Shown here: positions 1 to 64,000 of the stretch, piece by piece
Layout of the letters: each line of letters opens with the position of its first letter
Numbering within the stretch: position 1 is the first letter of the stretch
From: Candidatus Woesearchaeota archaeon
GTDB taxonomy: Archaea > Nanobdellota > Nanobdellia > Woesearchaeales > JABIAG01
Direction: 5' to 3'
NCBI GenBank assembly: GCA_018653365.1
Contig: JABIAG010000001.1
Location: 260,772 to 324,771 of the forward strand
Length of the DNA stretch: 64,000 nucleotides
Made by a program: the position numbers and the translations under genes
Notes under the pieces: model-generated
Told to the model about the DNA's origin: nothing
Seen by the model: the letters and a program-made list of their open reading frames with translations, nothing else
Databases searched by the model: none

Positions 1-1
1 A

Positions 2-487
2 AATGAAAAAGAAAAAGCAGTAAAAAAATTAAGTCTAGAAATTGAAAACGTATTGGGAAGTTATGAAGAAGAAACAGCACAAATCTATAAAGGATATAAA
101 GGAATTAAAGTCGCATTTGAAAAAATATTTGAAGAAGTAAAAGGAAAAAGTTATTCCTTCTTTAGTCTAGATGATAACGAATTTGGAGAAGGATCAGTAA
201 GATTTTTTCAACAAATTAGTGTGAAACGAGGAGAAATGGGGGTAACAGCCAAAGGTATAGCAAACTTAAGAACAAAAAAACAATTCCTTAAAATAATGGG
301 ACATATACCAAGTTATGATGTAAGATTTTCTAAATTAAACCTGCCTTCATCAGTAACTTTCACAAAAAAAAGAGTTTTAATTACCCTTTGGGAAGGAAGC
401 CCAATTGGATTTGAAATAGTATCCGAACGAGTAGCAAAAAAATATCAAGAATTATTTGATGAAATTTGGAATCAATCCCCTAAGTAA
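2..487 (+). CDS. TrmB-family transcriptional regulator, C-terminal part (5' end outside window)
   Basis: The reading frame is open back to window base 2. The C-terminal region resembles the C-terminal domain of the TrmB-like protein at 6643..7365 (shared ...G.P.G..I.....Y...FD.IW.Q motif). Confidence 0.5.
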   Translation, partial: NEKEKAVKKLSLEIENVLGSYEEETAQIYKGYKGIKVAFEKIFEEVKGKSYSFFSLDDNEFGEGSVRFFQQISVKRGEMGVTAKGIANLRTKKQFLKIMGHIPSYDVRFSKLNLPSSVTFTKKRVLITLWEGSPIGFEIVSERVAKKYQELFDEIWNQSPK

Positions 488-1203
488 GCTTCTAATACTT
501 TCTTGTTATTTCTTATTTGATCGGGAGTGCCTTCAGCAATAACCTTGCCATTGTCTAAAACGATAACGTGATCAGCAATGTTTAATGTAAAGTTCATATC
601 ATGTTCTATAAGTAAGATTGTGTCCCCTTGTTGTTTTAGTTGTTTGATAACTCTAGAAATGGTGTTTCTTAATTTTGGATTAACGCCTGCAACAGGCTCA
701 TCTAACATTAACAATTTATGAGGATTAAGAATAGATCTTGCTATCTCAATTAAACGCTTCTGACCAAAACTAAGATCCGAAGACTTCTTATTTTTATGTT
801 GAGACATGTTAACAAGTTTTAGAATAGAGTTAATTGTTGATTTGTTATCTGGATTGTTTCTGTTAAGAAAATTCTTCCAAAACTTAGTATCTTCCTGGTT
901 TAGTGCTAATTCCAGGTTTTCTTCAATAGTTAAATTGCTAAATAAACGTGATTGTTGAAATAATCTAGAAATGCCTTTATTAGAAATTTGTTCAACTGAT
1001 AGGTTGGTTAGATTTTCTTTATTGAACTTGATGTTTCCAGAATCAGGTTTGATAATGCCCGAGATAAGATCAAATAATGTAGATTTACCAGATCCATTAG
1101 GACCGATTAGTGCAGTTATTGTGTTGGGCTTAATCTCAAAACTACACCCATCAACGGCTTTGACCCCACCAAAATGTTTTTTTAGATTAGATATTTGTAG
1201 CAT
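472..1203 (-). CDS. ABC transporter ATP-binding protein (branched-chain amino acid LivG/LivF-like)
   Basis: Walker A GPNGSGKST, ABC signature LSFGQKR, Walker B LLMLDEP and H-loop. Confidence 0.9.
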   Translation of the reverse strand: MLQISNLKKHFGGVKAVDGCSFEIKPNTITALIGPNGSGKSTLFDLISGIIKPDSGNIKFNKENLTNLSVEQISNKGISRLFQQSRLFSNLTIEENLELALNQEDTKFWKNFLNRNNPDNKSTINSILKLVNMSQHKNKKSSDLSFGQKRLIEIARSILNPHKLLMLDEPVAGVNPKLRNTISRVIKQLKQQGDTILLIEHDMNFTLNIADHVIVLDNGKVIAEGTPDQIRNNKKVLEAYLGD

Positions 1204-1204
1204 T

Positions 1205-2077
1205 TTAATCTAACTCCACCCTACCAAAGAGCCCTTTGGGGCGGTAGATTAAGATTAGTAAGAGTAATAATGCGTAGATAATTTGTCTCATTGGACCAAC
1301 TATTGAAGAGGGAAAACCAATGAACCTAAGTGGTTCTGGTAAAAGCACCAAAATAAACGTGGCAATAAAAGTACCTTTCAAGGAAGCTAATCCTCCAATA
1401 ATAACAATAGCAACAATCGGAATAATCTGTAAAAGTGTGAATGAAGAAGGATCAATAAACGTAATATAATGAGCGTATAATGATCCGGCTATACCTGCAA
1501 AGAACGCTGAAATACCCATAGCATACATTTTCATCTTAAATGTATTCTTACCCAAAGTCTTACTTGCCAACTCATCATCTCTAATAGATTCTAAAACTTT
1601 ACCAAACGGAGAGTTAACAATTTGTCTAATCACAAAATAAGTTATTGCTGCAATTATGGCAGTAAATATAAGAAATGAGAAATTGTTAGCGATAACAAAA
1701 CCAAAAAAGTTAGGTTTGGTAATACCTGGAATACCTAAAGGACCTCGAGTAAGCGAAACCCAGTTGAGTAATATCGCGTATATAACAAAAGAAAACCCCA
1801 ATGTAGCTAATGCCAGATAATCACCTTTAAGTTTGTTTAAAGGTAATGAAAGTAAAAAACCAAATAACATTGTGACAATACCTGCTGAAAGAAACGCAAT
1901 CAAGAATGGAACTCCATTCATCACCATTAAAGCAGAAGTATAAGCACCAATACCAAAAAAAGCAATATGTCCAATGTTAAGTAAACCCGAATAACCAATT
2001 GTTAACTGTAATGAAATTGCTAAAATAAGGTAAATGCCAACTAATATGGCTAAGTGAATAAAATACGCTTCTATCAT
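1205..2077 (-). CDS. ABC transporter permease (LivM-like)
   Basis: Polytopic membrane protein. Its stop is 2 nt from the ATPase start, as expected for an operon. Confidence 0.8.
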   Translation of the reverse strand: MIEAYFIHLAILVGIYLILAISLQLTIGYSGLLNIGHIAFFGIGAYTSALMVMNGVPFLIAFLSAGIVTMLFGFLLSLPLNKLKGDYLALATLGFSFVIYAILLNWVSLTRGPLGIPGITKPNFFGFVIANNFSFLIFTAIIAAITYFVIRQIVNSPFGKVLESIRDDELASKTLGKNTFKMKMYAMGISAFFAGIAGSLYAHYITFIDPSSFTLLQIIPIVAIVIIGGLASLKGTFIATFILVLLPEPLRFIGFPSSIVGPMRQIIYALLLLLILIYRPKGLFGRVELD

Positions 2078-2117
2078 ATTATATTTGTTACATAATTAGT
2101 TAATAAACCTTTGGAAA

Positions 2118-3176
2118 TTATTCTAAGGTAATTGATTTTCCATCAACCATCTTTTTGGTGATGGCTTCAGTAACAAATGTGCCCTCAGAATCAACATAAA
2201 AAGAACCCATTGCTCCTTTAAATTGATCTAATTCCATTAATTTAGTGGCTGCAATTTCAGAACCAATTAGGTTATCCTTTTCAACAAATATTTGACCTAA
2301 AACTTTTACAATGTCGTAAGCATTACCTGAAAAAACTCTTGGTGCATTTCCGAATTCAGATTCAAATTTGTCTTTAAACTCTTCTGTGGGTTCTGCAGCA
2401 TTAATGAACCAATTATCATTATACAATTCTGGTTCATCAGTATAGTCTGGGCTTTCAATAGTAACAACTGGAATGTCAAGACCAAGTTCAATTCTCTGTT
2501 TCAATATTAATTCAAATTCAGGACTAATTGCACTAAAAAAAACTATTTCAGGATCGGATTCTTTAATTTTGTTCCAAATAGTTTTGAAATCTTTTTCTCC
2601 TTGCGTGAATTTTTCTTCTAAAAGAACTCGAATATTATTCTTTTCCAATTCATTAAATACTTCATTTCTAATTGCTATTCCACCTTCTTGATTCATAGTA
2701 ATTACAGATATTTTAGTAATGTTATCTTCGTTTAATTTTTCAACTAATTTTTTTGCTTGAGATTTAGGGGGAGTCCAATGGTTAAAATTTAAACTTCCTA
2801 ATGTTGCAATATCTGCACTTGCAATTCCTACATGCAAAATATTATTTTCTTGTGCTATTGGTGCAATAACGGTTCCAACAGGAGAACCAAGACTAATAAT
2901 TGCATTAACATCATTAATATTAATTAATTTATTAACATTATTGATCGCTTTTGAAGGTTCAAACATATCATCTTCAAAAATTAATTCAATTTTAATATCT
3001 GAATTCGTATTGAATTCCTCTGCAGCTAAGTTCATAGCTTCTTGACTACTTTCACCAATAAAAGCTAAACTTCCAGTTAAAGGAAGTGTAACACCTAACT
3101 TAATAGTTTCCTGATTATTGCAACCAATTAACGTAATGAGTGTTAGTAATAATAAAATTGTTATTAACTTTTTCAT
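2118..3176 (-). CDS. ABC transporter substrate-binding lipoprotein (Liv/amide family), paralog 1
   Basis: Signal peptide MKKLITILLLLTLITLIGC with a lipobox Cys, and a periplasmic-binding-protein type I fold pattern. Confidence 0.8.
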   Translation of the reverse strand: MKKLITILLLLTLITLIGCNNQETIKLGVTLPLTGSLAFIGESSQEAMNLAAEEFNTNSDIKIELIFEDDMFEPSKAINNVNKLININDVNAIISLGSPVGTVIAPIAQENNILHVGIASADIATLGSLNFNHWTPPKSQAKKLVEKLNEDNITKISVITMNQEGGIAIRNEVFNELEKNNIRVLLEEKFTQGEKDFKTIWNKIKESDPEIVFFSAISPEFELILKQRIELGLDIPVVTIESPDYTDEPELYNDNWFINAAEPTEEFKDKFESEFGNAPRVFSGNAYDIVKVLGQIFVEKDNLIGSEIAATKLMELDQFKGAMGSFYVDSEGTFVTEAITKKMVDGKSITLE

Positions 3177-3370
3177 TGTATCACCTTTTTATTTAATTAG
3201 TTGGATACTTTTAAACCTTTTGATTTTATTTTTCTTTTTAATACCTAAAATTTTTGTGGGTTTTAAAATAAGTATGATTAAGAATAAAATAAAAAAGTTA
3301 GAACAAAATAATAATATTTTGATACACAATACATATTTCCTGGCCAAAGAGTATTGTTTTGGGAATAGAT

Positions 3371-4456
3371 TTATTCTATAGGAACAAATTCTCCATCTTT
3401 AACAACATAAATGGAATAACTCTTACCCACCGTATCTCCATTCTCATCAAAATTAGTAATGCCAGACGCACCTCTCCAATCTTTCAGATCATATAGCCAG
3501 CCTTTAGCTTGTTCAACGTCACCCTCATTTTCAAGTAAAGCTTCTAAACTTAAAACAACACAATCATAAAGACCTGAAGCAAAATATCCTGGTTCAACTC
3601 CAAATTTCGCATCATGTGCTTCAAGGAATTCAGTTAATTCTGGAGATTCAGGATCTACATAATAAGGAAAACTAATGCCCTCTGCTAGTTCTAAGCTTTC
3701 ATCATCAGAAATAGAAATAAGAGTCTCAGAAGCAACTAAAGGCAAGTCCAATCCTAGTTCTTTAATTTCTTTTAAAATTGTCGGATAATGATGTGCAATA
3801 ATCAGTAACACTTCAGGATCAGCACGTTTAATCTTATTAAGTTCTGTTTTGAAATTTGTTGATTTAACTTCAAAACTTTCAGCAATAACAACTTCACCAC
3901 CATTTTCAACAATTCTATCCTTGACAACCTCACTAATTCCAGTACCATAATCATTTAAGATATTCAAAATTGCGATTTTTTCATAACCCTGTTCAGAGAT
4001 GAAATCTGCAAGATCATTACCCTGATACAAATCAGAAGGATAAACTCTAAAAATATAATCTCCTGCATAAGTAATATCTGGATGACTGCCTCCCCCAATT
4101 AAAAGAACCTTATTTTCTTCAATAATTGGAGCCATGGCAAGAATTTCACCAGAACTTCCTGGAATAATAGCTTTAACTCTATCTACATTTATTAATTTTT
4201 GAGCAGCAATGACTGCTTCAGCAGATTCTAGTTGAGAATCCTCAAGAATAAGTTCGACCTCAACGTTGTATTTATCTTCAATCTTTTCAACTCCTAGTGC
4301 AAGTGCTTTTTCCCAGGCTACACCATAATCTGAAGCCGGACCGGTTAAAGGAAGAATGGCTCCAAGTTTAATTGTTTCCTTTTCTTCAACTTCATTAGAA
4401 CAACCTATAAGAGTAATTAATGTAAGTAATAATAAAATAGTTATTAGTTTTTTCAT
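3371..4456 (-). CDS. ABC transporter substrate-binding lipoprotein, paralog 2
   Basis: N-terminal 19 aa identical to paralog 1, then a divergent mature domain of the same PBP type I class. Confidence 0.8.
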   Translation of the reverse strand: MKKLITILLLLTLITLIGCSNEVEEKETIKLGAILPLTGPASDYGVAWEKALALGVEKIEDKYNVEVELILEDSQLESAEAVIAAQKLINVDRVKAIIPGSSGEILAMAPIIEENKVLLIGGGSHPDITYAGDYIFRVYPSDLYQGNDLADFISEQGYEKIAILNILNDYGTGISEVVKDRIVENGGEVVIAESFEVKSTNFKTELNKIKRADPEVLLIIAHHYPTILKEIKELGLDLPLVASETLISISDDESLELAEGISFPYYVDPESPELTEFLEAHDAKFGVEPGYFASGLYDCVVLSLEALLENEGDVEQAKGWLYDLKDWRGASGITNFDENGDTVGKSYSIYVVKDGEFVPIE

Positions 4457-4505
4457 GGTATCACCTTTATGTTCTACTATTAAAGCATTATTAAATCTTG
4501 TGATA

Positions 4506-5378
4506 TTAATCTTTCTTTTTAATCCCTAAAATGCCTGTAGGCTTGAAGATAAGGAAAATGAATAAGATAATAAAAGCAATAGCATCCTTGTAACCTGAGG
4601 GAAGCCACCAAATACCATAATTCTCAGCAAAGCCAAGTAAGAAAGAACCAAGAACTGCCCCCGGTACAGAACCAATACCCCCAATGATTGCACCAGTAAA
4701 ACCTTTAATGATGAGATTAGTACCCATTGTTGGCTCTAAATTTTGTTCTAATCCAATGAGTATTCCTGCAACACCAGCAATGGCAGAACCTAAAGTCATG
4801 GCCCACATATAAATACGTTCAGAAGATATGCCCACAATGGCAGCTACATCTTTATTATCAGAAACTGCCCTCATAGCTTTACCAATTCGAGTTTTCTTCA
4901 TAAAAAAGTATACGCCGATAAGTAAAATTGCTGCTACAACAACTATAACAATTTGCAAAGGAGTTATGATCGCTCCAGCAAACTCTAACCCTTTAGCAAC
5001 CTTAAGATAACCAATAGTCTTAACATCCGCCCCAAAAGAGAGAAGAATTATAGACTCTAATAAAATAAGAAGTGCAAAACTAGCAATAAGCAAGATTACA
5101 TTAGATGCTTTCTTTATTCTAAGTTGTTTGTAAATATGGTGCATTCCATAACCTAGTAATGAGGCACATAAAACTGCTAAAATTACTGAGAAACCAAAAT
5201 TAATACTTAATAATGAAAAGAATAAGTAAAGAAAATATGCAGAGAACGCAACAGTAACACCATGTGCAAAGTGAATTACTTTAGATGTAGAATAAATTAA
5301 AGAAAAACCCGCAGCAACCAATGCATAAATAGCTCCAGCAATTAATCCATTAACAAATAGTTGTGCAACAATACCCAT
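4506..5378 (-). CDS. ABC transporter permease (LivH-like)
   Basis: Hydrophobic polytopic protein with a Gly-rich LivH-like C-terminus (GFTGAIIGGIGSVPGAVLG). Confidence 0.8.
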   Translation of the reverse strand: MGIVAQLFVNGLIAGAIYALVAAGFSLIYSTSKVIHFAHGVTVAFSAYFLYLFFSLLSINFGFSVILAVLCASLLGYGMHHIYKQLRIKKASNVILLIASFALLILLESIILLSFGADVKTIGYLKVAKGLEFAGAIITPLQIVIVVVAAILLIGVYFFMKKTRIGKAMRAVSDNKDVAAIVGISSERIYMWAMTLGSAIAGVAGILIGLEQNLEPTMGTNLIIKGFTGAIIGGIGSVPGAVLGSFLLGFAENYGIWWLPSGYKDAIAFIILFIFLIFKPTGILGIKKKD

Positions 5379-5442
5379 GATGTAAAATAAAAACTTGGGT
5401 TAATAAATTTTACTTAAAAAAAAGAATAAAAAAATAAAAAAG

Positions 5443-6528
5443 TTAGGAAAGATCTGTGATCTTTCCATTAACAATTTTTTTCACTGCAAACGTTTTGGTG
5501 AAAGCACCAGTTCCATCAGATACTAAGTGTCCAGAAACACCATCATAAACCTTGATGTTGTTTAAGTACTCACTTAAAACAGTTGTATCTTCTGAATTAG
5601 TAGCTTCCATTGCCTCAGCAATCATCATAACTGCATCGTAAGCAGATGAAGCACCAATATCAATTGGAATGTTATACTTGGTTTCGTAAGCAGTCTTGAA
5701 TTCTTCAGTTGGTGTTAATGAAGTTAAAAATTCCATTTCTTCATAAGCACCTTCTGCAGCATCAATAACGTCCTGATCCATTGTAATACAATAAACTGGA
5801 AGCGCAACACCAAGTTCTCTAACTTTTTTAACAACTAAAGTTCCAATCATTATCCCATCCGTTGTTGATACAATTGCATCAATGTTAGCATTCTTAATTT
5901 TCAATGCTTCACTATTGACGTTCTTATTTGTAGTAACGGGTTCAACTAAAACTTCAATAGTTCCTCCCAACTCCTCAAATCTTGCTTTAAACGCGTTAGT
6001 TTGTTCTTTAACCCAAACTTCTTCAGCTCCAATTAAAGCAATTCTTCTATGGCCTTTACTATACACTCGGTCTGCTAATTCTGCAGAAAGGATGTAATCG
6101 TGTGGCCAAGTATTGAACAAATAATCACTTTCTTCATTAAACTCTGCTTTTCCTAATGAAGGAGAGACCATTAAAACCTCTTTCTCATGTGCCAAATTTT
6201 TTAATGGAAGTCCTGTATGAGACCAGGTAGTTCCAATAACAATATCTATATCTTTAACTTCAGTAAGTTGTTGAAACGCACTTAAAGCATGTTTAGCATC
6301 ACTTTGATCATCTTGATGGTCAACAACAAGTGTTTTACCATTTATTCCACCATTGTTATTGATTTTTTCAAGGGCCATATCAATGCCGTTCATTGAGGCA
6401 GTACCCCATGCAGCGCCAGATCCGGAAAGAATCAATATGCTACCAATTTTGATTTCTTCTTTGCTATTGGAACAACCACTAAATATGATTAAGGTTAGTA
6501 CCAAAAGCAAAAACATTTTTTTTATCAT
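5443..6528 (-). CDS. ABC transporter substrate-binding lipoprotein, paralog 3
   Basis: Start moved to the internal Met (MIKKMFLLLVLTLIIFSGC) at 6528, which is preceded by a GAGGTGA SD-like motif. The upstream extension in the ORF track has no signal peptide. Confidence 0.75.
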   Translation of the reverse strand: MIKKMFLLLVLTLIIFSGCSNSKEEIKIGSILILSGSGAAWGTASMNGIDMALEKINNNGGINGKTLVVDHQDDQSDAKHALSAFQQLTEVKDIDIVIGTTWSHTGLPLKNLAHEKEVLMVSPSLGKAEFNEESDYLFNTWPHDYILSAELADRVYSKGHRRIALIGAEEVWVKEQTNAFKARFEELGGTIEVLVEPVTTNKNVNSEALKIKNANIDAIVSTTDGIMIGTLVVKKVRELGVALPVYCITMDQDVIDAAEGAYEEMEFLTSLTPTEEFKTAYETKYNIPIDIGASSAYDAVMMIAEAMEATNSEDTTVLSEYLNNIKVYDGVSGHLVSDGTGAFTKTFAVKKIVNGKITDLS

Positions 6529-6642
6529 ATTATCACCTCTTTTGTTACTACCTAGTGAGCCGAGGAAGATATATAAGAACTCCCTCTCCATAAATGGAGG
6601 AGAAAGAAAAGATTTAAATAGGGGGTTGGTTGATTAATTAGT

Positions 6643-7365
6643 ATGGATATTACAATACTAGAAGACTTAGGGTTCACAAACGCGGAAATTAAAATTTATC
6701 TTGCATTGCTCGAGCTTGGAACTTCAACAGCAGGTCCAATAATAGAAAAATCCGGACTCCAAAGTTCTGTTGTACATATGACGTTAAACAAGTTGGTTAC
6801 CAAAGGATTTGTTTCCTTTGTAAAAGAGGGACAAAGAAACCATTATCAAGCAACAAACCCCGAACATATTTCAACATATATTGATGAAAAGAAAAAACAA
6901 TTTGAACAAATCTTACCTGAATTGTTAATAAAACAACAATTAGCTAAACAAAAATTTGAAATGACTGCATTTCGCGGAATTAAAGGAGTAAAAGAATTGT
7001 TATTAGAACTGTTGGAAGCAGGGGGTAAAGAACATCACACCTTTGGATCATCAAAAAAATCATTAATGCTGGGGGAATCATTCTGGTTAAATTACCACAA
7101 AAGAAGATTAGAAAAAGGGATTTTTGCTAAATTATTGTTTAATGAATCTCTGAGAACTTGGTGTAAAAAGAACAAGTATGGAAATGTACAATATAGATTT
7201 ACAAAAAAAGGATTTGAACCATTAACAGAAACAATAATTCGAGCAGATAAAGTGGGCATAATAATCTGGTTAGAAACTCCCCTAGGAGTTCTGATTCAAG
7301 ACAAAATTGCAGCAGAATCATATGATAAATTTTTTGATATGATTTGGGCACAGGCAAAATCTTAA
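6643..7365 (+). CDS. TrmB-family transcriptional regulator
   Basis: N-terminal TrmB-type winged HTH (LGFTNAEIKIYLALLELG...). Divergent from the ABC operon. Confidence 0.7.
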   Translation: MDITILEDLGFTNAEIKIYLALLELGTSTAGPIIEKSGLQSSVVHMTLNKLVTKGFVSFVKEGQRNHYQATNPEHISTYIDEKKKQFEQILPELLIKQQLAKQKFEMTAFRGIKGVKELLLELLEAGGKEHHTFGSSKKSLMLGESFWLNYHKRRLEKGIFAKLLFNESLRTWCKKNKYGNVQYRFTKKGFEPLTETIIRADKVGIIIWLETPLGVLIQDKIAAESYDKFFDMIWAQAKS

Positions 7366-7384
7366 ACTTTTTTATGAGTTTAAC

Positions 7385-7984
7385 TTACTTAAAACAGATT
7401 AAACCAACTCTACTACCATATGGAATCGAATTTGGTGATGTGTCCTTCTGAATCCAATGAATTGTTTCATTAGCATTTTCTGCAGTTTCAAAAACATTAA
7501 TCCCAAAAGCCTCCATGGCAGGAAGTGCTTTTGATTCTTGAGAACAGCAACCTTTTTCTAAAAGTTGACAAGGAACATCTTTACAAAATACTTTTTTACA
7601 GGGACCTGCAGCAAGAAGTAAAAATTCAAAGTGTCCATCTTCTTTAAGTTTAGTTTTTAATTCGTTTAATAAATTGTAAAGAATTAATTGACTTTTTTGA
7701 GAGTGTCCTTGTTTATGACCTTCCCAGGTTAATTCTTTGCTTGGAACTTTAATAAAAACTAAGTATGCGTCCTTAAATTGTTTTATTTGGTGTTTACCCT
7801 CTTTGTTAAAATTGTTCTTCTCATTAGGACAATGACCACTGATATTTGCTAATTCACAATGATTTAAGCACCAATCTAAAACAGATTTGTTATAAAATTC
7901 TGAAAAAGAGATCTTTGAAGTAGATAAGGGAACGATGTTTAAATCATATTCTTCTGGAATTTGAGTTTTTACTTCAATCATCAA
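7385..7984 (-). CDS. Cys-rich hypothetical protein (possible metal/Fe-S binding)
   Basis: Clustered cysteines: CLNHCELANISGHC and PCKKVFCKDVPCQLLEKGCC. Confidence 0.35.
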   Translation of the reverse strand: MMIEVKTQIPEEYDLNIVPLSTSKISFSEFYNKSVLDWCLNHCELANISGHCPNEKNNFNKEGKHQIKQFKDAYLVFIKVPSKELTWEGHKQGHSQKSQLILYNLLNELKTKLKEDGHFEFLLLAAGPCKKVFCKDVPCQLLEKGCCSQESKALPAMEAFGINVFETAENANETIHWIQKDTSPNSIPYGSRVGLICFK

Positions 7985-8060
7985 GTGTAGAAGGGTTAAG
8001 CATATTTAATCTTTCTCATATTAACAACCTTTAAATACTTGTTTTTTCACTTTGAATTAA

Positions 8061-8624
8061 ATGGTATTTGAATCACTATTCGATCTGTTCCAGGGACAAA
8101 TAGATTTTTTTGCAGGATTATTTACTAGATTGATGATTGCAGCAATAGTTCTAATTGTAGGTTTGGTAATTGGACGACTTGCAGGTAATTTCACTAAACG
8201 AATCTTAACAGAGATAGAATTAAGTAAAGTTTTAAAGAAAACTACTAAACTAGAAACTAATGTAGAGGGCACAATAGGTCAGATAGTAAGTTACATAATA
8301 TACTTTTTTGCAGTACTAATGGCATTAAGTCAGTTAGGAATAACAACTACTGTGTTGACCGTAATTGCAATCGGAGTTGTGGTAGTAATTGTATTAGCAT
8401 TTGTTATGGGAGTTAAAGATTCCATCCCTAATATGATTGCAGGCATAATGATTAACAAAAATAAATTGTTTAAAGAGGGAGATGTAATTGACGTAGCAGG
8501 AGTAAAAGGAAAAGTGGTCCATTTAAAACTAATAGAAACCGAAATAAAAAGTAAAAAAGATAGCATATTCATTCCAAATTCTACTATATTAAAAAACAGT
8601 TTGAAAATAGTGAAAAAAAGTTAA
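8061..8624 (+). CDS. small mechanosensitive channel, MscS family
   Basis: Three TM helices followed by an MscS-like beta domain (GDVIDVAGVKGKVVHLKLIETEI). Confidence 0.55.
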   Translation: MVFESLFDLFQGQIDFFAGLFTRLMIAAIVLIVGLVIGRLAGNFTKRILTEIELSKVLKKTTKLETNVEGTIGQIVSYIIYFFAVLMALSQLGITTTVLTVIAIGVVVVIVLAFVMGVKDSIPNMIAGIMINKNKLFKEGDVIDVAGVKGKVVHLKLIETEIKSKKDSIFIPNSTILKNSLKIVKKS

Positions 8625-9394
8625 AATTGTTTTGTAAATTTTATGATCTTTTTCATATTATTGAGTCCAACATGTTTTTCAAAATACTTCTCAGAAGGCA
8701 TTCGTTTAGGAACATGAGATGCACTAGTGTGAACTATTAATAATTCTTTGATTTTCTTCTTGAAATATGCCTCTTCTTCATTAGCACAAACCAGTTCATC
8801 ATTTTCATTAATAAGTAAAATGGGGGGCTTCTTTTTGAACTTAATTGGTTCTTTGTTAGTTAAAAGGATCCAAGCAACCTCAAAGAAAGATCGAGCATCC
8901 ATTGTTCTAAGCATTCGAGTTACACGTCCTGCTAAATTGTTTTTAGTAAGAAGTTTTTTGAAATAAGGGCTATACCAAAACCATTTGTATAATTTAAATG
9001 TGTGAATAAATTTAATTACAATTAAATCTGTAATTTTATTAAGAAAACTCTCTTTAACTTCATTAATGTTAAGATATGGTTCAATAGCAAAAATACCTTT
9101 ACATTTTTTAGACTTTCTTACATGATTAGCAAGTAAAAAACCAAAAGATAATCCACCCAACCAATATTCGTCAAGATTAAGTTTTTTAATCTGATCATTA
9201 ACGTAAGCAACATAATTATCAAGAGATATTTTCTTTAGGGGAGGTACTTGTTTAGAAAAACCTGGAAGATCAATGAAATGAAGTGAGACAAATCTATTTA
9301 GGAAACTAATTAAGTGTTTTAGTTCAAAACTATTAGTGGCAAACCCAGAAATTAGTATGAAATTAGACTTCATTAAGTGATGTTTTGAAAACAC
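8621..9394 (-). CDS. alpha/beta hydrolase fold protein
   Basis: GLSFG nucleophile elbow (GxSxG) and overall alpha/beta-hydrolase spacing. Confidence 0.5.
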   Translation of the reverse strand: MFSKHHLMKSNFILISGFATNSFELKHLISFLNRFVSLHFIDLPGFSKQVPPLKKISLDNYVAYVNDQIKKLNLDEYWLGGLSFGFLLANHVRKSKKCKGIFAIEPYLNINEVKESFLNKITDLIVIKFIHTFKLYKWFWYSPYFKKLLTKNNLAGRVTRMLRTMDARSFFEVAWILLTNKEPIKFKKKPPILLINENDELVCANEEEAYFKKKIKELLIVHTSASHVPKRMPSEKYFEKHVGLNNMKKIIKFTKQF

Positions 9395-9421
9395 ATATTT
9401 AAATGTTTATAATAAAAGACG

Positions 9422-9667
9422 TTATAGGTCTAATTGTTCAATGGAACTCGCAATATCTAATATTTGAACTCTAATCCCTGCTTCTATGTTGTTACCATTA
9501 CTTTCTAATTCTTCTAATTCATTACAACATTTATTCTTTTTAACATTAACATCTTCATCAGCGTTAAGAATGTTAAGAATTTTATTTAATGTAGCAGAAA
9601 CATTTTTTGGAAGAGTGTTTTCTTCAATAACATAACCTACGAATTCAATCAGTTCATTTACTTTCAT
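9422..9667 (-). CDS. small hypothetical protein (UPF0147-like)
   Basis: 81-aa ORF immediately downstream of prefoldin beta. Contains an ...PKNV...L..IL..L motif resembling archaeal UPF0147. Confidence 0.35.
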   Translation of the reverse strand: MKVNELIEFVGYVIEENTLPKNVSATLNKILNILNADEDVNVKKNKCCNELEELESNGNNIEAGIRVQILDIASSIEQLDL

Positions 9668-9977
9668 TTTTAGTCTCTTTCATAATCTCATTTCTAAGTT
9701 CATCTGCTTTTTCTTTGAGTTTTCTTTCCTGAGTTTCAAGAGTTTTAATTCGTAAATTTAATTCTTCGTTTTTAGTAGAAAGTTCTTTTTGTAAATCCTC
9801 TTTGCTTGTAGAAAGCATAACTCCACCAAGAATTTTATAACTTTCTTTAGAAGTTTCAAGTTCTTTAAGTGCGGACTCAGTTTCAATAATTGCTTGTTGA
9901 AATTGTTGTTTTTGCATGAGAAATTGTTGAAGGTTTTGTTCGATTAATTGCATTTGTTGCATATTTTCTGCGTTCAT
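9654..9977 (-). CDS. pfdB: prefoldin beta subunit
   Basis: Coiled-coil, Q/E-rich ~107 aa protein with the central ILGGVMLSTSKED beta-hairpin motif. Confidence 0.8.
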   Translation of the reverse strand: MNAENMQQMQLIEQNLQQFLMQKQQFQQAIIETESALKELETSKESYKILGGVMLSTSKEDLQKELSTKNEELNLRIKTLETQERKLKEKADELRNEIMKETKNESK

Positions 9978-10192
9978 TGTATCTCCTTAACTTTGTGAAA
10001 AACACTTAACATTTGAGTTAATGAATTTAGAGTAGCTCTTAAAGCCACTGCATCATTAGCTTCGATCTTAAAAGTTAGCTTATCTGTTTTTTCAATTTCG
10101 ATTGTTGATCGTAATTGTTTTCTGATTTCAGGTTGAATTGCTTTGTAAAGTTCTTCAACATTTTCATCAATAGTAATAATTGCACTGATCAT
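9974..10192 (-). CDS. pcc1: KEOPS complex subunit Pcc1
   Basis: ANDAVALRATLNS motif matches the archaeal Pcc1 consensus. Position between rpoP and pfdB is conserved in archaea. Confidence 0.65.
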   Translation of the reverse strand: MISAIITIDENVEELYKAIQPEIRKQLRSTIEIEKTDKLTFKIEANDAVALRATLNSLTQMLSVFHKVKEIQ

Positions 10193-10326
10193 CTTGCTTT
10201 AACGTGTGTTGGTTGCGTGCAAGGTTTGTAAATCATCTTAGAGCCACAATATGGACATCTAACTTTCTTTCTTAAAAATTCTTCTCCAACTTTTTTATTG
10301 CATTGAAAACATTTGTATAAAACCAT
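10189..10326 (-). CDS. rpoP: DNA-directed RNA polymerase subunit P (RpoP/Rpb12-like)
   Basis: Manual translation of the gap between Pcc1 and L37ae gives MVLYKCFQCNKKVGEEFLRKKVRCPYCGSKMIYKPCTQPTHVKAR (45 aa, CxxC...CxxC). It is absent from the ORF track because it is under 60 aa. It overlaps the Pcc1 start by 4 nt. Confidence 0.75.
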   Translation of the reverse strand: MVLYKCFQCNKKVGEEFLRKKVRCPYCGSKMIYKPCTQPTHVKAR

Positions 10327-10327
10327 T

Positions 10328-10570
10328 TTATTCCTCGGAATCTTCTTTTACGCTCTCTTTTATTTTAGTTTTGCCTATATCATAAGCTTTACCAGTAAAT
10401 TTTGAATTACATTTAGTACATTCCCAAATTCCCGAAGCTATTCTTCTAACCTTTAGAGCATGACAATAAGGACATTTTTTATCTTTATTTTTAATGTCAA
10501 GAAATTTTGAGAGTTTACCTCTAACTTTTCTACCGTATCTTACTCCGTAACTTAGTTTTGTTGTCATCAT
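10328..10570 (-). CDS. rpl37ae: 50S ribosomal protein L37Ae
   Basis: YGVRYGRKVR...CPYC...C.KC zinc-ribbon ribosomal protein. Confidence 0.9.
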   Translation of the reverse strand: MMTTKLSYGVRYGRKVRGKLSKFLDIKNKDKKCPYCHALKVRRIASGIWECTKCNSKFTGKAYDIGKTKIKESVKEDSEE

Positions 10571-10641
10571 TACACCTTTTGTTTCATTCTGGACTTGCCT
10601 TTTGCAAGTGTCATTGTTTTTTTACCTGTTATTATTTTAAA

Positions 10642-10746
10642 TGGGGCTGCCCAGACATTCGACAACCCCTATTTTTTGAGTTGTATTCGAACTGGGGTCC
10701 TCTGGTCCCAAACCAGAGAGGATGGACCAAGCTACCCTACAGCCCC
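10642..10746 (-). tRNA. tRNA-Pro (anticodon UGG) with ~30-nt non-canonical intron in T-loop
   Basis: Acceptor GGGGCTG/CAGCCCC. Anticodon stem TCTGG/CCAGA with loop TTTGGGA. T-stem CCCAG/CTGGG is interrupted after TTCGAA by a 30-nt insert carrying a TCGA/TCGA 4-bp helix flanked by 3-nt bulges (BHB-like). No CCA is encoded. Confidence 0.8.
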
Positions 10747-10868
10747 TTTATGTCTATTAAGTAAAGGGAAAAATAATGCGTTTATAAATGTTACTGTAAT
10801 ATAAAAAGAAATAACCGCTGCACGCTTTTTGAGGGGGGTGTATCCAGAAGGATAGTGTGCAACGGTTG

Positions 10869-11279
10869 TTAACTGTCAATCAAGGTCTGAGCTGATTTGG
10901 AAAGTTCTTTACTCCACAATAAACCAATTCTCATCATTTCTTTCTTGAAATTATCTGAAAGTTTGTAGGTTTTTTTGTACATATCGTAGTCAATAATGCC
11001 CATGCTTCTAAAGGGGGTTAATATTCGGTCGTAAAATTGGCGTTTGTTATAGGAAAGTTTGACTTTTCTTCCCTTAAACTTCGGTGTTGGGATTTTTGCA
11101 ACAATTTTTCCTTCATGTAAACTTGTTGCAAACATGGACATCTGAGTTTTTCCGATTTCATTTCCATTATCTTTCATGAAATCTATGAGCAGTCTACCGA
11201 CTATTGCTTGCTGTTCTGTAGCAAACACTAATTCATATATATCCTCCGGCAGGTTAAACCTGTCGAATAATATTACCAT
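10869..11279 (-). CDS. hypothetical protein (possible DNA-binding)
   Basis: 136-aa ORF divergent from the oxidoreductase gene. Confidence 0.35.
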   Translation of the reverse strand: MVILFDRFNLPEDIYELVFATEQQAIVGRLLIDFMKDNGNEIGKTQMSMFATSLHEGKIVAKIPTPKFKGRKVKLSYNKRQFYDRILTPFRSMGIIDYDMYKKTYKLSDNFKKEMMRIGLLWSKELSKSAQTLIDS

Positions 11280-11300
11280 TTTGTAAGGAAAGCATAACTA

Positions 11301-11380
11301 GTATATAAATGTTACGTTTAGTATACTAAAAGGTATACTAATCTCCATCGGAAACAGGGGGGTGGTGTAAAACGTATACT
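11301..11380. promoter_or_regulatory. divergent promoter region with repeated palindromic GTATAC(T) motifs
   Basis: GTATATA at 11301, GTATACT at 11321, 11334 and 11374, between divergent genes 10869..11279(-) and 11431..12471(+). Confidence 0.3.
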
Positions 11381-11430
11381 GGTTTGGCATGGTTTAAAGA
11401 GATATTTTTATAAATAACCTGTGCTTCTTT

Positions 11431-12471
11431 ATGCTCATGAATAAAGTATTAATCCTTGGTGGACGTGGACCAAAATCATTCGGAAGACACGCTGCTAGAA
11501 TTCTAATGCAAAAAGGATATAGAGTATTCATGTCAAGTACAACTCAAGAAGGAGTTAACGAAATAAACGCAAGAGACAATCCTAAACTGGAAGGTTGTTT
11601 AGTAAGAGGATCTGATCATGGAGACATTACTATTGGATTAAACGATTTACACTGTATTCTAGAAAGAGATAATCCCGCATTAGTCTATGATGCATCACAA
11701 GACAGATTTTTGGGAGACTCAATACATGTACATCATGGGATTGTATGTTTACTTAATGGAACACCTTTCTTGTCTGAAAAACCCCTTTGTAATACTGATA
11801 ATTATGGTCAACAAAAATTAAGAGAACTGCAACAATTAAATTATCCTGATCAGGAAAGATTATTCGGAACCCATCTTCCAATGGTTCTAGTGGGAGACGC
11901 GCTAATGGAAGATGAAGTATTTGCAGAACAGGTTCTACAAGCTGACAAGATTGGTTGTTATTGGGTAACAAGAGGTAATACTCAAGGAAAAGTTCCAATT
12001 ATAGATAACTTATTCTTACATACTTTTCCATCCCTATTTGGAAGACACTTGGATTTTGATTTTGAGGATGCAGAAGTCGAAGAGAGAGGAGATTGGGGAC
12101 ACGCAGCCTTTTATGCAACATTAAGAGATATAGTTTATGAAAGTCAAGTTCCTCGAATTATAACTTGCGAATTACATGTACAATATGGTGGAAACTTTAC
12201 TGGATTTGAATTTGATGGGAATTTAGTTGGATTACATCAATATTTGAAAGAGGGAGTTCCTGTAGTACACCCAAAATGGATAGTGCCTTGTTGTCCAACT
12301 ACCGCAATGGAACAGGGAAACGATGGAATTATTGGATCTCAGATAGTGGCACCAATAAGTAATCCTTTAGAATACACTTTAGAAATGAGTTTAAGAAGAG
12401 AACCGGTAGTACCATTATCTGAATCAATAAGATATCAACAAAATCTACAAGAAGTAGTGGATAGTGAGTAA
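11431..12471 (+). CDS. Gfo/Idh/MocA-like NAD(P)-dependent oxidoreductase
   Basis: N-terminal Rossmann motif VLILGGRGPKSFGRHAA and the EKPLC signature. Lys-poor, Arg/His-rich composition atypical for this genome. Confidence 0.45.
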   Translation: MLMNKVLILGGRGPKSFGRHAARILMQKGYRVFMSSTTQEGVNEINARDNPKLEGCLVRGSDHGDITIGLNDLHCILERDNPALVYDASQDRFLGDSIHVHHGIVCLLNGTPFLSEKPLCNTDNYGQQKLRELQQLNYPDQERLFGTHLPMVLVGDALMEDEVFAEQVLQADKIGCYWVTRGNTQGKVPIIDNLFLHTFPSLFGRHLDFDFEDAEVEERGDWGHAAFYATLRDIVYESQVPRIITCELHVQYGGNFTGFEFDGNLVGLHQYLKEGVPVVHPKWIVPCCPTTAMEQGNDGIIGSQIVAPISNPLEYTLEMSLRREPVVPLSESIRYQQNLQEVVDSE

Positions 12472-12515
12472 AGAATAAGAATAAACAATATAAAGGGTTT
12501 GAAATTCTTTATTTC

Positions 12516-13805
12516 ATGGTTAGTGTTAAAGCACTTGCAGTGATGGTATCCTCGCCTTTTATAAGGCTGCATAAAAGTTCTATTCCTCAATCAAGAAGAG
12601 TAACTGAATTATTTATTGATGATGAAGAACGAACATTAGCAAAAGCAAGTATTTGGAGAAGTAATGATCCAATAGTAAATAATATTGCGGTTTTAAGAGT
12701 AAAAGGCACTCATTATGAGATGGGATTTCAACATGGAAGACTTTTAGAAACTGAAGTTAATTCATTTTATAATTCAATGCTAAAGTTAGCAATAGCCTAT
12801 GTTGGAAGAGAGGGGTTGTATGAAGCGTATCATATAATGGAACCATTTATACCTTCTTGCTATAAAGAAGAAATGTTGGGATTGGCACAGGGAGCCAATT
12901 TGCCATTAAGCTCAGTACATTTTGCTCATGTAGTTCCAGCACTAACTGAATATTACCATAGAACACAATTTGCAAGAGGGCTATTTTATAGAAGACCAGA
13001 ACAAAGAGATTTTGTATCACAAACTTGCAGTTTTGTAACTGCCTGGGGCGATGCAACCGTTAATGGAAACATGATTTCACTAAGAAACTTGGATTGGTTA
13101 AGATTTCTAAATGTTCAAAAAACTCCAACAGTAACTGTTTATGAATATGCTGATGGAACTAGTGTAGCAAATTTTGGATTTGCAGGATTTATTGGAAGCA
13201 TAACAGGAATGAATAATCAGGGATTAACTTTTGCAGAAATGGGAGTTACTGACGATCCCAGAGAGACATTAAAAGGAATCCCTTTTATTTTTTTAGCAAG
13301 AGAAATGTTAAGAACAGGTAAAACACTAAATGATGTGGTGAGTATGGCAAGAGAGGCCCCAAGAACTTGTAGTTACGGATACTTACTGGGGTCTGCACAT
13401 GAAAAAAATGCGGTAATGATGATTTCCAACCCTGAAGAGTTTGAAGTTTATAACCCTGGAGAGGATATAAAAGGGTTAAGTTATGGACAATCTGCTTTTT
13501 TCCCAGGAATAAAGAATGTCGTATATGCTGGAATGTTTGATAAACAATTAAATACATCCATTTCTCGAGCTTGGAGTAATATTGATGTCTCCCGAATGCA
13601 ACAGATTGCACATGAATGTGCTACAACTTCTTGTGTACAATCAGCAATAATGTGTCCAGATAAAGACCCCCACGTATTTGGAACAGCATATGTAGCAAAT
13701 GCCAAAGGATTATTTTTAGCAAAAGGGCAAGCAACAAACCGACCATATTTCGGAATAAATTTAGATAAAGTGTTAGCAAATGATGAAAACATTAGAATTA
13801 ACTAA
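12516..13805 (+). CDS. C45-family Ntn hydrolase (acyl-CoA:6-aminopenicillanic-acid acyltransferase-like)
   Basis: Probable nucleophile Cys in QTCSFVTAWG, followed by an NLDW motif. Atypical composition. Confidence 0.5.
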   Translation: MVSVKALAVMVSSPFIRLHKSSIPQSRRVTELFIDDEERTLAKASIWRSNDPIVNNIAVLRVKGTHYEMGFQHGRLLETEVNSFYNSMLKLAIAYVGREGLYEAYHIMEPFIPSCYKEEMLGLAQGANLPLSSVHFAHVVPALTEYYHRTQFARGLFYRRPEQRDFVSQTCSFVTAWGDATVNGNMISLRNLDWLRFLNVQKTPTVTVYEYADGTSVANFGFAGFIGSITGMNNQGLTFAEMGVTDDPRETLKGIPFIFLAREMLRTGKTLNDVVSMAREAPRTCSYGYLLGSAHEKNAVMMISNPEEFEVYNPGEDIKGLSYGQSAFFPGIKNVVYAGMFDKQLNTSISRAWSNIDVSRMQQIAHECATTSCVQSAIMCPDKDPHVFGTAYVANAKGLFLAKGQATNRPYFGINLDKVLANDENIRIN

Positions 13806-15627
13806 AAAAGTCTTCAATTCGTTCTTCAAAATCTTGATGCATTTCAACATCTTCTGAAAAACATTTTTTATAATTAGGCCAGGCATATCTTTTATCTAAA
13901 AAAACTACTAACCCTTTATCTGTTTCACTACGAATGCACCTGCCTGCATTTTGAAACACTTTGCTGATTGCAGGAAGAACATAACCATAATCCCATCCTT
14001 TAGAATACTTACGATCATAATGATCAATTAACGCTTGAGTTTCTAAATCTGGTTTGTTAAGTGGCAAACCAACAATAACTACACACTTAAGCAGATCTCC
14101 GGGAAGATCAATACCCTCACCAAAACTACCTGAAGCAACACCTAATAACACTGCACCATTATCTTTGTAAGATTTGAATCTTTCTAATAGGTCTTCTTTT
14201 TCTTGTTTGGACATCCCACTAACCTCATTAAAAACTGTTTTTTCACACCATTCAGAAAGAAAAGCATAAACTTGATCCCTAATAGAATAACTTGGAAAGA
14301 AAACAACACTATTCCCGGGAACTATATTAGTAATTTTTGCAATATGCGCAGCAATGTTCTTAAACTGATCTAAACTTCTTTCAGAATATTTTGTAGTGGT
14401 CTGAGGAACGATTAAATTAAGTTTATTTTTTTTTGGAAATGGAGAGGGGAGTTCTAGTACCTTGCCCTTAATTCCTAAAACTTCCTGATACATTTTAGCA
14501 GGGGTTAAAGTACCACTCATTAAAATTGAGGAATGACAATTCTCAAAGATTGTTTTAGCATTAACCGAGGGATCTAAACAAGAATGAGTAAGCTCAATTC
14601 TCTCGCCCCTCGGGGTAACAACATGTCGAATTATATTCACAAAGTCCTCTGCATCTTCGTAATGTTCTAAAAATAATGCAATACTTCTCAAATAACTCCG
14701 TTTGGACTTTAAAATGGTTTCATCAGCAAGTTGATCAAATAAATCAATAACATCATTTTTATTATCAATTTTAAATTCACCCTTTCTAATTATTTTTTCT
14801 TCATCCAATCCGATAATGTTCAACAATTTCTCTTGTAACTCATCAAGAATTGGAAAGCAATCATCTGCTTTTAACTCATCTGCCTCTTTTCTAGCACCTT
14901 TAATAGTTAAGGTAGAAACTTTATGCGTCATTAACTCTCTAATTCTATTTGGTAAATTGTGAGCCTCATCAACAATAACAATACACTCATCTAACCCTTT
15001 TTCTGCTTTGTTTAAAAACTTCATCAGAATTGCAGGATTAAACAAATAATAATAATCCGCAATAACAACTTTAGCTTTTTTAGAGAGTAAAAGAGACATT
15101 TCATATGGACAAAGCTTTACCTCTTCACACTTGTCAATAACTTCTTGCACACCTAACGGAGAGGCAATTTCAATACTCTCAAGAGTGCTTTTAGCACTAA
15201 GCGAAAGATTACTCCCCTTTTTAAGATTAGAAAAAAATTCACACTTATCTCCCTCCTTCAGGTTTTTACAATATTCAGAAAACTCATTAGATTGTAATAA
15301 AGTAACTGAGGGTTGCAAACACATCCATTTCTTACCAATAATATCAATTACAGGAATTGAAAGATCATACTTTTCTTTAATTGCATTAAGAGTCTCTAGA
15401 GCAATCTGATGTTGAGTGTGCCTTGAGGTCAAGAAAAAAACAGTTAGTTTGTCTTCTTCAGCTTTTTTTAAAGCAGGCCCTAGTGCAGAAACGGTCTTTC
15501 CTAAACCTGTTGGCGCATGAACAACCAAATTCTCTTTATTTTTTATTGTAGTTGCAATAGTGCTAATGAGCTCATCTTGAATTTTTCGTATTTCTTCAAA
15601 AGGAAAAAGAACATCTTCTTTCTTCAT
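13798..15627 (-). CDS. xpd: ATP-dependent DNA helicase XPD/Rad3 family
   Basis: Walker A HAPTGLGKT, DEAH box VDEAHN, and a 4-Cys FeS-domain pattern (WMCLQP, EYCKNLKEGDKCEF, KLCPYE). Confidence 0.85.
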   Translation of the reverse strand: MKKEDVLFPFEEIRKIQDELISTIATTIKNKENLVVHAPTGLGKTVSALGPALKKAEEDKLTVFFLTSRHTQHQIALETLNAIKEKYDLSIPVIDIIGKKWMCLQPSVTLLQSNEFSEYCKNLKEGDKCEFFSNLKKGSNLSLSAKSTLESIEIASPLGVQEVIDKCEEVKLCPYEMSLLLSKKAKVVIADYYYLFNPAILMKFLNKAEKGLDECIVIVDEAHNLPNRIRELMTHKVSTLTIKGARKEADELKADDCFPILDELQEKLLNIIGLDEEKIIRKGEFKIDNKNDVIDLFDQLADETILKSKRSYLRSIALFLEHYEDAEDFVNIIRHVVTPRGERIELTHSCLDPSVNAKTIFENCHSSILMSGTLTPAKMYQEVLGIKGKVLELPSPFPKKNKLNLIVPQTTTKYSERSLDQFKNIAAHIAKITNIVPGNSVVFFPSYSIRDQVYAFLSEWCEKTVFNEVSGMSKQEKEDLLERFKSYKDNGAVLLGVASGSFGEGIDLPGDLLKCVVIVGLPLNKPDLETQALIDHYDRKYSKGWDYGYVLPAISKVFQNAGRCIRSETDKGLVVFLDKRYAWPNYKKCFSEDVEMHQDFEERIEDFFS

Positions 15628-15672
15628 TATTCTGGAATTAACGGACGGTTAATAAATTTTGTTATGCTAGAA

Positions 15673-16362
15673 TTATTTTTTTAATTCTTTTTTACCTAAT
15701 AACGTAAAGGTGTTGTAATATTCACTGACACTACCTACATTAAAACAGGTTCCTTTAATTTCAACATCAGTTAATTCATCTCGGTTTCTTAGTATTTTCA
15801 ATACTTTATTAACAGTCTTTAGGTCTTCACCTGCTTTAAAATTAATTTTGCTTAAAATTTTAATTAAGTTAGGTGTGAAAACAAATCTTCCACTAGCATG
15901 AATGTTGGTTTCTTTTTTATTAAATACATTAATTGCTTGTTTTGCTGCAGGAGTTCGCGAATGATAAAGTAAATCAGAAAAAACAACAATGAAATTATCC
16001 TTAAGAAATTTTCTTGCATTGTAAACCTCAAACATCCAACCGGTTGGCTTGTTTTGTTTAACAAAAGTAATTTTACATTTCCTTTTAGCAGTTTTAAGTT
16101 TGCTTAAAGAACCTCTCTGACCTAATTTCCGAGTTATTTCTAATAATTGAGGGGTTGCTCTAAAATACTCTTTAATTGCCTTCAGATATCTTCCTGTAAT
16201 GATTATTTCTTCAATACCTGAATCAACAAGTTCATCAACAAGATACTGGATGATTGGTTTGTTAAGAATTGGCAACATAAGCTTATTAATGTGTTTGGTG
16301 TAAGGAAACAACCGAGAACCTATTCCTGCAGCAGGAATGATCGCTTTTTTAACCTTGGTCAT
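15673..16362 (-). CDS. galU: sugar-1-phosphate nucleotidyltransferase (UTP-glucose-1-phosphate uridylyltransferase-like)
   Basis: N-terminal AIIPAAGIGSRLFP pyrophosphorylase motif. Confidence 0.7.
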   Translation of the reverse strand: MTKVKKAIIPAAGIGSRLFPYTKHINKLMLPILNKPIIQYLVDELVDSGIEEIIITGRYLKAIKEYFRATPQLLEITRKLGQRGSLSKLKTAKRKCKITFVKQNKPTGWMFEVYNARKFLKDNFIVVFSDLLYHSRTPAAKQAINVFNKKETNIHASGRFVFTPNLIKILSKINFKAGEDLKTVNKVLKILRNRDELTDVEIKGTCFNVGSVSEYYNTFTLLGKKELKK

Positions 16363-16418
16363 AAACTTTTAATCCATTTAATAACATATAAATGTTTCGA
16401 AAATAATTGTTTTAAAGG

Positions 16419-17075
16419 TTATTTTTTATTTTTTTTAAATAATAAGGTGATTCCTCGAAGTTCAACTAAAATGGTCCAGTAAATAATTTTTAAATCAAGA
16501 ATAAAACTCGGGTTTCTAGAATAAAATACGTTTAAAACATCAATTAAATTGTTTTGTTTTGCATCTATGTTGTGTTTCTTAAGTATTTTAGAAACCTTTT
16601 TGGGATTAAGATAATGTAGTGCACTTCCAAGTCCGGTTAATCCGGGTCTAGAAGAAACAATATCTTGCCAAAGCGGATCTCGTTTTACCTCTTTGATTAT
16701 TTTGCCTTCGGATTTATCAATACTTGGTGCCCTAAATCCAATAAAACTCATATCTCCCTTAAGAATGCATAACAATTGAGGAAGTTCATCCAGATTAAGT
16801 TTTCTCATAAACTTTCCAACAGGGGTGATAAGATTTTTTTTATTCTTACCCTTTTTTTCAAACTCTAAAGCATTATTTACCATACTTCTAAACTTATACA
16901 AAGTAAAAAGATGGGTGTCTCTACCAACTCTTTTTTGAGAAAAAAATACTGGACTCCCAGAAAAAATACGAACAAAAATGTACAAAATTAAGAAAACAGG
17001 AGATAATATGATAATTAACAATAGAGAAAAAATAAAGTCTAGGCCTCTTTTAATACTTTTATAACACATAGTCAC
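16419..17075 (-). CDS. polyprenyl-phosphate sugar-1-phosphate transferase (bacterial sugar transferase family, PglC/WbaP-like)
   Basis: KRGLDFIFSLLLIIILSPVFLILYIFVRI membrane anchor plus SPVFFSQKRVG...LDELPQLLCILKGDMSFIG core. Confidence 0.8.
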   Translation of the reverse strand: MTMCYKSIKRGLDFIFSLLLIIILSPVFLILYIFVRIFSGSPVFFSQKRVGRDTHLFTLYKFRSMVNNALEFEKKGKNKKNLITPVGKFMRKLNLDELPQLLCILKGDMSFIGFRAPSIDKSEGKIIKEVKRDPLWQDIVSSRPGLTGLGSALHYLNPKKVSKILKKHNIDAKQNNLIDVLNVFYSRNPSFILDLKIIYWTILVELRGITLLFKKNKK

Positions 17076-18182
17076 TTATTTACCGAACTCATTTATATTT
17101 TTTACTATCTCCTCTTTCTCAGTAAGAGTTAATTCTGGAAAGATTGGAATAGATAAAACTTCTTTACATGCTGCTTCAGCTTCTGGAAAATCGCCCTCTT
17201 TATGATTAAGAAATTTAAAGCAGGGTTGCAGGTGTAGTGGTCGCGGATAGTAAATCATTGTTGGAATGTCTTTTCTTTCTAGAAACGCTTTAAGTTTATC
17301 TCTATTTTTAGTTCTTAAAGTAAACTGATTGAAAACATGTTTGCCTTGAGTGTCGATAACCGGTAAAATATTTTTATCTTCTATTTTTTCAATATAAAAG
17401 TTGGCGTTATTAATGCGATCAGCATTCCATTTATCTAGATGATCAAGTTTGATGCTAAGGATTCGAGCTTGCAATGTATCTAATCTAGAACTTTTACCAA
17501 TAATCAAATGAGAGTATTTATCTTCCGGGGAAGAACCATGATTTCGTAATAAAATAAGTTTTTTGTATGTTTCATCAGAATTAGTTGTAACTAAACCCCC
17601 ATCACCAAAACACCCTAAATTTTTTGCTGGAAAGAATGAAAAACAACCAACACCAAAACTTCCAACTTTTTTGTTGTTTATTTCAGAACCAATCGCTTGA
17701 GCACAATCCTCAATTACCTTGCAATCATACTCCTCAGCTAATTGCATGATCTTTTCCATATTACACGGATTACCAAAGAGATGAACTGGAATTATTGCTT
17801 TAATATTATTATCTTTTAGAACTTCTTCTAATTTAACCGGGTCTATATTAAAGTCTTGACCTATATCAACAAATACGGGAATTGCACCCACTTCAACAAT
17901 CGTTTCAGCAGTAGCAATAAAAGTAAATGGAGAGGTGGCAACTTTATCTCCTGGTTTGATATCTAATGCTTTTAGTGAAAGAAGTAGCGCGTCTGTACCG
18001 GAAGCAACACCAAGGGCATATTTAACACCTAAATATTCTGCCACTTTTTTTTCAAATTTCTTTAATTCTTCGCCCAGGATAAACATTTGGGAAGCAAGCG
18101 TATCAAGAATTTCATTATTAATTTCGGTTTTTATGTTGTTGTATTGTCTTTTTAAGTCTAAAAAAGGAATCATAAATCCCAA
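17076..18182 (-). CDS. DegT/DnrJ/EryC1/StrS-family sugar aminotransferase (WbpE/PglE-like)
   Basis: PLP-dependent aminotransferase motifs (GTDAL, SFFPAKNLG). The true start is probably the internal Met at 18173. Confidence 0.85.
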   Translation of the reverse strand: MGFMIPFLDLKRQYNNIKTEINNEILDTLASQMFILGEELKKFEKKVAEYLGVKYALGVASGTDALLLSLKALDIKPGDKVATSPFTFIATAETIVEVGAIPVFVDIGQDFNIDPVKLEEVLKDNNIKAIIPVHLFGNPCNMEKIMQLAEEYDCKVIEDCAQAIGSEINNKKVGSFGVGCFSFFPAKNLGCFGDGGLVTTNSDETYKKLILLRNHGSSPEDKYSHLIIGKSSRLDTLQARILSIKLDHLDKWNADRINNANFYIEKIEDKNILPVIDTQGKHVFNQFTLRTKNRDKLKAFLERKDIPTMIYYPRPLHLQPCFKFLNHKEGDFPEAEAACKEVLSIPIFPELTLTEKEEIVKNINEFGK

Positions 18183-18901
18183 CCCTGATTCTCTAATAAT
18201 TGCTCAGAAGGAACATCTTTTATTATCTTAGCCGGATTGCCAAATACTATTTTTTTTGTAGGTACGTCTTTTGTAACAACTGCACCTGCACCAACAAGTG
18301 CATCTTCACCAATTACAAGCCCTGGAAGAATTACTGCGCCTACCCCAATTCGACCCCCTCTTTTTATTGTAACTCCCTTAAATAACTTTTTTCTTTCCTC
18401 TGTTCGTCCAGCAAATTTATCATTAGATGTAACAACTCCGGGAGAAACAAATACAAAGTCTTCAAGTTCAGAGAATTTTGTTATATATGCATTTGTCTCA
18501 AGCTTGCAAAACTTTCCTATTTTACAATCATCTTCAACACAAACTCCGCGTCCTATAATCGTTCCCTCACCAATATCAACTCTCTCTCTTAAAGAGGCAA
18601 GATCAGCAATAAAAACATCTTTATTAATATTACACCCTGCATAAATAACAGAATTAGCTCCAACAGTACAATCATTACCAATTTTGCACTTTCTTAGGTC
18701 TGTATTTGGTTTGAAAATACTATTTTTACTTTTACCCGGAATTCTTCCAATAACAGAATTATCATGAATTACTACATTACTTCCTAGTTCAGTATTTTTT
18801 TTTATAACTACATTATTTCCAACAATACAACCCTCTCCAATTAAGACGCCTTCTTCAATAACAGTGTTTTTTCCAATTTCAAAGTTTGTCATTTTCTTCA
18901 A
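18170..18901 (-). CDS. hexapeptide-repeat sugar N-acetyltransferase (WbpD/PglD-like)
   Basis: Left-handed beta-helix hexapeptide repeats run throughout the protein. Confidence 0.8.
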   Translation of the reverse strand: MKKMTNFEIGKNTVIEEGVLIGEGCIVGNNVVIKKNTELGSNVVIHDNSVIGRIPGKSKNSIFKPNTDLRKCKIGNDCTVGANSVIYAGCNINKDVFIADLASLRERVDIGEGTIIGRGVCVEDDCKIGKFCKLETNAYITKFSELEDFVFVSPGVVTSNDKFAGRTEERKKLFKGVTIKRGGRIGVGAVILPGLVIGEDALVGAGAVVTKDVPTKKIVFGNPAKIIKDVPSEQLLENQGWDL

Positions 18902-19847
18902 GAACCTTTACTAAGAAAGGATGCATTTTATTTGTTCCAGATTCAACAGCGTTCGCGTTTCTAATCTCATGTAATAAATTAATTGCAGGTCTAGCTTCCT
19001 CAATTCCTAACCCTCTACCTGCCAGGATTTCTTCATACATTCTAGTATGTAGATCTTCAAATCCATCAGAAAATTCAACTTCTTCTTCATCTATTAAAAT
19101 AGATCTAAATGTTCTCTTTCCTTCTTTTCTTAAATTCTCTGGAACATCATTTTTATCAATTGATAAAAACCATCTAATGTTCGCTTTTTCAAGTTCTAAA
19201 TAACCACTCATTTTCTTTTTATCAGAATAATAAAGTTCGTGATGTTTTAAATCTCCAAATATCCATAAAAGCATATCAAAGAAGTGAATTCCTATGTTGG
19301 TAGCCACTCCTCCAGATTTACTTTCATCTCCTTTCCAAGAAGAATGATACCACCTTCCTCTTGAGGTGATGTAAGTCAGATCAATTTCATATTTTTTATC
19401 GCTGGATGCTTTTTCTACTTGTTCTTTGATTTTTAAGATAGATGGATGTAATCTTAACTGAAGGATGGTGTAGATTTTTTTACCTGTTTCTTTTTCTAGG
19501 TCTTTTAATGCTTCTAAATTCCAGGGATTTAACACAATGGGTTTTTCACAAATAGCATCTGCACCAATTCTTAATGCAAATCTAACATGGGCATCATGTA
19601 AATAATTTGGAGAACATATACTAACATAATCAATTTTTTTTTCTTTATCTCTTTTAATTTTTTCAGCATATCTATCAAAACGTTCAAATTCGGTAAAGAA
19701 AAACACATTTTCAGAAAAACTATCCATGATTCCAACGGAATCGGATTTATCTAGAGCGCAAATAAGTTTGTTGTTAGTATCTTTAATGGCTTTAAGATGT
19801 CTGGGTGCCACAAAACCCCCCACTCCAATCATTGCAAAGTTTTTCAT
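18879..19847 (-). CDS. Gfo/Idh/MocA-family sugar oxidoreductase (WbpB-like)
   Basis: N-terminal Rossmann MIGVGGFVAPRHLKA and CEKPIVLNP motifs. Confidence 0.8.
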   Translation of the reverse strand: MKNFAMIGVGGFVAPRHLKAIKDTNNKLICALDKSDSVGIMDSFSENVFFFTEFERFDRYAEKIKRDKEKKIDYVSICSPNYLHDAHVRFALRIGADAICEKPIVLNPWNLEALKDLEKETGKKIYTILQLRLHPSILKIKEQVEKASSDKKYEIDLTYITSRGRWYHSSWKGDESKSGGVATNIGIHFFDMLLWIFGDLKHHELYYSDKKKMSGYLELEKANIRWFLSIDKNDVPENLRKEGKRTFRSILIDEEEVEFSDGFEDLHTRMYEEILAGRGLGIEEARPAINLLHEIRNANAVESGTNKMHPFLVKVLEENDKL

Positions 19848-19902
19848 AAATTTCCCCCTGTTTATAAGAAATTATAAACGTATTATAAATTTTTGTATTA
19901 TT

Positions 19903-20961
19903 TTAAGTTTTTTGTTCTTGACTTTTAAGTATTTTAACACTTTTTGGATAGTTCTCAACAAGCCAAACAAAAAACTTTGTTGGATCAATCTTTTCCTCAA
20001 TTAGTTGAGCTGTTCGCTTCATGAATTCCGTTCGAAAGTTATCTGATTTAATGATTTCTAATGCTTTCTCAATCACTTCATCTCCGTTAAGAATCTGAAA
20101 TAATAATCCGCGTTGTTTTAATTCATCACAAATTCCAGATTTATAACTATTAACTAAAATGTTGGGTGTGCCCATCATGGCACACTCACTAGTTGTAGTA
20201 ACTCCCTCACCAATATGTAAACAAGAAAATGCTAAAGCATCATGCAATCTATCAGGGGGTATGTCAAGTTCAAATTCTTTTAATTCATCATCAATTTCAC
20301 CTTCACTTGAAATGAAAACTTTGACTATTTTTGAGAGCGTATGAACCAACTTCTTTTTTTCCTCAAGAGAAAACCCTTTTAGAGTTAAGTCATGAAATGC
20401 ATTAAACGAAATAAACCGAATTATAACATATTTTTCTCCCGGCTTTACTTTAAGAAGGTCTAAAACGGATTCATCAGGTTTAAAATAATTAGGATGTAAA
20501 TAGCTAAGTTCTATGAATCCATTGAAATTAATTTGTTTTTTTCCTAAATCCTCAGAAAAACAAGAGGGAGTGCAGATTGTTTTAGTAAATGGTTTGTAAA
20601 GCATTTGACCTAGTTTAGCATTTTCAGTATCATTAAAAATTATTGAAGGTTTTCTTAAAAACCAGGCAGCCTGAGCAGCATACATGGATCCAAATCCTAA
20701 AAAAATATCTGGTTTGAACTTTTTAGCAATTTTAATCATTTTTAGATCAGCTTTTAATAAATAAAACATTTTACCAATCATCTTTTTAGAACCTGTACCT
20801 CGACTAACAAAAGGGAGTTGGAACTTTTTTATAAGTTCAAAAACAATCCCTCTGTTTCTGGCAACAATCAAACACTCATGCCCTTTTTCAGTCATTATTT
20901 TAATGAAGTATTTAAAATAATGAACGTGTGCAGGATGTCCGATATCAATTAATACTCTCAT
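19903..20961 (-). CDS. DUF354-family protein (predicted glycosyltransferase-like)
   Basis: MRVLIDIGHPAHVHYFKYFIK N-terminus is characteristic of DUF354. Confidence 0.6.
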   Translation of the reverse strand: MRVLIDIGHPAHVHYFKYFIKIMTEKGHECLIVARNRGIVFELIKKFQLPFVSRGTGSKKMIGKMFYLLKADLKMIKIAKKFKPDIFLGFGSMYAAQAAWFLRKPSIIFNDTENAKLGQMLYKPFTKTICTPSCFSEDLGKKQINFNGFIELSYLHPNYFKPDESVLDLLKVKPGEKYVIIRFISFNAFHDLTLKGFSLEEKKKLVHTLSKIVKVFISSEGEIDDELKEFELDIPPDRLHDALAFSCLHIGEGVTTTSECAMMGTPNILVNSYKSGICDELKQRGLLFQILNGDEVIEKALEIIKSDNFRTEFMKRTAQLIEEKIDPTKFFVWLVENYPKSVKILKSQEQKT

Positions 20962-22445
20962 TTTTTAAAAATTAAACGCACTCCATTTTTAACGTTTTTC
21001 TTAATCCCTGTTTCTTTGATCATATCGAAAATTCTTAATGAGAATAGCTTTTTAATTCTATTTCTGCGGTTTTTGTTATCGGTAATTTTTTCCATCTTTG
21101 AAACAAGTGTATTAAATTTTTCTTGATCTAAATTTAAACAAAAACAATGTTCGCGACTTTGATGGTTTTGAAGCGAGGGATTATAATCCTCTTTAATTAA
21201 ATTATGTTCTTTACAAAATTTAAATATTTCAGTTCCGGGATATGGACAAAAGGTACTTAATGTAACACTATCTGCTTTTATTTTCTTTATTGCTTTAAGA
21301 GTATCTTTTAGCGTTTCTTCTGTCTCATATGGAAAACCTACCATAAATAATGCACTCAACTCAATTCTATTACTTTTTATGATTTTACAAGCATTAAAAA
21401 TCTCTTCAATAGTAACATTTTTTCTCATTTTATCAAGAATAAAATTGTTGCCTGATTCAACACTTAGCAATATTTTATAACATCCTGCTTTTTTCATAAT
21501 TTTAATGGTTGCATCGTCAACAAGTTTTGCAGAAAATTCACAAACCCATTTTAAACCAGGAAAGTGTTCAAGTATAGCAAGACATAACTTTTTAATTTGA
21601 TCATTATTAATTCTAAACAGGTCATCACGAAAATTGATAAACTTGACCCCTAATTCTTGTAATAATTTTATTTCTTTGATGACATTTTCAACACTTCGAA
21701 TTCTAGGTTTTCTACCCCAAATTTCTCTTGCCCCACAATAAAAACAATTAAACGGACATCCTCTTGTAGAAAAAATAGACTTAAAAGCAGTTACTGGATA
21801 CTTATTATAATCTTTAAGAATTTCAGGAGCAAATTCATGAGGAAAGGGTAGGGAGTCTAGGTTTTCGATTAGAGGTCGACGAGGGGTTTCAATAATGTTG
21901 CCCTCTTTTTTAAAAATAATTCCTTCAACTTGTTCTAAATCTTTATTATCTTCAATGAACTTAAGCAGTTCAACAATTGTGCGTTCTCCCTCCCCAACAA
22001 CAATAACATCCACTTCATCATTTTTAAGAATGTCCTTGCCGGCAGTAGAAGGATGTGAACCCCCCAGTATAACTAATGTGTTGTTATTAATTTTTTTAAC
22101 AAGTTTAGCTACCTTTAATGCAGAAGCAAAATTGCTTGAATTTGTACTAATCCCAACTACGTCAGGTTTTAAATCTAGAATTGTTTGTTCAATCTCTTTC
22201 CAAACGTGCATTGAGGGATCTTCTAAATTCTTAATATAATTTTTAAATCCCTGACCTGCAAGAAAACCAAACTCTGTAAACTCGCTGTTCTCATTAAAAT
22301 CTGCATTATACGTTGTTACATTCCACGAGGTGTGTTGTTTTATAACTCCTGACAAATATCCTAACGCGAGAGGGTAGATGTCTAGAGAGTAAGAATTTTT
22401 AAAAAGTCTAAAATAAGGAGGTTCAATTAAAAGAATTTTATTTTT
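20958..22445 (-). CDS. B12-binding domain radical SAM protein
   Basis: N-terminal cobalamin-binding domain pattern and FSTRGCPFNCFYCGA (CxxxCxxC). Start taken at MKNKILLIEPP. Confidence 0.8.
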   Translation of the reverse strand, partial: KNKILLIEPPYFRLFKNSYSLDIYPLALGYLSGVIKQHTSWNVTTYNADFNENSEFTEFGFLAGQGFKNYIKNLEDPSMHVWKEIEQTILDLKPDVVGISTNSSNFASALKVAKLVKKINNNTLVILGGSHPSTAGKDILKNDEVDVIVVGEGERTIVELLKFIEDNKDLEQVEGIIFKKEGNIIETPRRPLIENLDSLPFPHEFAPEILKDYNKYPVTAFKSIFSTRGCPFNCFYCGAREIWGRKPRIRSVENVIKEIKLLQELGVKFINFRDDLFRINNDQIKKLCLAILEHFPGLKWVCEFSAKLVDDATIKIMKKAGCYKILLSVESGNNFILDKMRKNVTIEEIFNACKIIKSNRIELSALFMVGFPYETEETLKDTLKAIKKIKADSVTLSTFCPYPGTEIFKFCKEHNLIKEDYNPSLQNHQSREHCFCLNLDQEKFNTLVSKMEKITDNKNRRNRIKKLFSLRIFDMIKETGIKKNVKNGVRLIFKK

Positions 22446-23376
22446 CATTAAGCACATCCGTATAAACCTGGAATATCCTTTTTGCTATGTTTTCATTGCT
22501 GAGATGAAGAATGCTCTCTCTTTCATTATGATTTTTTCCAATTGTTAGTGCAAGTTTAACTTTTTCTTCTATTTCTTTTGCATCAAATGAGGTAAGATGA
22601 CAATTTTCATTATTACCAAACAATTCTTTAACATCTCCTATATCTGTAGAAACAATAGGCAAATTACAAGCTAGTGCTTCTTTAATTGCTAATGGTGACC
22701 CCTCTCGAAAAGAGGTCATTAAAAGAAGATCAGAAGCATTCATTAACAAATTGACCTGTTCTCGAGAATAACCTTTTAATTCTAGTAGTTCAACATCCTC
22801 AAACTTATCCATAACCTCTTTAGCAAGAGGATAGTTCTTAACAGGCCTACTAAATGAGGAAGAAAACAACACATATTTTTTCTTAAGGTCTAAACCCATC
22901 TGTTGTCTGGCATCTTCTTGATTAATTGGGAAAAAAGTTTTAATGTCAACACCACAAGGAATTATGCTAGATCTTCTTGGTTTAAGTAAAATCTTTTTAT
23001 GTAATTTTTTAGTTACAAAAATTCCATACTTTGAAAATAAACCAGCAAAACTCGAAAACAAATTAAGTTTAAAGAAATTAACATCAGAGCCATGGAATGT
23101 TACGACTACTGGACAAATGCGTTGAAGAACCGTTAACCATCCGGTAGTTCCGTGATGGGCATGAACTAAATCAAAATCATTATTCTTAATTGTTTTTCTA
23201 AGTCGTGATAAGTTTTTAAGATAACCTCTAAATTTCTTACCTTTGATCAAAAAAAGAGTTGTTTCAACACCTAAACTTTTTAATTCCTCAACTTGTTCAA
23301 AAATAAAAGGCCTATCCCGTCTCAAATCAAAGTCTTCTGTGTTTACATTTCCACTAAGAACATATAAGACCTTCAT
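22438..23376 (-). CDS. glycosyltransferase family 4
   Basis: GT-B fold. The EX7E-type C-terminal motif region (SFREGSPLAIKEALAC) is present. Confidence 0.75.
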   Translation of the reverse strand: MKVLYVLSGNVNTEDFDLRRDRPFIFEQVEELKSLGVETTLFLIKGKKFRGYLKNLSRLRKTIKNNDFDLVHAHHGTTGWLTVLQRICPVVVTFHGSDVNFFKLNLFSSFAGLFSKYGIFVTKKLHKKILLKPRRSSIIPCGVDIKTFFPINQEDARQQMGLDLKKKYVLFSSSFSRPVKNYPLAKEVMDKFEDVELLELKGYSREQVNLLMNASDLLLMTSFREGSPLAIKEALACNLPIVSTDIGDVKELFGNNENCHLTSFDAKEIEEKVKLALTIGKNHNERESILHLSNENIAKRIFQVYTDVLNEK

Positions 23377-23429
23377 ACTAAAACTTATTGTCTTCTTCTT
23401 TTAAAGATTTTGCAAATTAAGAGTTAAGA

Positions 23430-24689
23430 CTAAAACGAGGTAGTTTTTAAATTGCTCTTGGCAACAATACGAATTAACTTACAAAAAGCTCCCAGATAAA
23501 AGAACATAAACGTCCCATAACTAATAGAGTTGAGACTGCCTGAAATAGTAAATAGCGCAAATGAGATTAGTAAAAGGATGATATATTTCCTAAAGAAGAT
23601 AAAGTCTGGCAAACGCTTTATCTGACTTGGTGATTTTTTAATGTAAAAGATTATCTTCAAAAAGACATTTAAAAACAAAACAAGCCCAATAATTCCACTG
23701 CCATGCAATATAATGTTAAAATCCATATGAAGTTGCCGATATAATCCATAACGTGCAATGAAGTATTCTGCAGAATTAAAAAGTTCTTTTCCCACTAAAA
23801 ACTGTTTAGGTGAACTAAATAATTCTTTGAGTACTATTCCTGTTTCCCAATATCTTCCTTCCTCTTGAAGCCCTCTTGAAAAAAGTCGATCATTTATGGT
23901 GTCTGAGAACCAGGCACTGGAAATTAAAACTATTGGAATTAAAACGATAAAAAAGAGTGCTAAATATCTAAACTTCTTTGGTTGTTTACTAGAAGAAAAT
24001 ACGTGAAATATTATGGCAAAAACTGCAACTAAAATCGATATTCTTCTAAAGATTAAAAATATTAATGCGAGAGCAGAGAATAATAATGTGCTTAATAGAA
24101 TTTTATCTTTTTTTCTGCTTATGAATTTGAAAAGTAATGGGAAAAGCGCAATTCCTAGGGCTGCAAGATACGTTATCTGAATGTTTGTACCCCCTAAACG
24201 AATACCTGTTGCAACATAAGGATTACTCTGACCTCCAAATGTAACTTGAGCAAAAATAAATTGTGCGATTATGATTAATAAAGAAGCAATAAGAGCCCAG
24301 TTTAGCTTTTTTAGGTCAGAAAATTGTTTTACGACAAAGAATCCGACCGGAAACATCATGAAGTTAATGAATACTTTTGAAAAATAAATAAACGAACCCG
24401 ACATGTTGGAAGAAAAAAAAGTTAGTAGAAACGTATAACCTAAAAAGATAGCAATCGCGTTTGAGACGGGCTCAAATTCAAATTTACGTAAGTATATGAA
24501 CAGGAACAGAATTAAAAATGCACCTCGAATATATCCTGTACTGAACGAATCAGTTTTTGAATAAAACATGATTACCTCAATAAGAATGTTTGCTGGAAGA
24601 ATACCATAGATTGCATTCATGCCCCATTTTTTAAGGGCCCATACAAAAAGAATGAATAATACAATCACACTTCCAATAATAATTATCAT
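23430..24689 (-). CDS. O-antigen polymerase/ligase-like polytopic membrane protein
   Basis: About 11 predicted TM helices with a larger loop near the C-terminus, sitting in a glycan cluster. Confidence 0.45.
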   Translation of the reverse strand: MIIIIGSVIVLFILFVWALKKWGMNAIYGILPANILIEVIMFYSKTDSFSTGYIRGAFLILFLFIYLRKFEFEPVSNAIAIFLGYTFLLTFFSSNMSGSFIYFSKVFINFMMFPVGFFVVKQFSDLKKLNWALIASLLIIIAQFIFAQVTFGGQSNPYVATGIRLGGTNIQITYLAALGIALFPLLFKFISRKKDKILLSTLLFSALALIFLIFRRISILVAVFAIIFHVFSSSKQPKKFRYLALFFIVLIPIVLISSAWFSDTINDRLFSRGLQEEGRYWETGIVLKELFSSPKQFLVGKELFNSAEYFIARYGLYRQLHMDFNIILHGSGIIGLVLFLNVFLKIIFYIKKSPSQIKRLPDFIFFRKYIILLLISFALFTISGSLNSISYGTFMFFYLGAFCKLIRIVAKSNLKTTSF

Positions 24690-24731
24690 AATTTGAATAG
24701 TATAAAACTATTATATAAAATATGTGTTTTT

Positions 24732-25136
24732 TTAACCCCACATTACATTAAAGACGTAAGATGCAAGGGTAAGAGAAAATAAATTGTTTATAACATTCCA
24801 AACAGTAATTGAAACTGGAAGAACGTAAATGAATTGAAACAAGATAATTGGTAGAGAGATCACAATTGCCAATAAAAGACCAATTGCAGCACCACTATTC
24901 TGAAGCTTTCGGTTTAATTCATAGATAAGAAATGTAAGAAATGCTAATATGAAAATGTAAAAAATTGGTGTTGATGAAGAAACTGAAAGAAATTCAATAG
25001 AATCAAACGCATTTTTCAATAATAACAAGTTTACGATGATCCCTGAGCCTAAAAGAATCAAAAAGGGAGTTAGTATTGCTGCTCCTCTCTTAACTAAACG
25101 TGAGGGTTTAAGCCCTATTTTCTTAAGTAAGGTCAT
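24732..25136 (-). CDS. small integral membrane protein, hypothetical
   Basis: 134-aa protein with about 4 TM helices. Confidence 0.4.
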   Translation of the reverse strand: MTLLKKIGLKPSRLVKRGAAILTPFLILLGSGIIVNLLLLKNAFDSIEFLSVSSSTPIFYIFILAFLTFLIYELNRKLQNSGAAIGLLLAIVISLPIILFQFIYVLPVSITVWNVINNLFSLTLASYVFNVMWG

Positions 25137-25302
25137 AACATAACTAATAGAATAATGGGTATTTATATGTTTCTATTGGAATAAGTATATCCGAAACATA
25201 TTTAAATGCAAAGCAATTCTCTAATATATATAACAAAAACCGTAAAGTTGGATTTTTGAGAGTATAAAAAAAGAGGTAGACCTTGTCCGGGGGGATACAA
25301 AG

Positions 25303-25584
25303 ATGAAAAACCAAAAAATATTCAATGTGTTATTTAGAGAAAAACCTGCTATGATGTTAGTAGAATTAATGAATGCAAAAACAGAAGTTTACGCATCTTC
25401 TTTAGCAAAAAGAATTGACTGTACATATTCTCATGTTGTAAAAGTTTTACAAGAAATGGAAAAAGCAGGATTGATTAATTTTGACAAACAAGGAAGACTA
25501 AAATTGTTAACACTTACTAAATCTGGTTCTGATGTAGCTGAACATATAGAACGAATAAGAAGTATGTTAACATCTTCTAAATAA
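25303..25584 (+). CDS. winged-helix transcriptional regulator (MarR/ArsR-like)
   Basis: 93-aa wHTH pattern (SSLAKRIDCTYSHVVKVLQEMEKAGLI). Confidence 0.5.
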   Translation: MKNQKIFNVLFREKPAMMLVELMNAKTEVYASSLAKRIDCTYSHVVKVLQEMEKAGLINFDKQGRLKLLTLTKSGSDVAEHIERIRSMLTSSK

Positions 25585-26953
25585 TTTTTTTTAATATTTT
25601 TTTAGCTTTATTTATGAATTCTTGTTCTTTATCTGTTGGAATGATTGCGCCTGCAGCAAACTTATGGCCTCCGGCTTCACCTCCAATTTCTTTAGTAATG
25701 GTTTGCAATATCTCTCTTAAATTAATTTTGTCATCATTAGAAGAAACTCTGAGAGAAACTTTAGTTTTATCTTCTTGTCTTGCTAAACCTAAAATGAAAA
25801 TTTCTTTCTTAACAAGTTGAGATTTTGAAATTATTGATGACATAGTTCCAATCATAGTAGACGGAACTTTATTTTGACCATTGATTATGACGTAATTGTT
25901 TTCTTCTAATATCTTTTTCCCCCGTTCTTCTCTAAACCAGTTCATAAATTGAACAATTTCACTTTTGTACTCTGCTAATGCTTTTAGGGCATGTCTTTTA
26001 GCATTAGGTTCATCAAGTAATGCACCAATGCCCAGGGTTGGACGTTGTAACCTACCGCACCCGTTTAAGATTGTTGAAAATTCTTTCAAATCATGAAATG
26101 GAGAATCATGTTTCTCATCCATTAAAAGATACCTATTGCCCAGAATGTCTTCAGGATTAGGTTCATTTTTTCTTTTAAGAATTAAATTCGTGATAAGTGT
26201 ACTTATTTCTTCACCAGTAAGATCATTAAACTTTCGCCACTTGCTTCCGTTCTTTGGATCAATACCAATCTCTTGAAGGAATTGAATTGCTCCTGATTTC
26301 GAACCCGAAATTCCTGGCAGGTTAATATCTGAACTATACTCTAAAAGTTTGTATAAAGGTCTGGTTTGTAAACCAAATATCTTTAGGCCTTTTTGCGTTC
26401 TAATCTTTTTTGAATTTAATGCATCTTGAAGTATTTCCTGGTTTAATGAAGAAAAACCACTAACCTCTTGAACATCACCAATAGCACCAATAATCGCAAC
26501 ATAAGCAAACTCTTTAATACCTTCATGAATTGCTCTACAAAATAAGTAAACCACGCCACTACCGGAAATATCCTGACTTCCATTAATATTAAAATTGTGG
26601 GGATTGATGTGTGTAAGATGTGGGTCGGGTTGAACTTTTTCTGGAGAGTGATGATCAAGAATTAAAACTTGTTTATCTTTCATTAAATGATTAATCAAAC
26701 TAATTTGGCCTGAACCAATATCAGCAAAAACAAAAAAATCATCTTTTTCTTTTGAGAGTTCGATAAGTTTGTTTTCATCTAATTGAGGTACGATAGAAAG
26801 AGTGTGTTGAATTCCTTTTAATTGACAGAGTTTAACAAGTAACGCTGCTGCCGAAATACCATCAGAATCAAGATGAGAAACTATCCTGATACTTTCGGGA
26901 TTGAATTTGCTAGCTTTCTCTTTAATAAACTCTTTAAATGCTTGAATAGTCAA
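25577..26953 (-). CDS. DHH-family phosphoesterase, archaeal RecJ/GAN-like nuclease
   Basis: HLDSDGISAA (motif I), FADIGSG and LDHH motifs, and GGH near the C-terminus (DHHA1). Confidence 0.75.
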   Translation of the reverse strand: MTIQAFKEFIKEKASKFNPESIRIVSHLDSDGISAAALLVKLCQLKGIQHTLSIVPQLDENKLIELSKEKDDFFVFADIGSGQISLINHLMKDKQVLILDHHSPEKVQPDPHLTHINPHNFNINGSQDISGSGVVYLFCRAIHEGIKEFAYVAIIGAIGDVQEVSGFSSLNQEILQDALNSKKIRTQKGLKIFGLQTRPLYKLLEYSSDINLPGISGSKSGAIQFLQEIGIDPKNGSKWRKFNDLTGEEISTLITNLILKRKNEPNPEDILGNRYLLMDEKHDSPFHDLKEFSTILNGCGRLQRPTLGIGALLDEPNAKRHALKALAEYKSEIVQFMNWFREERGKKILEENNYVIINGQNKVPSTMIGTMSSIISKSQLVKKEIFILGLARQEDKTKVSLRVSSNDDKINLREILQTITKEIGGEAGGHKFAAGAIIPTDKEQEFINKAKKILKKII

Positions 26954-26967
26954 TATGAAAAAATGGT

Positions 26968-27423
26968 TTATTCAACCATTAAAGCAATCCTTTTCGGATC
27001 GTAGTTCCAATCAACAGGAAGTCTACCATTGTTTTTGTAGTACTTTACTAGTCTTTTGGTTTTGGATTGAGTTAAAATTAGTCCTCTTTTAGCACCCTCA
27101 TCTTTATGATTTTTTTCTAAATGCTTTTTAAGAAAAACTTCTTTTTTTAATAATGCCATAACATCTTCTGGAACTTCAGGTTGAAGATCTTTTTCTTTTA
27201 AAACTTGAGTAATTCTCTTTTTGATTACTGTTTTAACATCGGGAATTCCATACTGATCTCTTAAATGAAGACCAATTGCAGAAGCAGTTTCACCAGTTTT
27301 AGCGAGTTTAGTAATGATTAGTTCTATTTCTTTAGCTTTATAGGTCATCCAGGGACCGATCTTTTTGTCTATTGGTTTGTATGATTTAGCTTTTCCATGT
27401 TTTCTTGAATGCATTCTTGCCAT
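26968..27423 (-). CDS. rps15: 30S ribosomal protein S15 (uS15, S13e type)
   Basis: Begins MARMHSRKHGKAKS at the internal Met, which is preceded by a GAGGT SD. The ORF-track N-terminal extension was rejected. Confidence 0.85.
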   Translation of the reverse strand: MARMHSRKHGKAKSYKPIDKKIGPWMTYKAKEIELIITKLAKTGETASAIGLHLRDQYGIPDVKTVIKKRITQVLKEKDLQPEVPEDVMALLKKEVFLKKHLEKNHKDEGAKRGLILTQSKTKRLVKYYKNNGRLPVDWNYDPKRIALMVE

Positions 27424-27525
27424 TTTATATACCTCAAGGAGAAATCTTTGTCTCTCCAGTGTATTCGAGCTTACACCTGAATACCTATTGAATAACATAA
27501 AGTATTAATTAATGATTTATAAAGC

Positions 27526-28860
27526 TTATTCTTTAGTTTGTGTTGATTCATTCATAGCAAAATTTGTTGAAAAAAGAATTGCTTGATCTTCAGTAGGGAA
27601 CATTTGAGAACCACTTGTGTATTTTTCATCAAGGATTTCTATGGCTCTTCTATAAAAACCTTTTATGGTATCTGCATTTTCAGCAAGAATCCAGGTGTTA
27701 TTTACTGGATTGATAACTCCTTCTTGTTTCTTTTTCCAAATTTTCCAACGTGAAGGTTTCCTACTTTGAGGTTGCCATTCAGTACTAAGGGCATTAGCTA
27801 ATTTGCTTTTTGCTGCTTGCATGGCTTTAGCACTAGCAAGAACTGGATCGTTAGCTTCTGTTTCTGATATGTAAGCAGTTAGGTCTCCATCATAACCTTG
27901 ATCAAGTCTATCTTTTGCTCTTTGAGCAACTCCCTCTCTTGCACGTCTATGGGAATTTACTCCTCTATCAGAAAGACCTGTAAAACCAAAATAGTTGTCT
28001 GCAGGTTTTTCTTCAATCGCAAGTTCGTAATCAGTTAAAGTTTGAAGATTATTAACGAAAGCATCACCTGTGTTGTTTGCTAAAGCATCAAGTGCAGGTT
28101 CAGCACTCATATCATGATCTTGAAGTGCAGTAACTATGTTATCTCTTAACCCTTGGATTGCGGTTTGAAGTCGTCTAGCTCCCCCCTCTCCTAAACTTCC
28201 AATATGAAGTTCATTTAAAGGACAAATATAACGATCATCTTCTTTTCTCCAGGTAGTATAATCTGTTGGAATAATTGGTTGAGGAACTTTTGCATCAGGA
28301 TCAATACTTACTGCGGGCATAAATCTTTCTATTAGTGTTGGATCTTGTTGAGTGTATCTTCCAAGCTCATCAAGTAAGTGAGCAGCTTGAGGAAAAGCAG
28401 CATTAGGTGAAGATGTAACGTTTTCTAACCAATCATGTAAGTCAGAAAGATGCCAGGGCTGACGAGCTTGCATTCTTGCATTACCACAAAGAGTTGCATA
28501 ATCTTGAGCTCTTCGTTCAGCACCAGTTCTAGAAAAACCACCAAATTGAGCTTCATCATCATCATCACAAAAAGGATCATTAAACATACCATTATCATAA
28601 GTAGTCCAGTTAGCAACATCAGAAGCATTTACAAGGCCAGTAATTGCATCTTCAATCAAATCAGCTCTTGCAATACGATCTGTTGCTTCATATTCTTGTC
28701 TAACAATTGCTTCTTTAGAATCTTGTCCATGAAAAATTTCTTTTATTAAATCAACGGTGTGAGGAATTGCTGTTGTTAGACCCATACCTATTGCAAGTGC
28801 AACGGCTCTTTTACGAACTCTTGGGTTTTCTGTTGGAGATCCTCTTGGTTCTGGTGTCAT
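27526..28860 (-). CDS. hypothetical protein (Lys-poor, Ala/Asp/Gln-rich)
   Basis: 444-aa ORF with no motif I recognise. Co-directional with, and 43 nt downstream of, the radical SAM gene. Confidence 0.5.
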   Translation of the reverse strand: MTPEPRGSPTENPRVRKRAVALAIGMGLTTAIPHTVDLIKEIFHGQDSKEAIVRQEYEATDRIARADLIEDAITGLVNASDVANWTTYDNGMFNDPFCDDDDEAQFGGFSRTGAERRAQDYATLCGNARMQARQPWHLSDLHDWLENVTSSPNAAFPQAAHLLDELGRYTQQDPTLIERFMPAVSIDPDAKVPQPIIPTDYTTWRKEDDRYICPLNELHIGSLGEGGARRLQTAIQGLRDNIVTALQDHDMSAEPALDALANNTGDAFVNNLQTLTDYELAIEEKPADNYFGFTGLSDRGVNSHRRAREGVAQRAKDRLDQGYDGDLTAYISETEANDPVLASAKAMQAAKSKLANALSTEWQPQSRKPSRWKIWKKKQEGVINPVNNTWILAENADTIKGFYRRAIEILDEKYTSGSQMFPTEDQAILFSTNFAMNESTQTKE

Positions 28861-28903
28861 TGACTGGTGGTAAAATAAATGAGCTTATAAAGGTTTTGGG
28901 TAG

Positions 28904-30244
28904 TTATGCTTGGGTGTTTTGAGGTGGGTTGTATGTTGCTAATTCTTCATTAAACTCAACATAACGTGGGTGCCAGTTCTCCGGCCACATTTGTTTAGCA
29001 ATTTGTTCACTAAGTAAACATAATGTTGAACGAACACTTCCTGCACGCTTTTGTTTTTCTAACAAAGCAAGATAATTCTGGTAATCTGGAAATTGAGTCA
29101 TTCTTTCTCTAATTGCATGAATGTTGTTTGCATAACCAATTCCCTCTATGCCTTCTTCAGAAACAAAATAACGATTAAGGGATGCTCTTATCTCTTGACT
29201 TTCGGGATCATCAAATTCAGTGTTATAAGGCACAACGTTTCCTATTGAATTAGTGTTGGGATAAACTTGAGAAATAGACATTCGCCTTTCCAAATTAGGA
29301 TCTAATCTAAACACTCGGTCTAGAGCTTCAACAATTGTATAGAGCCAGGGAATTCCAGTATGTTCTCCTTGTGCTAAACCGGCTCTTTCAAGAAGTGGGT
29401 CTGCTCTTAAGTGTTCATGCAAATATCCTTGTAAGGTGTATTGTTTTCTGTTTAAAGGTAAGACTGTAAAGTTAGTTCCTAACGGACTAAACCAAGTAAT
29501 CGTATCAACAAATTGCTGAATGGATTGTTCTTCTGTTAAACCGGGCATGCCAATAATTACATCTGGAGATGCTTTAACATCATATCTACGCATTAGCTCA
29601 ACAGATTTAACAATTTGTTCTCTAGTCAAATCTTTGTTTAACCAATGATTCAAAACAAATTCATCTGAAGTTTCTGCTCCAAATTCAAGAGTAAATTTGG
29701 TATCACCAAAACACCTTCTTAAAAGTCGAAGTCGATCTTCTGTAACATCTGTTGCTCTTACCTCAAATACATAACCTAATTTTGGGGGTTTAGATAATAT
29801 TGGAGTTTCAAATAATTCTAAAAATGTTTCTTCTGGAGTTTCTGTTGGACAAAACATATTGTAATTTGAAATTAATTCTTTTGGTCTCAGTGGATCTGGT
29901 TGTTCGCCTCTTGCGTTTGTAAAACTTCTTTTCATCACTTTTCCATACAAGTCAACATCTCTTTCTCTTAAAACCATCATTGCCGCTGCACCTGCTGTGA
30001 ATTCAGAATGATAGTCACATATACTACACCCTGCAAATTCACCTTCATTATTTCTGTGAACACAACCCAGAGAAGGTAAAAGACTTAGACTGCCGTGCTC
30101 ATATTGATATCCGCCCATGAGACAGGTTTCAGTTGCTTCTGCAACTAACTCTTCAGTGGAAAGTGCAGTTAATCTATCCTGATTTTGTTTGGAATTTGCT
30201 GAAACTGGTTCCCATATTTTTTTAATTACATCTTCTATAAACAT
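28904..30244 (-). CDS. radical SAM protein, YhcC/TIGR01212-like (Elp3-related) with CX11CX2C cluster motif
   Basis: GCVHRNNEGEFAGCSIC has the spacing C-x11-C-x2-C. DVIIGMPGLTEEQ matches the radical-SAM hhGhPGET motif. C-terminal ~130 aa has no recognisable domain. Confidence 0.55.
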   Translation of the reverse strand: MFIEDVIKKIWEPVSANSKQNQDRLTALSTEELVAEATETCLMGGYQYEHGSLSLLPSLGCVHRNNEGEFAGCSICDYHSEFTAGAAAMMVLRERDVDLYGKVMKRSFTNARGEQPDPLRPKELISNYNMFCPTETPEETFLELFETPILSKPPKLGYVFEVRATDVTEDRLRLLRRCFGDTKFTLEFGAETSDEFVLNHWLNKDLTREQIVKSVELMRRYDVKASPDVIIGMPGLTEEQSIQQFVDTITWFSPLGTNFTVLPLNRKQYTLQGYLHEHLRADPLLERAGLAQGEHTGIPWLYTIVEALDRVFRLDPNLERRMSISQVYPNTNSIGNVVPYNTEFDDPESQEIRASLNRYFVSEEGIEGIGYANNIHAIRERMTQFPDYQNYLALLEKQKRAGSVRSTLCLLSEQIAKQMWPENWHPRYVEFNEELATYNPPQNTQA

Positions 30245-30859
30245 TTATATCACCTTCACTCTGTCATTTAATGGTTCTCTGTTGGGTTTGCCACCAAGTT
30301 CGTTCTTAGGGTATCCAAATCTTATTCCGCTAACTAATTGAAAATCTTTTTTATTAATTTTAACCCAATCATAAATTTCTGGATTGATCCCTGTTTCGAG
30401 TAAATCTCCAGTAATGCAGGCTCCAATTCCTAAATGGTGCGCGGTTAAAGCCATGTTTTGTAATACGCAACCAATGTTGACGAGATCACTATATGCAAAG
30501 CCTCCAACATTTAAAAAATATGATTTAACTTTGCCTCCATAAAACCTGGGATCAACAAAAATTGATCTTCGCTTTTCAAAAAATATTGCTACAATTGCTT
30601 TTGGAATGTTTGTTTCATTAAATTCTTTTTGATCTATAAGTAGGTTTTTCCCTTCTGGGCGTTCAGGAGTTTTAGCATTCATTATTTTATGAATTAACTT
30701 TTTATTTTTTATAACAACAAAATACCAGGGCTGTGAATTTTTAGAACTTGGGGCATAATGGCCATGTTCTAATATTTTTGAAATTGTCTCATCCGAGATT
30801 TCTTTATTTTCATCATACAATCTTACGGATCTTCTATCCTTTATTGTTTTTAGTATCAT
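30245..30859 (-). CDS. nitroreductase-family protein
   Basis: RRSVRLY...APSSKNSQPWYFVVI FMN-binding nitroreductase motif. Its stop abuts the radical SAM start. Confidence 0.75.
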   Translation of the reverse strand: MILKTIKDRRSVRLYDENKEISDETISKILEHGHYAPSSKNSQPWYFVVIKNKKLIHKIMNAKTPERPEGKNLLIDQKEFNETNIPKAIVAIFFEKRRSIFVDPRFYGGKVKSYFLNVGGFAYSDLVNIGCVLQNMALTAHHLGIGACITGDLLETGINPEIYDWVKINKKDFQLVSGIRFGYPKNELGGKPNREPLNDRVKVI

Positions 30860-31416
30860 TCTTATCCCCTTCGGTATGCATGTTCTTTTGTGAGGGGCAG
30901 GGTTTTTTCAAACCTTTTTGTAACAAAAGGAAATAAACCGTGTCCCATTTTACTCCCTTGTGGGGCCATGGTCATGATTACTGCATGTCTTCTGACTGTG
31001 GGTTTTTCATATGTTTGAAGTTTGCTTTTCATTGTTTGATAACTCATTTTGAATTGCCTCTTAAATACCAAATTCCTAATTCTTGATTGAGGTTTTTGGA
31101 TGGTTGTTTTTTCTTTCTTTTACGATATTCAATTTGTTCTTCAATCTCATCTGCGGTGGGATCTGCTGCTCTTGACATTTTAATTTGTACTGGGCAAATA
31201 CCAAATTCCCTTTTCTTGAGATAGGTTTTTTGAACACTTGTGTTTGAGTGCTTTGTATTGACTTTCCAGGTATTGTTTTGCTATCATTTGTTTCACCTCT
31301 TTCCACTTACAAGTGGTAACTATGTTATTAGTAAAGTGCAGGTGTTATTTATATATTTCTAGAGAAACGCCTTAAATAAGGGTAATCTTTATATATAGTG
31401 CCTTATTAATTAAGGT

Positions 31417-31899
31417 ATGCCGGTTAAAACAAGCTTAAAATCAAGAGCAATTGATGAAATAGACAAAAAAATCTTGATGATACTGCAAGATGATGGACGA
31501 GAACAACTAACTTCTATCTCAAAGAAGGTTGGACTAAGTATAGATTCTGTACATAAACGAATAAAAGAGATGATGAGAAAAGATATTGTCGGAATAACCA
31601 CCTCTATAGATCCAAGAAAGATTGGGTACGACCTTATTGCCGATAATAAAATACGGCTAAAGAATGTGAGTGCTGAAGAGAGAACTCAATTTATAAGATA
31701 TTTGCAACAACATAATAGAGTGATAGATATATTTGCACTAATGGGGGACTATGATCTTACCTGTGTATTAATAGCAAAGGATTCAAATGAACTCGAGAAA
31801 TTAATAACTGAAATAAGACAAAAGTTTAGAGACCTAATTGATGAATGGAAAAGTTTGCTAGTATTAAAAACATATAAAATAGATCGCTACGATCTTTAA
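31417..31899 (+). CDS. Lrp/AsnC-family transcriptional regulator
   Basis: IDKKILMILQDDGREQLTSISKKVGLSIDSVHKRIKEM HTH plus a C-terminal RAM domain. Confidence 0.8.
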   Translation: MPVKTSLKSRAIDEIDKKILMILQDDGREQLTSISKKVGLSIDSVHKRIKEMMRKDIVGITTSIDPRKIGYDLIADNKIRLKNVSAEERTQFIRYLQQHNRVIDIFALMGDYDLTCVLIAKDSNELEKLITEIRQKFRDLIDEWKSLLVLKTYKIDRYDL

Positions 31900-33263
31900 T
31901 CAACATCTAAATGCCATCTAACATCTTTCTTAAGAATAACATTAGCTTGAGGGGGAATAGTTCCTTTTTTGTATGTGTAAATTGTTTGCTTTTTTATTTT
32001 ATCAATAATCTTCCAAGAGGTCTCAACCTCTTTTGCATGAATAAATGAAGATTTATTACCCTGAAAAACATCCAATAATAAGTTTTCATATGCTTTTGGA
32101 GAGTTAGGTTCAACACAAGACTGACAATAATCCATTTTAACTGGTTTAATATCTTTCTTACCAGGAACTTTAGCATTAATATGTAAATGAAAACCCTCCT
32201 TGGGTTGGATTTCAATAGTTAAATGATTTGGAATAAAGTCACAAACTCCTTTAAGTAAACCACAAGGAAGTTTCTTGAATTCAACATGAATTAGGACGAG
32301 TTTATTTTTTAGGTTCTTGCCTGTTAAAATGTAAAAGGGGGTTCGTTTCCAACGAGAATTATTTATCTGAAATTCACCACTAAAAAAAGTTTCAGTGCTC
32401 GAATTAGGTTTAACCCCGTTTTCTTTTTTATAACCTTCATACTGACCAAAAACACTTTTCTTTAATTTAGTTTTTTTAAGAACTGACAGTTTTTTTTCTC
32501 TAATCACTTTAGTAGAAAGTGAAGAGGGTTTTTCCATTGCAGTCAAAGCTAATAATTGTAGGGCATGATTTTGAACCACATCCTTTAAAGCACCATATTT
32601 ATCATAAAAACTTCCACGATCTCCAACTCCAAAATTTTCACTAAGAATTATTTGAATGTTATCAATATATTTCTTATTCCAAATAGGTTCAAGGAAAATA
32701 TTAGTAAAACGTAAAATAGATAAATTTTGAACGAGCTCTTTACCAAGATAATGATCAATTCGAAATATTTGAGATTCTTTGAAAACTTTTTGCACACCTC
32801 GATTTAATAATCTTGCAGATTTTAAATTAGAACCAAATGGTTTCTCAAAAACAACACGATGCCAACAATTATCTTTTTTGTTAAAACCCTGTTCACCAAG
32901 TTGATTTGCAATAACCTCAAAATGGGTTGGAAGCGTAGCAAGATAAAATAAACGATTACCTGGAAGAGTGTTCTTTTTTTCTAAATCTAAAATGAACTTT
33001 TTTAGATTCACAAAACTAGCTTTATTCTGAAAATTTGCAGAAAAATAATGGAAACTATCTTTTAAAATATTAAACGTTTTAGAATCTAAATTTTTAATAA
33101 ACTTTTTTGAGTGTTCTAAAATATTTTGAGAACGGTCTCTCGCAACACCCACTACAATGAACTTTTCTAATTTTTTGTTCTTGATAAGATTATACAATGC
33201 AGGAATTAACTTCTTCTTTGTTAAATCTCCAGTTGCTCCTAAAATAACTATTGTACAATTCAT
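31896..33263 (-). CDS. zwf: glucose-6-phosphate 1-dehydrogenase
   Basis: NADP site VILGATGDLTKKKLIPALYNL and the G6PD active-site signature RIDHYLGKE. Start at MNCTIV (33263), so it does not overlap the upstream gene. Confidence 0.85.
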   Translation of the reverse strand: MNCTIVILGATGDLTKKKLIPALYNLIKNKKLEKFIVVGVARDRSQNILEHSKKFIKNLDSKTFNILKDSFHYFSANFQNKASFVNLKKFILDLEKKNTLPGNRLFYLATLPTHFEVIANQLGEQGFNKKDNCWHRVVFEKPFGSNLKSARLLNRGVQKVFKESQIFRIDHYLGKELVQNLSILRFTNIFLEPIWNKKYIDNIQIILSENFGVGDRGSFYDKYGALKDVVQNHALQLLALTAMEKPSSLSTKVIREKKLSVLKKTKLKKSVFGQYEGYKKENGVKPNSSTETFFSGEFQINNSRWKRTPFYILTGKNLKNKLVLIHVEFKKLPCGLLKGVCDFIPNHLTIEIQPKEGFHLHINAKVPGKKDIKPVKMDYCQSCVEPNSPKAYENLLLDVFQGNKSSFIHAKEVETSWKIIDKIKKQTIYTYKKGTIPPQANVILKKDVRWHLDVD

Positions 33264-33301
33264 GAAGATATATGCGTCTAAACAGTATAATAATCTTTTG
33301 T

Positions 33302-33775
33302 TTAAGCAACTTTCTCTTTCCAATTAGAATTAACCTTTTCTAAAAAAGGCAACATTTTTGGTTTGAATTCAGAATTCCAAAAATTAATTGCATTATCAAT
33401 AAATGCACCTTCTTGAAGTTTGTCTTTCTTTAAACCAATTAAAGTATTAGAACTAGTAATTTGAACAAGTTTATTCATTATGTTAAGTAATTCAGTTCGT
33501 TCCTCTTCACTAAACAACTGATGTTCAGTCATAGATAAAAGTGAGTTTGGGATAGGCATAACAATTCCATGAAGGTAACCAATCCAAGAATTATAAGTGT
33601 CAGTAATCCTTTTACAAATTTGTCTGGAAAGTTGAACACTAACAAAACCTTCATGTTGAACAAAATCTTTAATGAAAAAAACTTCATCCAATTCATCAAG
33701 TGTTACATTAAATTTAAGAGTTTGTTTAAGTTTAGTAAACTCTTCATTTAGTGTTATTAGTAATTCTTTTTTCAT
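33302..33775 (-). CDS. hypothetical protein
   Basis: 157-aa ORF upstream of and co-directional with zwf. Confidence 0.4.
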   Translation of the reverse strand: MKKELLITLNEEFTKLKQTLKFNVTLDELDEVFFIKDFVQHEGFVSVQLSRQICKRITDTYNSWIGYLHGIVMPIPNSLLSMTEHQLFSEEERTELLNIMNKLVQITSSNTLIGLKKDKLQEGAFIDNAINFWNSEFKPKMLPFLEKVNSNWKEKVA

Positions 33776-33857
33776 ATTGTGGAAGTTGTATGGTGTGGTT
33801 TAAAAAGATTCTGCAATTTAGCGAAATACTTATAAAATCACATTAATAAGTGAAACT

Positions 33858-34556
33858 ATGATAAAAGAGCTATACCCTTCTGAAGCATATCTTAAAAACA
33901 ATCCTTCTTGGCATTCCAAAGATTCATACTGGAAAGCCAAACAAATAATAAAAATAATCAAGAAAAACAATCAAACATACGATTCAATCTGCGAGGTGGG
34001 GTGCGGAGCAGGCGAAATTCTTATTCAATTACAAAAAAGTATGCACAAAAAATGCGATTTTAGGGGATACGAAATTTCACCCGCTGCTTACAAAATTTGT
34101 AAAGAGAAAGAGAATGAAAAAATAAACTTCAAATTTAAAGATATTCTATTAGAAGAAAACGTTACTTTTGAACTAATGTTAATTATTGACGTAATCGAAC
34201 ACTTAGAAGATTATGCGAACTTTCTAGAAAAAACTAAAACCAAAAGCAAACATAAAATATTTCATATTCCTTTAGAAATGAACGCCTTAAGCATATTAAG
34301 AAAACAAGCTCTTTTAACAAAAAGAAAGAAAGTGGGACACATACATTTTTTCACAAAAGAATTAGCAATTCAAACCCTAAAAGATTGTGGATATGAAATT
34401 TTAGACTATTTTTATACTGCTGGCGGGGTAGAACTCAAATCTAAAAGTATTAGAAACAATTTGCTAAGACTTCCAAGAAAAATACTTTTTGCAATAAATA
34501 AAGATTTCTGTGTTCGTCTCTTAGGCGGGTATTCACTTTTAGTATTAGCAAAATGA
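33858..34556 (+). CDS. class I SAM-dependent methyltransferase
   Basis: Motif I ICEVGCGAGEIL and the downstream LIIDVIEHL motif. Confidence 0.7.
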   Translation: MIKELYPSEAYLKNNPSWHSKDSYWKAKQIIKIIKKNNQTYDSICEVGCGAGEILIQLQKSMHKKCDFRGYEISPAAYKICKEKENEKINFKFKDILLEENVTFELMLIIDVIEHLEDYANFLEKTKTKSKHKIFHIPLEMNALSILRKQALLTKRKKVGHIHFFTKELAIQTLKDCGYEILDYFYTAGGVELKSKSIRNNLLRLPRKILFAINKDFCVRLLGGYSLLVLAK

Positions 34557-35168
34557 TTATTCTTGTAAAAATTCAATTAAACCACGATGACGTATGGCAC
34601 TAACCATTGCACGATAATGATCTTCAAAAGTATCCAGGTTTATTTCTGCTCTACTTAAAAGTCTTTTTCCATAAGTGTTTTTAGGACAAAACTCGACCTT
34701 TTCTCCTGCTGGACGAAATTTACGACATTCTGCCCCAGTAATTTCAGCAATTCTTGCTCTAAACTTACTTTTCTCATTTTCTAAATCCTGGGTTGCGAAT
34801 TGGTCTATTGTGCTAAAACCCATTTTTGTGACTATATTTATTACACTATACGCAGAATGTACAAGTTGAAGTAATCTTAAATCTTCTTTGTCAAACTCAT
34901 ATCCGTCCTGTTGAAGTTGTCTATAAGATTTTAAACATTCTAGTATAAACGTTCTGTCACTCCAACCGAGTATTTGAGTTTGCACTCTTTGTTCCCATAA
35001 GTCTGCATTTAGAGTTGCAACAATTTTCGGAAGGGTCTGAGGTCCTGAAGTAACCGCATGAACGATTAAACCTGTCTTATTCCTATTTATCAAATCTGCA
35101 TGTTGTACACAAGAAGGTGCGTCTGTTAACAACTTTCTTGTCCTGGTCGCTACCTCATAAACGTTCAT
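34557..35168 (-). CDS. hypothetical protein (Lys-poor)
   Basis: 203-aa ORF divergent from the CARF-HEPN gene. Confidence 0.4.
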   Translation of the reverse strand: MNVYEVATRTRKLLTDAPSCVQHADLINRNKTGLIVHAVTSGPQTLPKIVATLNADLWEQRVQTQILGWSDRTFILECLKSYRQLQQDGYEFDKEDLRLLQLVHSAYSVINIVTKMGFSTIDQFATQDLENEKSKFRARIAEITGAECRKFRPAGEKVEFCPKNTYGKRLLSRAEINLDTFEDHYRAMVSAIRHRGLIEFLQE

Positions 35169-35181
35169 AACCTAAAGAAGG

Positions 35182-36534
35182 TTGTCTAATCTTAAAAAGA
35201 TTCTGGCATTTACCAAAGATTTAAAAAAGAGGTTAAATTGCTTTAATTCTTATATGGCAAGTGGATTAATTCTAGCACCTGGTTTAGACGAGTTTATGGC
35301 AGAATTTACTGTAAAAGAGATCAAGGCAGATCATGTAGCTTTCATGGCAACAGAAGCCACAGTAGAATTAATTCATCATGTTGTGGAAAAATTAGAGATA
35401 AAATCATATAAAACATTCTTTGTAAAAAACATAATCAGTACATCTGAAGCAATAGAAGAATTCATCAACGCATTTCAATGGCTAAAAGAAAAAGAGTGTA
35501 CTAAAATAACAGTAGACGCAACAAATTGTATAACTGTAATGGAAATGGCAACCTATGTTGCAGCAAGTTTAATGGACCTGTTTGAAAAAGGAGAAACTGA
35601 ACACGAAGTGAACTTAGTGTATGTACATTCAGATTTTGAAATTAAAAAAGATGGAGTTGCGGGAGAGGTAAGGGGAACAGAACGATTAATTGAACTAGAA
35701 AAGCCATTAGATAGTTTAGGAATTATCTTGGCACACGACGCAATACATGCATTTAATAGTAACCGATACGTACAAGCTGCAGAAAACTTTAAAGTATTGG
35801 GAGAGAATTCCACTTCTGATAAATCATTATTTTACCGAGGGTTGAAACACCTGTCTCAGGCATACAATTTTTGGGATAAAATGAACTTTAATGATGCACT
35901 ACTTGCTTTGAAAAAAGCAGAAGATGAACTTAATAGAGTGTGGTACACAAGAAACAAAAGTGCTTTTTCCCATGTGAAAGAAAACATTAAGGTTCTAGAA
36001 GAACTAAAAAACCATAATGAACTTGCAGTAATAATTGACCTGTACATGAACGCAGTAAGACGACAAAAATCAGAAAGGTATGATGACGCTCTCGCAAGAC
36101 TTTATGCGTGTGTTGAAAGAATTTCACAACACCAATTAAAAGAACATGGAATTGTTACAAAAAATCCAGATTATTCTAACTTACCTAAAGAGGTTAAGGA
36201 TAGATTTGAAAAAGAGATCGGACTACCTAAAGAATTAGAACTGAAAAAAGGACTGTATCTATTATCTTTGCTAAATGATCCAATAGGAAAAGAAGTACTA
36301 GGTCTGCGTTACAAGTCAATAGTCGGAATTATTGGATTACGTAATACCTCAATACTAGCACATGGAATAAAACCCATCGGTGAGAAAAACTTTCTTGATT
36401 TCAAAGAAAAATTATCAGATAAACTATACAATGCATTCTTATTACATTATAAAATGGGAGCAGGATTTATTGATGGCCATAAACACATAAAACTCTCAAA
36501 TGTACGTGATTTGATGTATAAAGAAAGATTTTAA
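35182..36534 (+). CDS. CARF-HEPN protein, Csx1/Csm6-like (orphan, no cas context in window)
   Basis: N-terminal Rossmann-like CARF pattern (LILAPGLDEF ... KITVDATNCITVMEMA). Central YMNAVRRQKSERYDDALARLYACVE helix is typical of Csx1/Csm6 HEPN. C-terminal RNTSILAHG contains the R-x4-6-H motif. Confidence 0.5.
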   Translation: MSNLKKILAFTKDLKKRLNCFNSYMASGLILAPGLDEFMAEFTVKEIKADHVAFMATEATVELIHHVVEKLEIKSYKTFFVKNIISTSEAIEEFINAFQWLKEKECTKITVDATNCITVMEMATYVAASLMDLFEKGETEHEVNLVYVHSDFEIKKDGVAGEVRGTERLIELEKPLDSLGIILAHDAIHAFNSNRYVQAAENFKVLGENSTSDKSLFYRGLKHLSQAYNFWDKMNFNDALLALKKAEDELNRVWYTRNKSAFSHVKENIKVLEELKNHNELAVIIDLYMNAVRRQKSERYDDALARLYACVERISQHQLKEHGIVTKNPDYSNLPKEVKDRFEKEIGLPKELELKKGLYLLSLLNDPIGKEVLGLRYKSIVGIIGLRNTSILAHGIKPIGEKNFLDFKEKLSDKLYNAFLLHYKMGAGFIDGHKHIKLSNVRDLMYKERF

Positions 36535-36588
36535 TTCTCGTGCTTAAATATGGCTAATCTTTTTAAATAAAGTGATATTAGCTGATGC

Positions 36589-38136
36589 ATGCCTGATTTT
36601 AGATCTACAAAAGAATTCGAAAGACTCTGTTTTGATGCAGAAGCATTTTTACAAGCTCAATCTGCAGGTTCAACAAAATATCTTTTGGTAATAAACCAAG
36701 AAAGACTTCTGACTGCATTAGGACCTGCGTTTACACTGAAGTGGGCACTAGAACCCGAAGAAATAGTAGAAGAGAAAAAACCAAAAAAAGAAGGCGACGA
36801 ACCGGAAATAAAAATCGACCGTCCAAGAGAACGAGCTAAAAGAAGAATAGATACTTTACAAGGAGAAATCAGACGGCAGTTAAGAGCTAATGCTGGATTA
36901 ACTATTGAACAAATAGGGCAAAACCACAGATATGGGCTAGTAGATCTGTTAAGTATACCGGTTTTAGATGAAGCTGCTGTAAGTGGAACTTTACTGGAAG
37001 GTCAAACGTGTTTGAAAATACTCAGAATAGTAAAACCTGGAAAATTAAAAGATTATAAAAAAAGATTTTCAAGATTCGACTTTAAACCATACTTACATCA
37101 AACCGAAACATTGACTGGCCTGGACTTAGAAAATATCTGTGCACATACTGAAGAAAGAAGAATAGAAAACCCTGCTTTGGTCGGGTTAAAAGATATTTTC
37201 ATAGAAAGTTATGAAGGAAGCAATATTGCAGGAGCATTAAATTTTCTTAGAGAACGAGCAACTGCACAATCTTTGAGCATATTAAGACAATCTGCAGAAG
37301 AAGTTTTTAGAACAAACAGTCAGATGATACAAGGAGACAAATTTGAAGAAGTGGAAGGAAGAAATTATGTGGAACTTTTGAGAGAATTAGGACATATTTC
37401 TTCATCAGATTATGCACAAGCAAAAGCAATGATGTTTGCCGGACATAAAGCAGTACATGGAGAACACACCGCATTCCATTCCCTCAACGCATTACTCTTT
37501 TATTCCTGGATTACTGATTATGTAGATAGAACTGTAGGAATGCACAGACTAACTAAATCAAAAGTAAATGGGACCTCTCTAAACATGCCTTACAATCAAG
37601 AATTAGATGAAGAAAGACACGGATTTACAAGAGCAATCTTTGATCAGTTTCAAGCAATGAGGGCAACAGAACCTGCAGGCAAGTATGAGGGAGGGCTTTT
37701 AGCGGGAGATAGAACAGTTAGCAAAGTGGATGCAATGACAAATGCAATGCAATTATTAGAATATGTTAAGCCATTAATTGACGATCTTTGTATGTCTGAC
37801 CAAAAGTTTTGTGAAGTTATGAGTTTTTGGAGAGGAAGACACGAGAAGAAAAAGTATGCAGAATATTCAAGTGAAGATGCACTGAGAGCAAACCTATTTG
37901 TTTTTGGAATATGCTATAAAGCACACAGACAAGAACCCTCAAGATTAGAATTAAAAGTTCCAGGGGATAGGGGAGATAATAATCTTTTCGTAGCAATAAG
38001 AAGAAAAGCAGCAGGACCAACGTTCTACAGTGAAGTGTTTAGAGACTTAGAACCTGCTTTGAATTCACAATTAACTATGGCAAAAGAAATAGCAGAAGCT
38101 TATCTGGCAACGCTTGTTGGAATTGAGTTGAAATAA
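36589..38136 (+). CDS. hypothetical protein (Arg-rich, Lys-poor)
   Basis: 515-aa ORF with no recognised motif, ending 36 nt from the tRNA-Gln 3' end. Confidence 0.5.
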   Translation: MPDFRSTKEFERLCFDAEAFLQAQSAGSTKYLLVINQERLLTALGPAFTLKWALEPEEIVEEKKPKKEGDEPEIKIDRPRERAKRRIDTLQGEIRRQLRANAGLTIEQIGQNHRYGLVDLLSIPVLDEAAVSGTLLEGQTCLKILRIVKPGKLKDYKKRFSRFDFKPYLHQTETLTGLDLENICAHTEERRIENPALVGLKDIFIESYEGSNIAGALNFLRERATAQSLSILRQSAEEVFRTNSQMIQGDKFEEVEGRNYVELLRELGHISSSDYAQAKAMMFAGHKAVHGEHTAFHSLNALLFYSWITDYVDRTVGMHRLTKSKVNGTSLNMPYNQELDEERHGFTRAIFDQFQAMRATEPAGKYEGGLLAGDRTVSKVDAMTNAMQLLEYVKPLIDDLCMSDQKFCEVMSFWRGRHEKKKYAEYSSEDALRANLFVFGICYKAHRQEPSRLELKVPGDRGDNNLFVAIRRKAAGPTFYSEVFRDLEPALNSQLTMAKEIAEAYLATLVGIELK

Positions 38137-38171
38137 AAATATAGTTCTAGTTTATTGCTTAATTAAAAAAA

Positions 38172-38284
38172 TGGTAGCCCCACCCAGATTCGAACTGGGG
38201 TCCCCGGACATTTTCATCTAAAACATCCAGATCGGCTTTTCAGATACCAAAATCCGAAATGATTGACCACTACACCATGGGGCT
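38172..38284 (-). tRNA. tRNA-Gln (anticodon UUG) with 37-nt canonical-position intron and genomically encoded CCA
   Basis: Acceptor AGCCCCA/TGGGGCT. Anticodon stem TCGGA/TCCGG with loop TTTTGG(G) interrupted after position 37. Intron forms an hBH-like structure (TTTT/AAAA and ATCT/AGAT helices). T-arm CCCAGTTCGAATCTGGG. ACCA at the 3' end. Confidence 0.75.
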
Positions 38285-38369
38285 ATAGTTCAAAAAAACC
38301 TGGGTTAATTAATAAATGTTTTTCTTTATTGTTGGAAAGATTTATTAAATAGTTGACGTTAAATAAGGT

Positions 38370-39137
38370 ATGAAATGGGTAATTCTTACGTTGATGTTAT
38401 TGTTATTGGTAGCGTGTAGTTCAGACATACCCAATAATGAAACTGTAAATGAAACTGTTGTTGAGGAAGTTCCTGAGACTCCTGAAGAAATGTACAAAAC
38501 AAATGGTGACTTCATACCCAAAGTAAATTCTGAAACAGCTTATCCTGAATTAAATCAAACAATGAAAATAAGAACTGCAGTACAAAATTATGGGGTTAGT
38601 GTAATTAATAATACTATGAGTTATACTTTGAAAATGACTCGATTAGAAGAAATAGTCTATGAAAAATCTGAAAGCGTGAATATTAATCTTCTAGCAACAG
38701 AAGAACTAGAACTGCATGAATTTGAATACACTTTTGACAGATACGGCGAATTTGATATTGAATTAATAGTAGATGAAAAAAACACAACTCATGAATTAAA
38801 AGAAGATAATAATGTTGAAGTGTTTACTGTTTATGTGAGGGCAGTAGTAGATGAACCTGATTCTGATGATGACGATGATGAAGATGAACCTCCCGAAACG
38901 GGATTGGATAATGATGACGCAAAAGATGAAGTATCAGCAAATGGTTGTTACGATTCAGATGGTGGAAAAGAATATGGTACAACTGGAATCTGTTATGATG
39001 ATGTTAGTTTTGAAAATGGACGAGCTGATTTTTGTGCTGGGGATGAAAGATTGGCAGAAGGTTTTTGTGAAGCCAAAGCATGTAATTTTGAGGTAAAAAC
39101 GTGTAGTGGTGTGTGTCGCGATGGTAAATGCGTTTAA
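38370..39137 (+). CDS. secreted lipoprotein with poly-acidic segment and Cys-rich C-terminal domain
   Basis: Signal peptide with lipobox LLVAC. Acidic run DEPDSDDDDDEDEPPE. 8 Cys in the last 70 aa. Confidence 0.5.
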   Translation: MKWVILTLMLLLLVACSSDIPNNETVNETVVEEVPETPEEMYKTNGDFIPKVNSETAYPELNQTMKIRTAVQNYGVSVINNTMSYTLKMTRLEEIVYEKSESVNINLLATEELELHEFEYTFDRYGEFDIELIVDEKNTTHELKEDNNVEVFTVYVRAVVDEPDSDDDDDEDEPPETGLDNDDAKDEVSANGCYDSDGGKEYGTTGICYDDVSFENGRADFCAGDERLAEGFCEAKACNFEVKTCSGVCRDGKCV

Positions 39138-39988
39138 TTAAGTAAAGTTTCTAAATCTGTTAAAACTTCTAAAGGAAATGATTGTCCCTTACAATTACAC
39201 CAATCTGGAACTCGAAGATCATTGATTGCTAACGTAGTTTGTCCATCTTTGAAAACATATGCCTCAACAACAGGAACAAGAACATAAGGTTTCTCAGTAG
39301 CAGGATCATAAGTTGGTTTGCCACGTCTTTCATTTCGTCTTTCAAGTCTAATCATGTAATTTGTATTACCAACACTACCCCTAAAAACACGGATATTTCT
39401 AAGCAATAAATTATCCATTAGACCCCATGAATGCCTTGCACTTCCTGCAAGTTTAAGAGCAGCCGAATAAATTCGTTCTCCAGTTTCATCTGATTCCAGA
39501 CCAGTTATTGCAGCATTAAGTCCAGGAGGTAAATCAATTCGATGACTTTGCCTTTTTGGGTTTGAAATTAGTTGTCCAACAAGATCTACCTCATCACAAC
39601 GAGGGTTAAATCGAGTAAAACAAAAATCTAAATTAAAATATGAATTTGTACTAGTTGGATGAACAACCCTCCAACACTCTTCAACGGAAACGTTACTCGT
39701 TCCCATCTGAACCATTGTTGGACCAGCACCCACCCTTCCTAAATCCAATTTTTTTTTATAAGAAAAAGGCGTTATACTTAAAGAACCTGAAGTTCCAGAG
39801 TGATGATGCCACTCAAACCCTGCGGGATTGCCGTTTCTACGATAATCAACACTAGCAACATATAATTTTTCGTTAAAAATACCTGCTTTAATCTTCTCAT
39901 GCCAAAACTCACCTTTAAAATCTATTCCAGTTTCTGCAGCAGCTTTAACTCCCTCATATAATTGACAAACAAATTGAGCATTATTCAT
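39134..39988 (-). CDS. hypothetical protein (Lys-poor)
   Basis: 284-aa ORF with atypical composition. Confidence 0.4.
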   Translation of the reverse strand: MNNAQFVCQLYEGVKAAAETGIDFKGEFWHEKIKAGIFNEKLYVASVDYRRNGNPAGFEWHHHSGTSGSLSITPFSYKKKLDLGRVGAGPTMVQMGTSNVSVEECWRVVHPTSTNSYFNLDFCFTRFNPRCDEVDLVGQLISNPKRQSHRIDLPPGLNAAITGLESDETGERIYSAALKLAGSARHSWGLMDNLLLRNIRVFRGSVGNTNYMIRLERRNERRGKPTYDPATEKPYVLVPVVEAYVFKDGQTTLAINDLRVPDWCNCKGQSFPLEVLTDLETLLN

Positions 39989-40063
39989 TAATATGGAGAA
40001 TAAGAATGTTTTTTTAACGCTTTTGGTTAATCTTTTTAAATCAAATTAAACTCGTTAATTAAT

Positions 40064-40513
40064 ATGCAAAGAACATATTTTAGAGCAATGTCTACTAGAG
40101 AATATCAGATTTGGGAAGGACAAGAACGTGTAGATTCTGGACTGGATTGGACAGAGTTAACAATCGCAAGATTTGGAGGGTATCCCTTAAGTACATTAAA
40201 AGAATCCATAGACTCTGGATTACCTGGCTGGGGACCACATGATGTGATGATTAAGTTAGTGAGTTCTGAGCCAGGGGAGTTTATGTTAAAAACAATGGAA
40301 GAACAACTTGGGGAGGGAGCTGGTTTTGATCTCATGGTACCCTACAGATACATGAATTTTGCTCCACTATCATTTAGTAAAGTACATGTTGTTTACGATC
40401 CTCGTGCAGAAGTTTCACCAAAACCAGTTGATGAATTAGAACAGTTTAGAGAAAAAGGGTTATGGGAATGCATGTCTGAGTGTTTGAAAGAAATGTTTGG
40501 AAAGTCTCATTGA
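40064..40513 (+). CDS. hypothetical protein (Lys-poor)
   Basis: 149-aa ORF with atypical composition. Confidence 0.4.
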   Translation: MQRTYFRAMSTREYQIWEGQERVDSGLDWTELTIARFGGYPLSTLKESIDSGLPGWGPHDVMIKLVSSEPGEFMLKTMEEQLGEGAGFDLMVPYRYMNFAPLSFSKVHVVYDPRAEVSPKPVDELEQFREKGLWECMSECLKEMFGKSH

Positions 40514-41229
40514 GAAATAAGTTCTTCTTCCACAAAATGCAAATTCCCTGGAATGATCAAACACTGAGGATATTTATTTATTAATTTAACATCTTTAACT
40601 TTACTAGTTCGAATTACTGGATTATTAGAACCAATTTGAGCACAACTGATAACTAAGGTAGTCTTATTTAAACCACATCGGATTAAGTAATCTGTAGCCT
40701 CTTTACAAGACATATACTTATTCTCTTCAGGACGTAAATCAAGTAAAAAAAGAGTGTGTAATCCAATTTCTTTATTTTTTTCATAGACGTCTAATGGGCT
40801 AGTAACATTTTCATTATCAAAAGGAATAGATGTAGTCTTACCATACTTATACAATTCTAACCCAACAATACCAATTGCATTAAGAATAGAGACGTTGTTA
40901 ATTATGTTAACTTTTATCTTCTTTTCTCTAGCTCGTTGTAGAAGGTCCATGTGAGTTGTAGCAGAAAATGGATCTCCCATAACTAAAAAAGAAACTTTCT
41001 TTGTTTTAGCATCTTTCAAAATAGTTGTTTCAGCTTGTTTCTCAACAACTTCACGATCGGCTTTGATAATTTTCTTTTTGTAGAATTTTTCTAAGTCAGT
41101 TATTGTAGCGTTAGTTAATTTAGAGGTATATGTTTCTAAATATAATACGTCTGAATCTTTAATTAGTTCTAGGCCTTCTAAAGTTATAGACTTCTCATCC
41201 TTTAATCCAATCCCTATTATGTTAAGCAT
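40507..41229 (-). CDS. dph5: diphthine synthase
   Basis: MLNIIGIGLKDEKSITLEGLELIKDSDVLYLETYTS N-terminus is a tetrapyrrole-methylase-type Dph5 pattern. The ORF-track N-terminal extension was rejected. Confidence 0.8.
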   Translation of the reverse strand: MLNIIGIGLKDEKSITLEGLELIKDSDVLYLETYTSKLTNATITDLEKFYKKKIIKADREVVEKQAETTILKDAKTKKVSFLVMGDPFSATTHMDLLQRAREKKIKVNIINNVSILNAIGIVGLELYKYGKTTSIPFDNENVTSPLDVYEKNKEIGLHTLFLLDLRPEENKYMSCKEATDYLIRCGLNKTTLVISCAQIGSNNPVIRTSKVKDVKLINKYPQCLIIPGNLHFVEEELISQ

Positions 41230-41377
41230 ATGTTTGGGAGGGAGTTGTCTATATATAAATCTTAGTAAATTAAGTGAGGTTGGAGAGGATTTAGTATAAA
41301 AACCGTAGCATTTAAAAAGGAAACAATGGTTCTTAAGATAAATGACAAAAAATATTGTCATAATGAGGAAAAATAAA

Positions 41378-41752
41378 ATGAAAGGAACAGTAAAATTTTT
41401 TGATGGAACCAGAGGATTTGGTTTTATCGCAGGAGAGGATGGCAAAGAGTACTTTGTACACCAAACTGCACTAGGAGAAGGAGTAACATTAAATGAAAAT
41501 GAGGCAGTAACCTTCGAAGTTGAAGAAGGAGATAGAGGTCCTAAAGCAGTTAATGTCGCAAGAGGTGGAGAAGATTCTGCACCTGCTGAAGAAGCAAGTG
41601 AAGATGTTGCAGAAGATGCAGCTGAAGAACCTGCTGAAGAAGCAAGTGAAGAAGTTGCAGAAGATGCAGCTGAAGAACCTGCTGAAGAAGAAGCTGAAGA
41701 AGAAGCACCTGCTGAAGAAGCAAGTGAAGACGAAGCTGAAGACGCAGAATAA
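41378..41752 (+). CDS. cold-shock domain protein (bacterial CspA-like) with acidic tandem-repeat C-terminal tail
   Basis: MKGTVKFFDGTRGFGFI (RNP1-like KGFGFI) and VHQTAL. Start at 41378 follows a GAGGA SD. The tail contains 16-aa AEEASEDVAEDAAEEP repeats. Confidence 0.75.
   Translation: MKGTVKFFDGTRGFGFIAGEDGKEYFVHQTALGEGVTLNENEAVTFEVEEGDRGPKAVNVARGGEDSAPAEEASEDVAEDAAEEPAEEASEEVAEDAAEEPAEEEAEEEAPAEEASEDEAEDAE
41582..41677 (+). repeat. 2 x 48-bp near-perfect in-frame tandem repeat (degenerate third copy to 41752)
   Basis: cctgctgaagaagcaagtgaagatgttgcagaagatgcagctgaagaa occurs twice in a row with one substitution. Confidence 0.7.
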
Positions 41753-41841
41753 TTCTGCTCTTTTTTTATTTTTTTTATTTTTAATTCTTTTTAATTAAAA
41801 TATGATTAGTTTAATAAACTAAAACCAATTTCTTAAGTCTA

Positions 41842-42402
41842 ATGATTAAGCAAATTCTGTTAACTAGACAACATTGTGAACAGTTAGCTCATGTAAATAA
41901 TGAGGATATTGAATTTAATGGTTTTGGTCTTTTGGTTAGAACTTCAGAAGATATTGCGGTTGTTTCGGAATTAGAGCTTGTTCTGGGTGAAGAAAATAGT
42001 TCAGTTGGTTGGAACCTGCCTACTTTTATGTCGCTTTGGCAAAAGAATCCTGAAAAGTACTCTTTGATAATGGTTCATACGCACTCAAGAAGGTATGGAG
42101 ATGTGATAAGAAAATTTGATCCTTATTGGTCTGTAAGTAGAAGAAATAGTGGACATAAACAAGGAACGGTTTTGGAAAACAGGTTTTATATTTCAAAACA
42201 CCTTGATTCTGGAGATAATGTAACAATGAAATATGGATATGAGAATGGCTTGTTTGAGACTGCTTTGCTTGTTCACCCTGTTGTTGGTTCTGAGGGAGAA
42301 GTAATGACTCCAGCGCATGTTAGAATAACAGCTTATGCTTATGATCCTGCAAGTCTTGGAAATGTTAAGGGTTTAGATCTTGTTATGCTGGCTGAGACGT
42401 AA
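41842..42402 (+). CDS. hypothetical protein
   Basis: 186-aa ORF. Its HTHSRRYGD segment is not a full JAMM motif. Confidence 0.4.
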   Translation: MIKQILLTRQHCEQLAHVNNEDIEFNGFGLLVRTSEDIAVVSELELVLGEENSSVGWNLPTFMSLWQKNPEKYSLIMVHTHSRRYGDVIRKFDPYWSVSRRNSGHKQGTVLENRFYISKHLDSGDNVTMKYGYENGLFETALLVHPVVGSEGEVMTPAHVRITAYAYDPASLGNVKGLDLVMLAET

Positions 42403-42674
42403 CTTTTTGTTAACAAACCAATCTTAGTATGGAAAAAAGTATATTCTAGAGTATATAAATATTTAAATAGTTTAATCTCAAATAAAATAGAATAAATATG
42501 AGTTTTTGGCGAAACTCGGTGTTAACTTTTTGGTTTGAACTTTTTTGTATGATCACTTATTGGCGTAAGTAACCATTCGTTCTAATAGTAGGTGTTGAAA
42601 AACAACCATATAAATGTTTCGATACTGTAACATATAGATTGCAGTACATAAATAAAACAAGGGGGCTAGAAAAA

Positions 42675-43745
42675 ATGGATTTTATCGTACAAAACGCATT
42701 AAAACAACAAGACGAAATGACTACGCCAGAGGTTGAGGTAGGTCAAGCAAGTATTAAAGTTATAGGAGTGGGTGGAGCAGGCGGAAATATGGTTAACTGG
42801 CTTTACAAAAAAGGAGTTAAAGGCGCAGAAATTATAGCATGTAACACAGACCAACAACACTTAAACATAACTGAAGCAGATAGAAAATTTCTGATTGGAA
42901 AAGACCTAACAAAAGGACTAGGATGCGGCGGATGGCCAGAAAGAGGAGCAGAAGCAGCACAAGAATCCATATCTCAAGTGAAAGATATTCTAAAAGAATC
43001 TGATATGGTATTTGTATGTGGCGGAATGGGTGGAGGAACCGGAACAGGAGCTTGCCCAGTAGTTGCACAAGTATCAAGAGACGCAGGCGCAATAGTAATT
43101 GGAACAGTAACCATGCCTTTCAATATTGAAAGAACAAGAGTTGATAAAGCCGAATTTGGTCTAAAACAACTAAGAAAAGTTTGTGACACAGTAATTGTTA
43201 TAGACAATAATAGACTGGTACAAATAGCAGGTAACCTACCAATTCAACAAGCATTTGCAGTAGCAAACGAATTAATCGCAACAATGATTAAAGGAATTGT
43301 AGAAACTATCGCAGTACCATCTTTAGTAAACCTAGACTATGCTGACGTAAAAACTATCATGACAAATGGTGGTGTAGCAGCAATTGGTGTTGGAAGTTCA
43401 GATACTAACAACAGAGTAGAAGAAGCAGTAAACGGAGCACTAAGTAATCCATTATTGGACATAAATTACGAAGGAGCAACCGGAGCTTTAATACAAATTG
43501 TTGGTGGTTCAGATATGACCCTTGATGAGGTCAACAAAATTGGAGAAATCGTAACCGAAAACCTAGACTCAGACGCAAACGTAATCTGGGGAGCTAGAAT
43601 CACAGAAGAAATGAAAGGAAAACTAACTGTGATGACAATAATAACCGGTGTAAGATCTCCATGGATTGTTGGAAGAGCCGAATCAGGAGAAGCAGAAACA
43701 ACTGCTTTGATGAATGACGAACTAGGGATAGAAATAGTGAAGTAA
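42675..43745 (+). CDS. ftsZ: cell division GTPase FtsZ
   Basis: GVGGAGGN and GGGTGTG tubulin signature motifs. Start at MDFIV follows a GGGGG SD-like motif. Confidence 0.9.
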   Translation: MDFIVQNALKQQDEMTTPEVEVGQASIKVIGVGGAGGNMVNWLYKKGVKGAEIIACNTDQQHLNITEADRKFLIGKDLTKGLGCGGWPERGAEAAQESISQVKDILKESDMVFVCGGMGGGTGTGACPVVAQVSRDAGAIVIGTVTMPFNIERTRVDKAEFGLKQLRKVCDTVIVIDNNRLVQIAGNLPIQQAFAVANELIATMIKGIVETIAVPSLVNLDYADVKTIMTNGGVAAIGVGSSDTNNRVEEAVNGALSNPLLDINYEGATGALIQIVGGSDMTLDEVNKIGEIVTENLDSDANVIWGARITEEMKGKLTVMTIITGVRSPWIVGRAESGEAETTALMNDELGIEIVK

Positions 43746-43754
43746 GATTCATTC

Positions 43755-43820
43755 TTGCCTTCACTTTTTTAATTCACCCCCCAAATGCTATTAGACTGGT
43801 GAAGGCAGTTTTTTTCTTTT
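43755..43820 (+). terminator. hairpin plus T-tract downstream of ftsZ
   Basis: tgccttcac ... gtgaaggca 9-bp inverted repeat followed by TTTTTTT. Confidence 0.35.
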
Positions 43821-43871
43821 TTTTCTTTTAATACCAAATTCTTTTTAAATAAATCTTAATTCCATATCTTT

Positions 43872-44474
43872 ATGCCAGAAATAGTGAGACTAACAAGACA
43901 AAGAGAAGAATTAGCATTAGATGTAACCGCATTCTATAGGACAGAATTATCAAAATTGAAAAACGTCTATTTTACACCTGAAAGAGTAAGAGAAATGTTG
44001 GCAAAAAGAAATTTAACTTATTTTCAAGAACTAGCAAGACAAGGAAATTTAAAAGTAACACCCAAACAACCTGTAACTAGAGTACAGCTTGCTTTGGATG
44101 GAGAACAATTAGTCGGAGTAAGAGAAACAACCGATTACGCAATGGAACAGGGGGGAGAGGTTGTGGGTTTAACAAGAGCACTAATTTGGTTATTGGCAGA
44201 ACCCAAAGGACGAGGAACAGGCACATTATTACTTAATGATATGATTGAAAATTCAGAAGGTGTTGATGCACTAGCACTTAATGTTGCACAAACAAATAAA
44301 GGGGCTAGAAAACTTTATCGAGGTAGGGGTTTTGAATACTGTTGTGTCCAACCAGGACATGAAAACCAATTAGTACCTAATCAATTATGGGTAAAACCTT
44401 TAACTCAGTTGGGTTATAAAACACTTAGGGTGGAAAGAAAAAGAGCACTAGCAGAAAAATCCAGTTCTAAATGA
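43872..44474 (+). CDS. GNAT-family N-acetyltransferase (Lys-poor)
   Basis: LAEPKGRGTGTLLL (Q/RxxGxG/A acetyl-CoA motif) and the ARKLYRGRGF motif. Confidence 0.5.
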   Translation: MPEIVRLTRQREELALDVTAFYRTELSKLKNVYFTPERVREMLAKRNLTYFQELARQGNLKVTPKQPVTRVQLALDGEQLVGVRETTDYAMEQGGEVVGLTRALIWLLAEPKGRGTGTLLLNDMIENSEGVDALALNVAQTNKGARKLYRGRGFEYCCVQPGHENQLVPNQLWVKPLTQLGYKTLRVERKRALAEKSSSK

Positions 44475-44526
44475 TTCGGGTGTAATTTAAGTAATCTTCT
44501 TAAACAAAGTTTAGTTCTTAAGAGCT

Positions 44527-45177
44527 ATGAAAGCAGTGTTAATGTTATATCCAATAAGACAAATTGTAGAAAGAGATCCAGAATTTCCAAGCTTAAGATG
44601 CGAACTGGTGGATGGCTTGAAACGTTACTGGACTCAAAGTTTAAATGGGGTTGTAACTCCTGAAGAATTTGATCAAGATTTTGGGTTAATTAATCGAAGA
44701 TTAGCTAACTACAGAAAACAAGGATTTAATGTGGGATGGATATTTTTCGGTCAAGAAGGTAATCTTGGCAAGCCCGATACATCAACACAAGCTTCACTAT
44801 TTGACATCAGAACAGAAGATGTAAAGCTTTCTGCAGGTTTTACTTATGCAAATTATCGAACAGGAGTGTTCTATTGCGATGCAGAATCAGTACTATCAAC
44901 TTTGCCAAGTTTGGATGATGTTGTAATTGGGGGATTTCATAATAGTGATTGTGTTCCAAAACTTGCAGGTTTATTGAAACAAGCAGGAGTTAAAGCACAA
45001 ACCGATCCAAGATTAACCGATGAAATATTTCTTTATTCTCACAGAATTTTAGAACAAAGACTCGCAAGATATCAAATAGACCATGGTTTTTTAGATTCAG
45101 AAATGAACGAAGATAATCCAGAAGAAATGCGAACTCTTTTTGAAAGAGAAGCCGTAGAAGAAAAACTTTTAATCTAA
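44527..45177 (+). CDS. hypothetical protein (Lys-poor)
   Basis: 216-aa ORF with atypical composition. Confidence 0.4.
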   Translation: MKAVLMLYPIRQIVERDPEFPSLRCELVDGLKRYWTQSLNGVVTPEEFDQDFGLINRRLANYRKQGFNVGWIFFGQEGNLGKPDTSTQASLFDIRTEDVKLSAGFTYANYRTGVFYCDAESVLSTLPSLDDVVIGGFHNSDCVPKLAGLLKQAGVKAQTDPRLTDEIFLYSHRILEQRLARYQIDHGFLDSEMNEDNPEEMRTLFEREAVEEKLLI

Positions 45178-45839
45178 TCTTTTTTATTTACTTTTTCATT
45201 AATACGATCTTTTAAAGCAACACTACCTTTCTTAACTTTTCTTAAAAGTTTATCAACCTGTTTCTTAGCCATACCAGACCATTGATAGAATGCTTCATCA
45301 AAGTCTTCAACTCTGCCACCATACTGTTCAAAGTAACACATTGATTCAAGAGACTCTAACAATTTAGTATCATGAACCTCATCAGAAAAGCCAATAGGAA
45401 TAATCGCTTGAGGTCGAGTATGATCTGGAATTTTAAGAAGACGCTTAATCATCCCCTCTTCAAAAGCACTAACAAAAGTTGCAGACAGACCTAAATCTGT
45501 AGCTCGTAATAATAAGTTTTCAACAGCTAATGCACAATTTTGAACTGAATATAACATTTCTCCCCTAACTCCATAATGACGTTTAACATCTTCCATAAGA
45601 GCAACAACAACAATAATTAACGGAGCAGAAGAGATCCAATTCTGTTGAAAACAAGCATCAGCAACCTGGTTTTTACTATCTTGATTCTTAACTAAAATAA
45701 ACTTCCAGGACTGTAAATTACCTGAAGATGGTGCTTTTCGAGCAGCATCCAATAAATCCATAACCTCATCCGCAGAAATTTCTTTGTCTTTGAATTTTCG
45801 CACACTTCTTCTTTTGTTAATTGCATCCTCAACATTCAT
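45174..45839 (-). CDS. nitroreductase-family protein
   Basis: KRRSVRKF...APSSGNLQSWKFILV motif. Confidence 0.75.
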   Translation of the reverse strand: MNVEDAINKRRSVRKFKDKEISADEVMDLLDAARKAPSSGNLQSWKFILVKNQDSKNQVADACFQQNWISSAPLIIVVVALMEDVKRHYGVRGEMLYSVQNCALAVENLLLRATDLGLSATFVSAFEEGMIKRLLKIPDHTRPQAIIPIGFSDEVHDTKLLESLESMCYFEQYGGRVEDFDEAFYQWSGMAKKQVDKLLRKVKKGSVALKDRINEKVNKKD

Positions 45840-45875
45840 ACTTATTTTTAGTAGAAGGAGTTAATAAATGTTACG

Positions 45876-46556
45876 TTATAAAGCAGTAGTAATAAGGTCT
45901 TCAATAAAGGGTTGATCTGAAAAATAAGTATGCTCTCGAAATGTAACTACTGGAAATTGGCATTCTTCGTTTAAAGTTCCCCCAAGCCTATCTGCTCTAG
46001 CATGAACTAAAACATCTAAGTAAACATCACCAACAGCTTCTTGAAATTTTCTAAACACAACTGCGGGATGGTTTGCCGTACTCAACCCAGTGTAAAGTCT
46101 TAAAGGTCTCATATGATTAGAAATTACTTGAGTCATATAATCAACTTCGGGTTTTTCAAGACCTAATTCATTTAAAATTTCTAGTGCTGCTTTAGCACCA
46201 ACTTCTGCATGGTTAGGACAAGAAGTAACCCCTCCAAATTTAGTTTGCATAACTGGACGGCCACTCTCAGTTACACAAGCTTTACCAATATCATGTAACA
46301 AAGCACAAGCACCCAATAAATCTCTTTTAGTATAATGGCCAACATTGTGAAAAAAATAAGTTCTTAATCTTGCTCGTACTTCAGGAACTTGAATAAAACC
46401 AAAGTTCAAAGAATCATCCAATGCAGCTTTCACGGCTTTAGTGTGATCTAAAACTGTAGGTTCGGTATGATACTGATTTACATCACGAACATTTGCCAAT
46501 GCCTGGACCTGGGGCTTGATTTCAATTATGCCCATTAAATTCCAAATTGGGATCAT
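45876..46556 (-). CDS. HD-domain metal-dependent phosphohydrolase
   Basis: ALLHDIGK HD motif with downstream His residues. Confidence 0.65.
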   Translation of the reverse strand: MIPIWNLMGIIEIKPQVQALANVRDVNQYHTEPTVLDHTKAVKAALDDSLNFGFIQVPEVRARLRTYFFHNVGHYTKRDLLGACALLHDIGKACVTESGRPVMQTKFGGVTSCPNHAEVGAKAALEILNELGLEKPEVDYMTQVISNHMRPLRLYTGLSTANHPAVVFRKFQEAVGDVYLDVLVHARADRLGGTLNEECQFPVVTFREHTYFSDQPFIEDLITTAL

Positions 46557-46629
46557 TTTACAAGGGAAATGTGTTTTTATTTTTAAAGATATAGCAACAT
46601 TTATAATAATTAAAATCGATAAAAAGAAA

Positions 46630-46827
46630 ATGGCAAAAAGATATAAACAAAGAAACTATGGGTACATGCTGCCAAAAAAAGGATTTCCCACATTTGCAAC
46701 ACTACTATTCATTATTGGTGTTTTGTGGTTATTAACTGAACTGAAACTAATAAAGTTTGAAATACCTTGGTGGCCGGTAGTACTGATTGTAGTTGCAATT
46801 GGATTATTATCCAACAGAAAAAAGTAG
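46630..46827 (+). CDS. small membrane protein (hypothetical)
   Basis: Internal Met start MAKRYKQRNYG, then two TM helices. Confidence 0.3.
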   Translation: MAKRYKQRNYGYMLPKKGFPTFATLLFIIGVLWLLTELKLIKFEIPWWPVVLIVVAIGLLSNRKK

Positions 46828-46868
46828 AGTAACAAAAAACTTTTATATTCTCCCAAATAAAGAGTAGA

Positions 46869-48668
46869 ATGCACTACGAAAAACTAGTAGAAACCTATGA
46901 AAAACTAGAAAGTACATCAAAAAGACTAGATAAAACCCATTATGTTTCTGAATTACTAAAAAGTACAACTGATGATATGGAAGAAATAACTTTGTTATTA
47001 CAAGGAAAAGTCTTCCCCTCTTATGATGAAAGAAAAATAGGCATGGCATCAAAACTAGTACTAAAAGCACTAAACATCGCAACAGGAACCGACGCAGACC
47101 AAATCATGAAAAGCTGGAAGAAAACTGGTGATCTAGGAAATAGTGCAGCAGAACTAATAAAAGAAAAAAGCCAAAAAACCCTATTCCAAACTAATCTAAG
47201 CGTAAGTAAAGTATTTACTAACATACAAAAAGTTGCATTAATCGAAGGACAAGGAACAGTAGATAAAAAACTAAAATTAATTGCAGAATTACTAACATCA
47301 GCAAAACCACTCGAAGCAAAATATATAATCCGAACAGTACTAGAAGACTTACGTGTAGGGGTGGGAGACGGAACTTTACGAGACGCAATAACCTTAGCAT
47401 TCCTAGACATTCCAGAAACAATATTCTCTAAATGCCCACGATGCCAAAAACTAATGCCAAAAATAGCAAGCTGCCTATATTGTACGGAAGACCTGCCTAA
47501 AATAAAAGAAAGTGGTGAAGACCGTGTAAAATATAATCTGTTATTGGAAGCAGTACAAAACGCTTACGATATGACAAACGACTTTGGACAGGTAGCAACA
47601 ATAGCAAAAACAAAAGGGTTGTCAGGATTACAAAATATTCAACTCAGTCCAGAAACTCCAATAAAAGTAATGTTATACCAAAAAGCAAAAGGATGGGAAG
47701 ACGCATTTGAAAGAGTAGGAACACCTGCAGCAGTAGAATACAAATATGATGGATTCCGAGTACAAGCACACGGTAAAGATGGAAACGTTAAACTATTTAC
47801 TAGAAGATTAGAAGAGGTAACAAAACAATTCCCAGAAGTAATAAACTGGATAAAACAAGATATTCAATCTAATGATTTTATCATTGATGGAGAAATTATA
47901 GGAATAAGTAAACAAGGCAAGTTTTTACCCTTCCAAAACATATCACAAAGAATCAAAAGAAAACATGAAATAGAAAAAATGGTAAAAGATTTACCTGTAG
48001 TAGTAAGATGGTTCGACCTAATGGAATTAGAAGGGAAAAACTATTTGAAAGAACCATATAGTGAAAGACGGAATGCTCTGGCTGGAATAATAAAAGAAAA
48101 TGATAACTTCAAAGCAGCAGAACAAATCATAACAGATGATATCGCAACAGGCGTAACCTTCTACGAAGAATCAATAGCAAAAGGAAACGAAGGAGTGATG
48201 GTTAAGAAATTAGATGCACCATACAAGCCAGGAAGTAGAGTGGGGTATGGAGTAAAAATTAAATCAACAATGGACCCACTAGACCTAGTAATAGTTGGAG
48301 CAGAGTGGGGAAAAGGCAAAAGATCAGAATGGCTATCCTCATTTATATTGGCATGTCAAGATGAAAACGGAAATATGTTAGAAATGGGTAGAGTCGGAAC
48401 AGGGATTAAGGAGAAGGCTGAAGAAGGAACAAGTTTTGGAGAATTAACTAAATTATTAGAACCATTAATCTTATCCGAAGAAAATAAAGTAGTAAAAGTA
48501 AAACCTAAAATTGTATTATCCATTGAGTACGAAGAAATACAACGTTCACCCTCCTATTCAGCAGGATACGCATTACGATTTCCAAGACTAAAAGAAATAA
48601 GAATAGACAAACCAGTAAGCGAAATATCAACACTACATGAAGTAGAAGACTTATATGAAGAACAATAA
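46869..48668 (+). CDS. lig: ATP-dependent DNA ligase
   Basis: Adenylation motif I EYKYDGFRVQAH (KxDG) and OB-domain motifs. Carries an unusual CPRCQ...CLYC zinc-ribbon insert in the DNA-binding domain. Confidence 0.9.
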   Translation: MHYEKLVETYEKLESTSKRLDKTHYVSELLKSTTDDMEEITLLLQGKVFPSYDERKIGMASKLVLKALNIATGTDADQIMKSWKKTGDLGNSAAELIKEKSQKTLFQTNLSVSKVFTNIQKVALIEGQGTVDKKLKLIAELLTSAKPLEAKYIIRTVLEDLRVGVGDGTLRDAITLAFLDIPETIFSKCPRCQKLMPKIASCLYCTEDLPKIKESGEDRVKYNLLLEAVQNAYDMTNDFGQVATIAKTKGLSGLQNIQLSPETPIKVMLYQKAKGWEDAFERVGTPAAVEYKYDGFRVQAHGKDGNVKLFTRRLEEVTKQFPEVINWIKQDIQSNDFIIDGEIIGISKQGKFLPFQNISQRIKRKHEIEKMVKDLPVVVRWFDLMELEGKNYLKEPYSERRNALAGIIKENDNFKAAEQIITDDIATGVTFYEESIAKGNEGVMVKKLDAPYKPGSRVGYGVKIKSTMDPLDLVIVGAEWGKGKRSEWLSSFILACQDENGNMLEMGRVGTGIKEKAEEGTSFGELTKLLEPLILSEENKVVKVKPKIVLSIEYEEIQRSPSYSAGYALRFPRLKEIRIDKPVSEISTLHEVEDLYEEQ

Positions 48669-49577
48669 CTATTTATTTCTACAACCAAATAATCTGATTT
48701 TATCCTCAACTACTGATTCTATCTCTTCTCGCCCTGCAGAAATAATCTTACGATAATCAAAATTAGTAGGGTTAAGTTGTAAAAATTTTCTGACACCATA
48801 ATCAAAAGCAATCCTCAAATCAGTATCAGTATTAACCTTCGTAATCCCTTTTTTTATTGCGCTTCTAATGTTTAATCTAGAAACTCCATGAGCATTAGCA
48901 ATTTTTGCACCATACTTATTTGCTTTGTTAACTAGCTCTGTTGAAACCTCTGAAGCACCATGAAGAACTAAAGGAATTGGAACAAGATCTTTTATCTCTT
49001 CTAAAATTTCAAAATTAAGTTCAGATTTACCTTTAAACTTGTAAGCACCATGACTAGTACCTATAGCAATAGCTAAATTATCGCATTGAGTTTGTTTTGT
49101 GAAATCTAACGCTTGATTCGGATTAGTATACTTAATCTTGCCTTTAACATAATCTTCCTGTCCACCAAGGGTTCCGATCTCTGCCTCAACAGATACGTTA
49201 TTCTTCTTTGCTAAGTTAACGACTGTTTTTGTAAGCTGAACATTCTTATTAAAATCAAAATGAGAAGCATCAATCATAACACTAGTATACCCCTTAAGGA
49301 TACACTGTTTTATGACATTCATATCATTTCCATGATCTAAATGAAGTGCAAATTTTTGTTTAGAAGATTTTGTTAAGTTTTGAAAAAGACTTACTATATT
49401 TTCTATTCCAGCATATTTAATTGCAGACTCAGAAGTGGCAATAATTGCAGGACTCTTAAGCTTATTACAAACATTAACAACAGCTTGCATGGTTTCAAGA
49501 TTTGAGACATTGAAATGAGGTAGAGCATATTTGCCTTTTCTAGCTTTGATTAGTAATTTGTTAGTGTTAACTATCAT
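48669..49577 (-). CDS. class II fructose/tagatose-bisphosphate aldolase
   Basis: YALPHFNVSNLE and HLDHGND metal-binding motifs. Confidence 0.8.
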   Translation of the reverse strand: MIVNTNKLLIKARKGKYALPHFNVSNLETMQAVVNVCNKLKSPAIIATSESAIKYAGIENIVSLFQNLTKSSKQKFALHLDHGNDMNVIKQCILKGYTSVMIDASHFDFNKNVQLTKTVVNLAKKNNVSVEAEIGTLGGQEDYVKGKIKYTNPNQALDFTKQTQCDNLAIAIGTSHGAYKFKGKSELNFEILEEIKDLVPIPLVLHGASEVSTELVNKANKYGAKIANAHGVSRLNIRSAIKKGITKVNTDTDLRIAFDYGVRKFLQLNPTNFDYRKIISAGREEIESVVEDKIRLFGCRNK

Positions 49578-50476
49578 CGCATTTCACTCCAGGTTAGAAG
49601 CTTATTCTTAGTACCCAAATGTTTCAAAACAGAAGAAGCATTTTTCATCCCAATATTTAATGCAGTCTTAATATCTTCACCCTTAATTCTTGCAGCAAGA
49701 AAGCCAGAAGTAAACGCATCACCCGCACCCGCAGTAGAAACAACCTTAGTTGGTTTAGCGGGAATTTTGAATTCATTAACCCCATCAAAATAATACACTC
49801 CCTTTTTACCCTCAGTAATAATAACTGTTTTAGGACCATACGAACTAATTATCTTAGCCAATTGTTTAGTGCCTGATTTTGATTTAGTCATTAATTGCGC
49901 TTCAACTTTATTCAAAACAATAATATCTGTTAATTTAAGAATTGGAGAAATCTTAGACTTTTGTTTAGCCAAATACTGAGAGGGGTTAAACAAAATTTTA
50001 GTGTTACGTTTTTTTACATATCTTGCTACCTCTTTACAGGTTTTGAAAGACTTGTTTAGATGCGTTGTCATGTACAACCATTTAGCTCTAACTTTCTTTA
50101 ACTTAAAATCATCTAAAGAAAGATCGTTATTAGCACCCTTAAATGTGAAAATAGTCCTATCTTTTTCTTTAGTCTCTAATAAGACAGAAAAAGAGGTTCT
50201 TAATTTAGAGAGCTTAGTCTTAATTACTTTAACATTTTCTTTTTTTAATTCTTTAAGAATTCTTTCACCATTATGATCATCACCAACCTTACCCAGGTAA
50301 GCAACTTTACACCCTAATCGTGCTAAAGAAACAGCACCATTAGTTCCTCCACCCCCAGTTTCATAATCAAGATTACTAACTAATGTTTTATCACCCGGAT
50401 GAATTTGTTTCATACTCTTATTGACATTAACAAACAAATCAATAGTAGAAGAACCCATGCAAACTACATCAAGCAT
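49574..50476 (-). CDS. PfkB-family carbohydrate kinase
   Basis: GGGGTNGAVSLARLG and the anion-hole motif AGAGDAFTSGFL. Confidence 0.8.
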   Translation of the reverse strand: MLDVVCMGSSTIDLFVNVNKSMKQIHPGDKTLVSNLDYETGGGGTNGAVSLARLGCKVAYLGKVGDDHNGERILKELKKENVKVIKTKLSKLRTSFSVLLETKEKDRTIFTFKGANNDLSLDDFKLKKVRAKWLYMTTHLNKSFKTCKEVARYVKKRNTKILFNPSQYLAKQKSKISPILKLTDIIVLNKVEAQLMTKSKSGTKQLAKIISSYGPKTVIITEGKKGVYYFDGVNEFKIPAKPTKVVSTAGAGDAFTSGFLAARIKGEDIKTALNIGMKNASSVLKHLGTKNKLLTWSEMR

Positions 50477-50552
50477 TTAATCACCCCTTTTTTCATGATC
50501 ATAAATTAACAATCAATTATATAAATGTTGCGATGAAGAATGTTTGTGGGGT

Positions 50553-51077
50553 TTAATTTGTTAACGTTTGCCAATTGTTTTTGTAATACTGAAACTTTTC
50601 TTCAAATTCTTCTCTTGGAGTTAAAATAATGTTTAGAGACTTGAGTTTATTCTTTAGGTTAGTAAGTTCTTCTTCATTATTCTCTTCACACATCTTCTCC
50701 ATTTCTATTATATGACCATAACCTTTAGTGAAATCCAAACAGACAGTTATATCCTCCCAAATGAATTGGGTTCGGTTTCTAAACCACTTAATTTCAATGT
50801 TGTAACCTAAACTGAGAAATAATTTTTCTAACTTTTCAAATTCATCCCTCTTAAATTTAATTTCAATTTCTTCACGTTGTTCATCATGAACAATGCCCTT
50901 TTTCATGGTTATCTTAGAATAAAGATTATTCTTTTGAATTCGTAAATCCTCTTTACAATCAAAATAAAAAGTTTCTTGATAATCTTCCTTTTCTAGTTCA
51001 GCATTAGTTTTAAAAAAATCTAACAAAGTATCGTATTGTTCTTTTGAAATAAAACTCTTAATCTCTACTTCTATCAT
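50553..51077 (-). CDS. CYTH-domain protein (triphosphate tunnel metalloenzyme/class IV adenylate cyclase-like)
   Basis: N-terminal EVEIK motif and a second ExE region. Confidence 0.6.
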   Translation of the reverse strand: MIEVEIKSFISKEQYDTLLDFFKTNAELEKEDYQETFYFDCKEDLRIQKNNLYSKITMKKGIVHDEQREEIEIKFKRDEFEKLEKLFLSLGYNIEIKWFRNRTQFIWEDITVCLDFTKGYGHIIEMEKMCEENNEEELTNLKNKLKSLNIILTPREEFEEKFQYYKNNWQTLTN

Positions 51078-51149
51078 GATGATTAATTGATGAATATTTA
51101 TTTAATGATTTCGGTAATCTTTTAAAATAGTGTTTAATTACCTATCTTT

Positions 51150-51761
51150 ATGAACATACTTGGACGAGAAGTAACCGCAAGGAAATATGGGAATTTACCT
51201 TTAATTAATGCATATGTGGCATTAAAAACCGGGGATTGTAAAAAGGAAATGAGTGCTGCTTACGTTTGTCTAGATAATTGTGAAAAGAGATTTATAACTG
51301 CACGGTTCGTTCAAGGACAACCAATTTCAGTTAAAGCAATAGTCCCTGGAGAACTCAGGGTAAGAGAAGATTTGTGTGAATTTGTAAGACAACATGAAAG
51401 TGCAGAATCTTTTATGCAAGCTCTAAGTCAACAATCAGGATATAGACTAATTGTTGAAGGTAATAAACAATCTTTATTTTATCAAGATGATCAAGTGGCA
51501 TTTAGTATACCCTGCGGGTATTCAAATAAAGCGGAGTTGTGGTCTTCCGAAGTTCAACAAAGTTTGGGCCAACTTTGTTCAAGATTTGGTGAAGTCGAAG
51601 CAATAGCAGAAAATGTTCTTTTAGAAAGACTTGTAGAAGATAAAGCATTGAGTGCACAATTAATGAACCCCATGATAATGCAAATGATGTCTTCAACTTT
51701 TGGATCTGAGGGAGAAAGGCTGGTGCGTATCTTAAGAGAAGCTCAAGCAAGACGAAATTAA
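51150..51761 (+). CDS. hypothetical protein (Lys-poor, Gln/Arg-rich)
   Basis: 203-aa ORF with atypical composition. Confidence 0.4.
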   Translation: MNILGREVTARKYGNLPLINAYVALKTGDCKKEMSAAYVCLDNCEKRFITARFVQGQPISVKAIVPGELRVREDLCEFVRQHESAESFMQALSQQSGYRLIVEGNKQSLFYQDDQVAFSIPCGYSNKAELWSSEVQQSLGQLCSRFGEVEAIAENVLLERLVEDKALSAQLMNPMIMQMMSSTFGSEGERLVRILREAQARRN

Positions 51762-51887
51762 ACTTCTTAGAAAGCTTTATAAACACCCTACTTTTTGTAA
51801 GTTGTATACCGTTGATTAATGAAGCCGTAAGGTGGAATGAGGTGACTATTCTTGTTACCAATTATATCAAATGGAGGAGAAAATAAA

Positions 51888-52358
51888 ATGAATCCAGAAC
51901 AATATTTAGAAGCAATAGAATCCGCAACTGCTTCAGGAAAACTAAAAAAAGGTGTTAATGAAGTAACCAAAGCATTGGAACGTGGAACTGCAAAATTAGT
52001 AGTAGCAGCATCTGATGTTTCACCAAAAGAAATAATCATGCACTTACCTTTACTTGCAAAAGAAAAAGGAACTCCTTACGGAGAAGTAGCATCAAAAGAA
52101 GAACTGGGAGCGGCAGCAGGATTACAAAGATCCACAGCAGCAATCGCAATTCTTGATGCAGGAAGTGCAAAAGACCTTCTTAAAAGTATAACTACTGATT
52201 CTGCAAAAGAAGCAAAAGAAGCAGCTCCAAAAGAAGAGAAAGTAGAAGAAAAGAAAGAAGAAGTTAAAGAAGAAAAACCTGCTAAAGAAGAAAAAGCAGA
52301 ATCAAAAGATTCTGAATCTCAGGACAAACCTGAGAAAGCAGAAGAAAAGAAAGAATAA
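51888..52358 (+). CDS. rpl7ae: 50S ribosomal protein L7Ae with Lys/Glu-rich C-terminal extension
   Basis: [44 protein letters not shown] matches the L7Ae core. GGAGG SD 8 nt upstream of the Met at 51888. Carries a ~45-aa KE-rich tail. Confidence 0.85.
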
Positions 52359-52360
52359 AA

Positions 52361-52642
52361 ATGGCAGACGTAAACAAAAAAGCAGCTCCAAAAAAGGGAA
52401 AGGAAGAAGTTGTAAAAGGCGGAATGCACTTTACAAATGCGGTCCCTGCAAAAGTTGAAGAACTAATGGGCAGAACCGGAACCCGAGGAGAAGTTGAGCA
52501 AGTAAGATGTAAAGTTCTAGATGGAACAGACAAAGACAAAGTCTTACGAAGAAATGTTAAAGGTCCAATAAGAATTGGTGATGTGTTAATGCTAAGAGAA
52601 ACAGAAATCGAAGCACAAAAACTAAACCAACGAAGAAAATAA
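52361..52642 (+). CDS. rps28e: 30S ribosomal protein S28e
   Basis: [19 protein letters not shown]...[25 protein letters not shown] is a canonical S28e sequence. Confidence 0.9.
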
Positions 52643-52677
52643 TCACGTTTTCATAACGTTATAAGGAGGCACAACGA

Positions 52678-52854
52678 ATGGTAAAATGTTCATATTGTAA
52701 TAGAGAAATAAAACCTGGAACTGGAAAGTTATACGTTACTAAAGAAGCAAAAAAGTATAATTTATGTTCCAACAAATGTGAAAAAAACATGCTAAAACTA
52801 GGCAGAGTACCGAGGAGACTAAAATGGATAACCAAGAAACAGAAGGACGAATAG
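52678..52854 (+). CDS. rpl24e: 50S ribosomal protein L24e
   Basis: Manual translation gives MVKCSYCNREIKPGTGKLYVTKEAKKYNLCSNKCEKNMLKLGRVPRRLKW (58 aa), which the ORF track misses. AAGGAGG SD upstream. It overlaps the ndk start. Confidence 0.8.
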   Translation: MVKCSYCNREIKPGTGKLYVTKEAKKYNLCSNKCEKNMLKLGRVPRRLKWITKKQKDE

Positions 52855-53363
52855 AACAAACACTATTCCTAATTAAACCAGACGGACTACAAAAATCCTT
52901 AACAGGAAATATACTAACAAAATTATCCGAAACTGGAATGAGACTAGTTGGATCAAAAGTACTAGTAGTACCAAGAGAACTAGCAGAAGAACATTATCAT
53001 AAACTAAAAGAAGAAAAAGGCGAAGCAATCTTTGAAGAAGTACTAAAATACATTCAAGGAGAGTTTCATACTGACAGAGTCCTAGCATTAGTATGCGAAG
53101 GCGTTGGCGTAATTGAAAAAATTCGTGCAGTTGCTGGGTCAACAAATCCAGAAAAAGCAGATCCAACATCAATTCGAGGAAAATACGGAAGAATACATTC
53201 AGAAACTAAAGTATTTGAAAACGTAGTACACACTTCTGACAGTGAAGAAGGTGCAGAACGAGAAATTAAGTTATGGTTCAGACCACACGAATTAACTCAC
53301 ACTATATATCCAACAAAAGAAGTTACTGAAGAAAAAACTGAATTAGATTGGGAGGAAAATTAA
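52824..53363 (+). CDS. ndk: nucleoside diphosphate kinase
   Basis: TLFLIKPDG, and the NVVHTSD catalytic-His motif. Confidence 0.85.
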   Translation: MDNQETEGRIEQTLFLIKPDGLQKSLTGNILTKLSETGMRLVGSKVLVVPRELAEEHYHKLKEEKGEAIFEEVLKYIQGEFHTDRVLALVCEGVGVIEKIRAVAGSTNPEKADPTSIRGKYGRIHSETKVFENVVHTSDSEEGAEREIKLWFRPHELTHTIYPTKEVTEEKTELDWEEN

Positions 53364-53364
53364 A

Positions 53365-55542
53365 ATGGCTAAAATGAGTGAAAGAGTAGTAAAAATTTCA
53401 TCAGATCCAAAACATATTAGAAATATCGCAATTTGTGCACACATAGATCACGGTAAAACAACTTTTTCTGACAACTTACTAGCGGGCGCTGGAATGATGT
53501 CCGAAGACCTAGCAGGAAAAGCATGTGTACTAGACTTTCACGAAGACGAATCCTCAAGAGGAATTACAATCGACTCTGCAGCAGTATCCATGGTACACGA
53601 AACCCAAGGAGCAGAATTTTTAATCAATTTAATAGACACCCCAGGACACGTAGATTTCGGGGGAGACGTAACAAGAGCAATGAGAGCAGTAGACGGCGCT
53701 ATTGTATTATCCTGTGCATCAGAAGGAGTAATGCCTCAAACTCAAACAGTTTTAAGACAAGCACTAAAAGAAAGAGTAAAACCTGTACTATTCATTAACA
53801 AAGTAGACCGGTTAATCAAAGAATTAAAATTAACACCAGAAGCAATGCAAGAAAGATTTATGAAAATCTTCAAAGAAGTAAATAAATTAATCAAAGAAAT
53901 TGCAGAAGAAGAATACGGCGACAAATGGCAAACTGACATTGTTGAGGGTTCAGTAGCATTTGGATCAGCATTTCACAACTGGGCACTATCAGTTCCATAC
54001 ATGAAAGAAAAAGGAATATCATTCAAAGACATAATTGATGCATACAATTCTGGAAATGATGATGATTGGAAAGCACTAGCAAAAAAAGCACCAATTCACG
54101 AAGTAGTACTAGGAATGGTAGTAGATCATTTACCAAACCCAGTAGAAGCACAAAAATACAGAATTCCAAAAATTTGGAGAGGAGATATAGAAAGTGAATT
54201 CGGAAAAGATCTTGCAAGCTGTAATCCAAACGGAAAATTAGGTTTTGTAATTACAAAAATAGTAGTTGATCCCCAAGCAGGAGAAATCTCTGCAGGAAGA
54301 ATGTTCTCAGGAACAATGAAAAAAGGAACCGAAGTTTATCTAAATCGACAAAAACAAAATTCAAGAGTACAACAAGTATTTGTATACAATGGAGCAAAAA
54401 GAGACTTAGTAGAATCAGTTCCAGCAGGAAACGTAATTGGCATAGCAGGAGTTAAAGCATTCCCTGGAGAAACAGTAACATTAGAACCTGAAGAACCATT
54501 CGAAGCAATTTCACACTTGTTCGATCCGGTAATAACCAAAGCAATTCAACCAGAAATGCCTGGAGACCTACCAAAAATGATCGAAGTACTAAGACAGGTA
54601 TCAAAAGAAGATCCCTCAATTAAAGTAGAAATTAACGAAGAAACTGGAGAAAGTTTAGTATCTGGAATGGGAGAATTACACCTAGAAATTATTGAAAACA
54701 GAATTCAAACAGAAAAGAATCTGAAAGTAAAAACCTCTCCACCAATTGTAACTTACAGAGAATCTATAACAAAAGAATCCATAGAAATGGAAGGAAAATC
54801 TCCAAACAAACACAACAAACTATTCTTCAAGGTAGAACCTTTAGAAGATGAAATGTACAACGCAATCAAAAAAGACCTAGTACCTTCAGGAAGAGTAAAG
54901 AAAAAAGACAGTTCTTTATGGAAAGCTCTAGAAGAGGGTGGAATGGATTCCAAAACATCCAGAAAAGTAAGAGACATATTCGAAGGAAACATGTTTATTG
55001 ACGGAACAAGAGGACTAGTATACATTAACGAAATTATTGAAATGGTACTAGACATGTTCGAAGACGTAATGAAAGCAGGACCACTTGCAAAAGAACCATC
55101 CAATAAAGTAAAAGTAACACTAATGGACGCAAAATTACACGAAGATGCAATCCACAGAGGACCAGCACAAATGTATCCTGCAGTAAGAAACGGAATTCGA
55201 GCAGCAATGATGCAAGCCGCACCAATACTACTTGAACCAATGCAAATCTTACAAATTGACACACCCACCGATTACACTGGAGAAATTTCTAAATTGATCC
55301 AAAACAAAAGAGGACAATTACTAGAAATGGATAATCAGGGAGCTCTTACAGTAGTAAAAGCAAAAATGCCGGTAGCAGAATTAATGGGATGGAGTTCAGA
55401 CCTACGTTCATCAACAGGTGGAATGGGAACAAGTTCAATCGTAGATCAGTCATTCGAAAGAATGAATACAGACTTACAAGATAAAGTAGTAAAACAAATC
55501 AAAGATAGGAAAGGACTAACTGACGCAATGCTTGGAGTTTAA
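53365..55542 (+). CDS. fusA: translation elongation factor 2 (aEF-2)
   Basis: IRNIAICAHIDHGKTTFSDNLLAGAGMMS G1 motif, DTPGHVDF, and the diphthamide-region H at the domain IV tip. Confidence 0.95.
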   Translation: MAKMSERVVKISSDPKHIRNIAICAHIDHGKTTFSDNLLAGAGMMSEDLAGKACVLDFHEDESSRGITIDSAAVSMVHETQGAEFLINLIDTPGHVDFGGDVTRAMRAVDGAIVLSCASEGVMPQTQTVLRQALKERVKPVLFINKVDRLIKELKLTPEAMQERFMKIFKEVNKLIKEIAEEEYGDKWQTDIVEGSVAFGSAFHNWALSVPYMKEKGISFKDIIDAYNSGNDDDWKALAKKAPIHEVVLGMVVDHLPNPVEAQKYRIPKIWRGDIESEFGKDLASCNPNGKLGFVITKIVVDPQAGEISAGRMFSGTMKKGTEVYLNRQKQNSRVQQVFVYNGAKRDLVESVPAGNVIGIAGVKAFPGETVTLEPEEPFEAISHLFDPVITKAIQPEMPGDLPKMIEVLRQVSKEDPSIKVEINEETGESLVSGMGELHLEIIENRIQTEKNLKVKTSPPIVTYRESITKESIEMEGKSPNKHNKLFFKVEPLEDEMYNAIKKDLVPSGRVKKKDSSLWKALEEGGMDSKTSRKVRDIFEGNMFIDGTRGLVYINEIIEMVLDMFEDVMKAGPLAKEPSNKVKVTLMDAKLHEDAIHRGPAQMYPAVRNGIRAAMMQAAPILLEPMQILQIDTPTDYTGEISKLIQNKRGQLLEMDNQGALTVVKAKMPVAELMGWSSDLRSSTGGMGTSSIVDQSFERMNTDLQDKVVKQIKDRKGLTDAMLGV

Positions 55543-55754
55543 TTTTTTATTTTATCTAATTTGTCTAAAGCTAGAATTAGGTGTTCTCCGGTATGACTTC
55601 GGCCTTTTTTTATTTTTTTCCCAAGTTCTTTAATTGTTTCGTGATCGTCTATAAGTAAGGTCCTTCCAATTCCCTTTAGACCCTCTAATGCTAGTTCGAT
55701 TTGAAAACAAACTTCTTCAAGCTGGGCTTTAATTTCATCATCCATAATCTCCAA
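55539..55754 (-). CDS. small hypothetical protein
   Basis: 71-aa non-repetitive ORF between fusA and tuf on the opposite strand. Could be spurious. Confidence 0.3.
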   Translation of the reverse strand: MEIMDDEIKAQLEEVCFQIELALEGLKGIGRTLLIDDHETIKELGKKIKKGRSHTGEHLILALDKLDKIKN

Positions 55755-55897
55755 TTACATATAATAATATAAAAACTTTGTGCATTTATGTGGAAAAGAT
55801 TTTCACCACAAACAAAGAAGTTTTCTTAGAAAACTTTATAAAGAGATCTTAAGTTCCGTTAGTTAATAACAATCCTAAATAAGGAGGAAAAAATAAA

Positions 55898-57181
<1,284 letters not shown>

Positions 57182-57250
57182 TTCCATAATTTTTATTTTT
57201 TTTTAATTAAATATATATGGTGAACAAAGTTTACCATAATGGTACGAAAA

Positions 57251-57562
57251 ATGCAAAAAGCAAGAATTAAAATAGCGTCAACGGACATTGGCAAAATAAA
57301 TGAAGTTTGTAGCTTTATTAAAGATATTTCTGAAAAAACAGGCGTTGCATTAAGAGGACCAATACCATTACCAACTAAAAAACTAAAAATTACCACTCGT
57401 AAAAGTCCATGTGGAGATGGCAAAGCTTCTTGGGAACGATTCGAAATGCGAATACATAAAAGACTAGTTGATTTAGGCATAGATGAACGTGCATTAAGAC
57501 TGGTTATGAGAGTACCAATACCCGAAGGACTAAATATTGAGATTGAAATGTTAGATAATTAG
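57251..57562 (+). CDS. rps10: 30S ribosomal protein S10
   Basis: [12 protein letters not shown]...[12 protein letters not shown] matches uS10. An alternative start at 57239 is possible. Confidence 0.9.
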
Positions 57563-57612
57563 ATTTCTTTTAACACTAAATTTATTAACACATTATTTCT
57601 AAACATAACATA

Positions 57613-58176
57613 ATGGATTCAGCATTACTTACCCTCCTCCTAAACAATGGATACCTAATCATATTCTTATTAGTATTCTTATATGGACCTGTGATAACAT
57701 ATGCAGGAGGGTTTTTAGCGTCGTTAAGTCTAATGAATGTATGGATAGTTGTACTAGTAACAATATTTGGTAATATCATACCTGACTTAGTACTATTTTG
57801 GATAGGAAAGACAAGCAGAACGAAAACAATAAACAAAATAGCAGATTACCTACACTTAACAGCACCAAGAAGAAAAAAGATAGAAAAACTACTAAACAAA
57901 CACATAATCAAAGCAGTAATCATATTCAAACTAATACCTGGACTAGCAATACCTGGAATGGTACTGGCGGGATATTCAAAAACCTCTACAAAAAAATTCA
58001 CCCTAATCAGCATAACCTATAATATTATTGCAGCAATAGTCTTTGCATTATTAGGATTTTATTCAGGAATAGCATCAACACTATTCACAACAGGAAAGAA
58101 CTTAGTAATTGTACTAATAGTTCTTGTAATAGTAATATACGGATTACTAAAATATTTTAAGAATAGAGTAGAATGA
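57613..58176 (+). CDS. DedA/VTT-domain membrane protein
   Basis: Conserved LVFLYGPVITYAGGFLAS motif region and about 5 TM helices. Confidence 0.65.
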   Translation: MDSALLTLLLNNGYLIIFLLVFLYGPVITYAGGFLASLSLMNVWIVVLVTIFGNIIPDLVLFWIGKTSRTKTINKIADYLHLTAPRRKKIEKLLNKHIIKAVIIFKLIPGLAIPGMVLAGYSKTSTKKFTLISITYNIIAAIVFALLGFYSGIASTLFTTGKNLVIVLIVLVIVIYGLLKYFKNRVE

Positions 58177-58217
58177 AAAACGTATTATTTATATAGAAAG
58201 ACTTCTAGAATATATAC

Positions 58218-59144
58218 ATGGTATTGGAATGGTTAACACAACTACTTAGTTCGCATCCTGTTGCACCTAAATTAGCCTACATCTTAGTACTATTACTATT
58301 CGCAGTCTTTGGAGTTAAAATCATTGACAAACTAACTCGAAGAATGAAATCCAAGTTCGGAGACAAAATGGAATTCAAAGTTGTCTCAGGATTAATGCAA
58401 GTAATATTCCTAGCAGTAATTATTGTAATAATGCTAGCACAAATTGGAGTATCACAAGACTTCTTAAAATTCTTAGGCTGGATCATAACAGGAATTGTAG
58501 CATTCTCATCCCAATCACTAATCGCAAACATAGTATCAAGTTTCATACTCCACATTACAAGACCATTTTATAAAGGAGACATAATAAAAATTGGGGATGT
58601 TGTAGGTAAAGTAATTAGCGTAAAATCAGTTTATACAGAAATTTACACTTTCAAAAAAACAAGAATAGAAGTACCCAATGCAACCTTCATAAAAGATAAC
58701 GTAATCAATTATTCTGCAGAAGGATTTAGAATCATCATCCCAATAAGCCTAGGATACGGAATAAACAGAATAAAAGCAGAAGACGCACTATTAAGAGCAG
58801 CAAAAATTAACAAGTTAGAAGACGTATTTGTAGCAATAACAAAATTAGACAACAGTTTCGTAGTATACGAACTTAATGGAACTTCTAGAGAGGCAGAAGG
58901 ACTACCATTCATAGAATCACAACTAAACAAAACAATAATTGACGAATTTAACACAATGAACGTAGAAATAGCATCACCAATGCTAATAACACACCAAAAA
59001 ACAGGAAAGCTAATCGCAAAAACCAATAAAAACTTAATGCGAAGAAAAGAAAAAGAAGACAAACAAAAAATCCAAAAACTAATCAAAGATACTTTCGAAA
59101 CTGAAAAAGGAAAAAAGAAAGTGAAAAGGAAGAGTAAAAAGTAA
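58218..59144 (+). CDS. mechanosensitive ion channel, MscS family
   Basis: 3 TM helices, then GDIIKIGDVVGKVISVKSVYTEIYTFKKTRIEVPN beta domain. Confidence 0.75.
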   Translation: MVLEWLTQLLSSHPVAPKLAYILVLLLFAVFGVKIIDKLTRRMKSKFGDKMEFKVVSGLMQVIFLAVIIVIMLAQIGVSQDFLKFLGWIITGIVAFSSQSLIANIVSSFILHITRPFYKGDIIKIGDVVGKVISVKSVYTEIYTFKKTRIEVPNATFIKDNVINYSAEGFRIIIPISLGYGINRIKAEDALLRAAKINKLEDVFVAITKLDNSFVVYELNGTSREAEGLPFIESQLNKTIIDEFNTMNVEIASPMLITHQKTGKLIAKTNKNLMRRKEKEDKQKIQKLIKDTFETEKGKKKVKRKSKK

Positions 59145-59178
59145 ACCTTTTTAAACAAAATTTGAGTAAATAATTCTT

Positions 59179-60285
59179 ATGCCAACAATGTATCAAACAA
59201 AGTCATCAGATTTTGATGGCAGAATAGCAGAGATAGAAGCAGAGATATCTAAAACAAAATATAATAAGAAAACACAACACCATATTGGCCTGCTAAAAGC
59301 AAGAATCGCAGAACTAAAAGACAAAGCAGCATCAAGACAAAAATCAGGCGGAACAGGCTACACAATTAAAAAATCAGGAGATGCAACCGTAGCACTACTT
59401 GGATTTCCCTCAGTAGGTAAGTCAACACTACTAAACGCAATCACAAACGCAGTTTCTAAAATTGGAGCATATGACTTTACAACATTAGATGTAATTCCAG
59501 GATTACTTAACTATGAAAACGCCAAAATCCAAATATTTGACGTACCAGGAATAGTAAAAGGCGCAGCAGATGGTTCAGGTAGAGGAAAAGAAGTACTAGC
59601 AGCAATACGATCAGCAGAATTAATAATGGTAGTGGTAGACTGGCAAAAACCAAAACAATACAAACATATCATGCAAGAAGTATGGGACACAGGAATACGA
59701 TTAAACCAGCAATTTCCAGATGTTAAATTTAAAAAGATGGGTGAGGGCGGAATAGACCTAGCAGCAACATGTAAACTAAAGAAGATGACTAAAGCAACAA
59801 TAAAAGAAATGCTTAGAGAAATGGGTATAATGAACTGTCAGATGGTAATCCGAGAGGACATAAACGACGATCAACTAATAGATGTAGTAAAAGGCAACAG
59901 AATGTACATTCCAGGATTAATAATAATAAACAAAGCAGATCTTAATCCAGAAAAAGCAAAAGCAATTAAGAAAAAACTAAAAGGAGATATACTAATTTCA
60001 GCAGATAAAAAAGAGGGGTTAGACCAACTTAAAGAACTAATATTCAAAAAGTTAAGACTAATTAGAGTCTACTTAAAAGAACAAGGAAAAGAGGCAGATC
60101 TAAACGAACCAATGATAATGCGAGAAGGAACAACAGTAAGAACAGTATGCGAAAAAATACATAGAAACTTCTTAAGTAAATTTAAGTGCGCAAAAGTATG
60201 GGGAAGTTCAAAATTCCCAGGACAAATATATGGACTAGACAAAGAAATAAAAGACAAAGATGTTGTTGAAGTACACTTAGATTAA
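59179..60285 (+). CDS. developmentally regulated GTP-binding protein (DRG, Obg family with TGS domain)
   Basis: VALLGFPSVGKSTLLN G1 motif, DVPGIVKGA, NKADL and a C-terminal TGS-like domain. Confidence 0.8.
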   Translation: MPTMYQTKSSDFDGRIAEIEAEISKTKYNKKTQHHIGLLKARIAELKDKAASRQKSGGTGYTIKKSGDATVALLGFPSVGKSTLLNAITNAVSKIGAYDFTTLDVIPGLLNYENAKIQIFDVPGIVKGAADGSGRGKEVLAAIRSAELIMVVVDWQKPKQYKHIMQEVWDTGIRLNQQFPDVKFKKMGEGGIDLAATCKLKKMTKATIKEMLREMGIMNCQMVIREDINDDQLIDVVKGNRMYIPGLIIINKADLNPEKAKAIKKKLKGDILISADKKEGLDQLKELIFKKLRLIRVYLKEQGKEADLNEPMIMREGTTVRTVCEKIHRNFLSKFKCAKVWGSSKFPGQIYGLDKEIKDKDVVEVHLD

Positions 60286-60305
60286 TTGAGTATGTTTTTT
60301 AAAAT

Positions 60306-60581
60306 TTAAATCCTTCTATGACAATGATGACAGAATTTAATATGCGGGTGATTCCAGGCTTTGCAATGACTACATTTAACATATTTGTTATCTGAACTAA
60401 CCTCCCTAGGACTTCTTGGGGTATCAAGTTCTTTTACTGGTTTGTTACCAATAAACTTAATTATACCAATAAACATAAAGACAATACCTACTGCAACAAA
60501 TAATGTAAGTTGATCATTAAACGCAGAAATGATTGTAACAGCTAAACCAACAACAATGTAAACTAATGCATGTAGTTTCAT
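60306..60581 (-). CDS. small membrane protein with C-terminal zinc ribbon
   Basis: Two TM helices, then CSHCKAWNHPHIKFCHHCHRRI. Confidence 0.45.
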   Translation of the reverse strand: MKLHALVYIVVGLAVTIISAFNDQLTLFVAVGIVFMFIGIIKFIGNKPVKELDTPRSPREVSSDNKYVKCSHCKAWNHPHIKFCHHCHRRI

Positions 60582-60616
60582 GGTATGTATATTAGAAAAG
60601 TCTTATTTAAATGTTT

Positions 60617-61891
60617 TTAATTTAATCCAATAGTTTTCTTACCATTCATATAAGGCTGTAATACTTCGGGAATGTCAATAGTACCATTCTTATTTTGATA
60701 TTGTTCAATAATAGCAGCCAAAGCTCTTGAGGTAGCAACACAGGTACTATTCAACGTATGAAGTGTTTTGTTACCATCACTACTTCTGTACCTTATACCT
60801 AATCTTGTGGCTTGATAAGCAGTACAATTAGAACATGATACAACTTCCTTGTAAGTTTTTAATGAAGGTATCCAGGCTTCTAAATCAAATTTCTTAGCAG
60901 CAACAGTACCCATATCTGCAGTACAAATGCTAACAACTCTAAAATGAAGTTTTAAACTAGTAAAAAAATCTTTAGCATTATTTAAAAGATCGTCATGAAA
61001 CTTTTCCGATTCTTCAGGTTTACATAAAACAATTTGTTCAACTTTAGTAAATTGATGAACTCTCCAAATACCTTTATCACCCTGGTGAGCGCCAACCTCT
61101 CTTCTAAAACAATGACTCAATCCAACCATTTTAATTGGAAGTTGTTTTTCCTCTAAAATCTCATTCATATACATTGCAGTAAGCGGATGTTCAGAGGTAG
61201 CAATCATGTAAAAATTATCCGGTTGAACATTATACATAACATTCTCAAAATCATCAAGATCAGTAACACCCTCATACGCTTTACGATTCATCATATGCGG
61301 AGGAATGATAAGTTCAAAATCTTTTTTAGTCATAAAATCAACAGCATACCTTTGTAATGCAAGATCTAATAGTGCTAAATCCCCTTTTAGGAAGTAAAAC
61401 CTTGCTCCTGTAATTTTAGCTGCACGTTCAAGATCAGCAAGATCTAGTTTTTCAACTAATTCCGCATGAGATATTGGTTCAAAATCAAATTCGGGTTTAG
61501 GATTGATTTGCTCAACTTCAACATTTTCTTCCTCTGTTTCACCAATAGGAACAGACTCATCAAGAATATTGGGAAGACGCATAAGTTTGCTCTTTATATT
61601 CGAAAGAAGTTTTTCTACTTTAGTCTCAATTTCATTAAGTTTTTTAGGAATCTCTTTAGCTTCTTGCATTAGGGCATCAACATTTTCACCCTTTTTCTTA
61701 CCCTCACTAACCTTTTTAGAAACTTCATTACGTTTTTGTCTAAGTGCTTGAGAATCATTTAATAACGTTCTATACTCCTCATCATCATGAAGAATTTCAT
61801 CAACCCAGGTTTTTTTTTCAAAATCTCTACGTTTTTCTAGATCATTCCGAATAACATCTGGATTCTCTCTTAGGTACTTTAGGTCTATCAT
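60617..61891 (-). CDS. serS: seryl-tRNA synthetase
   Basis: N-terminal coiled coil plus class II aaRS motifs (FRRE, GLSHCFRRE... motif 2/3 region). Confidence 0.9.
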   Translation of the reverse strand: MIDLKYLRENPDVIRNDLEKRRDFEKKTWVDEILHDDEEYRTLLNDSQALRQKRNEVSKKVSEGKKKGENVDALMQEAKEIPKKLNEIETKVEKLLSNIKSKLMRLPNILDESVPIGETEEENVEVEQINPKPEFDFEPISHAELVEKLDLADLERAAKITGARFYFLKGDLALLDLALQRYAVDFMTKKDFELIIPPHMMNRKAYEGVTDLDDFENVMYNVQPDNFYMIATSEHPLTAMYMNEILEEKQLPIKMVGLSHCFRREVGAHQGDKGIWRVHQFTKVEQIVLCKPEESEKFHDDLLNNAKDFFTSLKLHFRVVSICTADMGTVAAKKFDLEAWIPSLKTYKEVVSCSNCTAYQATRLGIRYRSSDGNKTLHTLNSTCVATSRALAAIIEQYQNKNGTIDIPEVLQPYMNGKKTIGLN

Positions 61892-61933
61892 AGAATAGTG
61901 AGATAAGAAGGTATTTATATATTTTTTGAGTAA

Positions 61934-62545
61934 TTATACTCCATCAACAAAGATTAAATCATCTGGCCAATCTTTTTTAATTCTTCCTTTATCCATATTG
62001 TGGGCAGGCATGTAATTATGATGAACTCGGAGGAGTTTAGTTAGGGAGGTTGTGCTAACACGACGAATGCAATCTTTGCCTAACTTAGTTCTTAAATAAG
62101 GCACAATTTTAGCATTGAATTCTTCAATTAGTTCTTCAGCATCTTTAGCATCTAGAGCAATAATTAAAGATAAATGGCCTCCTGAATCCCCTAAATAAGC
62201 AAAACTGATATATTTAGAATTAAGCAATCTCCATTTAGCATCACTTTCTAATTTTTCAATATATTCTTTTCTGCTAATTCCAATTTTAAATTGAATTATA
62301 AATAATTTTTTAGCACCAAAAATTTCCATTCCAAATTCTCCTTTATCCAATGAAGTATAATAACGAAGAACTTTTTCATCCTCTAATTTCTTTCGTCTCC
62401 GATTAACAGTCATAACCGGAATGCTGGTTTTTTTAGAAATTTCACTGTCTGAAGCACGAGCATTTCGTATAAGCTCTTTAACAATCTTTTGTTCAATTTT
62501 GTCTAATTTTACCATTTTATCTTTTTTTTTGGTTGTTCTTACCAT
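61934..62545 (-). CDS. Lrp/AsnC-like HTH transcriptional regulator
   Basis: IEQKIVKELIRNARASDSEISKKTSIPVMTVNRRRKKLE HTH_AsnC-type pattern. Confidence 0.55.
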   Translation of the reverse strand: MVRTTKKKDKMVKLDKIEQKIVKELIRNARASDSEISKKTSIPVMTVNRRRKKLEDEKVLRYYTSLDKGEFGMEIFGAKKLFIIQFKIGISRKEYIEKLESDAKWRLLNSKYISFAYLGDSGGHLSLIIALDAKDAEELIEEFNAKIVPYLRTKLGKDCIRRVSTTSLTKLLRVHHNYMPAHNMDKGRIKKDWPDDLIFVDGV

Positions 62546-62591
62546 AATTGTGGAGTAAAGTATATAAAGGTTTGTTTTAACTTTTTATTAG

Positions 62592-63353
62592 ATGACTTGG
62601 TTGGCGGAAGCTGAAAGAGATGAACTTGGACTTGAACAAGAATTAACGCAAGAAGAACTTAGTTTACATCATATCCCTCCTGAGCAAAGACCTTCAGAAC
62701 TAGTTTTTTTATTAGAGGATTTTCTTAAACATTTTCAATTAGGTGATGAAGTTCCTGTGAGTTCGGATCTTGGAAATGTTGTAACCGTTGCTTATGAAGG
62801 GGGAATGAAACATTGTTTCTTACATTATGATGCTGAAGATCCAAGACGCGTTTTGACTTATAATGCCCAGGGCGAGAGAGACGCGCGTGTAATCCCTGCG
62901 TTTATTTGTTGTCAGGATTTAATGATGGATGACGAATTATTAGCAAGATATGGGGTGGTGGTAACACGAAAAGATGCACAAGGATTTAATCCCCATTTTT
63001 ATGAACATGCACTTATTTTAAGTAAATGTGGTGAGGGCAATTTAAGAACTAGTATTTCTTTTGAGGGTTTAAGTCATCCAACTGGAACAAGCATGGCAAT
63101 GGATGAATTAACCCTAGCAACGCAAGTAACTGAACGATTAGGTCAAGCATACGGGGTTGATGCAAAACATTTTATTGCATTTGAGGTAATGCGGGATCAA
63201 TATTATCTAGGAGAACAATTACGTCGGACGATTGCAATTTCAGAGGCATTTGATCATTATTTACTCACGTATGCAAATGGTGCAAGATGTCTAATTCAAA
63301 AATACAAACCCGAAATAATGCAAGAAGTTGAAGAACACTCAAAAGTTGCATGA
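62592..63353 (+). CDS. hypothetical protein (Lys-poor)
   Basis: 253-aa ORF with atypical composition. Confidence 0.4.
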   Translation: MTWLAEAERDELGLEQELTQEELSLHHIPPEQRPSELVFLLEDFLKHFQLGDEVPVSSDLGNVVTVAYEGGMKHCFLHYDAEDPRRVLTYNAQGERDARVIPAFICCQDLMMDDELLARYGVVVTRKDAQGFNPHFYEHALILSKCGEGNLRTSISFEGLSHPTGTSMAMDELTLATQVTERLGQAYGVDAKHFIAFEVMRDQYYLGEQLRRTIAISEAFDHYLLTYANGARCLIQKYKPEIMQEVEEHSKVA

Positions 63354-63370
63354 TTATTTCTTAAGAATAA
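63353..63370. repeat. 18-bp direct repeat copy 1 (ATTATTTCTTAAGAATAA)
   Basis: Exact copy of 63888..63905. Contains the palindrome TTCTTAAGAA. Confidence 0.4.
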
Positions 63371-63408
63371 CAGAAAACAATTTAAATCAAGTTTTATTGA
63401 TAAACTGA

Positions 63409-63888
63409 ATGTACTGTTTAAGAAAAAAATTAGCAATTGGCGTTGTTGGAATGGCTGTAGCAGCAACACTTGCTCTTTATTGTACGGCAAATAAACATCC
63501 AAATCCCTTGGTGAGACGATCAGTTGAATTAAATGAGCAAATGGGATTATTTGCCCCCCTTTATCTAAAACGATTCAATTCAAAAGTTCTCGAACAAAGA
63601 GCAGCAATGTTTAAAGAACAAGCAGAACTATCAAAAGACCCAAAAATAAGAAGGGCAGCAATAATAAACAGACACAAAAATGTATTGGGCGGTATGTTGG
63701 CAGGAGGCCTTTTTGCTCTTTCAGCCAGTTACGCTTTAAACAATATACGATTGGGAAAAAGACCTGGTGTGACTCCTGAAGGTGGTGAAGCATATGCTGG
63801 AGAAGATTGTGGCGATTTGCCTCCAAGTTCCGAACCAGCTAAACCACAACCTAGATCTGAAACCTGGTTGGAACGCAATTTTATTTAA
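63409..63888 (+). CDS. hypothetical membrane/secreted protein (Lys-poor)
   Basis: 159-aa ORF with an N-terminal hydrophobic segment. Flanked by 18-bp direct repeats. Confidence 0.4.
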   Translation: MYCLRKKLAIGVVGMAVAATLALYCTANKHPNPLVRRSVELNEQMGLFAPLYLKRFNSKVLEQRAAMFKEQAELSKDPKIRRAAIINRHKNVLGGMLAGGLFALSASYALNNIRLGKRPGVTPEGGEAYAGEDCGDLPPSSEPAKPQPRSETWLERNFI

Positions 63889-63905
63889 TTATTTCTTAAG
63901 AATAA
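63888..63905. repeat. 18-bp direct repeat copy 2 (ATTATTTCTTAAGAATAA)
   Basis: Exact copy of 63353..63370. On the minus strand it encodes the last codons (...ILKK*) of the partial gene at the window end. Confidence 0.4.
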
Positions 63906-64000
63906 TAATCTCTTCATTTTTTCTTAAAGCAGTAGAAAGTTTTTCACCAAGTCTACCCTTCTTGTTTAAACGTACAGTAGCTTTTTTACCAGTTGTAGCA
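63889..64000 (-). CDS. partial CDS (C-terminal 37 codons; start beyond window)
   Basis: Minus-strand frame open to the window edge and ending ...ATTGKKATVRLNKKGRLGEKLSTALRKNEEIIILKK*. Confidence 0.4.
   Translation of the reverse strand, partial: ATTGKKATVRLNKKGRLGEKLSTALRKNEEIIILKK

Follow-up and report, generated by a model that had tools for sequence, protein, structure and literature searches.

The pathway of archaeal tRNA splicing has been reviewed (PMC4090602, PMC4033280), and the boundary between positions 59 and 60, within the T-loop, is listed among the recurrent non-canonical intron sites (PMC4090602). The closest described examples come from ARMAN-2, a member of DPANN. Its pre-tRNA-Cys(GCA) contains a 59/60 intron of 13 nt, which the ARMAN-2 endonuclease cleaved in vitro, and its pre-tRNA-Pro(GGG) has introns with strict bulge-helix-bulge (BHB) motifs at both 53/54 and 59/60 (PMC3239211). 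Non-canonical BHB introns of Crenarchaeota/Thermoproteales and of Nanoarchaeota were described by Marck & Grosjean (2003) and Sugahara et al. (2008), as relayed in PMC4090602 and PMC4033280; a text search of the literature joining Thermoproteales, tRNA introns, and position 59/60 matched no paper. The tRNA predictions of Kaneta et al. (2018) include one Woesearchaeota and one Pacearchaeota genome, with incomplete tRNA sets and with tRNA disruption raised in several DPANN lineages having an alpha4 EndA with the L3 loop; for Woesearchaeota, intron positions are not itemized in the main text (PMC5829648). Finally, tRNAscan-SE 2.0 models such introns, its BHB training set being crenarchaeal/euryarchaeal and thaumarchaeal (PMC8450103). 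The intron type, the 59/60 site, and its occurrence in DPANN are already documented.

Here, we describe a gene from a 64-kb stretch of Candidatus Woesearchaeota DNA (the whole stretch analyzed is called the window below) that very probably encodes a functional tRNA-Pro(UGG) interrupted by a 30-nt BHB intron at 59/60. It resembles the ARMAN-2 genes in the DPANN host and the position of the intron in the T-loop, and shares the strict hBHBh' structure with ARMAN-2 tRNA-Pro(GGG). At the same time, the host belongs to another phylum-level lineage, Woesearchaeota rather than Micrarchaeota, the isoacceptors are different, and a single T-loop intron is present, whereas ARMAN-2 tRNA-Pro(GGG) has two. 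The ARMAN-2 enzyme is of the unusual epsilon2 type.

As far as the cited reviews cover them, the introns of Crenarchaeota/Thermoproteales and Nanoarchaeota share with the present one a portable splice motif, the use of 59/60 among their sites, and the property of being missed by ordinary finders, but often there are several introns per gene, and many of the motifs are relaxed and need (alpha-beta)2 enzymes of broad specificity. The window gene, in contrast, has a single intron and a strict motif, which should be a substrate for every type of archaeal EndA, and resides in a mesophile-type genome with 32% GC. Compared with the canonical 37/38 archaeal intron, the hBHBh' geometry is identical and the enzymes are presumed identical; the difference is that the central helix is contributed by T-loop positions 54–57 instead of the anticodon loop, so that the T-loop would be blocked until splicing. 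The observation made in the initial annotation of this DNA is confirmed and its interpretation is supported, with corrections to the register of the motif and to the claim of rarity.

Read on the minus strand (10746..10642), the gene has the sequence GGGGCTG TA GGGT AGCTTGGTCCA TCCT C TCTGG TTTGGGA CCAGA GGAC CCCAG TTCGAA, then 30 nt, then T CTGGG CAGCCCC A. Its RNA form is GGGGCUG UA GGGU AGCUUGGUCCA UCCU C UCUGG UUUGGGA CCAGA GGAC CCCAG UUCGAA UACAACUCAAAAAAUAGGGGUUGUCGAAUG U CUGGG CAGCCCC A. The hallmarks of archaeal tRNA-Pro(UGG) are all there, namely, a 7-bp acceptor stem, U8, A14, G18G19, A21, U33, the anticodon UGG, G37, a 4-nt variable region with C48 as its last base, a 5-bp T-stem, and the discriminator A, while CCA is not encoded. 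The minus-strand tRNA-Pro(UGG) with intact stems is thus as initially described. The strands of the T-stem are separated by 37 nt, compared with the expected 7. The parts of the gene are as follows.

10642..10746, minus strand: whole tRNA-Pro(UGG) gene, 105-nt pre-tRNA body with the discriminator A at 10642 (sequence and ARAGORN on the spliced form)
10686..10746, minus strand: 5' exon, tRNA positions 1–59 (sequence, ARAGORN on the spliced form, and a partial Rfam tRNA match)
10746-10740, minus strand: 5' strand of the acceptor stem, within the 5' exon
10710-10708, minus strand: anticodon UGG, within the 5' exon
10696-10692, minus strand: 5' strand of the T-stem, within the 5' exon
10691-10686, minus strand: T-loop nucleotides 54–59, within the 5' exon
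10656..10685, minus strand: 30-nt intron UACAACUCAAAAAAUAGGGGUUGUCGAAUG, whose removal rebuilds the 7-nt T-loop TTCGAAT
10642..10655, minus strand: 3' exon, starting with U60 (sequence and ARAGORN on the spliced form)
10654-10650, minus strand: 3' strand of the T-stem, within the 3' exon
10649-10643, minus strand: 3' strand of the acceptor stem, within the 3' exon

With default settings, ARAGORN reports no tRNA in the whole 64-kb window, and its intron mode yields nothing at the tRNA-Pro locus; Rfam at the gathering threshold finds no tRNA anywhere in the window either. The prediction that standard scanners would miss this gene is hence borne out. At a permissive E-value, the Rfam tRNA model matches only the 5' 60 nt (10687-10746), with a score of 14.9 bits against a gathering threshold of 29. 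The unspliced 105-mer receives no ARAGORN call. When nucleotides 62–91 of the pre-tRNA (window positions 10685..10656) are deleted in silico, the resulting 75-mer is recognized by ARAGORN as tRNA-Pro(tgg) with a full cloverleaf, the sequence around the A59-U60 junction being TTCGAATCTGGG. This 75-mer is identical at 73 of 75 positions to the uninterrupted tRNA-Pro gene of another locus (L017), which scores 57.3 bits with Rfam. Two plus-strand ORFs overlapping the gene, 10558-10764 and 10595-10804, were rejected as coding, since they are antisense to a conserved tRNA.

The precursor motif reads 5'-CCCAG (UUCG) AA/U ACAACUC-AAAAAAUAG-GGGUUGU (CGAA) UG/U CUGGG-3', where parentheses enclose the central helix and slashes mark the predicted cuts. 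It is a strict 3-4-3 motif of the hBHBh' type, in which the 5-bp T-stem CCCAG/CTGGG serves as the outer helix h and the bulges lie on opposite strands. Its elements are listed below.

10688..10691, minus strand: 5' strand of the central BHB helix, UUCG, tRNA positions 54–57; pairs with CGAA, and the pair of position 57 with its partner covaries in homologues
10658..10661, minus strand: 3' strand of the central BHB helix, CGAA, intron nucleotides -6 to -3 (fold and comparison of homologues)
10685..10687, minus strand: 5' bulge AA/U, i.e., A58, A59, and the first intron base; predicted cut 10686/10685 (3-4-3 geometry)
10655..10657, minus strand: 3' bulge UG/U, i.e., the last two intron bases and U60; predicted cut 10656/10655 (T60 is constant in homologues)
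10662..10684, minus strand: inner intron hairpin h' (minimum-energy fold with an explicit pair list; stem kept in the sister species L173)
10684-10678, 10677-10669, and 10668-10662, minus strand: parts of h', respectively ACAACUC, a 9-nt loop, and GGGUUGU, forming 7 bp, one of them G:U

Cuts placed behind the second base of either bulge take out exactly 30 nt and allow TTCGAA to be joined to T, forming a 7-nt T-loop. Thus, a BHB motif with two 3-nt bulges and a 4-bp helix is indeed present, as had been proposed, but the initial drawing (helix TCGA/TCGA, bulges ATA and ATG) is shifted by one base: the actual helix is UUCG/CGAA, with bulges AAU and UGU. The TCGA/TCGA drawing uses one base twice, both in this arrangement and in the ACAAC/GTTGT stem, and the usual cuts would then leave a T-loop of 9 nt.

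The folding free energy of the 105-mer (RNAfold) is -44.9 kcal/mol, with z = -2.9 relative to shuffles; the acceptor stem, the T-stem, the two 3-nt bulges, and the intron stem are all present in the minimum-energy fold. In this fold the central helix has 5 bp (3-5-3) and is slipped by 1 nt from the strict 3-4-3 arrangement. The two registers are isoenergetic (-26.6 kcal/mol for strict 3-4-3 and -26.8 for the 5-bp helix, the latter being ahead by 0.2), and TCGA/TCGA is worse by 1.5 kcal/mol, only the differences among these three structures being meaningful. A genuine BHB intron cut in another register, at 60/61 or within a 3-5-3 motif, could therefore be considered. The slightly better energy of the 5-bp helix speaks for it, as does the fact that both the intron and exon 2 start with U, so that in the window gene alone 59/60 and 60/61 are indistinguishable and yield the same product. 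As described below, the relatives of the gene discriminate between these registers.

A different possibility is a pseudogene, in which a random insertion of 30 nt or the scar of a mobile element in the T-loop would have inactivated tRNA-Pro. The 3' halves of tRNA genes are common integration sites, and the standard detectors make no call here. Against it, excision leaves every stem and conserved base intact, and the insert constitutes an exact 3-4-3 BHB, the removal of which rebuilds a T-loop of seven bases. Further evidence bearing on this possibility comes from the comparative analysis.

Relatives of the gene were collected by two scans. The metagenome scan required 10–40 unspecified bases between TTCRAA and the 3' exon, leaving the intron sequence unconstrained, and produced 85 contigs with 13–36 nt inserted at the 59/60 site. 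The genome scan used a tRNA-Pro(UGG) pattern blind to the presence of an intron, with one genome per species, and hence gives examples rather than frequencies; it returned at least 120 matches, mostly uninterrupted euryarchaeal genes. Among the genome matches listed, T-loop introns at the 59/60 site were observed at three loci: L035 from a Nanoarchaeota MAG (19 nt), L093 from a Woesearchaeota MAG (16 nt), and L074. The orthologous tRNA-Pro gene is uninterrupted in three Nanoarchaeia/Woesearchaeota MAGs (L106, L109, L115). With three uninterrupted and two interrupted genes among the five DPANN-labeled genomes in the matches listed, gain or loss of the intron has occurred inside this group. The initial suggestion that an intron of this kind would be out of the ordinary in a DPANN-like genome has to be withdrawn, as 59/60 introns are shared by the 85 metagenome contigs, by Nanoarchaeota and Woesearchaeota MAGs, and by ARMAN-2 (PMC3239211).

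The third locus, L074 (CAYLII010000076.1, nt 43-240, 47% GC), is labeled 'uncultured Methanosarcinales archaeon' and contains a tRNA-Pro(UGG) gene with a 59/60 intron of 123 nt, far longer than the 13–36 nt seen elsewhere. The 3' strand of its central helix is TGAA, the 3' bulge is AG/T, and the L37Ae gene follows. Either this contig has been mislabeled through a binning error, or the intron reaches beyond DPANN.

The introns of the relatives are largely unrelated in sequence, while the T-stem is intact in 91 of 91 genes parsed, with 5/5 positions paired in all 77 distinct junctions. In 78 of the 91 genes, all four pairs of the central helix are formed; the most frequent types are TTCA/TGAA (52 genes), TTCG/CGAA (18), and TTCG/TGAA (7). 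The third base of the 3' bulge is T60 in all 91 genes, and in the 5' bulge of the homologues A58 and A59 are fixed, with A, T, C, or G as the third base. Because the first intron base varies in the relatives and the first base of the 3' exon is always T, the junction is assigned to 59/60.

The relatives were chosen by exon patterns close to the window gene and were parsed in a preset 59/60 register, so that the junction-only alignment leans towards the structure; the controls with shifted registers argue against an artifact. After dereplication, a perfect 4-bp helix is formed by 66 of 77 junctions in the BHB register, compared with 0–4 of 77 when the register is shifted by 1–4 nt. Since the perfect helix is largely confined to one register, the motif is more than a chance occurrence. 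In the junction-only alignment 97.2% of cells are paired (at most 71% in the slid controls), and none of 500 shuffles matched the observed percentage of pairing or the covariation score. Among 44 junction types, position 57 and its partner form A:U in 21, G:C in 9, and G:U in 5, and the T-stem pair 52:62 in the junction alignment is G:C in 38 and A:U in 6. When spliced in silico at 59/60, 72 of 80 distinct genes are identified by ARAGORN as tRNA-Pro(tgg); unspliced, 74 of the 80 are missed.

These data bear on both possibilities introduced above. The other-register reading now appears very unlikely, since 59/60 is the only junction that yields TTCRAAT in all relatives (the first intron base being A, C, G, or T next to a constant T60), and conservation is limited to the register in which a 4-bp helix adjoins a 3-nt 3' bulge. 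As to inactivation by a random insertion, BHB-forming inserts of unrelated sequence, situated at the same site in 85 contigs and showing covariation, would not be expected.

The inner helix is less uniform than the central one. Only 35% of the relatives' junctions have an inner helix of at least 3 bp abutting the 5' bulge, compared with 6% in shuffles. Hence, the 5' side of the motif is relaxed in many relatives, and the strict motif of the window gene is not general.

When the window and related loci (572 kb) were searched for 59/60 BHB introns in tRNAs of all kinds, only tRNA-Pro(UGG) was recovered. As these sequences contain almost no other tRNA genes, this result says nothing about specificity for tRNA-Pro. 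Indeed, in the window together with L035, L074, L093, and L125-L209 (572 kb), ARAGORN and a T-arm/acceptor scan revealed, besides tRNA-Pro, only an uninterrupted tRNA-Val(GAC) in L168 and the tRNA-Gln of the window. This scarcity of tRNAs may mean little, as the loci represent the same syntenic region, or it could reflect further disrupted tRNA genes that escaped detection.

The genomic context of the gene is conserved. In the window, the gene for ribosomal protein L37Ae starts 71 nt downstream of tRNA-Pro(UGG); an identical L37Ae protein is encoded in the NCBI assembly GCA_018675265.1 (contig JABGYM010000008.1), and both this protein and the EF-2 of the window carry the NCBI label 'Candidatus Woesearchaeota archaeon'. 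An identical contig also occurs in the sequencing run SRR3725354. At 84 loci, with or without the intron, tblastn placed L37Ae directly downstream of tRNA-Pro; Pcc1 and prefoldin beta often come next, in the order seen in the window. This shared position directly upstream of L37Ae indicates that the tRNA-Pro gene is orthologous across the loci. The intron-bearing loci range from 28 to 57% GC, a spread indicating that they represent many lineages, and L37Ae is only about 50% identical across the radiation.

A closer comparison is provided by a sister species, L173, in which L37Ae, a neighboring 136-aa protein, and XPD are respectively 82, 87.5, and 73% identical to those of the window. The tRNA exons differ by one D-loop base; the intron (31 nt) occupies the same site, with changes confined to the hairpin loop and the stem conserved. 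Upstream of tRNA-Pro, a 19-nt block, CAGTAACATTTATAAACGC, is perfectly conserved in L173, whereas the surrounding spacer has diverged. The retention of this putative promoter block and of the intron stem, along with the conserved synteny, also speaks against decay, and a pseudogene is, in our opinion, highly improbable. We thus continue to regard the locus as a functional, intron-containing tRNA-Pro(UGG) gene.

The upstream region contains the following candidate promoter element, whose motif recurs in the window.

10781..10792, minus strand: putative BRE/TATA promoter AACATTTATAAA, 35–46 nt upstream of the tRNA-Pro 5' end
10781-10792, 38309-38320, and 45861-45872, minus strand: copies of AACATTTATWAA (motif count in the window)

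The motif AACATTTATWAA occurs three times in the window, compared with 0.24 copies expected. Each of the two tRNA genes is preceded by one copy, at a distance of about 25–46 nt, and the remaining copy (45861-45872) lies just upstream of a nitroreductase-family gene (45839..45174). The copy at tRNA-Pro forms part of the 19-nt block retained in L173. The motif probably is the local BRE/TATA promoter consensus. Within the spacer between tRNA-Pro and L37Ae, a perfect 6-bp hairpin ACTTGC-AAAAG-GCAAGT (10593-10609, minus strand) is situated inside a 14-codon mini-ORF; this segment is absent from the aligned L173 spacer.

It could also be supposed that the 30 nt are retained, the product being either a tRNA whose T-arm is expanded or a tRNA-like RNA that serves some other role. 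The sole point in favor of this reading, an indirect one, is the stable fold of the RNA before splicing. The contacts between the T-loop and the D-loop, needed for the L-shape of tRNA, could not form with bases 54–57 sequestered, and an insert that varies between 13 and 123 nt and is conserved only in the splice motif has the pattern of an excised spacer. We consider the probability of retention to be almost negligible. Two other classes of interruption were rejected. A group I or group II intron has a core of at least 200 nt, whereas the insert has 30 nt and matches no Rfam family at E <= 10; a split or permuted tRNA is inconsistent with exons that are contiguous and colinear within 105 nt.

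The way in which the excised intron would be processed can be suggested by analogy with established archaeal tRNA splicing, from which the enzymes, the chemistry of the cuts, and the occurrence of splicing in this organism are inferred. In the precursor, the 4-bp central helix would be formed by U54-G57 and by the CGAA located close to the intron's 3' end; it would be flanked by the T-stem on one side and by the 7-bp intron hairpin on the other, yielding the strict hBHBh' motif. The splicing endonuclease EndA would then cut behind the second base of each bulge, and the RNA ligase RtcB would join A59 to U60, producing the T-loop UUCGAAU and a 75-nt tRNA; RtcB probably would also circularize the intron. 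The CCA-adding enzyme would complete the 3' end afterwards. As bases 54–57 are locked in the central helix, formation of the T-loop and any modification dependent on it would have to follow splicing.

Neither EndA nor RtcB was found by Pfam scans among approximately 60 ORFs of the 64-kb window, and tblastn with an approximate Methanocaldococcus EndA query, a result of little weight, produced no match in the DNA of the related loci. Every known type of EndA accepts strict motifs (PMC3239211, PMC5829648). Hence, the strict motif of the window's tRNA-Pro(UGG) needs no special enzyme, while the relaxed motifs of the relatives suggest an enzyme of broad specificity in the clade.

A scan of the window for GC-rich islands revealed one other RNA-like island outside coding regions, which corresponds to a second hidden tRNA gene.

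38284..38172, minus strand: tRNA-Gln(UUG) with A1:U72 and encoded CCA (GC-rich island scan and ARAGORN on the spliced form)
38210-38246, minus strand: its 37-nt intron at the canonical 37/38 site (BHB motif)

The motif of this intron has the central helix UUUU/GAAA and the bulges GG/U and AU/G. In the scans of the 64-kb window, the gene was missed by ARAGORN with default settings and by Rfam; upon splicing, it is identified by ARAGORN as tRNA-Gln(ttg). The call of tRNA-Phe(aaa) made by the intron mode of ARAGORN at 38284..38172 is a miscall, given the identity of the spliced form. Thus, both tRNA genes of the window, Pro and Gln, are invisible to default tools, and the canonical intron of tRNA-Gln(UUG) implies that the genome depends on BHB splicing anyway.

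The remainder of the window (31–36% GC) contains archaeal core genes identified by Pfam: L37Ae, Pcc1, prefoldin beta, S15, L7Ae, aEF-2, aEF-1alpha, FtsZ, ATP-dependent DNA ligase, and XPD. On the minus strand, positions 472-6591 hold a branched-chain amino-acid-type ABC transporter cluster composed of three paralogous periplasmic-binding-protein genes, two permeases, and an ATPase; elsewhere, there are genes for G6PD, class II FBP aldolase, and a PfkB-family kinase. The metabolism encoded in the window exceeds what is expected for the most reduced DPANN genomes. A 450-aa protein encoded at 35182-36534 (plus strand) contains Csm6 HEPN and Csm6 6H domains (Pfam E = 3.6e-27 and 3.1e-10, respectively), and no cas genes were found among the scanned neighboring ORFs. 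Two sub-threshold Rfam matches, a SAM-III (SMK box) riboswitch at 62739-62814 (plus strand; 28.2 bits, gathering 45, E = 0.02) and the C/D-box snoRNA snR41 at 28206-28310 (minus strand; 31.4 bits, gathering 50, E = 0.19), fall within long ORFs and probably are due to chance.

No description of a recurring 59/60 intron in the L37Ae-adjacent tRNA-Pro(UGG) gene was found in the searchable literature. Its recurrence there in many uncultured lineages is a modest descriptive addition. One may speculate, with considerable doubt, that the intron is old and positionally fixed in this gene across a wide Woesearchaeota-type DPANN radiation, the alternative being neutral gain and loss. If the intron were indeed old and fixed, the interruption itself would be maintained by selection, possibly because the 3' half is thereby barred as an integrase attachment site, or because T-loop modification and quality control are gated on splicing.

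For the biology of the group, the gene provides a well-supported case of a T-loop intron in Woesearchaeota, with comparative evidence and involving no new mechanism. Its main value is for annotation. To users of ARAGORN or Rfam, the genome seems to be devoid of tRNA-Pro(UGG), and the 64-kb window, as scanned, of tRNA-Gln(UUG). As tools blind to such introns miss genes of this kind, apparent gaps in the tRNA sets of DPANN genomes can be artifacts.

Follow-up and report, generated by a model that had tools for sequence, protein, structure and literature searches.

The window, a 64,000-nucleotide stretch of a marine Candidatus Woesearchaeota (DPANN) metagenome-assembled genome (MAG; ~1.1 Mb, 33% GC), interleaves Lys-rich genes with a second set of open reading frames (ORFs) whose products contain at least as much Arg as Lys. 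Our analysis covered ~84 kb of the ~1.1 Mb genome, and 15 such ORFs lie in the window. The initial annotation had listed 14 of them, all of which are genuine ORFs that agree with the NCBI gene calls on GCA_018675265.1; it had overlooked one member, 45876..46556. Two other assemblies (L015 and L016) are >99.9% identical to the window, and we rejected an assembly chimera, as the same sequence was assembled in >50 data blocks on contigs of up to 1.11 Mb.

Two compositional classes with native codons

R/(K+R) lies between 0.50 and 0.64 in all 15 ORFs and does not exceed 0.45 in any of the other 51. Mean Lys and Arg contents are 4.7% and 6.5% in the Arg-rich class versus 10.4% and 3.5% in the remaining ORFs, making the levels first quoted (6% and 8% versus 12-15% and 2-3%) approximate, and the class accounts for 15 of the 60 ORFs of at least 149 aa. 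Within the window, two Gaussian components described the raw ratio better than a single one (BIC -63.4 versus -46.6, a difference of 17), although the gain on the logit scale was only marginal. The two classes also differ in Ile (4.5% in the Arg-rich class versus 9.0% in natives, p=2.5e-7), in Gln (4.4% versus 2.7%, p=1.8e-4) and likewise in Pro and Cys, and a linear discriminant analysis trained without K and R recovered 12 of the 15 members with three false positives, indicating that the split is more than a tail of the K/R distribution. Among the residues that had been called abundant, Gln is thus enriched, Ala only weakly so (7.2% versus 5.7%, p=0.02), and Asp not at all (4.9% versus 4.8%). 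Counts of R versus K are homogeneous across the 15 members (chi2 3.9, df 14), although this under-dispersion is marginal after correction for the 0.5 cut-off and is largely an effect of that cut-off.

In contrast, synonymous sites are native. The GC3 of the class (0.14-0.27) equals that of its neighbours, codon choice is nearly identical (AGA makes up 67% of Arg codons in the class versus 60% in neighbours), and C-ending codons are slightly fewer in the Arg-rich class, which in this respect resembles weakly expressed genes. GC1 (0.50 versus 0.43) and GC2 (0.38 versus 0.31) exceed the values for natives, so that the class is atypical for the genome in its amino acids and first two codon positions but not in GC3 or codon usage. 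The AT-adapted synonymous positions described initially were thereby confirmed, and with them the conclusion that these are not recent transfers: with GC3 and codon usage fully native, any transfer must be old, and the spacing to native genes is tight, with some members abutting these and some having overlapping stops.

We found no paralogy among the class members, and their folds are unrelated (radical SAM, NTN hydrolase, GNAT, HD and Rossmann-like). Eleven of the 15 have no Pfam match and the other four have weak ones, in keeping with their description as mostly uncharacterised. For ten ORFans, searches of Pfam, PHROGs, NCBIfam, plasmids, phages and PDB revealed no homologue, the PDB sequence search being run with the ten concatenated; no donor can therefore be named for them. 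Five or six members have the promoter variant AATCTTTTTAA in common, located at about -33. The suggestion that the class is secreted or interacts with a host fared poorly in a crude hydropathy scan, which placed a transmembrane or signal-like segment in 1 of 15 members versus 17 of 51 natives, and the tRNA genes said to lie beside two blocks were found neither by ARAGORN nor by Rfam at the gathering threshold or at E<=0.5.

Arg-rich genes and their neighbours

The gene at 11431..12471 (plus strand, 346 aa; R/(K+R) 0.64, K 2.9%, R 5.2%, GC3 0.20) has no match in Pfam, PHROG, NCBIfam or PADLOC and, on our own reading, may carry an N-terminal Rossmann-like GxGxxG-type motif. It is co-directional with the downstream gene 12516..13805 (plus strand, 429 aa, ratio 0.59), which encodes a C45-family autoproteolytic acyltransferase/hydrolase of the NTN fold (NCBIfam NF040521 at 3.5e-40, plus Pfam AAT) and shares 8 bp at its 3' end with the native gene for an XPD helicase. 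The nearest homologues of the C45 protein (37-38% identity) have K>R; they come from MAGs of Desulfobacterales and Hydrogenedentes and from transcriptomes of eukaryotes. On the minus strand, 28904..30244 encodes a 446-aa radical-SAM enzyme (ratio 0.64; Pfam Radical_SAM and a weak TIGR01210 match), and its start directly adjoins the stop of 30245..30859, a native nitroreductase gene. Its nearest homologues (33-38% identity) belong to Paenibacillus, Herbinix and Defluviitaleaceae, where they lie within NRPS/PKS-type clusters. These homologues track genome GC (0.25-0.82), with K>R in low-GC hosts, so 28904..30244 is out of line for a genome of 33% GC. Directly downstream, 27526..28860 (minus strand) encodes a 444-aa ORFan (ratio 0.62, Ala 11.3%, Asp 8.6%) that is the sole member of its own 90% cluster and has no match in Pfam, PHROGs, NCBIfam, PADLOC, plasmids, phages, PDB or IMG/VR. 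Operon-level transfer was rejected, as the genes next to the radical-SAM and C45 homologues in bacteria bear no resemblance to 27526 or 11431.

Seven members fall between 34.5 and 46.6 kb besides the 515-aa gene treated below. The ORFan 34557..35168 (minus strand, 203 aa, ratio 0.57) is divergent from a CARF-HEPN gene, carries AATCTTTTTAA at -33 and went without a match in family searches (Pfam, PHROGs, NCBIfam, PADLOC). A 284-aa ORFan, 39134..39988 (minus strand, ratio 0.58), is convergent with a CARDB gene, overlapping it by 4 bp, and has no family, plasmid, phage, PDB or IMG/VR match. The 149-aa ORFan 40064..40513 (plus strand, ratio 0.50), with the promoter motif at -34 and no match in Pfam, PHROGs, NCBIfam or PADLOC, overlaps a native TP_methylase gene at its 3' end. 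On the same strand, 41842..42402 (186-aa ORFan, ratio 0.53) lies between the methylase/CSD genes and FtsZ, and the gap between FtsZ and nitroreductase holds two plus-strand members: 43872..44474, a divergent 200-aa GNAT acetyltransferase (ratio 0.58, R 9.0%; Pfam Acetyltransf_1 at 9e-5), and 44527..45177, a 216-aa ORFan (ratio 0.62) without matches that runs 4 bp into the nitroreductase gene at its 3' end. The single-sequence AF2 model of the latter is poor (pLDDT 54) and its structural matches are meaningless; an isochorismatase-like fold is our guess at a candidate. The overlooked member, 45876..46556 (minus strand), lies between nitroreductase and DNA ligase and encodes a 226-aa HD-domain protein (ratio 0.57, K 4.0%, R 5.3%; Pfam HD at 9e-6 and a weak Cas3-HD match in PADLOC).

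The last three members are all on the plus strand. A 203-aa ORFan rich in Gln (7.4%), 51150..51761 (ratio 0.62), has no matches and bears the promoter motif at -33. The 253-aa ORFan 62592..63353 (ratio 0.64) likewise has no matches, its 90% cluster consisting of near-identical copies only, and 63409..63888 (159 aa, ratio 0.52), for which family searches gave none, contains two hydrophobic segments and is the sole class member with predicted membrane segments.

A CARF-HEPN gene and its 515-aa neighbour

The remaining member, 36589..38136 (plus strand), encodes a 515-aa protein with R/(K+R) of 0.53 and a conserved R-x4-H (HEPN-like) motif, downstream of 35182..36534 (plus strand), a native Lys-rich gene (K 10.7%, R 3.8%). 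The product of this upstream gene has both CARF and HEPN domains of the Csx1/Csm6-like kind, matching PADLOC Csx1/CARF_HEPN end to end (1.4e-55) as well as Pfam Csm6 HEPN and Csm6_6H, and is 49% identical to the L020 copy, which also precedes a 515-aa-family gene. A word-indexed search and a GTDB scan with the 515-aa protein gave no match; exhaustive phmmer found seventeen full-length relatives at 26-35% identity, and R/(K+R) is 0.42-0.60 in all of these and across the 19 members of the family. In this small archaeal family, the closest relatives of 36589..38136 are a fragment from a sister lineage (L025 from sample ERZ23486508, 84% identity) and other low-GC archaeal contigs. The order of CARF-HEPN gene and then 515-aa-family gene is kept in L020, L021 and L023, and the 515-aa gene is Arg-rich beside a Lys-rich CARF-HEPN gene in L020, L023 and L025 (33-39% GC, native GC3). 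Against the sister-lineage fragment, 36589..38136 has a dN/dS of 0.16, a ratio indicative of purifying selection. Its AF2 model (pLDDT 82) has no significant PDB match, and Arg positions in the family are conserved as Arg at only 7 of 33.

With its full-length Csx1/CARF-HEPN match, 35182..36534 resembles the ancillary nucleases (Csx1/Csm6) of type III CRISPR-Cas systems. Unlike them, it is accompanied by neither a CRISPR array nor a cas gene, in the window or among annotated neighbours, as is also the case at L020 and L023, and it is invariably followed by a gene of an undescribed family of ~500 aa with R-x4-H. The conserved pairing points to the CARF-HEPN and 515-aa proteins as a putative, undescribed two-gene HEPN module. 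This CARF-HEPN likeness applies to one member of the Arg-rich class only, 36589..38136. A defence theme for the class was rejected, since PADLOC matches only the native CARF-HEPN gene, plus the weak Cas3-HD match on 45876.

Because the 515-aa family is Arg-rich across genomes beside a Lys-rich partner, its composition is a property of the family and not a donor fossil, which points to constraint rather than transfer lag as the source of the Arg-richness of 36589..38136. The same may hold for the whole class if composition is set by function, with certain families (e.g. nucleic-acid-binding or defence-type enzymes) demanding Arg over Lys and few Ile, and with selection keeping that mix whatever the origin of the gene. 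The low dN/dS of 36589, the homogeneous K/R ratio of the class and the promoter variant in five or six members agree with this explanation, which we regard as possible, if on the improbable side. However, Arg-richness is not intrinsic to the radical-SAM and C45 families, whose members in low-GC bacteria have K>R; few Arg positions of the 515-aa family are conserved as Arg; the members have unrelated folds; and searches turned up neither a shared domain nor a defence signature.

Synteny, origin and comparison with known systems

We compared the positions of four of the 15 members (41842, 43872, 44527 and 45876) with the corresponding loci of five relatives. In L003 the methylase, FtsZ, nitroreductase and ligase genes form one contiguous block, which is also largely uninterrupted in L010, L013, L009 and L002; here the gaps in this block are filled by the four genes, all absent from the syntenic position in the five relatives. 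The methylase and FtsZ genes are adjacent in L003, and the gap that holds 41842..42402 is empty in relatives; FtsZ and nitroreductase are adjacent or nearly so in relatives, and nitroreductase and DNA ligase are adjacent in all five. The relatives sampled in GTDB and JGI scans are distant, with ligase identities of 43-54%. R>K genes make up 25% of ORFs here (15/60) versus 4% (3/69) in other Woesearchaeota loci (Fisher p=0.0008), and relatives at 28-47% GC have K>R nearly throughout. Nearest homologues are bacterial for radical SAM, C45 and MetK, the last a gene of bacterial type 3 kb beyond the window (ratio 0.59, GC3 0.21), and archaeal or from the sister lineage for 36589. To the foreign origin proposed by the initial annotation, 36589 is a counter-example. 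Arg-rich does not equal bacterial, since some native genes of bacterial type in the window (G6PD, Bac_transf and Peripla_BP_6) are Lys-rich.

We favour the explanation, though with confidence evenly divided for and against, that the Arg-rich genes are long-resident accessory genes, largely laterally acquired, whose codons have ameliorated and whose protein composition is still non-native. Backbone genes would carry the Lys/Ile-rich composition that Woesearchaeota show at any GC, and about a quarter of genes would be lineage-specific accessory genes that entered the intergenic gaps of the backbone singly or in pairs. Most of these would probably have come from bacteria and from a pool of genes that DPANN archaea have in common. 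Acquisition would be old enough for synonymous sites and Arg codon choice to have equilibrated to the AT-rich genome and for spacers to have been squeezed out, and purifying selection would hold composition near an 'ordinary' mid-GC mix (R>=K, low Ile, more Gln, Pro and Cys). It counts against this explanation that the change from AGA to AAA is easy, conservative and AT-favoured, so full synonymous amelioration without K/R drift requires real selection there. We infer the direction of change (gain here, not loss elsewhere), its age and its extension to the ORFan members. Also against lateral gain, at least three other low-GC genomes carry an Arg-rich member of the 515-aa family, and transfer lag cannot explain 36589; homogeneity of R versus K is also odd for many donors and many dates, if marginal after the cut-off correction. 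Emergence de novo out of antisense sequence or AT-rich spacers was rejected by reasoning, as such ORFs would be K/N/I/F-rich.

Alternatively, the Arg-rich genes could form one coherent cohort, acquired in bulk from a single mid-to-high-GC partner, perhaps the host, or maintained as a co-regulated set of fixed composition used in or against the host. This proposal rests on a K/R ratio consistent with one value of ~0.58, on the shared promoter variant and on the ~20-25% share of genes in a genome presumed to be reduced, and we consider it doubtful. The ameliorated foreign set proposed by the initial annotation is plausible for several members, as synteny gaps and bacterial homologues support it, whereas its single higher-GC donor is unproven. 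It is decidedly unlikely that these are ancestral Woesearchaeal genes kept here and lost from reduced relatives, with an incidentally odd composition. Gene loss does shape DPANN genomes, the distance of the sampled relatives leaves gain versus loss unpolarised, and archaeal relatives exist for the 515-aa gene; but five separate relatives lack all four genes of the FtsZ-ligase block, ancestral genes would be expected to be K-rich, as the lineage is even at 47% GC, and two members have bacterial nearest homologues. It is highly improbable that the genes are dispersed relics of a genomic island or of an integrated virus or plasmid: mild clustering (8 of 14 consecutive genes in the densest stretch, ~34.5-46.5 kb, P=0.04) and the ORFan majority would suit it, but no integrase, tRNA, flanking repeats or GC3 shift was found in the window, and natives interleaved in conserved order would require at least three separate insertions within 6 kb. 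Strong clustering along the window was rejected (adjacent pairs, P=0.17). No class member qualified as a prophage or viral gene by viral family or viral contig: tblastn against phages gave no match, INPHARED and PLSDB were negative, PHROGs gave a generic GNAT and nothing else, and IMG/VR gave no match for the two members tested (27526 and 39134). Neither CRISPR nor tandem arrays occur in the window, where the only repeats of this kind are low-complexity ones within coding sequence, at the tails of CSD and L7Ae.

The usual picture of DPANN archaea is one of reduced symbionts with genomes shaped by gene loss. The present case is consistent with existing knowledge of gene gain in Woesearchaeota/DPANN, and if a quarter of a lineage's genes are later additions, gain counts as well as loss in this group. 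Genes outside the backbone can be flagged by R/(K+R) combined with Ile long after codon-based detectors of horizontal transfer go blind, a flag useful for MAGs lacking close relatives; the 515-aa exception warns that composition alone is not readable as a donor signature. Were the genes a single cohort, the identity of the host and the extent of gene gain in DPANN could be approached through protein composition.

Lawrence and Ochman reportedly modelled the amelioration of horizontally transferred genes. Like the genes of that model, those described here have converged at third codon positions, with GC1/GC2 and amino acids lagging. Unlike a lag of that kind, there are no elevated-GC3 intermediates, K/R is unusually uniform and one family keeps its composition in several low-GC genomes, none of which simple lag predicts. 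Archaea of the same phylum-level group (PMC8204110, 2021) are alike in joining a reduced backbone to added enzymes nearest to bacteria (here radical SAM, C45 and MetK) and many hypothetical proteins. Our case differs from theirs in that most members are ORFans without a bacterial homologue, that G6PD, Bac_transf and Peripla_BP_6 are Lys-rich like the backbone, and that the added genes stand out solely by the composition of their proteins, their codons having already become native.

Two compositional classes of genes

We computed per-gene composition for 66 non-overlapping ORFs in the window and found that the 14 genes described as Arg-rich in the initial annotation are indeed so, with R/(K+R) of 0.50–0.64; all remaining genes lie at or below 0.45 except an HD-domain protein at 45876..46556(-) (0.57), which had been overlooked and belongs in the class. 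These 15 members average 4.7% Lys and 6.5% Arg, compared to 10.4% and 3.5% in the rest. A two-component mixture was favored for raw R/(K+R) (BIC -63.4 versus -46.6, component means 0.25 and 0.58), a preference that is slight on the logit scale. Ile is halved in the class (4.5% versus 9.0%, p=2.5e-7), the proposed Gln enrichment held (p=1.8e-4), and Pro and Cys are raised; these shifts, and the recovery of 12 of the 15 members by a discriminant blind to K and R, show that the split does not stem from having selected on K and R. Ala, also said to be abundant, is raised only weakly, and Asp shows no enrichment over the rest.

Among 18 more genes outside the window we found two further long members, both in sequence reaching past its 3′ end (L018): MetK (L018 16950-18125, about 6.4 kb beyond the end; R/(K+R) 0.59, native GC3 of 0.21) and an adjoining 207-aa ORFan (L018 15495-16118; R 12.1%, R/(K+R) 0.68). 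R/(K+R) reaches 0.5 in 15/60 window ORFs of at least 149 aa versus 3/69 in loci of seven other Woesearchaeota and relatives with GC of 28–47% (Fisher p=0.0008); the Arg-rich fraction in the window is unusual for the Woesearchaeota group. K exceeds R nearly throughout those loci, indicating that Lys-richness is a lineage trait and not a plain read-out of present GC.

Synonymous sites of the class are AT-adapted, as previously noted, with GC3 of 0.14–0.27 and codon choice as in the rest of the genome (AGA supplies 67% of Arg codons versus 60% in the rest). The sole differences, a deficit of C-ending two-fold codons and an excess of ATA, are the usual mark of weak expression. Most members are uncharacterized: 11 of 15 have no Pfam match and the other four have weak ones (C45/AAT, radical SAM, GNAT, HD), with NCBIfam confirming C45 (3.5e-40) and giving a distant TIGR01210-like radical SAM. 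We found no paralogy among the 15. The suggestion of a secreted class is unsupported, as one of the 15 has a hydrophobic segment and the rest are soluble by hydropathy; members are mostly acidic (median pI 6.0 versus 9.1). Nor do two blocks lie beside tRNA genes, since ARAGORN and Rfam (at gathering threshold and at E<=0.5) detected no tRNA gene in the window. A match to the SAM-III (SMK box) riboswitch at 62739-62814(+), inside the 62592..63353 ORF, fell below the Rfam gathering threshold (28 bits versus 45, E=0.02) and is probably chance.

The archaeal backbone and its probable insertions

ORF mapping and family scans of the window (GC about 33%) gave an archaeal gene set: L7Ae, S28e, L24e, EF-2, EF-1alpha, S10, FtsZ, ATP-dependent DNA ligase, XPD helicase, GINS-associated DHH, SRP54 and SerRS. 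Exact-protein look-ups placed identical proteins on contig JABGYM010000008.1 (GCA_018675265.1, annotated as Candidatus Woesearchaeota archaeon, locus tags HN592_). Since these proteins recur in over 50 data blocks, on contigs as long as 1,111,107 bp, the sequence comes from a genuine DPANN genome of about 1.1 Mb that has been assembled repeatedly, and an assembly chimera is ruled out. The region is >99.9% identical in its other assemblies. The lineage is isolated: the closest DNA ligase relatives in GTDB species representatives and JGI metagenomes share 43–54% identity.

Several other features were noted in and near the window. Seven or more Peripla_BP_6 substrate-binding paralogs form an array (window 1-7365 and, upstream of the window, L024 11591-20223) with TrmB-type regulator and ABC permease/ATPase genes between them, a heavy commitment for a DPANN genome of this size. 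A 38-nt direct repeat (31063-31100 and 31196-31233, 82% identical, 133 nt apart) in the approximately 370-nt spacer upstream of AsnC-type regulator gene 31417..31899 had no Rfam match and could be a regulatory site or small RNA. The cold-shock-domain protein at 41342-41752(+) carries an acidic, Glu/Ala-rich, low-complexity C-terminal tail (E 25%, A 17%) encoded by imperfect 12/24/48-nt repeats (41563-41747); a comparable tail, rich in Lys and Glu, occurs in L7Ae (gene 51852..52358, tail at 52205-52317).

Class members are scattered across the window on both strands, most densely at about 34.5–46.5 kb (8 of 14 consecutive genes, P=0.04), with no excess of adjacent pairs (P=0.17). They are tightly packed against native genes: stops overlap or abut at 13798-13805, 34556/34557, 39134-39137, 40507-40513 and 45174-45177, and the radical-SAM gene start directly abuts the stop of a native nitroreductase gene. 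In one related locus (L003), TP_methylase, FtsZ (74% identical), nitroreductase and DNA ligase follow one another inside 5 kb without intervening genes, and four others (L010, L013/L014, L009, L002) retain parts of this arrangement. Three separate gaps of the block are filled in the window, by 41842, by 43872 with 44527, and by 45876; from gene order these are likely lineage-specific insertions, losses in all five relatives being the less simple alternative.

A promoter-like motif, AATCTT[TC]T[TA]AA, precedes the start codons of five Arg-rich genes and of native gene 33302..33775 by 32–34 nt (35201(-), 33809(-), 36557(+), 40030(+), 44494(+) and 51117(+); also 43840), where the majority of native genes instead carry AAC(A/C)TTTATA(T/A)A. 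Its enrichment in the class (p about 0.002, post hoc) suggests that it may mark a co-regulated subset.

Bacterial relatives and the CARF-HEPN module

A higher-GC donor had been proposed for the class, and three genes fit old transfer from higher-GC bacteria. The radical SAM gene (28904..30244) has 13 relatives at 28–38% identity, those named being from Paenibacillus, Herbinix and Defluviitaleaceae, where it lies among NRPS/PKS and carrier-protein genes; R/(K+R) of its homologues tracks genome GC from 0.25 to 0.82, so a copy at 0.64 in a 33% GC archaeon is out of line. The nearest relatives of the C45 gene (12516..13805) are from Desulfobacterales and Hydrogenedentes MAGs (37–38%), with K>R in those from a 36% GC locus; more distant ones are eukaryotic. 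MetK is a bacterial/eukaryotic-type S-adenosylmethionine synthetase (Pfam S-AdoMet_synt_N/M/C, about 428 bits to bacterial PDB enzymes). Arg-rich does not equal bacterial, as the Lys-rich genes also include bacterial-type families: Bac_transf, Peripla_BP_6 and glucose-6-phosphate dehydrogenase (31896-33323(-), G6PD_N/G6PD_C), the last, from a family uncommon in archaea, being fully native in composition (K 13.7%).

The 515-aa gene (36589..38136(+)) differs from these three. A word-indexed search returned only the self-match; exhaustive phmmer recovered 17 metagenomic full-length relatives (26–35% identity) and one 82–84% identical fragment, all with R/(K+R) of 0.42–0.60. The gene forms the second part of a conserved module of two genes, in which a CARF-HEPN Csx1/Csm6-like gene precedes one for an approximately 500-aa protein of an undescribed family (window 35182-38136(+); L020 1281-4080; L023 9-2758). 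In L020/L021 (37% GC) and L023 (39% GC, an archaeal contig carrying RFC genes), the family gene lies directly downstream of a Csm6_6H/Cas_Cas02710 gene, as in the window, and no CRISPR array or cas genes were found near the module in any of the three genomes. In every genome compared, Lys is favored more by the CARF-HEPN gene and Arg more by its partner, and GC3 is native. Over 95 codons, the fragment from the sister lineage (L025, 33% GC) gave a dN/dS of 0.16; its downstream neighbors are unlike those in the window. Arg is conserved as Arg at only 7 of 33 positions. An alignment-based AF2 model was confident (pLDDT 82, pTM 0.83) and mostly helical, with no significant PDB match and faint ones to HEPN-type proteins; we read a putative R-x4-H motif in the family consensus (RTVGMH at 314-319). 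This composition survived deep divergence inside low-GC archaea, which argues for constraint or repeated in-pool exchange over lag after one transfer.

Origin of the Arg-rich class

Most of the evidence is covered most simply if the class is made up of accessory genes that were added to a conserved Woesearchaeal backbone, many by lateral transfer, and have long been resident there. Synonymous sites of the added genes would have equilibrated with the genome, while their proteins, under purifying selection, would not have adopted the native Lys/Ile-rich mix. The main rival is that function drives the composition. Several points stand against a simple amelioration delay after transfer: the 515-aa family is Arg-rich across low-GC archaea, no member has intermediate GC3, AGA to AAA changes are easy, and K/R is uniform across the class (chi2 3.9, 14 df), a uniformity that becomes marginal when the 0.5 cut-off is included in the model. 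This uniform ratio and the shared promoter variant hint at a further, less likely reading, in which the members form a single cohort that either came from one partner organism or is jointly controlled. Retention here with loss elsewhere is less likely. A degraded mobile element is also less likely; around members in the window we found neither integrases nor flanking repeats, and no shift in DNA composition, and searches against PHROGs, PADLOC, phages, plasmids, PDB and IMG/VR were negative except for generic GNAT and weak Cas3-HD matches. The phenomenon clearly exemplifies known processes, namely gene gain in DPANN archaea and amelioration with a protein-level lag.

Follow-up and report, generated by a model that had tools for sequence, protein, structure and literature searches.

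The window, that is the whole analysed stretch of 64,000 nucleotides from a Candidatus Woesearchaeota archaeon (GCA_018653365.1, JABIAG010000001.1:260772-324771), carries next to rps15 the genes for a nitroreductase-family protein (NTR), a radical SAM enzyme (rSAM) and a protein of 444 amino acid residues. Three small ORFs and a divergent regulator gene lie on their upstream side.

27526-28860, minus strand: gene HN592_02190 for the 444-aa protein, acidic, Lys-poor, with a probable N-terminal hydrophobic anchor
28885-28891, minus strand: TATA-like box TTTATAA within the 43-nt gap before the 444-aa gene
28904-30244, minus strand: rSAM gene HN592_02195 (446 aa), radical SAM enzyme of a small uncharacterised family
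30017-30064, minus strand: codons for C61, C73 and C76, predicted [4Fe-4S]/SAM cluster ligands
30245-30859, minus strand: NTR gene HN592_02200 (204 aa), FMN nitroreductase-family protein
30862-31047, minus strand: sORF3, HN592_02205 (61 aa), basic protein without Cys
31044-31178, minus strand: sORF2 (44 aa), a sequence reading of uncertain coding status
31180-31287, minus strand: sORF1 (35 aa), shared with the sister genome; its Shine-Dalgarno sequence is GAGGTG
31288-31416, between sORF1 and the AsnC/Lrp gene: divergent intergenic and promoter region with TATA-like boxes in both directions
31417-31899, plus strand: Lrp/AsnC-family regulator gene (Pfam HTH_AsnC-type and AsnC_trans_reg domains)

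The original prediction of three co-directional genes upstream of rps15, with the NTR stop abutting the rSAM start and 43 nt separating the rSAM and 444-aa genes, agrees with the sequence: the minus-strand ORFs are present, the first junction has 0 nt (ATA TAA ATG TTT) and the gap measures 43 nt exactly. The two long ORFs are real genes and not chance ones, because they extend over 444-446 codons in a genome of 33% GC and have homologs elsewhere. Next after the 444-aa gene follows rps15, whose real start is 27423, since in the 176-aa ORF the alignment to the NCBIfam S15 model begins only at residue 26. As read from the sequence, the five cistrons from sORF1 to rSAM are spaced by at most 2 nt or overlap. 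An identical rSAM protein with the same neighbours is encoded on the 23 contigs of the host species that were read. A hotspot of variable content separates a 157-aa gene from rps15; it measures 5.9 kb in the window and approximately 0.8 kb in L026, and contig L008 of the sister genome carries a different cassette in it.

The cluster motif of the rSAM protein, GCVHRNNEGEFAGCSIC, has the spacing C61-x11-C73-x2-C76. A second signature, DVIIGMPGLTEEQ, holds the GMPGLTEE motif. Both the CX11CX2C cluster and the hhGhPGET-type motif had been foreseen, and in an alignment of the 14 family members C61, C73 and C76 as well as G232, P234, G235, T237 and E238 are invariant. The archaeal protein keeps every one of the 27 invariant columns of this alignment, contains neither auxiliary Cys nor, apart from the three cluster ligands, any conserved Cys, and yielded no SPASM/twitch, RRE or GNAT/acetyltransferase domain in profile searches. 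It is predicted to adopt a partial or full (beta/alpha) TIM-barrel fold of the radical SAM type: the AF2 model (pLDDT 86, pTM 0.89) matched many radical SAM structures in Foldseek with probability 1.0 at TM ≤ 0.43, including LAM, Elp3, TsrM and MiaB. Family-specific helical domains comprise residues 1-55 and approximately 325-446. The latter is the C-terminal extension noticed earlier, a conserved helical region in the confident AF2 model.

The affiliation to PF04055 is a marginal pass (30.1 bits, gathering cutoff 29.5). The best curated match for 14/14 members is TIGR01210 (RaSEA), with a best E value of 4.7e-22 and all scores far below the cutoff (43.9 bits versus 212 for the window protein). 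TIGR01212 (YhcC/YtqA/MnmL) scored 17.9 bits (E 1.3e-3) versus a cutoff of 180, and TIGR01211 (Elp3) had no match in the window protein and weak matches in 2/14 family members only. Among PDB entries, the family profile matches queuine lyase 6p78 best (E 1.7e-4). Hence the earlier description as an Elp3-related uncharacterised radical SAM enzyme with unusual Cys spacing stands, whereas the assignment to TIGR01212/YhcC does not, as the best match is TIGR01210 and neither cutoff is reached. Among characterised families, the nearest to the protein are RaSEA, queuine lyase, YtqA/MnmL and Elp3, and it is a member of none; it belongs to a very small uncharacterised family and is predicted to hold a single [4Fe-4S] cluster. 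This family comprises 14 clusters among 5.8 billion proteins, or about 15 known members. Full-length relatives are all bacterial-type, the nearest at 28-38% identity, and for this reason the rSAM, but not the 444-aa protein, is regarded as phylogenetically foreign.

These matches, together with the adjoining translation genes, would suit a divergent enzyme of RNA modification or 7-deazapurine metabolism that performs RaSEA-, queuine lyase- or YtqA-like radical C-N or C-C chemistry on tRNA or a queuine/preQ base, with a redox step by the NTR. The host, a reduced-genome archaeon, must moreover salvage many metabolites. However, the two TIGR scores fall far below their cutoffs, and the nearest relatives are all located in bacterial carrier-protein/NRPS clusters and not in tRNA contexts. 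The window ORFs scanned yielded no tgt, arcS or ArcTGT; RaSEA forms a complex with ArcS and has preQ0-Lys-tRNA as its substrate (PMC11298593), and no ArcS gene is adjacent here. The rSAM is also absent from the sister genome, which would be unusual for a core tRNA function. Such a role is thus improbable.

The NTR affiliates with PF00881 (88.2 bits, cutoff 23.5, E 9e-25), conserves the motifs RxSxR (R9, S11 and R13 invariant) and PSxxNxQPW, and matches PDB 3gfa over its full length (E 3e-19). It scores far below every equivalog cutoff of the named subfamilies BluB, NfsA/B, FbiB-C, SagB and IYD (e.g. 34.8 bits versus 150 for BluB and 18 versus 78 for SagB). Only two further members of its own subfamily were found, with 61 and 49% identity; all other matches have at most 36% identity and lack the motifs common to the three. 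Both relatives lie on contig fragments. In L028, the TAA of the 49%-identical NTR is followed after 1 nt by the ATG of a 132-aa fragment that matches all rSAM family members (E 1e-13 to 1e-27) and has the cluster spacing Cx6Cx2C. In L029, the 61%-identical NTR ends with TAA-A-ATGT at the contig end, and an rSAM is implied only by this ATGT. The pair is represented by only two or three independent instances, and the predicted linkage of NTR and rSAM is upheld by the recurring near-zero junction; on gene order, we consider them a genuine linked pair. The N-terminal L028 fragment, with 31% identity to the window protein versus 33-37% to bacterial members, is no closer to the window rSAM; the pairing may therefore be ancient or have arisen on two occasions.

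With Lys contents of 3.6% in the rSAM and 4.1% in the 444-aa protein, compared with 10.8% in the NTR and 10-18% for neighbouring genes, two Lys-poor proteins do lie beside a host-like NTR, as had been stated. A foreign origin of both was not corroborated: GC3 is host-like (0.21 for rSAM, 0.14 for the 444-aa gene), the extra GC resides in codon positions 1 and 2 and so reflects amino-acid composition, and only the rSAM is phylogenetically foreign. The raised GC of the 444-aa gene is thus not to be read as recent transfer.

The host-like composition of the NTR but not of the rSAM, the variable hotspot and the missing usual bacterial partners (ACP, BtrH-like) could also mean that a remnant of a bacterial cluster became stranded beside an unrelated housekeeping NTR, the two having no joint function at present. 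Against such accidental neighbourhood, the independent contig L028 repeats the adjacency of this NTR subfamily and this rSAM family at near-zero spacing with an NTR of 49% identity, the rSAM reading frame is unbroken and keeps all residues that are invariant in the family, and the fully ameliorated GC3 together with the constant arrangement on the 23 contigs read argues for long-term retention. We rate it as very unlikely.

The 444-aa gene had been proposed as the third member of the operon. In the sister genome (S15 94% and RecJ 80% identical), its ortholog P0018 (26-28% identity) occupies the same slot upstream of rps15-recJ with no NTR or rSAM beside it, and more distant relatives have none of the three genes upstream of rps15. 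The protein has 3 relatives only among 1.84 billion representatives. It is probably membrane-anchored, judging from a Kyte-Doolittle maximum of 1.74 at residues 19-33. The AF2 structure prediction was confident for residues 267-443 only, and searches against Pfam, NCBIfam and structures gave no fold or profile match. TTTATAA lies 31 nt upstream of the ATG. Upstream of the 59 window ORFs, TATA-like hexamers peak at -30 to -21 from the start codons (32 matches, at most 9 in every other 10-nt bin), and neither rSAM nor NTR has a TATA-like box within 60 nt of its start. TTTATAA is therefore a probable independent, leaderless promoter of the 444-aa gene, into which transcription from rSAM may read through.

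An operon of three genes, with the 444-aa protein as a co-acquired foreign partner of the rSAM, would explain the co-directional genes, the short 43-nt gap, the Lys-poor, acidic proteins with raised GC and the constancy of the arrangement on the 23 contigs. It is largely refuted by the synteny in the sister genome, where the ortholog stands without rSAM and NTR. In addition, the gap holds a TATA-like box at the modal promoter distance of the genome, the host-like GC3 attributes the raised GC to amino-acid composition, and no relative of the 444-aa protein is encoded in the bacterial rSAM loci, its hhalign comparison with the BtrH-like proteins there giving a probability of 0.1. This operon has very little probability left. 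Because of the syntenic ortholog without rSAM/NTR and its own TATA-like box, we exclude the 444-aa gene as a partner and regard it as a native, lineage-specific, fast-evolving gene outside the rSAM module.

Upstream, sORF3 ends 2 nt before the ATG of the NTR gene, while its own ATG overlaps the stop of sORF2 (ATGA); public gene callers also predict it. In L029, the last 21 residues of sORF3 recur in frame before the NTR gene at the same 2-nt spacing, with 4 synonymous codon changes. sORF3 has no match in Pfam, PADLOC or PHROG, and it is not universal, since it is missing from the 125 nt upstream of the L028 NTR. The 3' end of sORF2 is a 38-nt direct-repeat copy of that of sORF1 (repeat D3, 31063-31100 and 31196-31233, 82% identical). 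sORF1 itself is conserved in the sister genome (DNA alignment with L008 1-250; 69% identity over 35 aa by tblastn) and is followed there by another enzyme cassette, which encodes a C39-like peptidase, a CN-hydrolase and also a 348-aa protein. Coding constraint on sORF1 is unproven, because at about 80% nucleotide identity it is no better conserved than the non-coding intergenic and promoter region beside it. Contig L008 opens with the conserved start of the Lrp/AsnC gene. The divergent Lrp/AsnC protein is a candidate regulator of the unit from sORF1 to rSAM. PADLOC gave no defence-model match for the NTR, the rSAM, the 444-aa protein, sORF3 or the L008 cassette proteins.

The original prediction saw no precursor peptide, a statement that does not fit three tightly packed small ORFs in front of the NTR gene, one of them conserved with it. 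A RiPP-like pathway would make use of them: a product of sORF1-3 would serve as precursor or scaffold peptide, modified by the rSAM, and the NTR would act as a dehydrogenase of the SagB/albonoursin synthase type. NTR-fold peptide dehydrogenases exist, the NTR has weak matches to SagB and albonoursin synthase, sORF3 accompanies the NTR in L029, and sORF1 is kept in the sister genome before a cassette with a C39-like peptidase and a CN-hydrolase. But the rSAM lacks SPASM/twitch, RRE and auxiliary Cys; YcaO, transporters and leader-type motifs are absent; the 125 nt preceding the L028 NTR contain no sORF3; the conservation of sORF1 does not exceed that of the promoter; and in bacteria the family is linked with carrier proteins rather than with peptides. 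On balance we find this pathway unlikely. A broader version, improbable as it is, takes the Lrp/AsnC-divergent small-ORF leader with its swappable enzyme cassettes as a DPANN locus for the maturation of ribosomal peptides or small proteins, in which a small gene-encoded peptide, modified by the NTR as a dehydrogenase and by an Elp3/RaSEA-clade rSAM free of SPASM and RRE, would take the functional place of the phosphopantetheinyl carrier proteins of the bacterial relatives; if true, it would represent a new class of peptide-modifying radical SAM enzymes and the first such DPANN pathway.

The bacterial relatives occur in another setting. In 6/6 bacterial loci read as DNA, a carrier protein is encoded one to five genes from the rSAM gene, and all six also encode BtrH_N-like proteins (five by BLAST clustering, L007 by Pfam BtrH_N). 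B12-dependent radical SAM genes occur in 4/6, and NRPS/PKS, aaRS-like ligases and PLP decarboxylases of the Orn/Arg type are further neighbours of bacterial family members. An NTR is absent from all 6. Conversely, the archaeal window has no ACP, BtrH-like or further bacterial-type partner, and no substrate, carrier or further pathway gene was identifiable near NTR-rSAM. Gene neighbourhoods hence suggest two mutually exclusive contexts, carrier-protein/NRPS/BtrH clusters in Firmicutes-type bacteria and a private NTR in AT-rich archaeal-type contigs.

We favour, with a probability of roughly 55%, a conserved unit of sORF3-NTR-rSAM that performs carrier-free radical SAM chemistry with an FMN partner, the 444-aa gene being separate. 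The unit would be transcribed with the two further small ORFs from the Lrp/AsnC-divergent promoter, and the 444-aa gene would encode a separate membrane-anchored or secreted protein under its own promoter. The make-up of the unit, the family of the rSAM and the separateness of the 444-aa gene are shown by the data. For chemistry and substrate, we infer that the C61/C73/C76 cluster reductively cleaves SAM and that the substrate loses a hydrogen to the 5'-deoxyadenosyl radical. In bacteria, enzymes of this family may act on carrier-protein-bound aminoacyl or acyl groups of NRPS/BtrH-type pathways; in the archaea, they would have lost this carrier context and acquired a dedicated nitroreductase-family partner with FMN. 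The latter may perform a coupled two-electron redox step on the rSAM substrate or feed electrons to the cluster. Enzymes of the nitroreductase family typically handle hydride, two electrons at a time, and their potential is too high for radical SAM clusters, which weakens the case for the electron donor. The substrate would not be bound to a carrier protein and may be a small molecule, a CoA thioester or a small ORF product.

The NTR-rSAM module is a good lead, not a discovery. Its rSAM belongs to one of the rarer full-length radical SAM families. This family has N- and C-terminal domains of its own and stands between tRNA modification, with the enzymes Elp3/RaSEA/YtqA, and natural-product chemistry, and the two contexts offer a handle on what the enzyme needs as partner, a substrate carrier or a redox partner. 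sORF3-NTR-rSAM is a concrete three-gene target of about 2.2 kb for heterologous expression. The 444-aa neighbour calls for a correction in annotation transfer, as a fast-evolving lineage-specific envelope-type protein.

Among known systems, RaSEA (TIGR01210) shares the extended Cys spacing instead of CxxxCxxC, the G-x-E...LNK and GxPGxTE motifs and, presumably, the single cluster. The window rSAM exceeds RaSEA by approximately 130 aa, its N- and C-terminal domains are unique, neither an ArcS partner nor a tRNA context accompanies it, and its relatives reside in bacterial NRPS/carrier-protein clusters. In queuine lyase, the family profile matches the beta-strand/G-[VI]-E...RN..LNK region, but only about 90 residues of the 251-aa lyase align, and no 7-deazaguanine genes are located near the window rSAM. 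YhcC/YtqA/MnmL and Elp3 belong to the same broad radical SAM clade, in which the first Cys spacing is long; the top Foldseek matches included Elp3 structures, although the window protein lacks the GNAT domain. The butirosin-type BtrI/J/K/H pathways resemble the surroundings of the bacterial relatives, with their carrier proteins, BtrH_N-like transferases, PLP decarboxylases and aaRS-like ligases, whereas the archaeal window lacks all of them; no characterised counterpart of the rSAM is known in the butirosin pathway. Lastly, flavoproteins are coupled, physically or genetically, to radical SAM enzymes in the flavodoxin domain of TYW1 and in Dph3/Cbr1, which serve Dph1-Dph2 and Elp3. The translational abutment of NTR and rSAM resembles such a coupling, with a putative electron transfer and a partner of the nitroreductase fold instead of a flavodoxin or cytochrome-b5 reductase.

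The original prediction had described three co-directional genes, for a nitroreductase-family protein (NTR), a radical SAM protein (rSAM) and a 444-aa protein, as a single operon. The ORF listing agrees exactly with it and puts all three on the minus strand. Three small ORFs (sORF1 to sORF3) precede NTR on the same strand.

Genes of the locus (window coordinates)
31287..31180, minus strand, sORF1, 35 aa
31178..31044, minus strand, sORF2, 44 aa
31047..30862, minus strand, sORF3, 61 aa
30859..30245, minus strand, NTR, 204 aa
30244..28904, minus strand, rSAM, 446 aa
28860..27526, minus strand, 444-aa protein

As predicted, the NTR stop abuts the rSAM start (ATA-TAA-ATG-TTT) and 43 nt separate rSAM from the 444-aa gene. 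The spacing along sORF1/sORF2/sORF3/NTR/rSAM is 1, -4 (an ATGA overlap), 2 and 0 nt, and this whole string is probably one transcript. Its promoter region is approximately 80% identical to that of a sister genome and is divergently shared with an Lrp/AsnC regulator; the leader yielded no notable Rfam match to a structured RNA or riboswitch. Downstream of the three ORFs lie rps15, with its true start at 27423 since the S15 model alignment begins at residue 26 of the 176-aa ORF, and an archaeal RecJ/GAN nuclease. The remaining window genes are ordinary archaeal housekeeping genes (EF-2, EF-1alpha, SerRS, ATP-dependent ligase, FtsZ), and a tRNA gene as integration site was not found within the window. 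Identical proteins carry the tags HN592_02190 to HN592_02205 in the annotation of 'Candidatus Woesearchaeota archaeon', where the contigs reach 1.11 Mb. In the 120 nt upstream of 59 window ORFs, TATA-like hexamers peak at -30..-21 from the starts (32 hits versus at most 9 in any other 10-nt bin), which implies that most genes of this genome have leaderless mRNAs and provides a usable rule for calling its transcription units.

The 444-aa protein does not belong to the NTR-rSAM module. Only three relatives were detected among 1.84 billion representative proteins, and the single full-length one (P0018, contig CAYRWJ010000021.1; 26-28% identity, E 4e-30) occupies the identical slot directly upstream of rps15-recJ on a contig with no NTR or rSAM homologs. 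Its genome is a close relative, with identities of 94% for S15, 80% for RecJ, 97% for a 93-aa HTH protein and 62% for a 134-aa membrane protein. Upstream of rps15 in more distant relatives fetched via S15, including L026 (S15 81%) and L023 (S15 61%), no homolog of NTR, rSAM or the 444-aa gene was found. Within the 43-nt gap, a TTTATAA begins at -31 from the 444-aa start, so that this gene appears to have its own promoter; no TATA-like box lies within 60 nt of the NTR or rSAM start. The three-gene operon, suggested by adjacency on one strand, is thus very improbable, given the occupied slot without NTR and rSAM in the sister genome and the separate TATA-like box. The 444-aa protein has no match in Pfam, NCBIfam, PHROG or PADLOC. 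The N-termini of the protein and its ortholog are basic and run into a hydrophobic segment some 15 residues long (Kyte-Doolittle maxima 1.74 at residue 19 and 1.94 at residue 7, respectively), and its very fast divergence would fit an anchored or secreted protein. Structure prediction, proposed at the outset as a way to characterise this protein, succeeded in part: the AF2 model, built on a 3-sequence alignment, is confident for residues 267-443 only, and Foldseek searches against PDB and BFVD returned no similar fold with E < 0.9. A comparison with BtrH-like proteins by hhalign gave a probability of 0.1.

The predicted linkage of NTR and rSAM, on the other hand, recurs elsewhere. NTR matches PF00881 (88 bits) and, over its full length, PDB 3gfa, and it has the RxSxR and PSxxNxQPW motifs; by these features it is classified as a bona fide FMN nitroreductase-fold protein, fitting none of the named nitroreductase subfamilies with curated profiles. 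It has only two close relatives (61% and 49% identity, all others at most 36%). The 49% relative is encoded on L028, a contig of 1.2 kb and 27.6% GC, where 1 nt lies between the NTR stop and an ORF that starts MFMKKVV. This 132-aa fragment matches every rSAM family member (E 1e-13 to 1e-27; 4e-18 to the window rSAM) and contains GCSHWYDGCSMC, a Cx6Cx2C motif with a cluster loop 5 residues shorter (L028 820-1233). The 61% relative lies on L029 (679 bp), which terminates in ...GTC-TAA-A-ATGT at the contig edge; as the family consensus rSAM start is MF, this ATGT would imply an rSAM gene and the same architecture as in the window. Upstream of NTR, L029 encodes the in-frame C-terminus PFATRRLEQIRHQKPTEAYRR, and the window sORF3 ends PFVTKRFEKTLPLTKEHAYRRG; in both, 2 nt separate the sORF3 stop from the NTR ATG, and the two differ by four synonymous codon changes. 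Together with the tight cistron spacing, the L028 and L029 junctions support sORF3-NTR-rSAM as the unit, and the nitroreductase partnership of the rSAM family is newly recognised and conserved.

Given the conserved sORF3 terminus, a RiPP-like system built on the small ORFs has to be considered, and we regard it as unlikely; the small ORFs beside bacterial rSAM homologs proved unrelated to sORF3, one of them being an ACP. sORF1 and sORF2 (31044-31287, minus strand) have a common C-terminal motif, SKNLSQEKGIWYL and SKNLNQELGIWYL, respectively, which stems from a 38-nt direct repeat (31063-31100 and 31196-31233, 82% identical, 133 nt apart). This arrangement could be a scar left by recombination, or it could serve as a regulatory uORF or a peptide gene. 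The sister contig (L008, 1-250) retains sORF1 together with its promoter and GAGGTG Shine-Dalgarno sequence; there, a different gene follows sORF1 after 1 nt. At 248-2659, in place of NTR and rSAM, this contig encodes an acidic protein of 348 aa without assigned function, a 277-aa CN-hydrolase and a protein of 172 aa that weakly resembles C39 peptidases. As this different cassette is flanked by the same conserved leader/sORF1 and 444-aa ortholog, the site is a cassette-swapping hotspot. The variability of the interval also follows from the absent homologs in relatives and from L026, in which a homolog (48% identical) of the window gene 33302..33775 lies approximately 0.8 kb from rps15, versus 5.9 kb in the window. 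A defence island was dismissed: no cassette gene has a PADLOC match, despite a gene for a Csx1/CARF-HEPN protein (35182-36534, plus strand, PADLOC E 1e-55) about 4 kb from the module. The sister contig (L010/L008) is titled 'uncultured Methanosarcinales archaeon'; with S15, RecJ and HTH proteins 80-97% identical to those of this Woesearchaeota genome, this MAG has probably been mis-binned or mislabelled.

The composition of the locus bears on the origin of its genes. rSAM and the 444-aa protein are indeed poor in lysine (3.6% and 4.1%, versus 10-18% in neighbouring genes) and NTR is host-like (10.8%), as originally noted. The foreign appearance ascribed to the former two did not hold: the GC bump over 27.5-30.5 kb stems entirely from codon positions 1 and 2 (GC12 0.49 for the 444-aa gene and 0.44 for rSAM, versus 0.33-0.38 in host genes), and GC3 (0.14 and 0.21) is host-like (0.15-0.29). 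Since the 444-aa protein's ortholog in the sister genome is biased in the same way, the composition reflects amino-acid content, and recent horizontal transfer as its cause is ruled out. rSAM is foreign in the phylogenetic sense only.

The rSAM family is real and rare. Only 14 clusters matched among 5.8 billion proteins, a lower bound because the L028 fragment is absent from protein collections and was missed; the 13 others share 28-38% identity with the window rSAM, and their source names are Paenibacillus, Herbinix and Defluviitaleaceae. No further members were found in the viral contigs, plasmids or phages searched, nor a published description in the literature. In a midpoint-rooted NJ tree, which is star-like, the archaeal protein is 27-38% identical to all other members, and no donor lineage can be named. 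The predicted cluster motif, GCVHRNNEGEFAGCSIC (C61-x11-C73-x2-C76), is borne out, its cysteines and G232-P234-G235-T237-E238 being invariant in the 14-sequence alignment. Eight of the 13 bacterial members have an additional CxC...C triad in the C-terminal domain (e.g. 346/348/380 in P0002), which suggests a putative auxiliary metal site in one bacterial subgroup; the alignment contains no conserved Cys beyond the three ligands in the archaeal protein, and hence a single cluster is expected. The AF2 model (pLDDT 86) shows a radical-SAM barrel with helices on its N-terminal side and a helical bundle on its C-terminal side, both specific to the family, with generic rSAM similarity only in Foldseek (TM at most 0.43). 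TIGR01212 (YhcC/YtqA/MnmL), named in the original prediction as the nearest family, scores 17.9 versus a cutoff of 180 bits and is surpassed by TIGR01210 (RaSEA; 43.9 versus 212 bits), the top curated family for all 14 members, far under cutoff in each; the Elp3 profile is matched by two. RaSEA in complex with ArcS converts preQ0-Lys-tRNA to archaeosine (PMC11298593). A divergent tRNA or 7-deazapurine enzyme would accord with this ranking and with queuine lyase (6p78) as top match of the family profile among solved structures; with bit scores so far under cutoff and a structural match of E 1.7e-4 over about 90 residues, we deem it distinctly unlikely.

A second radical SAM gene, of the B12-binding class (499 aa, 20958-22457, minus strand), is located in a cluster for glycan biosynthesis (GT4, DUF354, GFO/IDH, hexapeptide transferase, DegT, Bac_transf). 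Its product shares 25-29% identity with B12-rSAMs of the bacterial rSAM-family clusters. The syntenic site of L010 lacks the gene, and the homologs of its neighbours GT4 and DUF354 are directly adjacent there.

The best explanation, to which we assign a probability of about 0.55 resting mostly on the demonstrated gene unit and family assignments and less on the chemistry, is a sORF3-NTR-rSAM unit with radical SAM chemistry. The C61/C73/C76 cluster would bind SAM and cleave it reductively, and the 5'-deoxyadenosyl radical would take a hydrogen from the substrate. Because there is no auxiliary cluster, a lyase, rearrangement, C-C or C-N reaction is likely, by analogy with the nearest characterised relatives; queuine lyase and Elp3 are characterised radical enzymes for comparison. 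NTR may act on the same substrate in a coupled two-electron FMN step, or it may supply reducing equivalents, the latter being thermodynamically less comfortable for a nitroreductase fold.

In bacteria the family has other partners. In all six bacterial loci read as DNA, a phosphopantetheine carrier protein is encoded one to five genes from the rSAM gene, along with BtrH_N-like (C39-fold) transferase homologs (five by BLAST clustering, L007 by Pfam BtrH_N); four of the six have B12-binding rSAMs. Further neighbours are NRPS/PKS megasynthases, Orn/Arg-type or Asp decarboxylases, GNATs, glycosyltransferases and class-II or class-I aaRS-like proteins. Relatives of NTR or the 444-aa protein were not found in these loci, nor a carrier protein, BtrH-like protein or NRPS within the window. 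The NTR partner is found only in carrier-protein-free contexts. The archaeal rSAM as a relic stranded away from such neighbours would match this lack; with the NTR partner recurring, this is very doubtful. Two of the aaRS-like proteins are shortened and lie beside carrier proteins (L002 6177-7037, L007 4685-5671), one with a class II core (weak match, E 3e-4) and the other of class I tRNA-synt_1b; the pairs are reminiscent of amino acid:carrier-protein ligases. The bacterial rSAM neighbourhoods show the pattern of aminoacyl/acyl-S-carrier-protein tailoring pathways, of which butirosin side-chain assembly is an example.

Follow-up and report, generated by a model that had tools for sequence, protein, structure and literature searches.

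The window, meaning the whole 64-kb stretch of DNA that was analysed (of a genome of ~1.1 Mb), carries a gene for a Csx1/Csm6-family ribonuclease followed by a gene for an Arg-rich protein of 515 aa. A tRNA gene lies at one end of this pair, and smaller protein genes lie at the other. The features of the locus are as follows.

33302-33775, minus strand: Lys-rich gene for a 157-aa protein, the left-flank marker kept in the closest relative.
33858-34556, plus strand: class I SAM methyltransferase gene (Pfam Methyltransf_23 and others).
34557-35168, minus strand: gene for an Arg-rich, Lys-poor 203-aa protein, divergent from Csx1.
35169-35253, no strand: divergent intergenic region of 85 nt between the 203-aa gene and Csx1, with presumed promoters.
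35254-36534, plus strand: Csx1/Csm6-family CARF-6H-HEPN ribonuclease gene (TIGR02710), from Pfam, PADLOC and NCBIfam.
36551-36586, plus strand: promoter-like element; a TATA-like CTTTTTAAATA precedes the ATG of the 515-aa gene by 30 nt.
36589-38136, plus strand: gene for the Arg-rich 515-aa protein, the conserved Csx1 partner, from its phmmer family and gene adjacency.
38172-38284, minus strand: tRNA-Gln(UUG) with encoded CCA, from ARAGORN run with introns, splicing by hand and Rfam on the local region (exon 1, 38284-38247; intron of 37 nt, 38246-38210; exon 2, 38209-38172).

The sequence-only reading of this DNA had taken the last three protein genes for a candidate island integrated at the 3' end of the tRNA gene. 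All three are confirmed in the ORF list, and the tRNA-Gln(UUG) that it had placed on the minus strand is present. This gene is missed by default ARAGORN and by a whole-window Rfam gathering scan, and ARAGORN with introns labels 38172-38284 as Phe(aaa), a miscall: excision of the 37-nt intron, which sits at the canonical position 37/38, yields tRNA-Gln(ttg). RF00005 scores 45.6 bits (E 6.5e-9) on a small region around the gene, and a putative bulge-helix-bulge motif can be drawn from the anticodon arm and the intron. The block does abut the 3' end of the tRNA; the distance from the end of the 515-aa ORF at 38136 to the encoded CCA measures 35 nt rather than the claimed 36.

The Csx1 protein matches Csm6 HEPN (3.6e-27) and Csm6_6H (3.1e-10) in Pfam and Csx1 (1.4e-55) as well as CARF1--CARF_HEPN in PADLOC. 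The match to NCBIfam TIGR02710 is full length (146.6 bits, curated cut-off 83.9), with residues 18-387 aligning to profile positions 5-377 of 384. Among solved structures, T. thermophilus Csm6 (5FSH, E 1.6e-13) is the nearest, and, as in the type III Csm6/Csx1 proteins that it exemplifies, the domains run in the order CARF, 6H, HEPN and the R...H motif is kept. The HEPN R-x(4-6)-H site is intact as RNxSILAHG (R363...H370) and is invariant across five orthologues. The start of Csx1 is most likely ATG 35254 (426 aa), not TTG 35182, because the N-termini of homologues align at the former. The intergenic region upstream, presumed from its sequence to hold the promoters of both the 203-aa gene and Csx1, includes an A/T-rich TTTAAAAAAG ~25-35 nt ahead of this ATG. 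Viral contigs scanned with the Csx1 alignment gave no match.

The 515-aa protein had seemed to be an ORFan in a k-mer-indexed homologue search, which returned the query alone even with an alignment of the family. This status was overturned by exhaustive phmmer, which retrieves a family of 19 representatives (E<=1e-3) among 1.84e9 proteins. Members are 470-560 aa long and share the invariant residues P124, D179, L229, R233, Q277, H290, G317, H319, K323, D352, D430 and R433. The family finds nothing in Pfam (with members or consensus), NCBIfam, PHROGs or PADLOC, and a PDB sequence search is also negative. An AF2 model of the 515-aa protein reaches a pLDDT of 82 and a pTM of 0.83, and Foldseek finds no significant match to it in PDB or BFVD. 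By sequence comparison and predicted structure, this is a new family without detectable homology or fold match. The invariant His, Lys, Arg and Asp residues, all of them located by sequence position in the C-terminal helical region, suggest that the partner may be an enzyme.

A HEPN identity for the partner was considered but found no support. Alignment with the Csx1 HEPN alignment by hhalign gave a probability of 0.3%, and no HEPN family in Pfam was found with members or consensus. The highest-probability Foldseek matches are the HEPN defence proteins HepS (9OIJ) and YutE/DUF86 (1YLM), at 0.33 and 0.51, but they are non-significant (E >1, TM <0.45). Similarly, the (R/K)TIGxH and GNxAxH motifs of the family recall HEPN Rx4-6H, but 5 of 17 members have Lys in place of the Arg in (R/K)TIGxH. 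The promoter-like element ahead of the 515-aa gene belongs to a repeat, D7, and matches the region upstream of gene 40064. The same 11-mer stands 30-32 nt ahead of the ATG at 36589, 40064, 43872, 51150 and 59179, although the total count of the motif is no higher than chance.

In addition to the window, seven independent loci place a gene of the 515 family next to a Csx1/Csm6 (TIGR02710) gene, which makes at least eight archaeal loci in all, and no informative locus departs from this arrangement. The family lies beside Csx1 in L071/L072, L074, L075 and L076/L077, and a reverse search from Csx1 finds the partner in L080, L082 and L083, that is, in 3/3 loci with room for it. Spacers between the two genes run from 22 to 61 nt (54 nt in the window, where the pair occupies ~2.9 kb), and in L076 the genes are divergently oriented. 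Across 21 locus pairs the two genes diverge in a correlated way (r 0.71), with the partner evolving faster: among the six closest loci, identity is 30-45% for the 515 family versus 49-64% for Csx1.

The surroundings of the pair vary. One distant genome has it wedged between rpS7 and EF-2. In L083 it lies 520 nt from a PF00589 tyrosine integrase, around which no att-like repeats were found. MNT-HepT lies near the pair in L075, and small defence or toxin-antitoxin genes occur near some loci. Downstream of the cassette in L074 are tRNA-Pro and another tRNA, which both turn their 5' ends towards it. A tRNA comes directly after the cassette in two of the eight loci (the window and L074), marginally above chance (p ~0.05). 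A tRNA-Glu with a 102-nt intron that ARAGORN -i proposed in L075 was dropped for want of Rfam support. Csx1 and its ~500-aa partner form a rare two-gene cassette that recurs in small archaeal genomes with different flanks each time. No description of the pairing was found in the searchable literature, outside which the 2020 CARF classification paper falls.

Proteins of the TIGR02710/Csm6 type are typically ancillary RNases of type III CRISPR-Cas systems, and Cas10 normally supplies the activating ligand of CARF-HEPN effectors. Unlike type III Csm6/Csx1, the window Csx1 has no cas10, csm, cmr or CRISPR array within 64 kb, and its subfamily invariably comes with a ~500-aa protein unrelated to it. 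Pfam listings and a repeat search find no cas genes or CRISPR array of any kind in the window, and Csx1 is an orphan with respect to cas genes within these 64 kb. No cas gene or CRISPR array is found in 7-16 kb around L074, L075, L076 and L083 either, and no CRISPR-like repeats occur in L074, L075 or L076.

Csx1 might nonetheless serve a type III system encoded elsewhere in the genome as an ordinary ancillary effector, and the 515-aa protein would then be a further CRISPR-ancillary protein, such as another effector or an off-switch resembling a ring nuclease. This explanation is somewhat unlikely, although it accords with the typical role of the family, with Csm6 as the nearest structure, and with the fact that type III ancillary genes can sit far from the effector module. 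It is opposed by the CRISPR-free surroundings of all five of these loci and by the distribution of the partner family, which was observed nowhere but next to Csx1 of this subfamily and has no counterpart in PADLOC, NCBIfam or Pfam. Every CARF family includes members unlinked to CRISPR-Cas (Makarova et al. 2014, PMC4012209), a point also counted for the type III explanation. The window Csx1 is one such gene but, unlike the CARF genes described there, it has a strictly conserved partner absent from Pfam, NCBIfam, PADLOC and PHROGs. At the other extreme, small DPANN-type archaea could use Csx1 and the 515-aa protein as a self-contained defence module that signals independently of CRISPR. The partner would then replace the Cas10 sensor and make or gate the CARF ligand, or license the HEPN RNase. 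This version is unlikely.

Composition had been a main argument for foreign origin. The description of three Arg-rich, Lys-poor genes fits the 203-aa protein (K 5.9%, R 7.9%) and the 515-aa protein (K 6.6%, R 7.4%), but Csx1 is host-like (K 10.1%, R 3.8%; K/(K+R) 0.73 vs a window median of 0.70). Nor is the contrast with the host specific to the block, as K/(K+R) falls below 0.5 in 14 of the 69 window ORFs, on both sides of tRNA-Gln. Lys-poor ORFs beyond the tRNA include 39134-39988 and 41842-42402, and the adjacent 40064-40513 stands at 0.50. Moreover, members of the 515 family are rich in Arg and poor in Lys whatever the host, over a locus GC range of 30-41%, and the 203-aa homologue in the closest relative is still Arg-rich and Lys-poor at 36% identity. 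Because it is kept in the homologues of both proteins, the low Lys and high Arg content reads as a family trait, not a mark of foreign DNA. The AT-adapted third positions and the use of AGA for Arg were noted correctly: the block has a GC3 of 0.23, similar to the window elsewhere, and uses AGA as its chief Arg codon (32 of 38 Arg in the 515-aa gene). Checks of codon usage and k-mers, which might have revealed an island, found the block native, with z of -1.05, -0.48 and +0.09 for the synonymous codon fit of its three genes and of -0.4 to -1.25 for tetranucleotide correlation.

The left end of the block was compared with L079, a 2.4-kb contig from the closest relative. It carries, in order, homologues of the 157-aa protein (67% identical; 84-551, minus strand), the 203-aa protein (36%; 583-1230) and Csx1 (79%). 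The first two are 31 nt apart there, with no methyltransferase gene between them, and the 752-nt length difference from the window corresponds to that gene plus spacer. The methyltransferase, which had been regarded as the host neighbour of the site, is therefore a variable gene there and not the ancestral neighbour of tRNA-Gln; the left neighbour that is kept is the 157-aa gene, whose product has no match in a Pfam search. The 203-aa protein finds nothing in Pfam, PADLOC, NCBIfam, PHROGs or PDB, and its single-sequence AF2 model is unusable (pLDDT 53). Its sole homologue found is the one in L079, with which it shares the conserved block ECRxFRPAGExVxFCPK, and the genes upstream of Csx1 at other loci are unrelated to it. 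This is a lineage-specific, fast-evolving gene outside the widely conserved pair.

At the right end, L084, a 1.4-kb contig from a close relative, has a 515 homologue (84% identical) followed by an OmdA-like gene, with no tRNA-Gln. The window and the closest relative have the left flank in common but neither the methyltransferase nor the adjacency to tRNA-Gln; this comparison rests on two fragments, L079 and L084, which are short contigs from different samples and perhaps not from the same organism.

The sequence-only reading had reported neither an integrase nor a duplication of the tRNA in the window, and Pfam annotation and repeat probes bear this out. No recombinase occurs among the Pfam-annotated genes between ~3.8 and 64 kb. 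Probes of 16, 20 and 25 nt from the 3' part of tRNA-Gln, allowed up to 3 mismatches, hit nothing in the 64 kb except the tRNA, and none of the repeat families in 20-45 kb involves it. All 24 population contigs with an identical methyltransferase carry the block, and there is no empty site among those 24. With G6PD as a synteny anchor, the nearest relatives are just 59% identical and have the gene in a pentose-phosphate operon, which tells nothing about this site. A scan of genome contigs with the 5' half of tRNA-Gln returned 62 matches, nearly all from Thermoplasmata and uninformative on synteny.

The block resembles tRNA-targeting integrative elements in its position at a tRNA 3' end and its accessory, defence-type genes, and could be an old element that entered there, whose integrase and distal att site later disappeared and whose third codon positions ameliorated. 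Variation of both block ends between relatives, the different contexts of the cassette in other genomes, and the L074 copy followed by two tRNAs would all fit, as would the L083 copy beside a PF00589 integrase, a likeness to tyrosine-integrase elements. Such an origin is nevertheless quite improbable. Unlike known tRNA-targeting elements, the block shows no integrase, att duplication, or compositional or codon deviation within the 64-kb window; no empty site is seen in the 24 contigs; its left host gene is common to L079; no tRNA-Gln follows the 515 homologue in L084; and the L074 tRNAs face the cassette with their 5' ends. No specific argument for integration at the tRNA held. What survives is the weaker idea of accessory, horizontally mobile DNA. 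The pair is rare, and its context changes from one distant genome to the next.

Most doubtful is a toxin-antitoxin-like pair, in which the 515-aa protein would neutralise a Csx1 toxin by binding or modification, as MNT does HepT, for addiction or abortive infection with no nucleotide signal: the strict two-gene linkage with short spacers, the small defence or toxin-antitoxin genes near some loci (e.g. MNT-HepT in L075) and the faster evolution of the partner would suit it, but the CARF domain is kept full length, which argues for ligand control, the partner with its 470-560 aa and dozen invariant polar residues is much larger and more enzyme-like than typical antitoxins, and the two genes are divergent in L076.

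The block is probably a resident accessory cassette, mobile over evolutionary time but not a recognisable integrated element, with Csx1 and the 515-family protein as its core. The core pair, Csx1 and then the ~500-aa protein of the new family, would have been inherited and moved as a unit. Judged by its domains, Csx1 would be an abortive-infection or dormancy RNase under ligand control, with a cyclic oligoadenylate-like ligand on the CARF domain turning on the HEPN site (R363/H370). The 515-aa partner may control this switch, either by sensing infection and supplying or removing the ligand or by binding Csx1 directly; a role as sensor or regulator is a guess prompted by the gene linkage with Csx1. 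The cassette probably reached the lineage horizontally, before the split from the nearest sampled relative, and turnover of neighbouring genes rather than site-specific integration would have brought it next to tRNA-Gln.

For AT-rich genomes, these observations advise caution in calling islands, since a biased amino-acid content may belong to the protein family instead of marking foreign DNA. The main interest lies in the gene linkage, which joins a CARF-HEPN effector to a strictly conserved partner that has no fold match in PDB or BFVD, with no cas genes nearby. Should that partner provide, withdraw or stand in for the signal, it would represent a new input to CARF signalling, and the pair would be a defence system of reduced archaeal symbionts.

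The block beside tRNA-Gln is best read as a resident accessory cassette that is mobile on long time scales. It combines a Csx1 gene and a partner gene for a 515-aa protein with a 203-aa gene, and the locus is laid out as follows.

31896-33263, minus strand: G6PD gene, solitary, flanked by the 157-aa gene and a gene for an AsnC-type regulator
33302-33775, minus strand: 157-aa gene, the left-flank gene
33858-34556, plus strand: SAM methyltransferase gene
34557-35168, minus strand: 203-aa gene
from 35254 (most likely ATG start), plus strand: Csx1 gene
stop at 38136, plus strand: 515-aa partner gene
38172-38284, minus strand: intron-containing tRNA-Gln(ttg) gene
41342-41752, plus strand: cold-shock-domain protein gene, acidic Glu/Ala-rich C-terminal tail from 12-, 24- and 48-nt tandem repeats

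The middle gene of the block encodes a Csx1/Csm6-type CARF-6H-HEPN protein, as evidenced by matches in Pfam (HEPN 3.6e-27, 6H 3.1e-10), PADLOC (Csx1, 1.4e-55) and NCBIfam (TIGR02710, 146.6 bits, cut-off 83.9). Its RNxSILAHG motif is invariant, and the nearest solved structure is that of T. thermophilus Csm6. Family membership predicts that Csx1 is a HEPN RNase gated by a ligand.

Searches of Pfam, PADLOC, NCBIfam, PHROGs and PDB sequences gave no match to the 515-aa protein; phmmer, run exhaustively against 1.84 billion representatives, returned 19 relatives. Of these, 17 are full-length proteins (470-560 aa, 26-35% identical); shorter fragments make up the remainder, and one fragment reaches 82% identity. 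Nine of the twelve invariant residues in its alignment are polar (D179, R233, Q277, H290, H319, K323, D352, D430 and R433) and, D179 excepted, lie in the C-terminal helical region. The AF2 model from the family alignment is confident (pLDDT 82, pTM 0.83), with an alpha/beta N-terminal part and an all-alpha C-terminal part. Foldseek searches of PDB and BFVD with this model gave nothing significant. The best-probability matches were the HEPN proteins YutE and HepS, both with E >1, and kinship to HEPN was supported neither by hhalign nor by a Pfam search with the consensus sequence.

A Csm6/Csx1 gene adjoins every 515-family member with usable context. Among loci from other archaea and metagenomes, L071/L072, L074 and L075 have the partner directly downstream of Csx1 and in the same orientation, and in L076/L077 it is divergent from Csx1; L078 is too short to show adjacency. 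The reverse search from this Csx1 subfamily yielded five metagenomic loci, and a 515-family gene follows in 3/3 of those with downstream room (L080, L082 and L083). Spacers from Csx1 to partner measure 22-61 nt, and the pairwise identities of the two genes are correlated across loci (r 0.71). No description of the pairing was found in the searchable literature, Pfam, NCBIfam, PADLOC or PHROGs, and a scan of IMG/VR viral contigs with the Csx1 alignment gave no match. The cassette flanks differ in each locus, as in these examples.

L074 flanks: TatD, chorismate mutase and two tRNAs
L075 flanks: MNT-HepT and RFC
L076/L077 flanks: rpS7 and EF-2, which enclose the cassette plus two further genes
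L083:4062-5162, plus strand: divergent PF00589 tyrosine integrase (E 2.5e-12), with 520 nt separating it from the upstream cassette

The rpS7 and EF-2 genes are usually neighbours in the archaeal str cluster. Between them here lie the pair and genes for a 300-aa protein and a C39-type peptidase (L076:6957-11512, L077:2246-6801). Neither att-like repeats nor a tRNA were found near the L083 integrase within the 10 kb examined. Long-term mobility of the cassette is evident from its differing contexts, from one copy inserted in the rpS7-EF-2 cluster and from another beside an integrase.

The closest relatives are represented by two short contigs from different samples. L079 (2.4 kb; JGI10211J34971) carries, in the order and orientation of the window, a homologue of the 157-aa gene (67%), 31 nt, a homologue of the 203-aa gene (36%) and then Csx1 (79%); thus, the block and its left flank predate the split from that relative. 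L084 (1.4 kb; ERZ23486508) contains the C-terminus of a 515-aa homologue at 84% amino-acid identity, with 85% DNA identity to 13 nt past the stop; an OmdA-like gene lies 19 nt on, and tRNA-Gln is absent. The methyltransferase, which the sequence-only reading took for a host neighbour, is missing between the 157-aa and 203-aa homologues in L079, and the locus length difference of 752 nt corresponds to this gene plus spacer. On these short contigs, neither the methyltransferase nor tRNA-Gln keeps its place beside the block.

The methyltransferase is an insertion/deletion difference between the window genome and its closest sampled relative (L079:552-582), and its stop codon abuts that of the 203-aa gene with zero spacer. 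The collection lists 73 blocks with an identical methyltransferase, and its neighbours are the same in 24/24 contigs read. The 203-aa gene diverges much faster than its neighbours (36% versus 67% and 79%; L079:583-1230), with one conserved block, ECRxFRPAGExVxFCPK, left against the L079 homologue, and the distant cassette loci lack a counterpart of the gene.

One rival reading is an ancient, decayed tRNA island. The tRNA-Gln gene is real. It was missed by default ARAGORN and by the whole-window Rfam gathering scan; intron-aware ARAGORN (-i) placed a gene at c[38172,38284], which it miscalled as Phe(aaa) and gave an unusually placed intron. Once the 37 nt that follow position 37 are spliced out, a canonical tRNA-Gln(ttg) results, and a local Rfam scan scores RF00005 at 45.6 bits (E 6.5e-9). 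The anticodon arm and intron can be drawn as a putative bulge-helix-bulge motif. The encoded CCA lies 35 nt from the 515-aa stop, which bears out the proposed abutment of the tRNA 3' end. This is the only tRNA found in the 64-kb window. Sixty-two genome stretches (L007-L068) contain its 26-nt 5' half without change, one position being allowed as R; most are Thermoplasmata, and only one bears a Woesearchaeota label.

The sequence-only reading had found neither an integrase nor an attachment-site duplication. The genes annotated between ~3.8 and 64 kb include no recombinase or transposase, and the window has no second copy of the tRNA 3' part, with up to 3 mismatches allowed; no repeat family at 20-45 kb includes tRNA-Gln. 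There is no sign of integrase-mediated insertion at tRNA-Gln.

Composition was the other argument for an island. The three ORFs exist, and the 203-aa (K 5.9/R 7.9) and 515-aa (K 6.6/R 7.4) proteins are indeed Lys-poor, but Csx1 (K 10.1/R 3.8) resembles typical window proteins. Nor is the bias peculiar to the block: K/(K+R) is below 0.5 in 14/69 window ORFs (median 0.70), dispersed among housekeeping genes on both sides of tRNA-Gln. Third positions are AT-adapted as claimed, with GC3 ~0.2 throughout, and the three genes deviate neither in synonymous codon fit (z -1.05, -0.48 and +0.09) nor in tetranucleotides (z -0.4 to -1.25). Arg richness is shared by 17/17 full-length 515-family members (R 6.2-9.9%; K/(K+R) 0.40-0.58), whose loci have 30-41% GC and Lys-rich neighbours, and the sole homologue of the 203-aa protein retains K 4.5/R 7.9 at 36% identity. 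Because the trait is kept in both sets of homologues, it is a property of these protein families and not a donor-genome trace.

Lys/Arg usage in the window is bimodal, with K/(K+R) at or below 0.50 in 14 or 15 of 69 ORFs and GC3 as in the rest. These ORFs are often adjacent pairs between core genes (for example 11431-13805, 27526-30244, 39134-40513, 41842-42402, 43872-45177, 45876-46556, 51150-51761 and 62592-63888), and 12/15 lack a Pfam match on record versus about 9/50 Lys-rich ORFs (Fisher p 2e-5).

The window matches ~18.5-82.5 kb of the 527-kb contig JABGYM010000008.1 (assembly GCA_018675265.1). Within its sequence (33% G+C) lie core genes of archaea, namely those for Cdc45/GAN, FtsZ, diphthine synthase, EF-2, EF-1alpha and ribosomal proteins. 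Its G6PD is nearest to Woesearchaeota- or Nanoarchaeota-labelled proteins at no more than 59% identity, so no long-contig close relative is available for comparison. The nearest G6PD homologues (L002-L005; 55-59% identical) belong to a complete operon for the oxidative pentose-phosphate pathway (6PGL, TAL, G6PD, 6PGD, RpiB, Rpe, Tkt). TATA-like CTTTTTAAATA (up to 1 mismatch), at 36559, 40032, 43841, 51119 and 59147 on the plus strand, stands 30-32 nt 5' of the ATG of five genes, which suggests very short leaders or none; its window-wide count shows no excess over chance.

In a second rival, Csx1 would be one of the usual ancillary effectors of a type III system encoded at another site in the genome, which would suit its family membership; neither cas genes nor CRISPR-like repeats were found in the window or in the cassette loci, over the sequence available there. 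A third rival reads the adjacency of Csx1 and the 515-aa protein as that of a toxin-antitoxin pair. Because the linkage is invariant without Cas10, the gene neighbourhood points to the partner as controller of the Csx1 switch. The partner may act as a sensor or ligand source for Csx1; alternatively, it may remove the ligand or regulate Csx1 directly.
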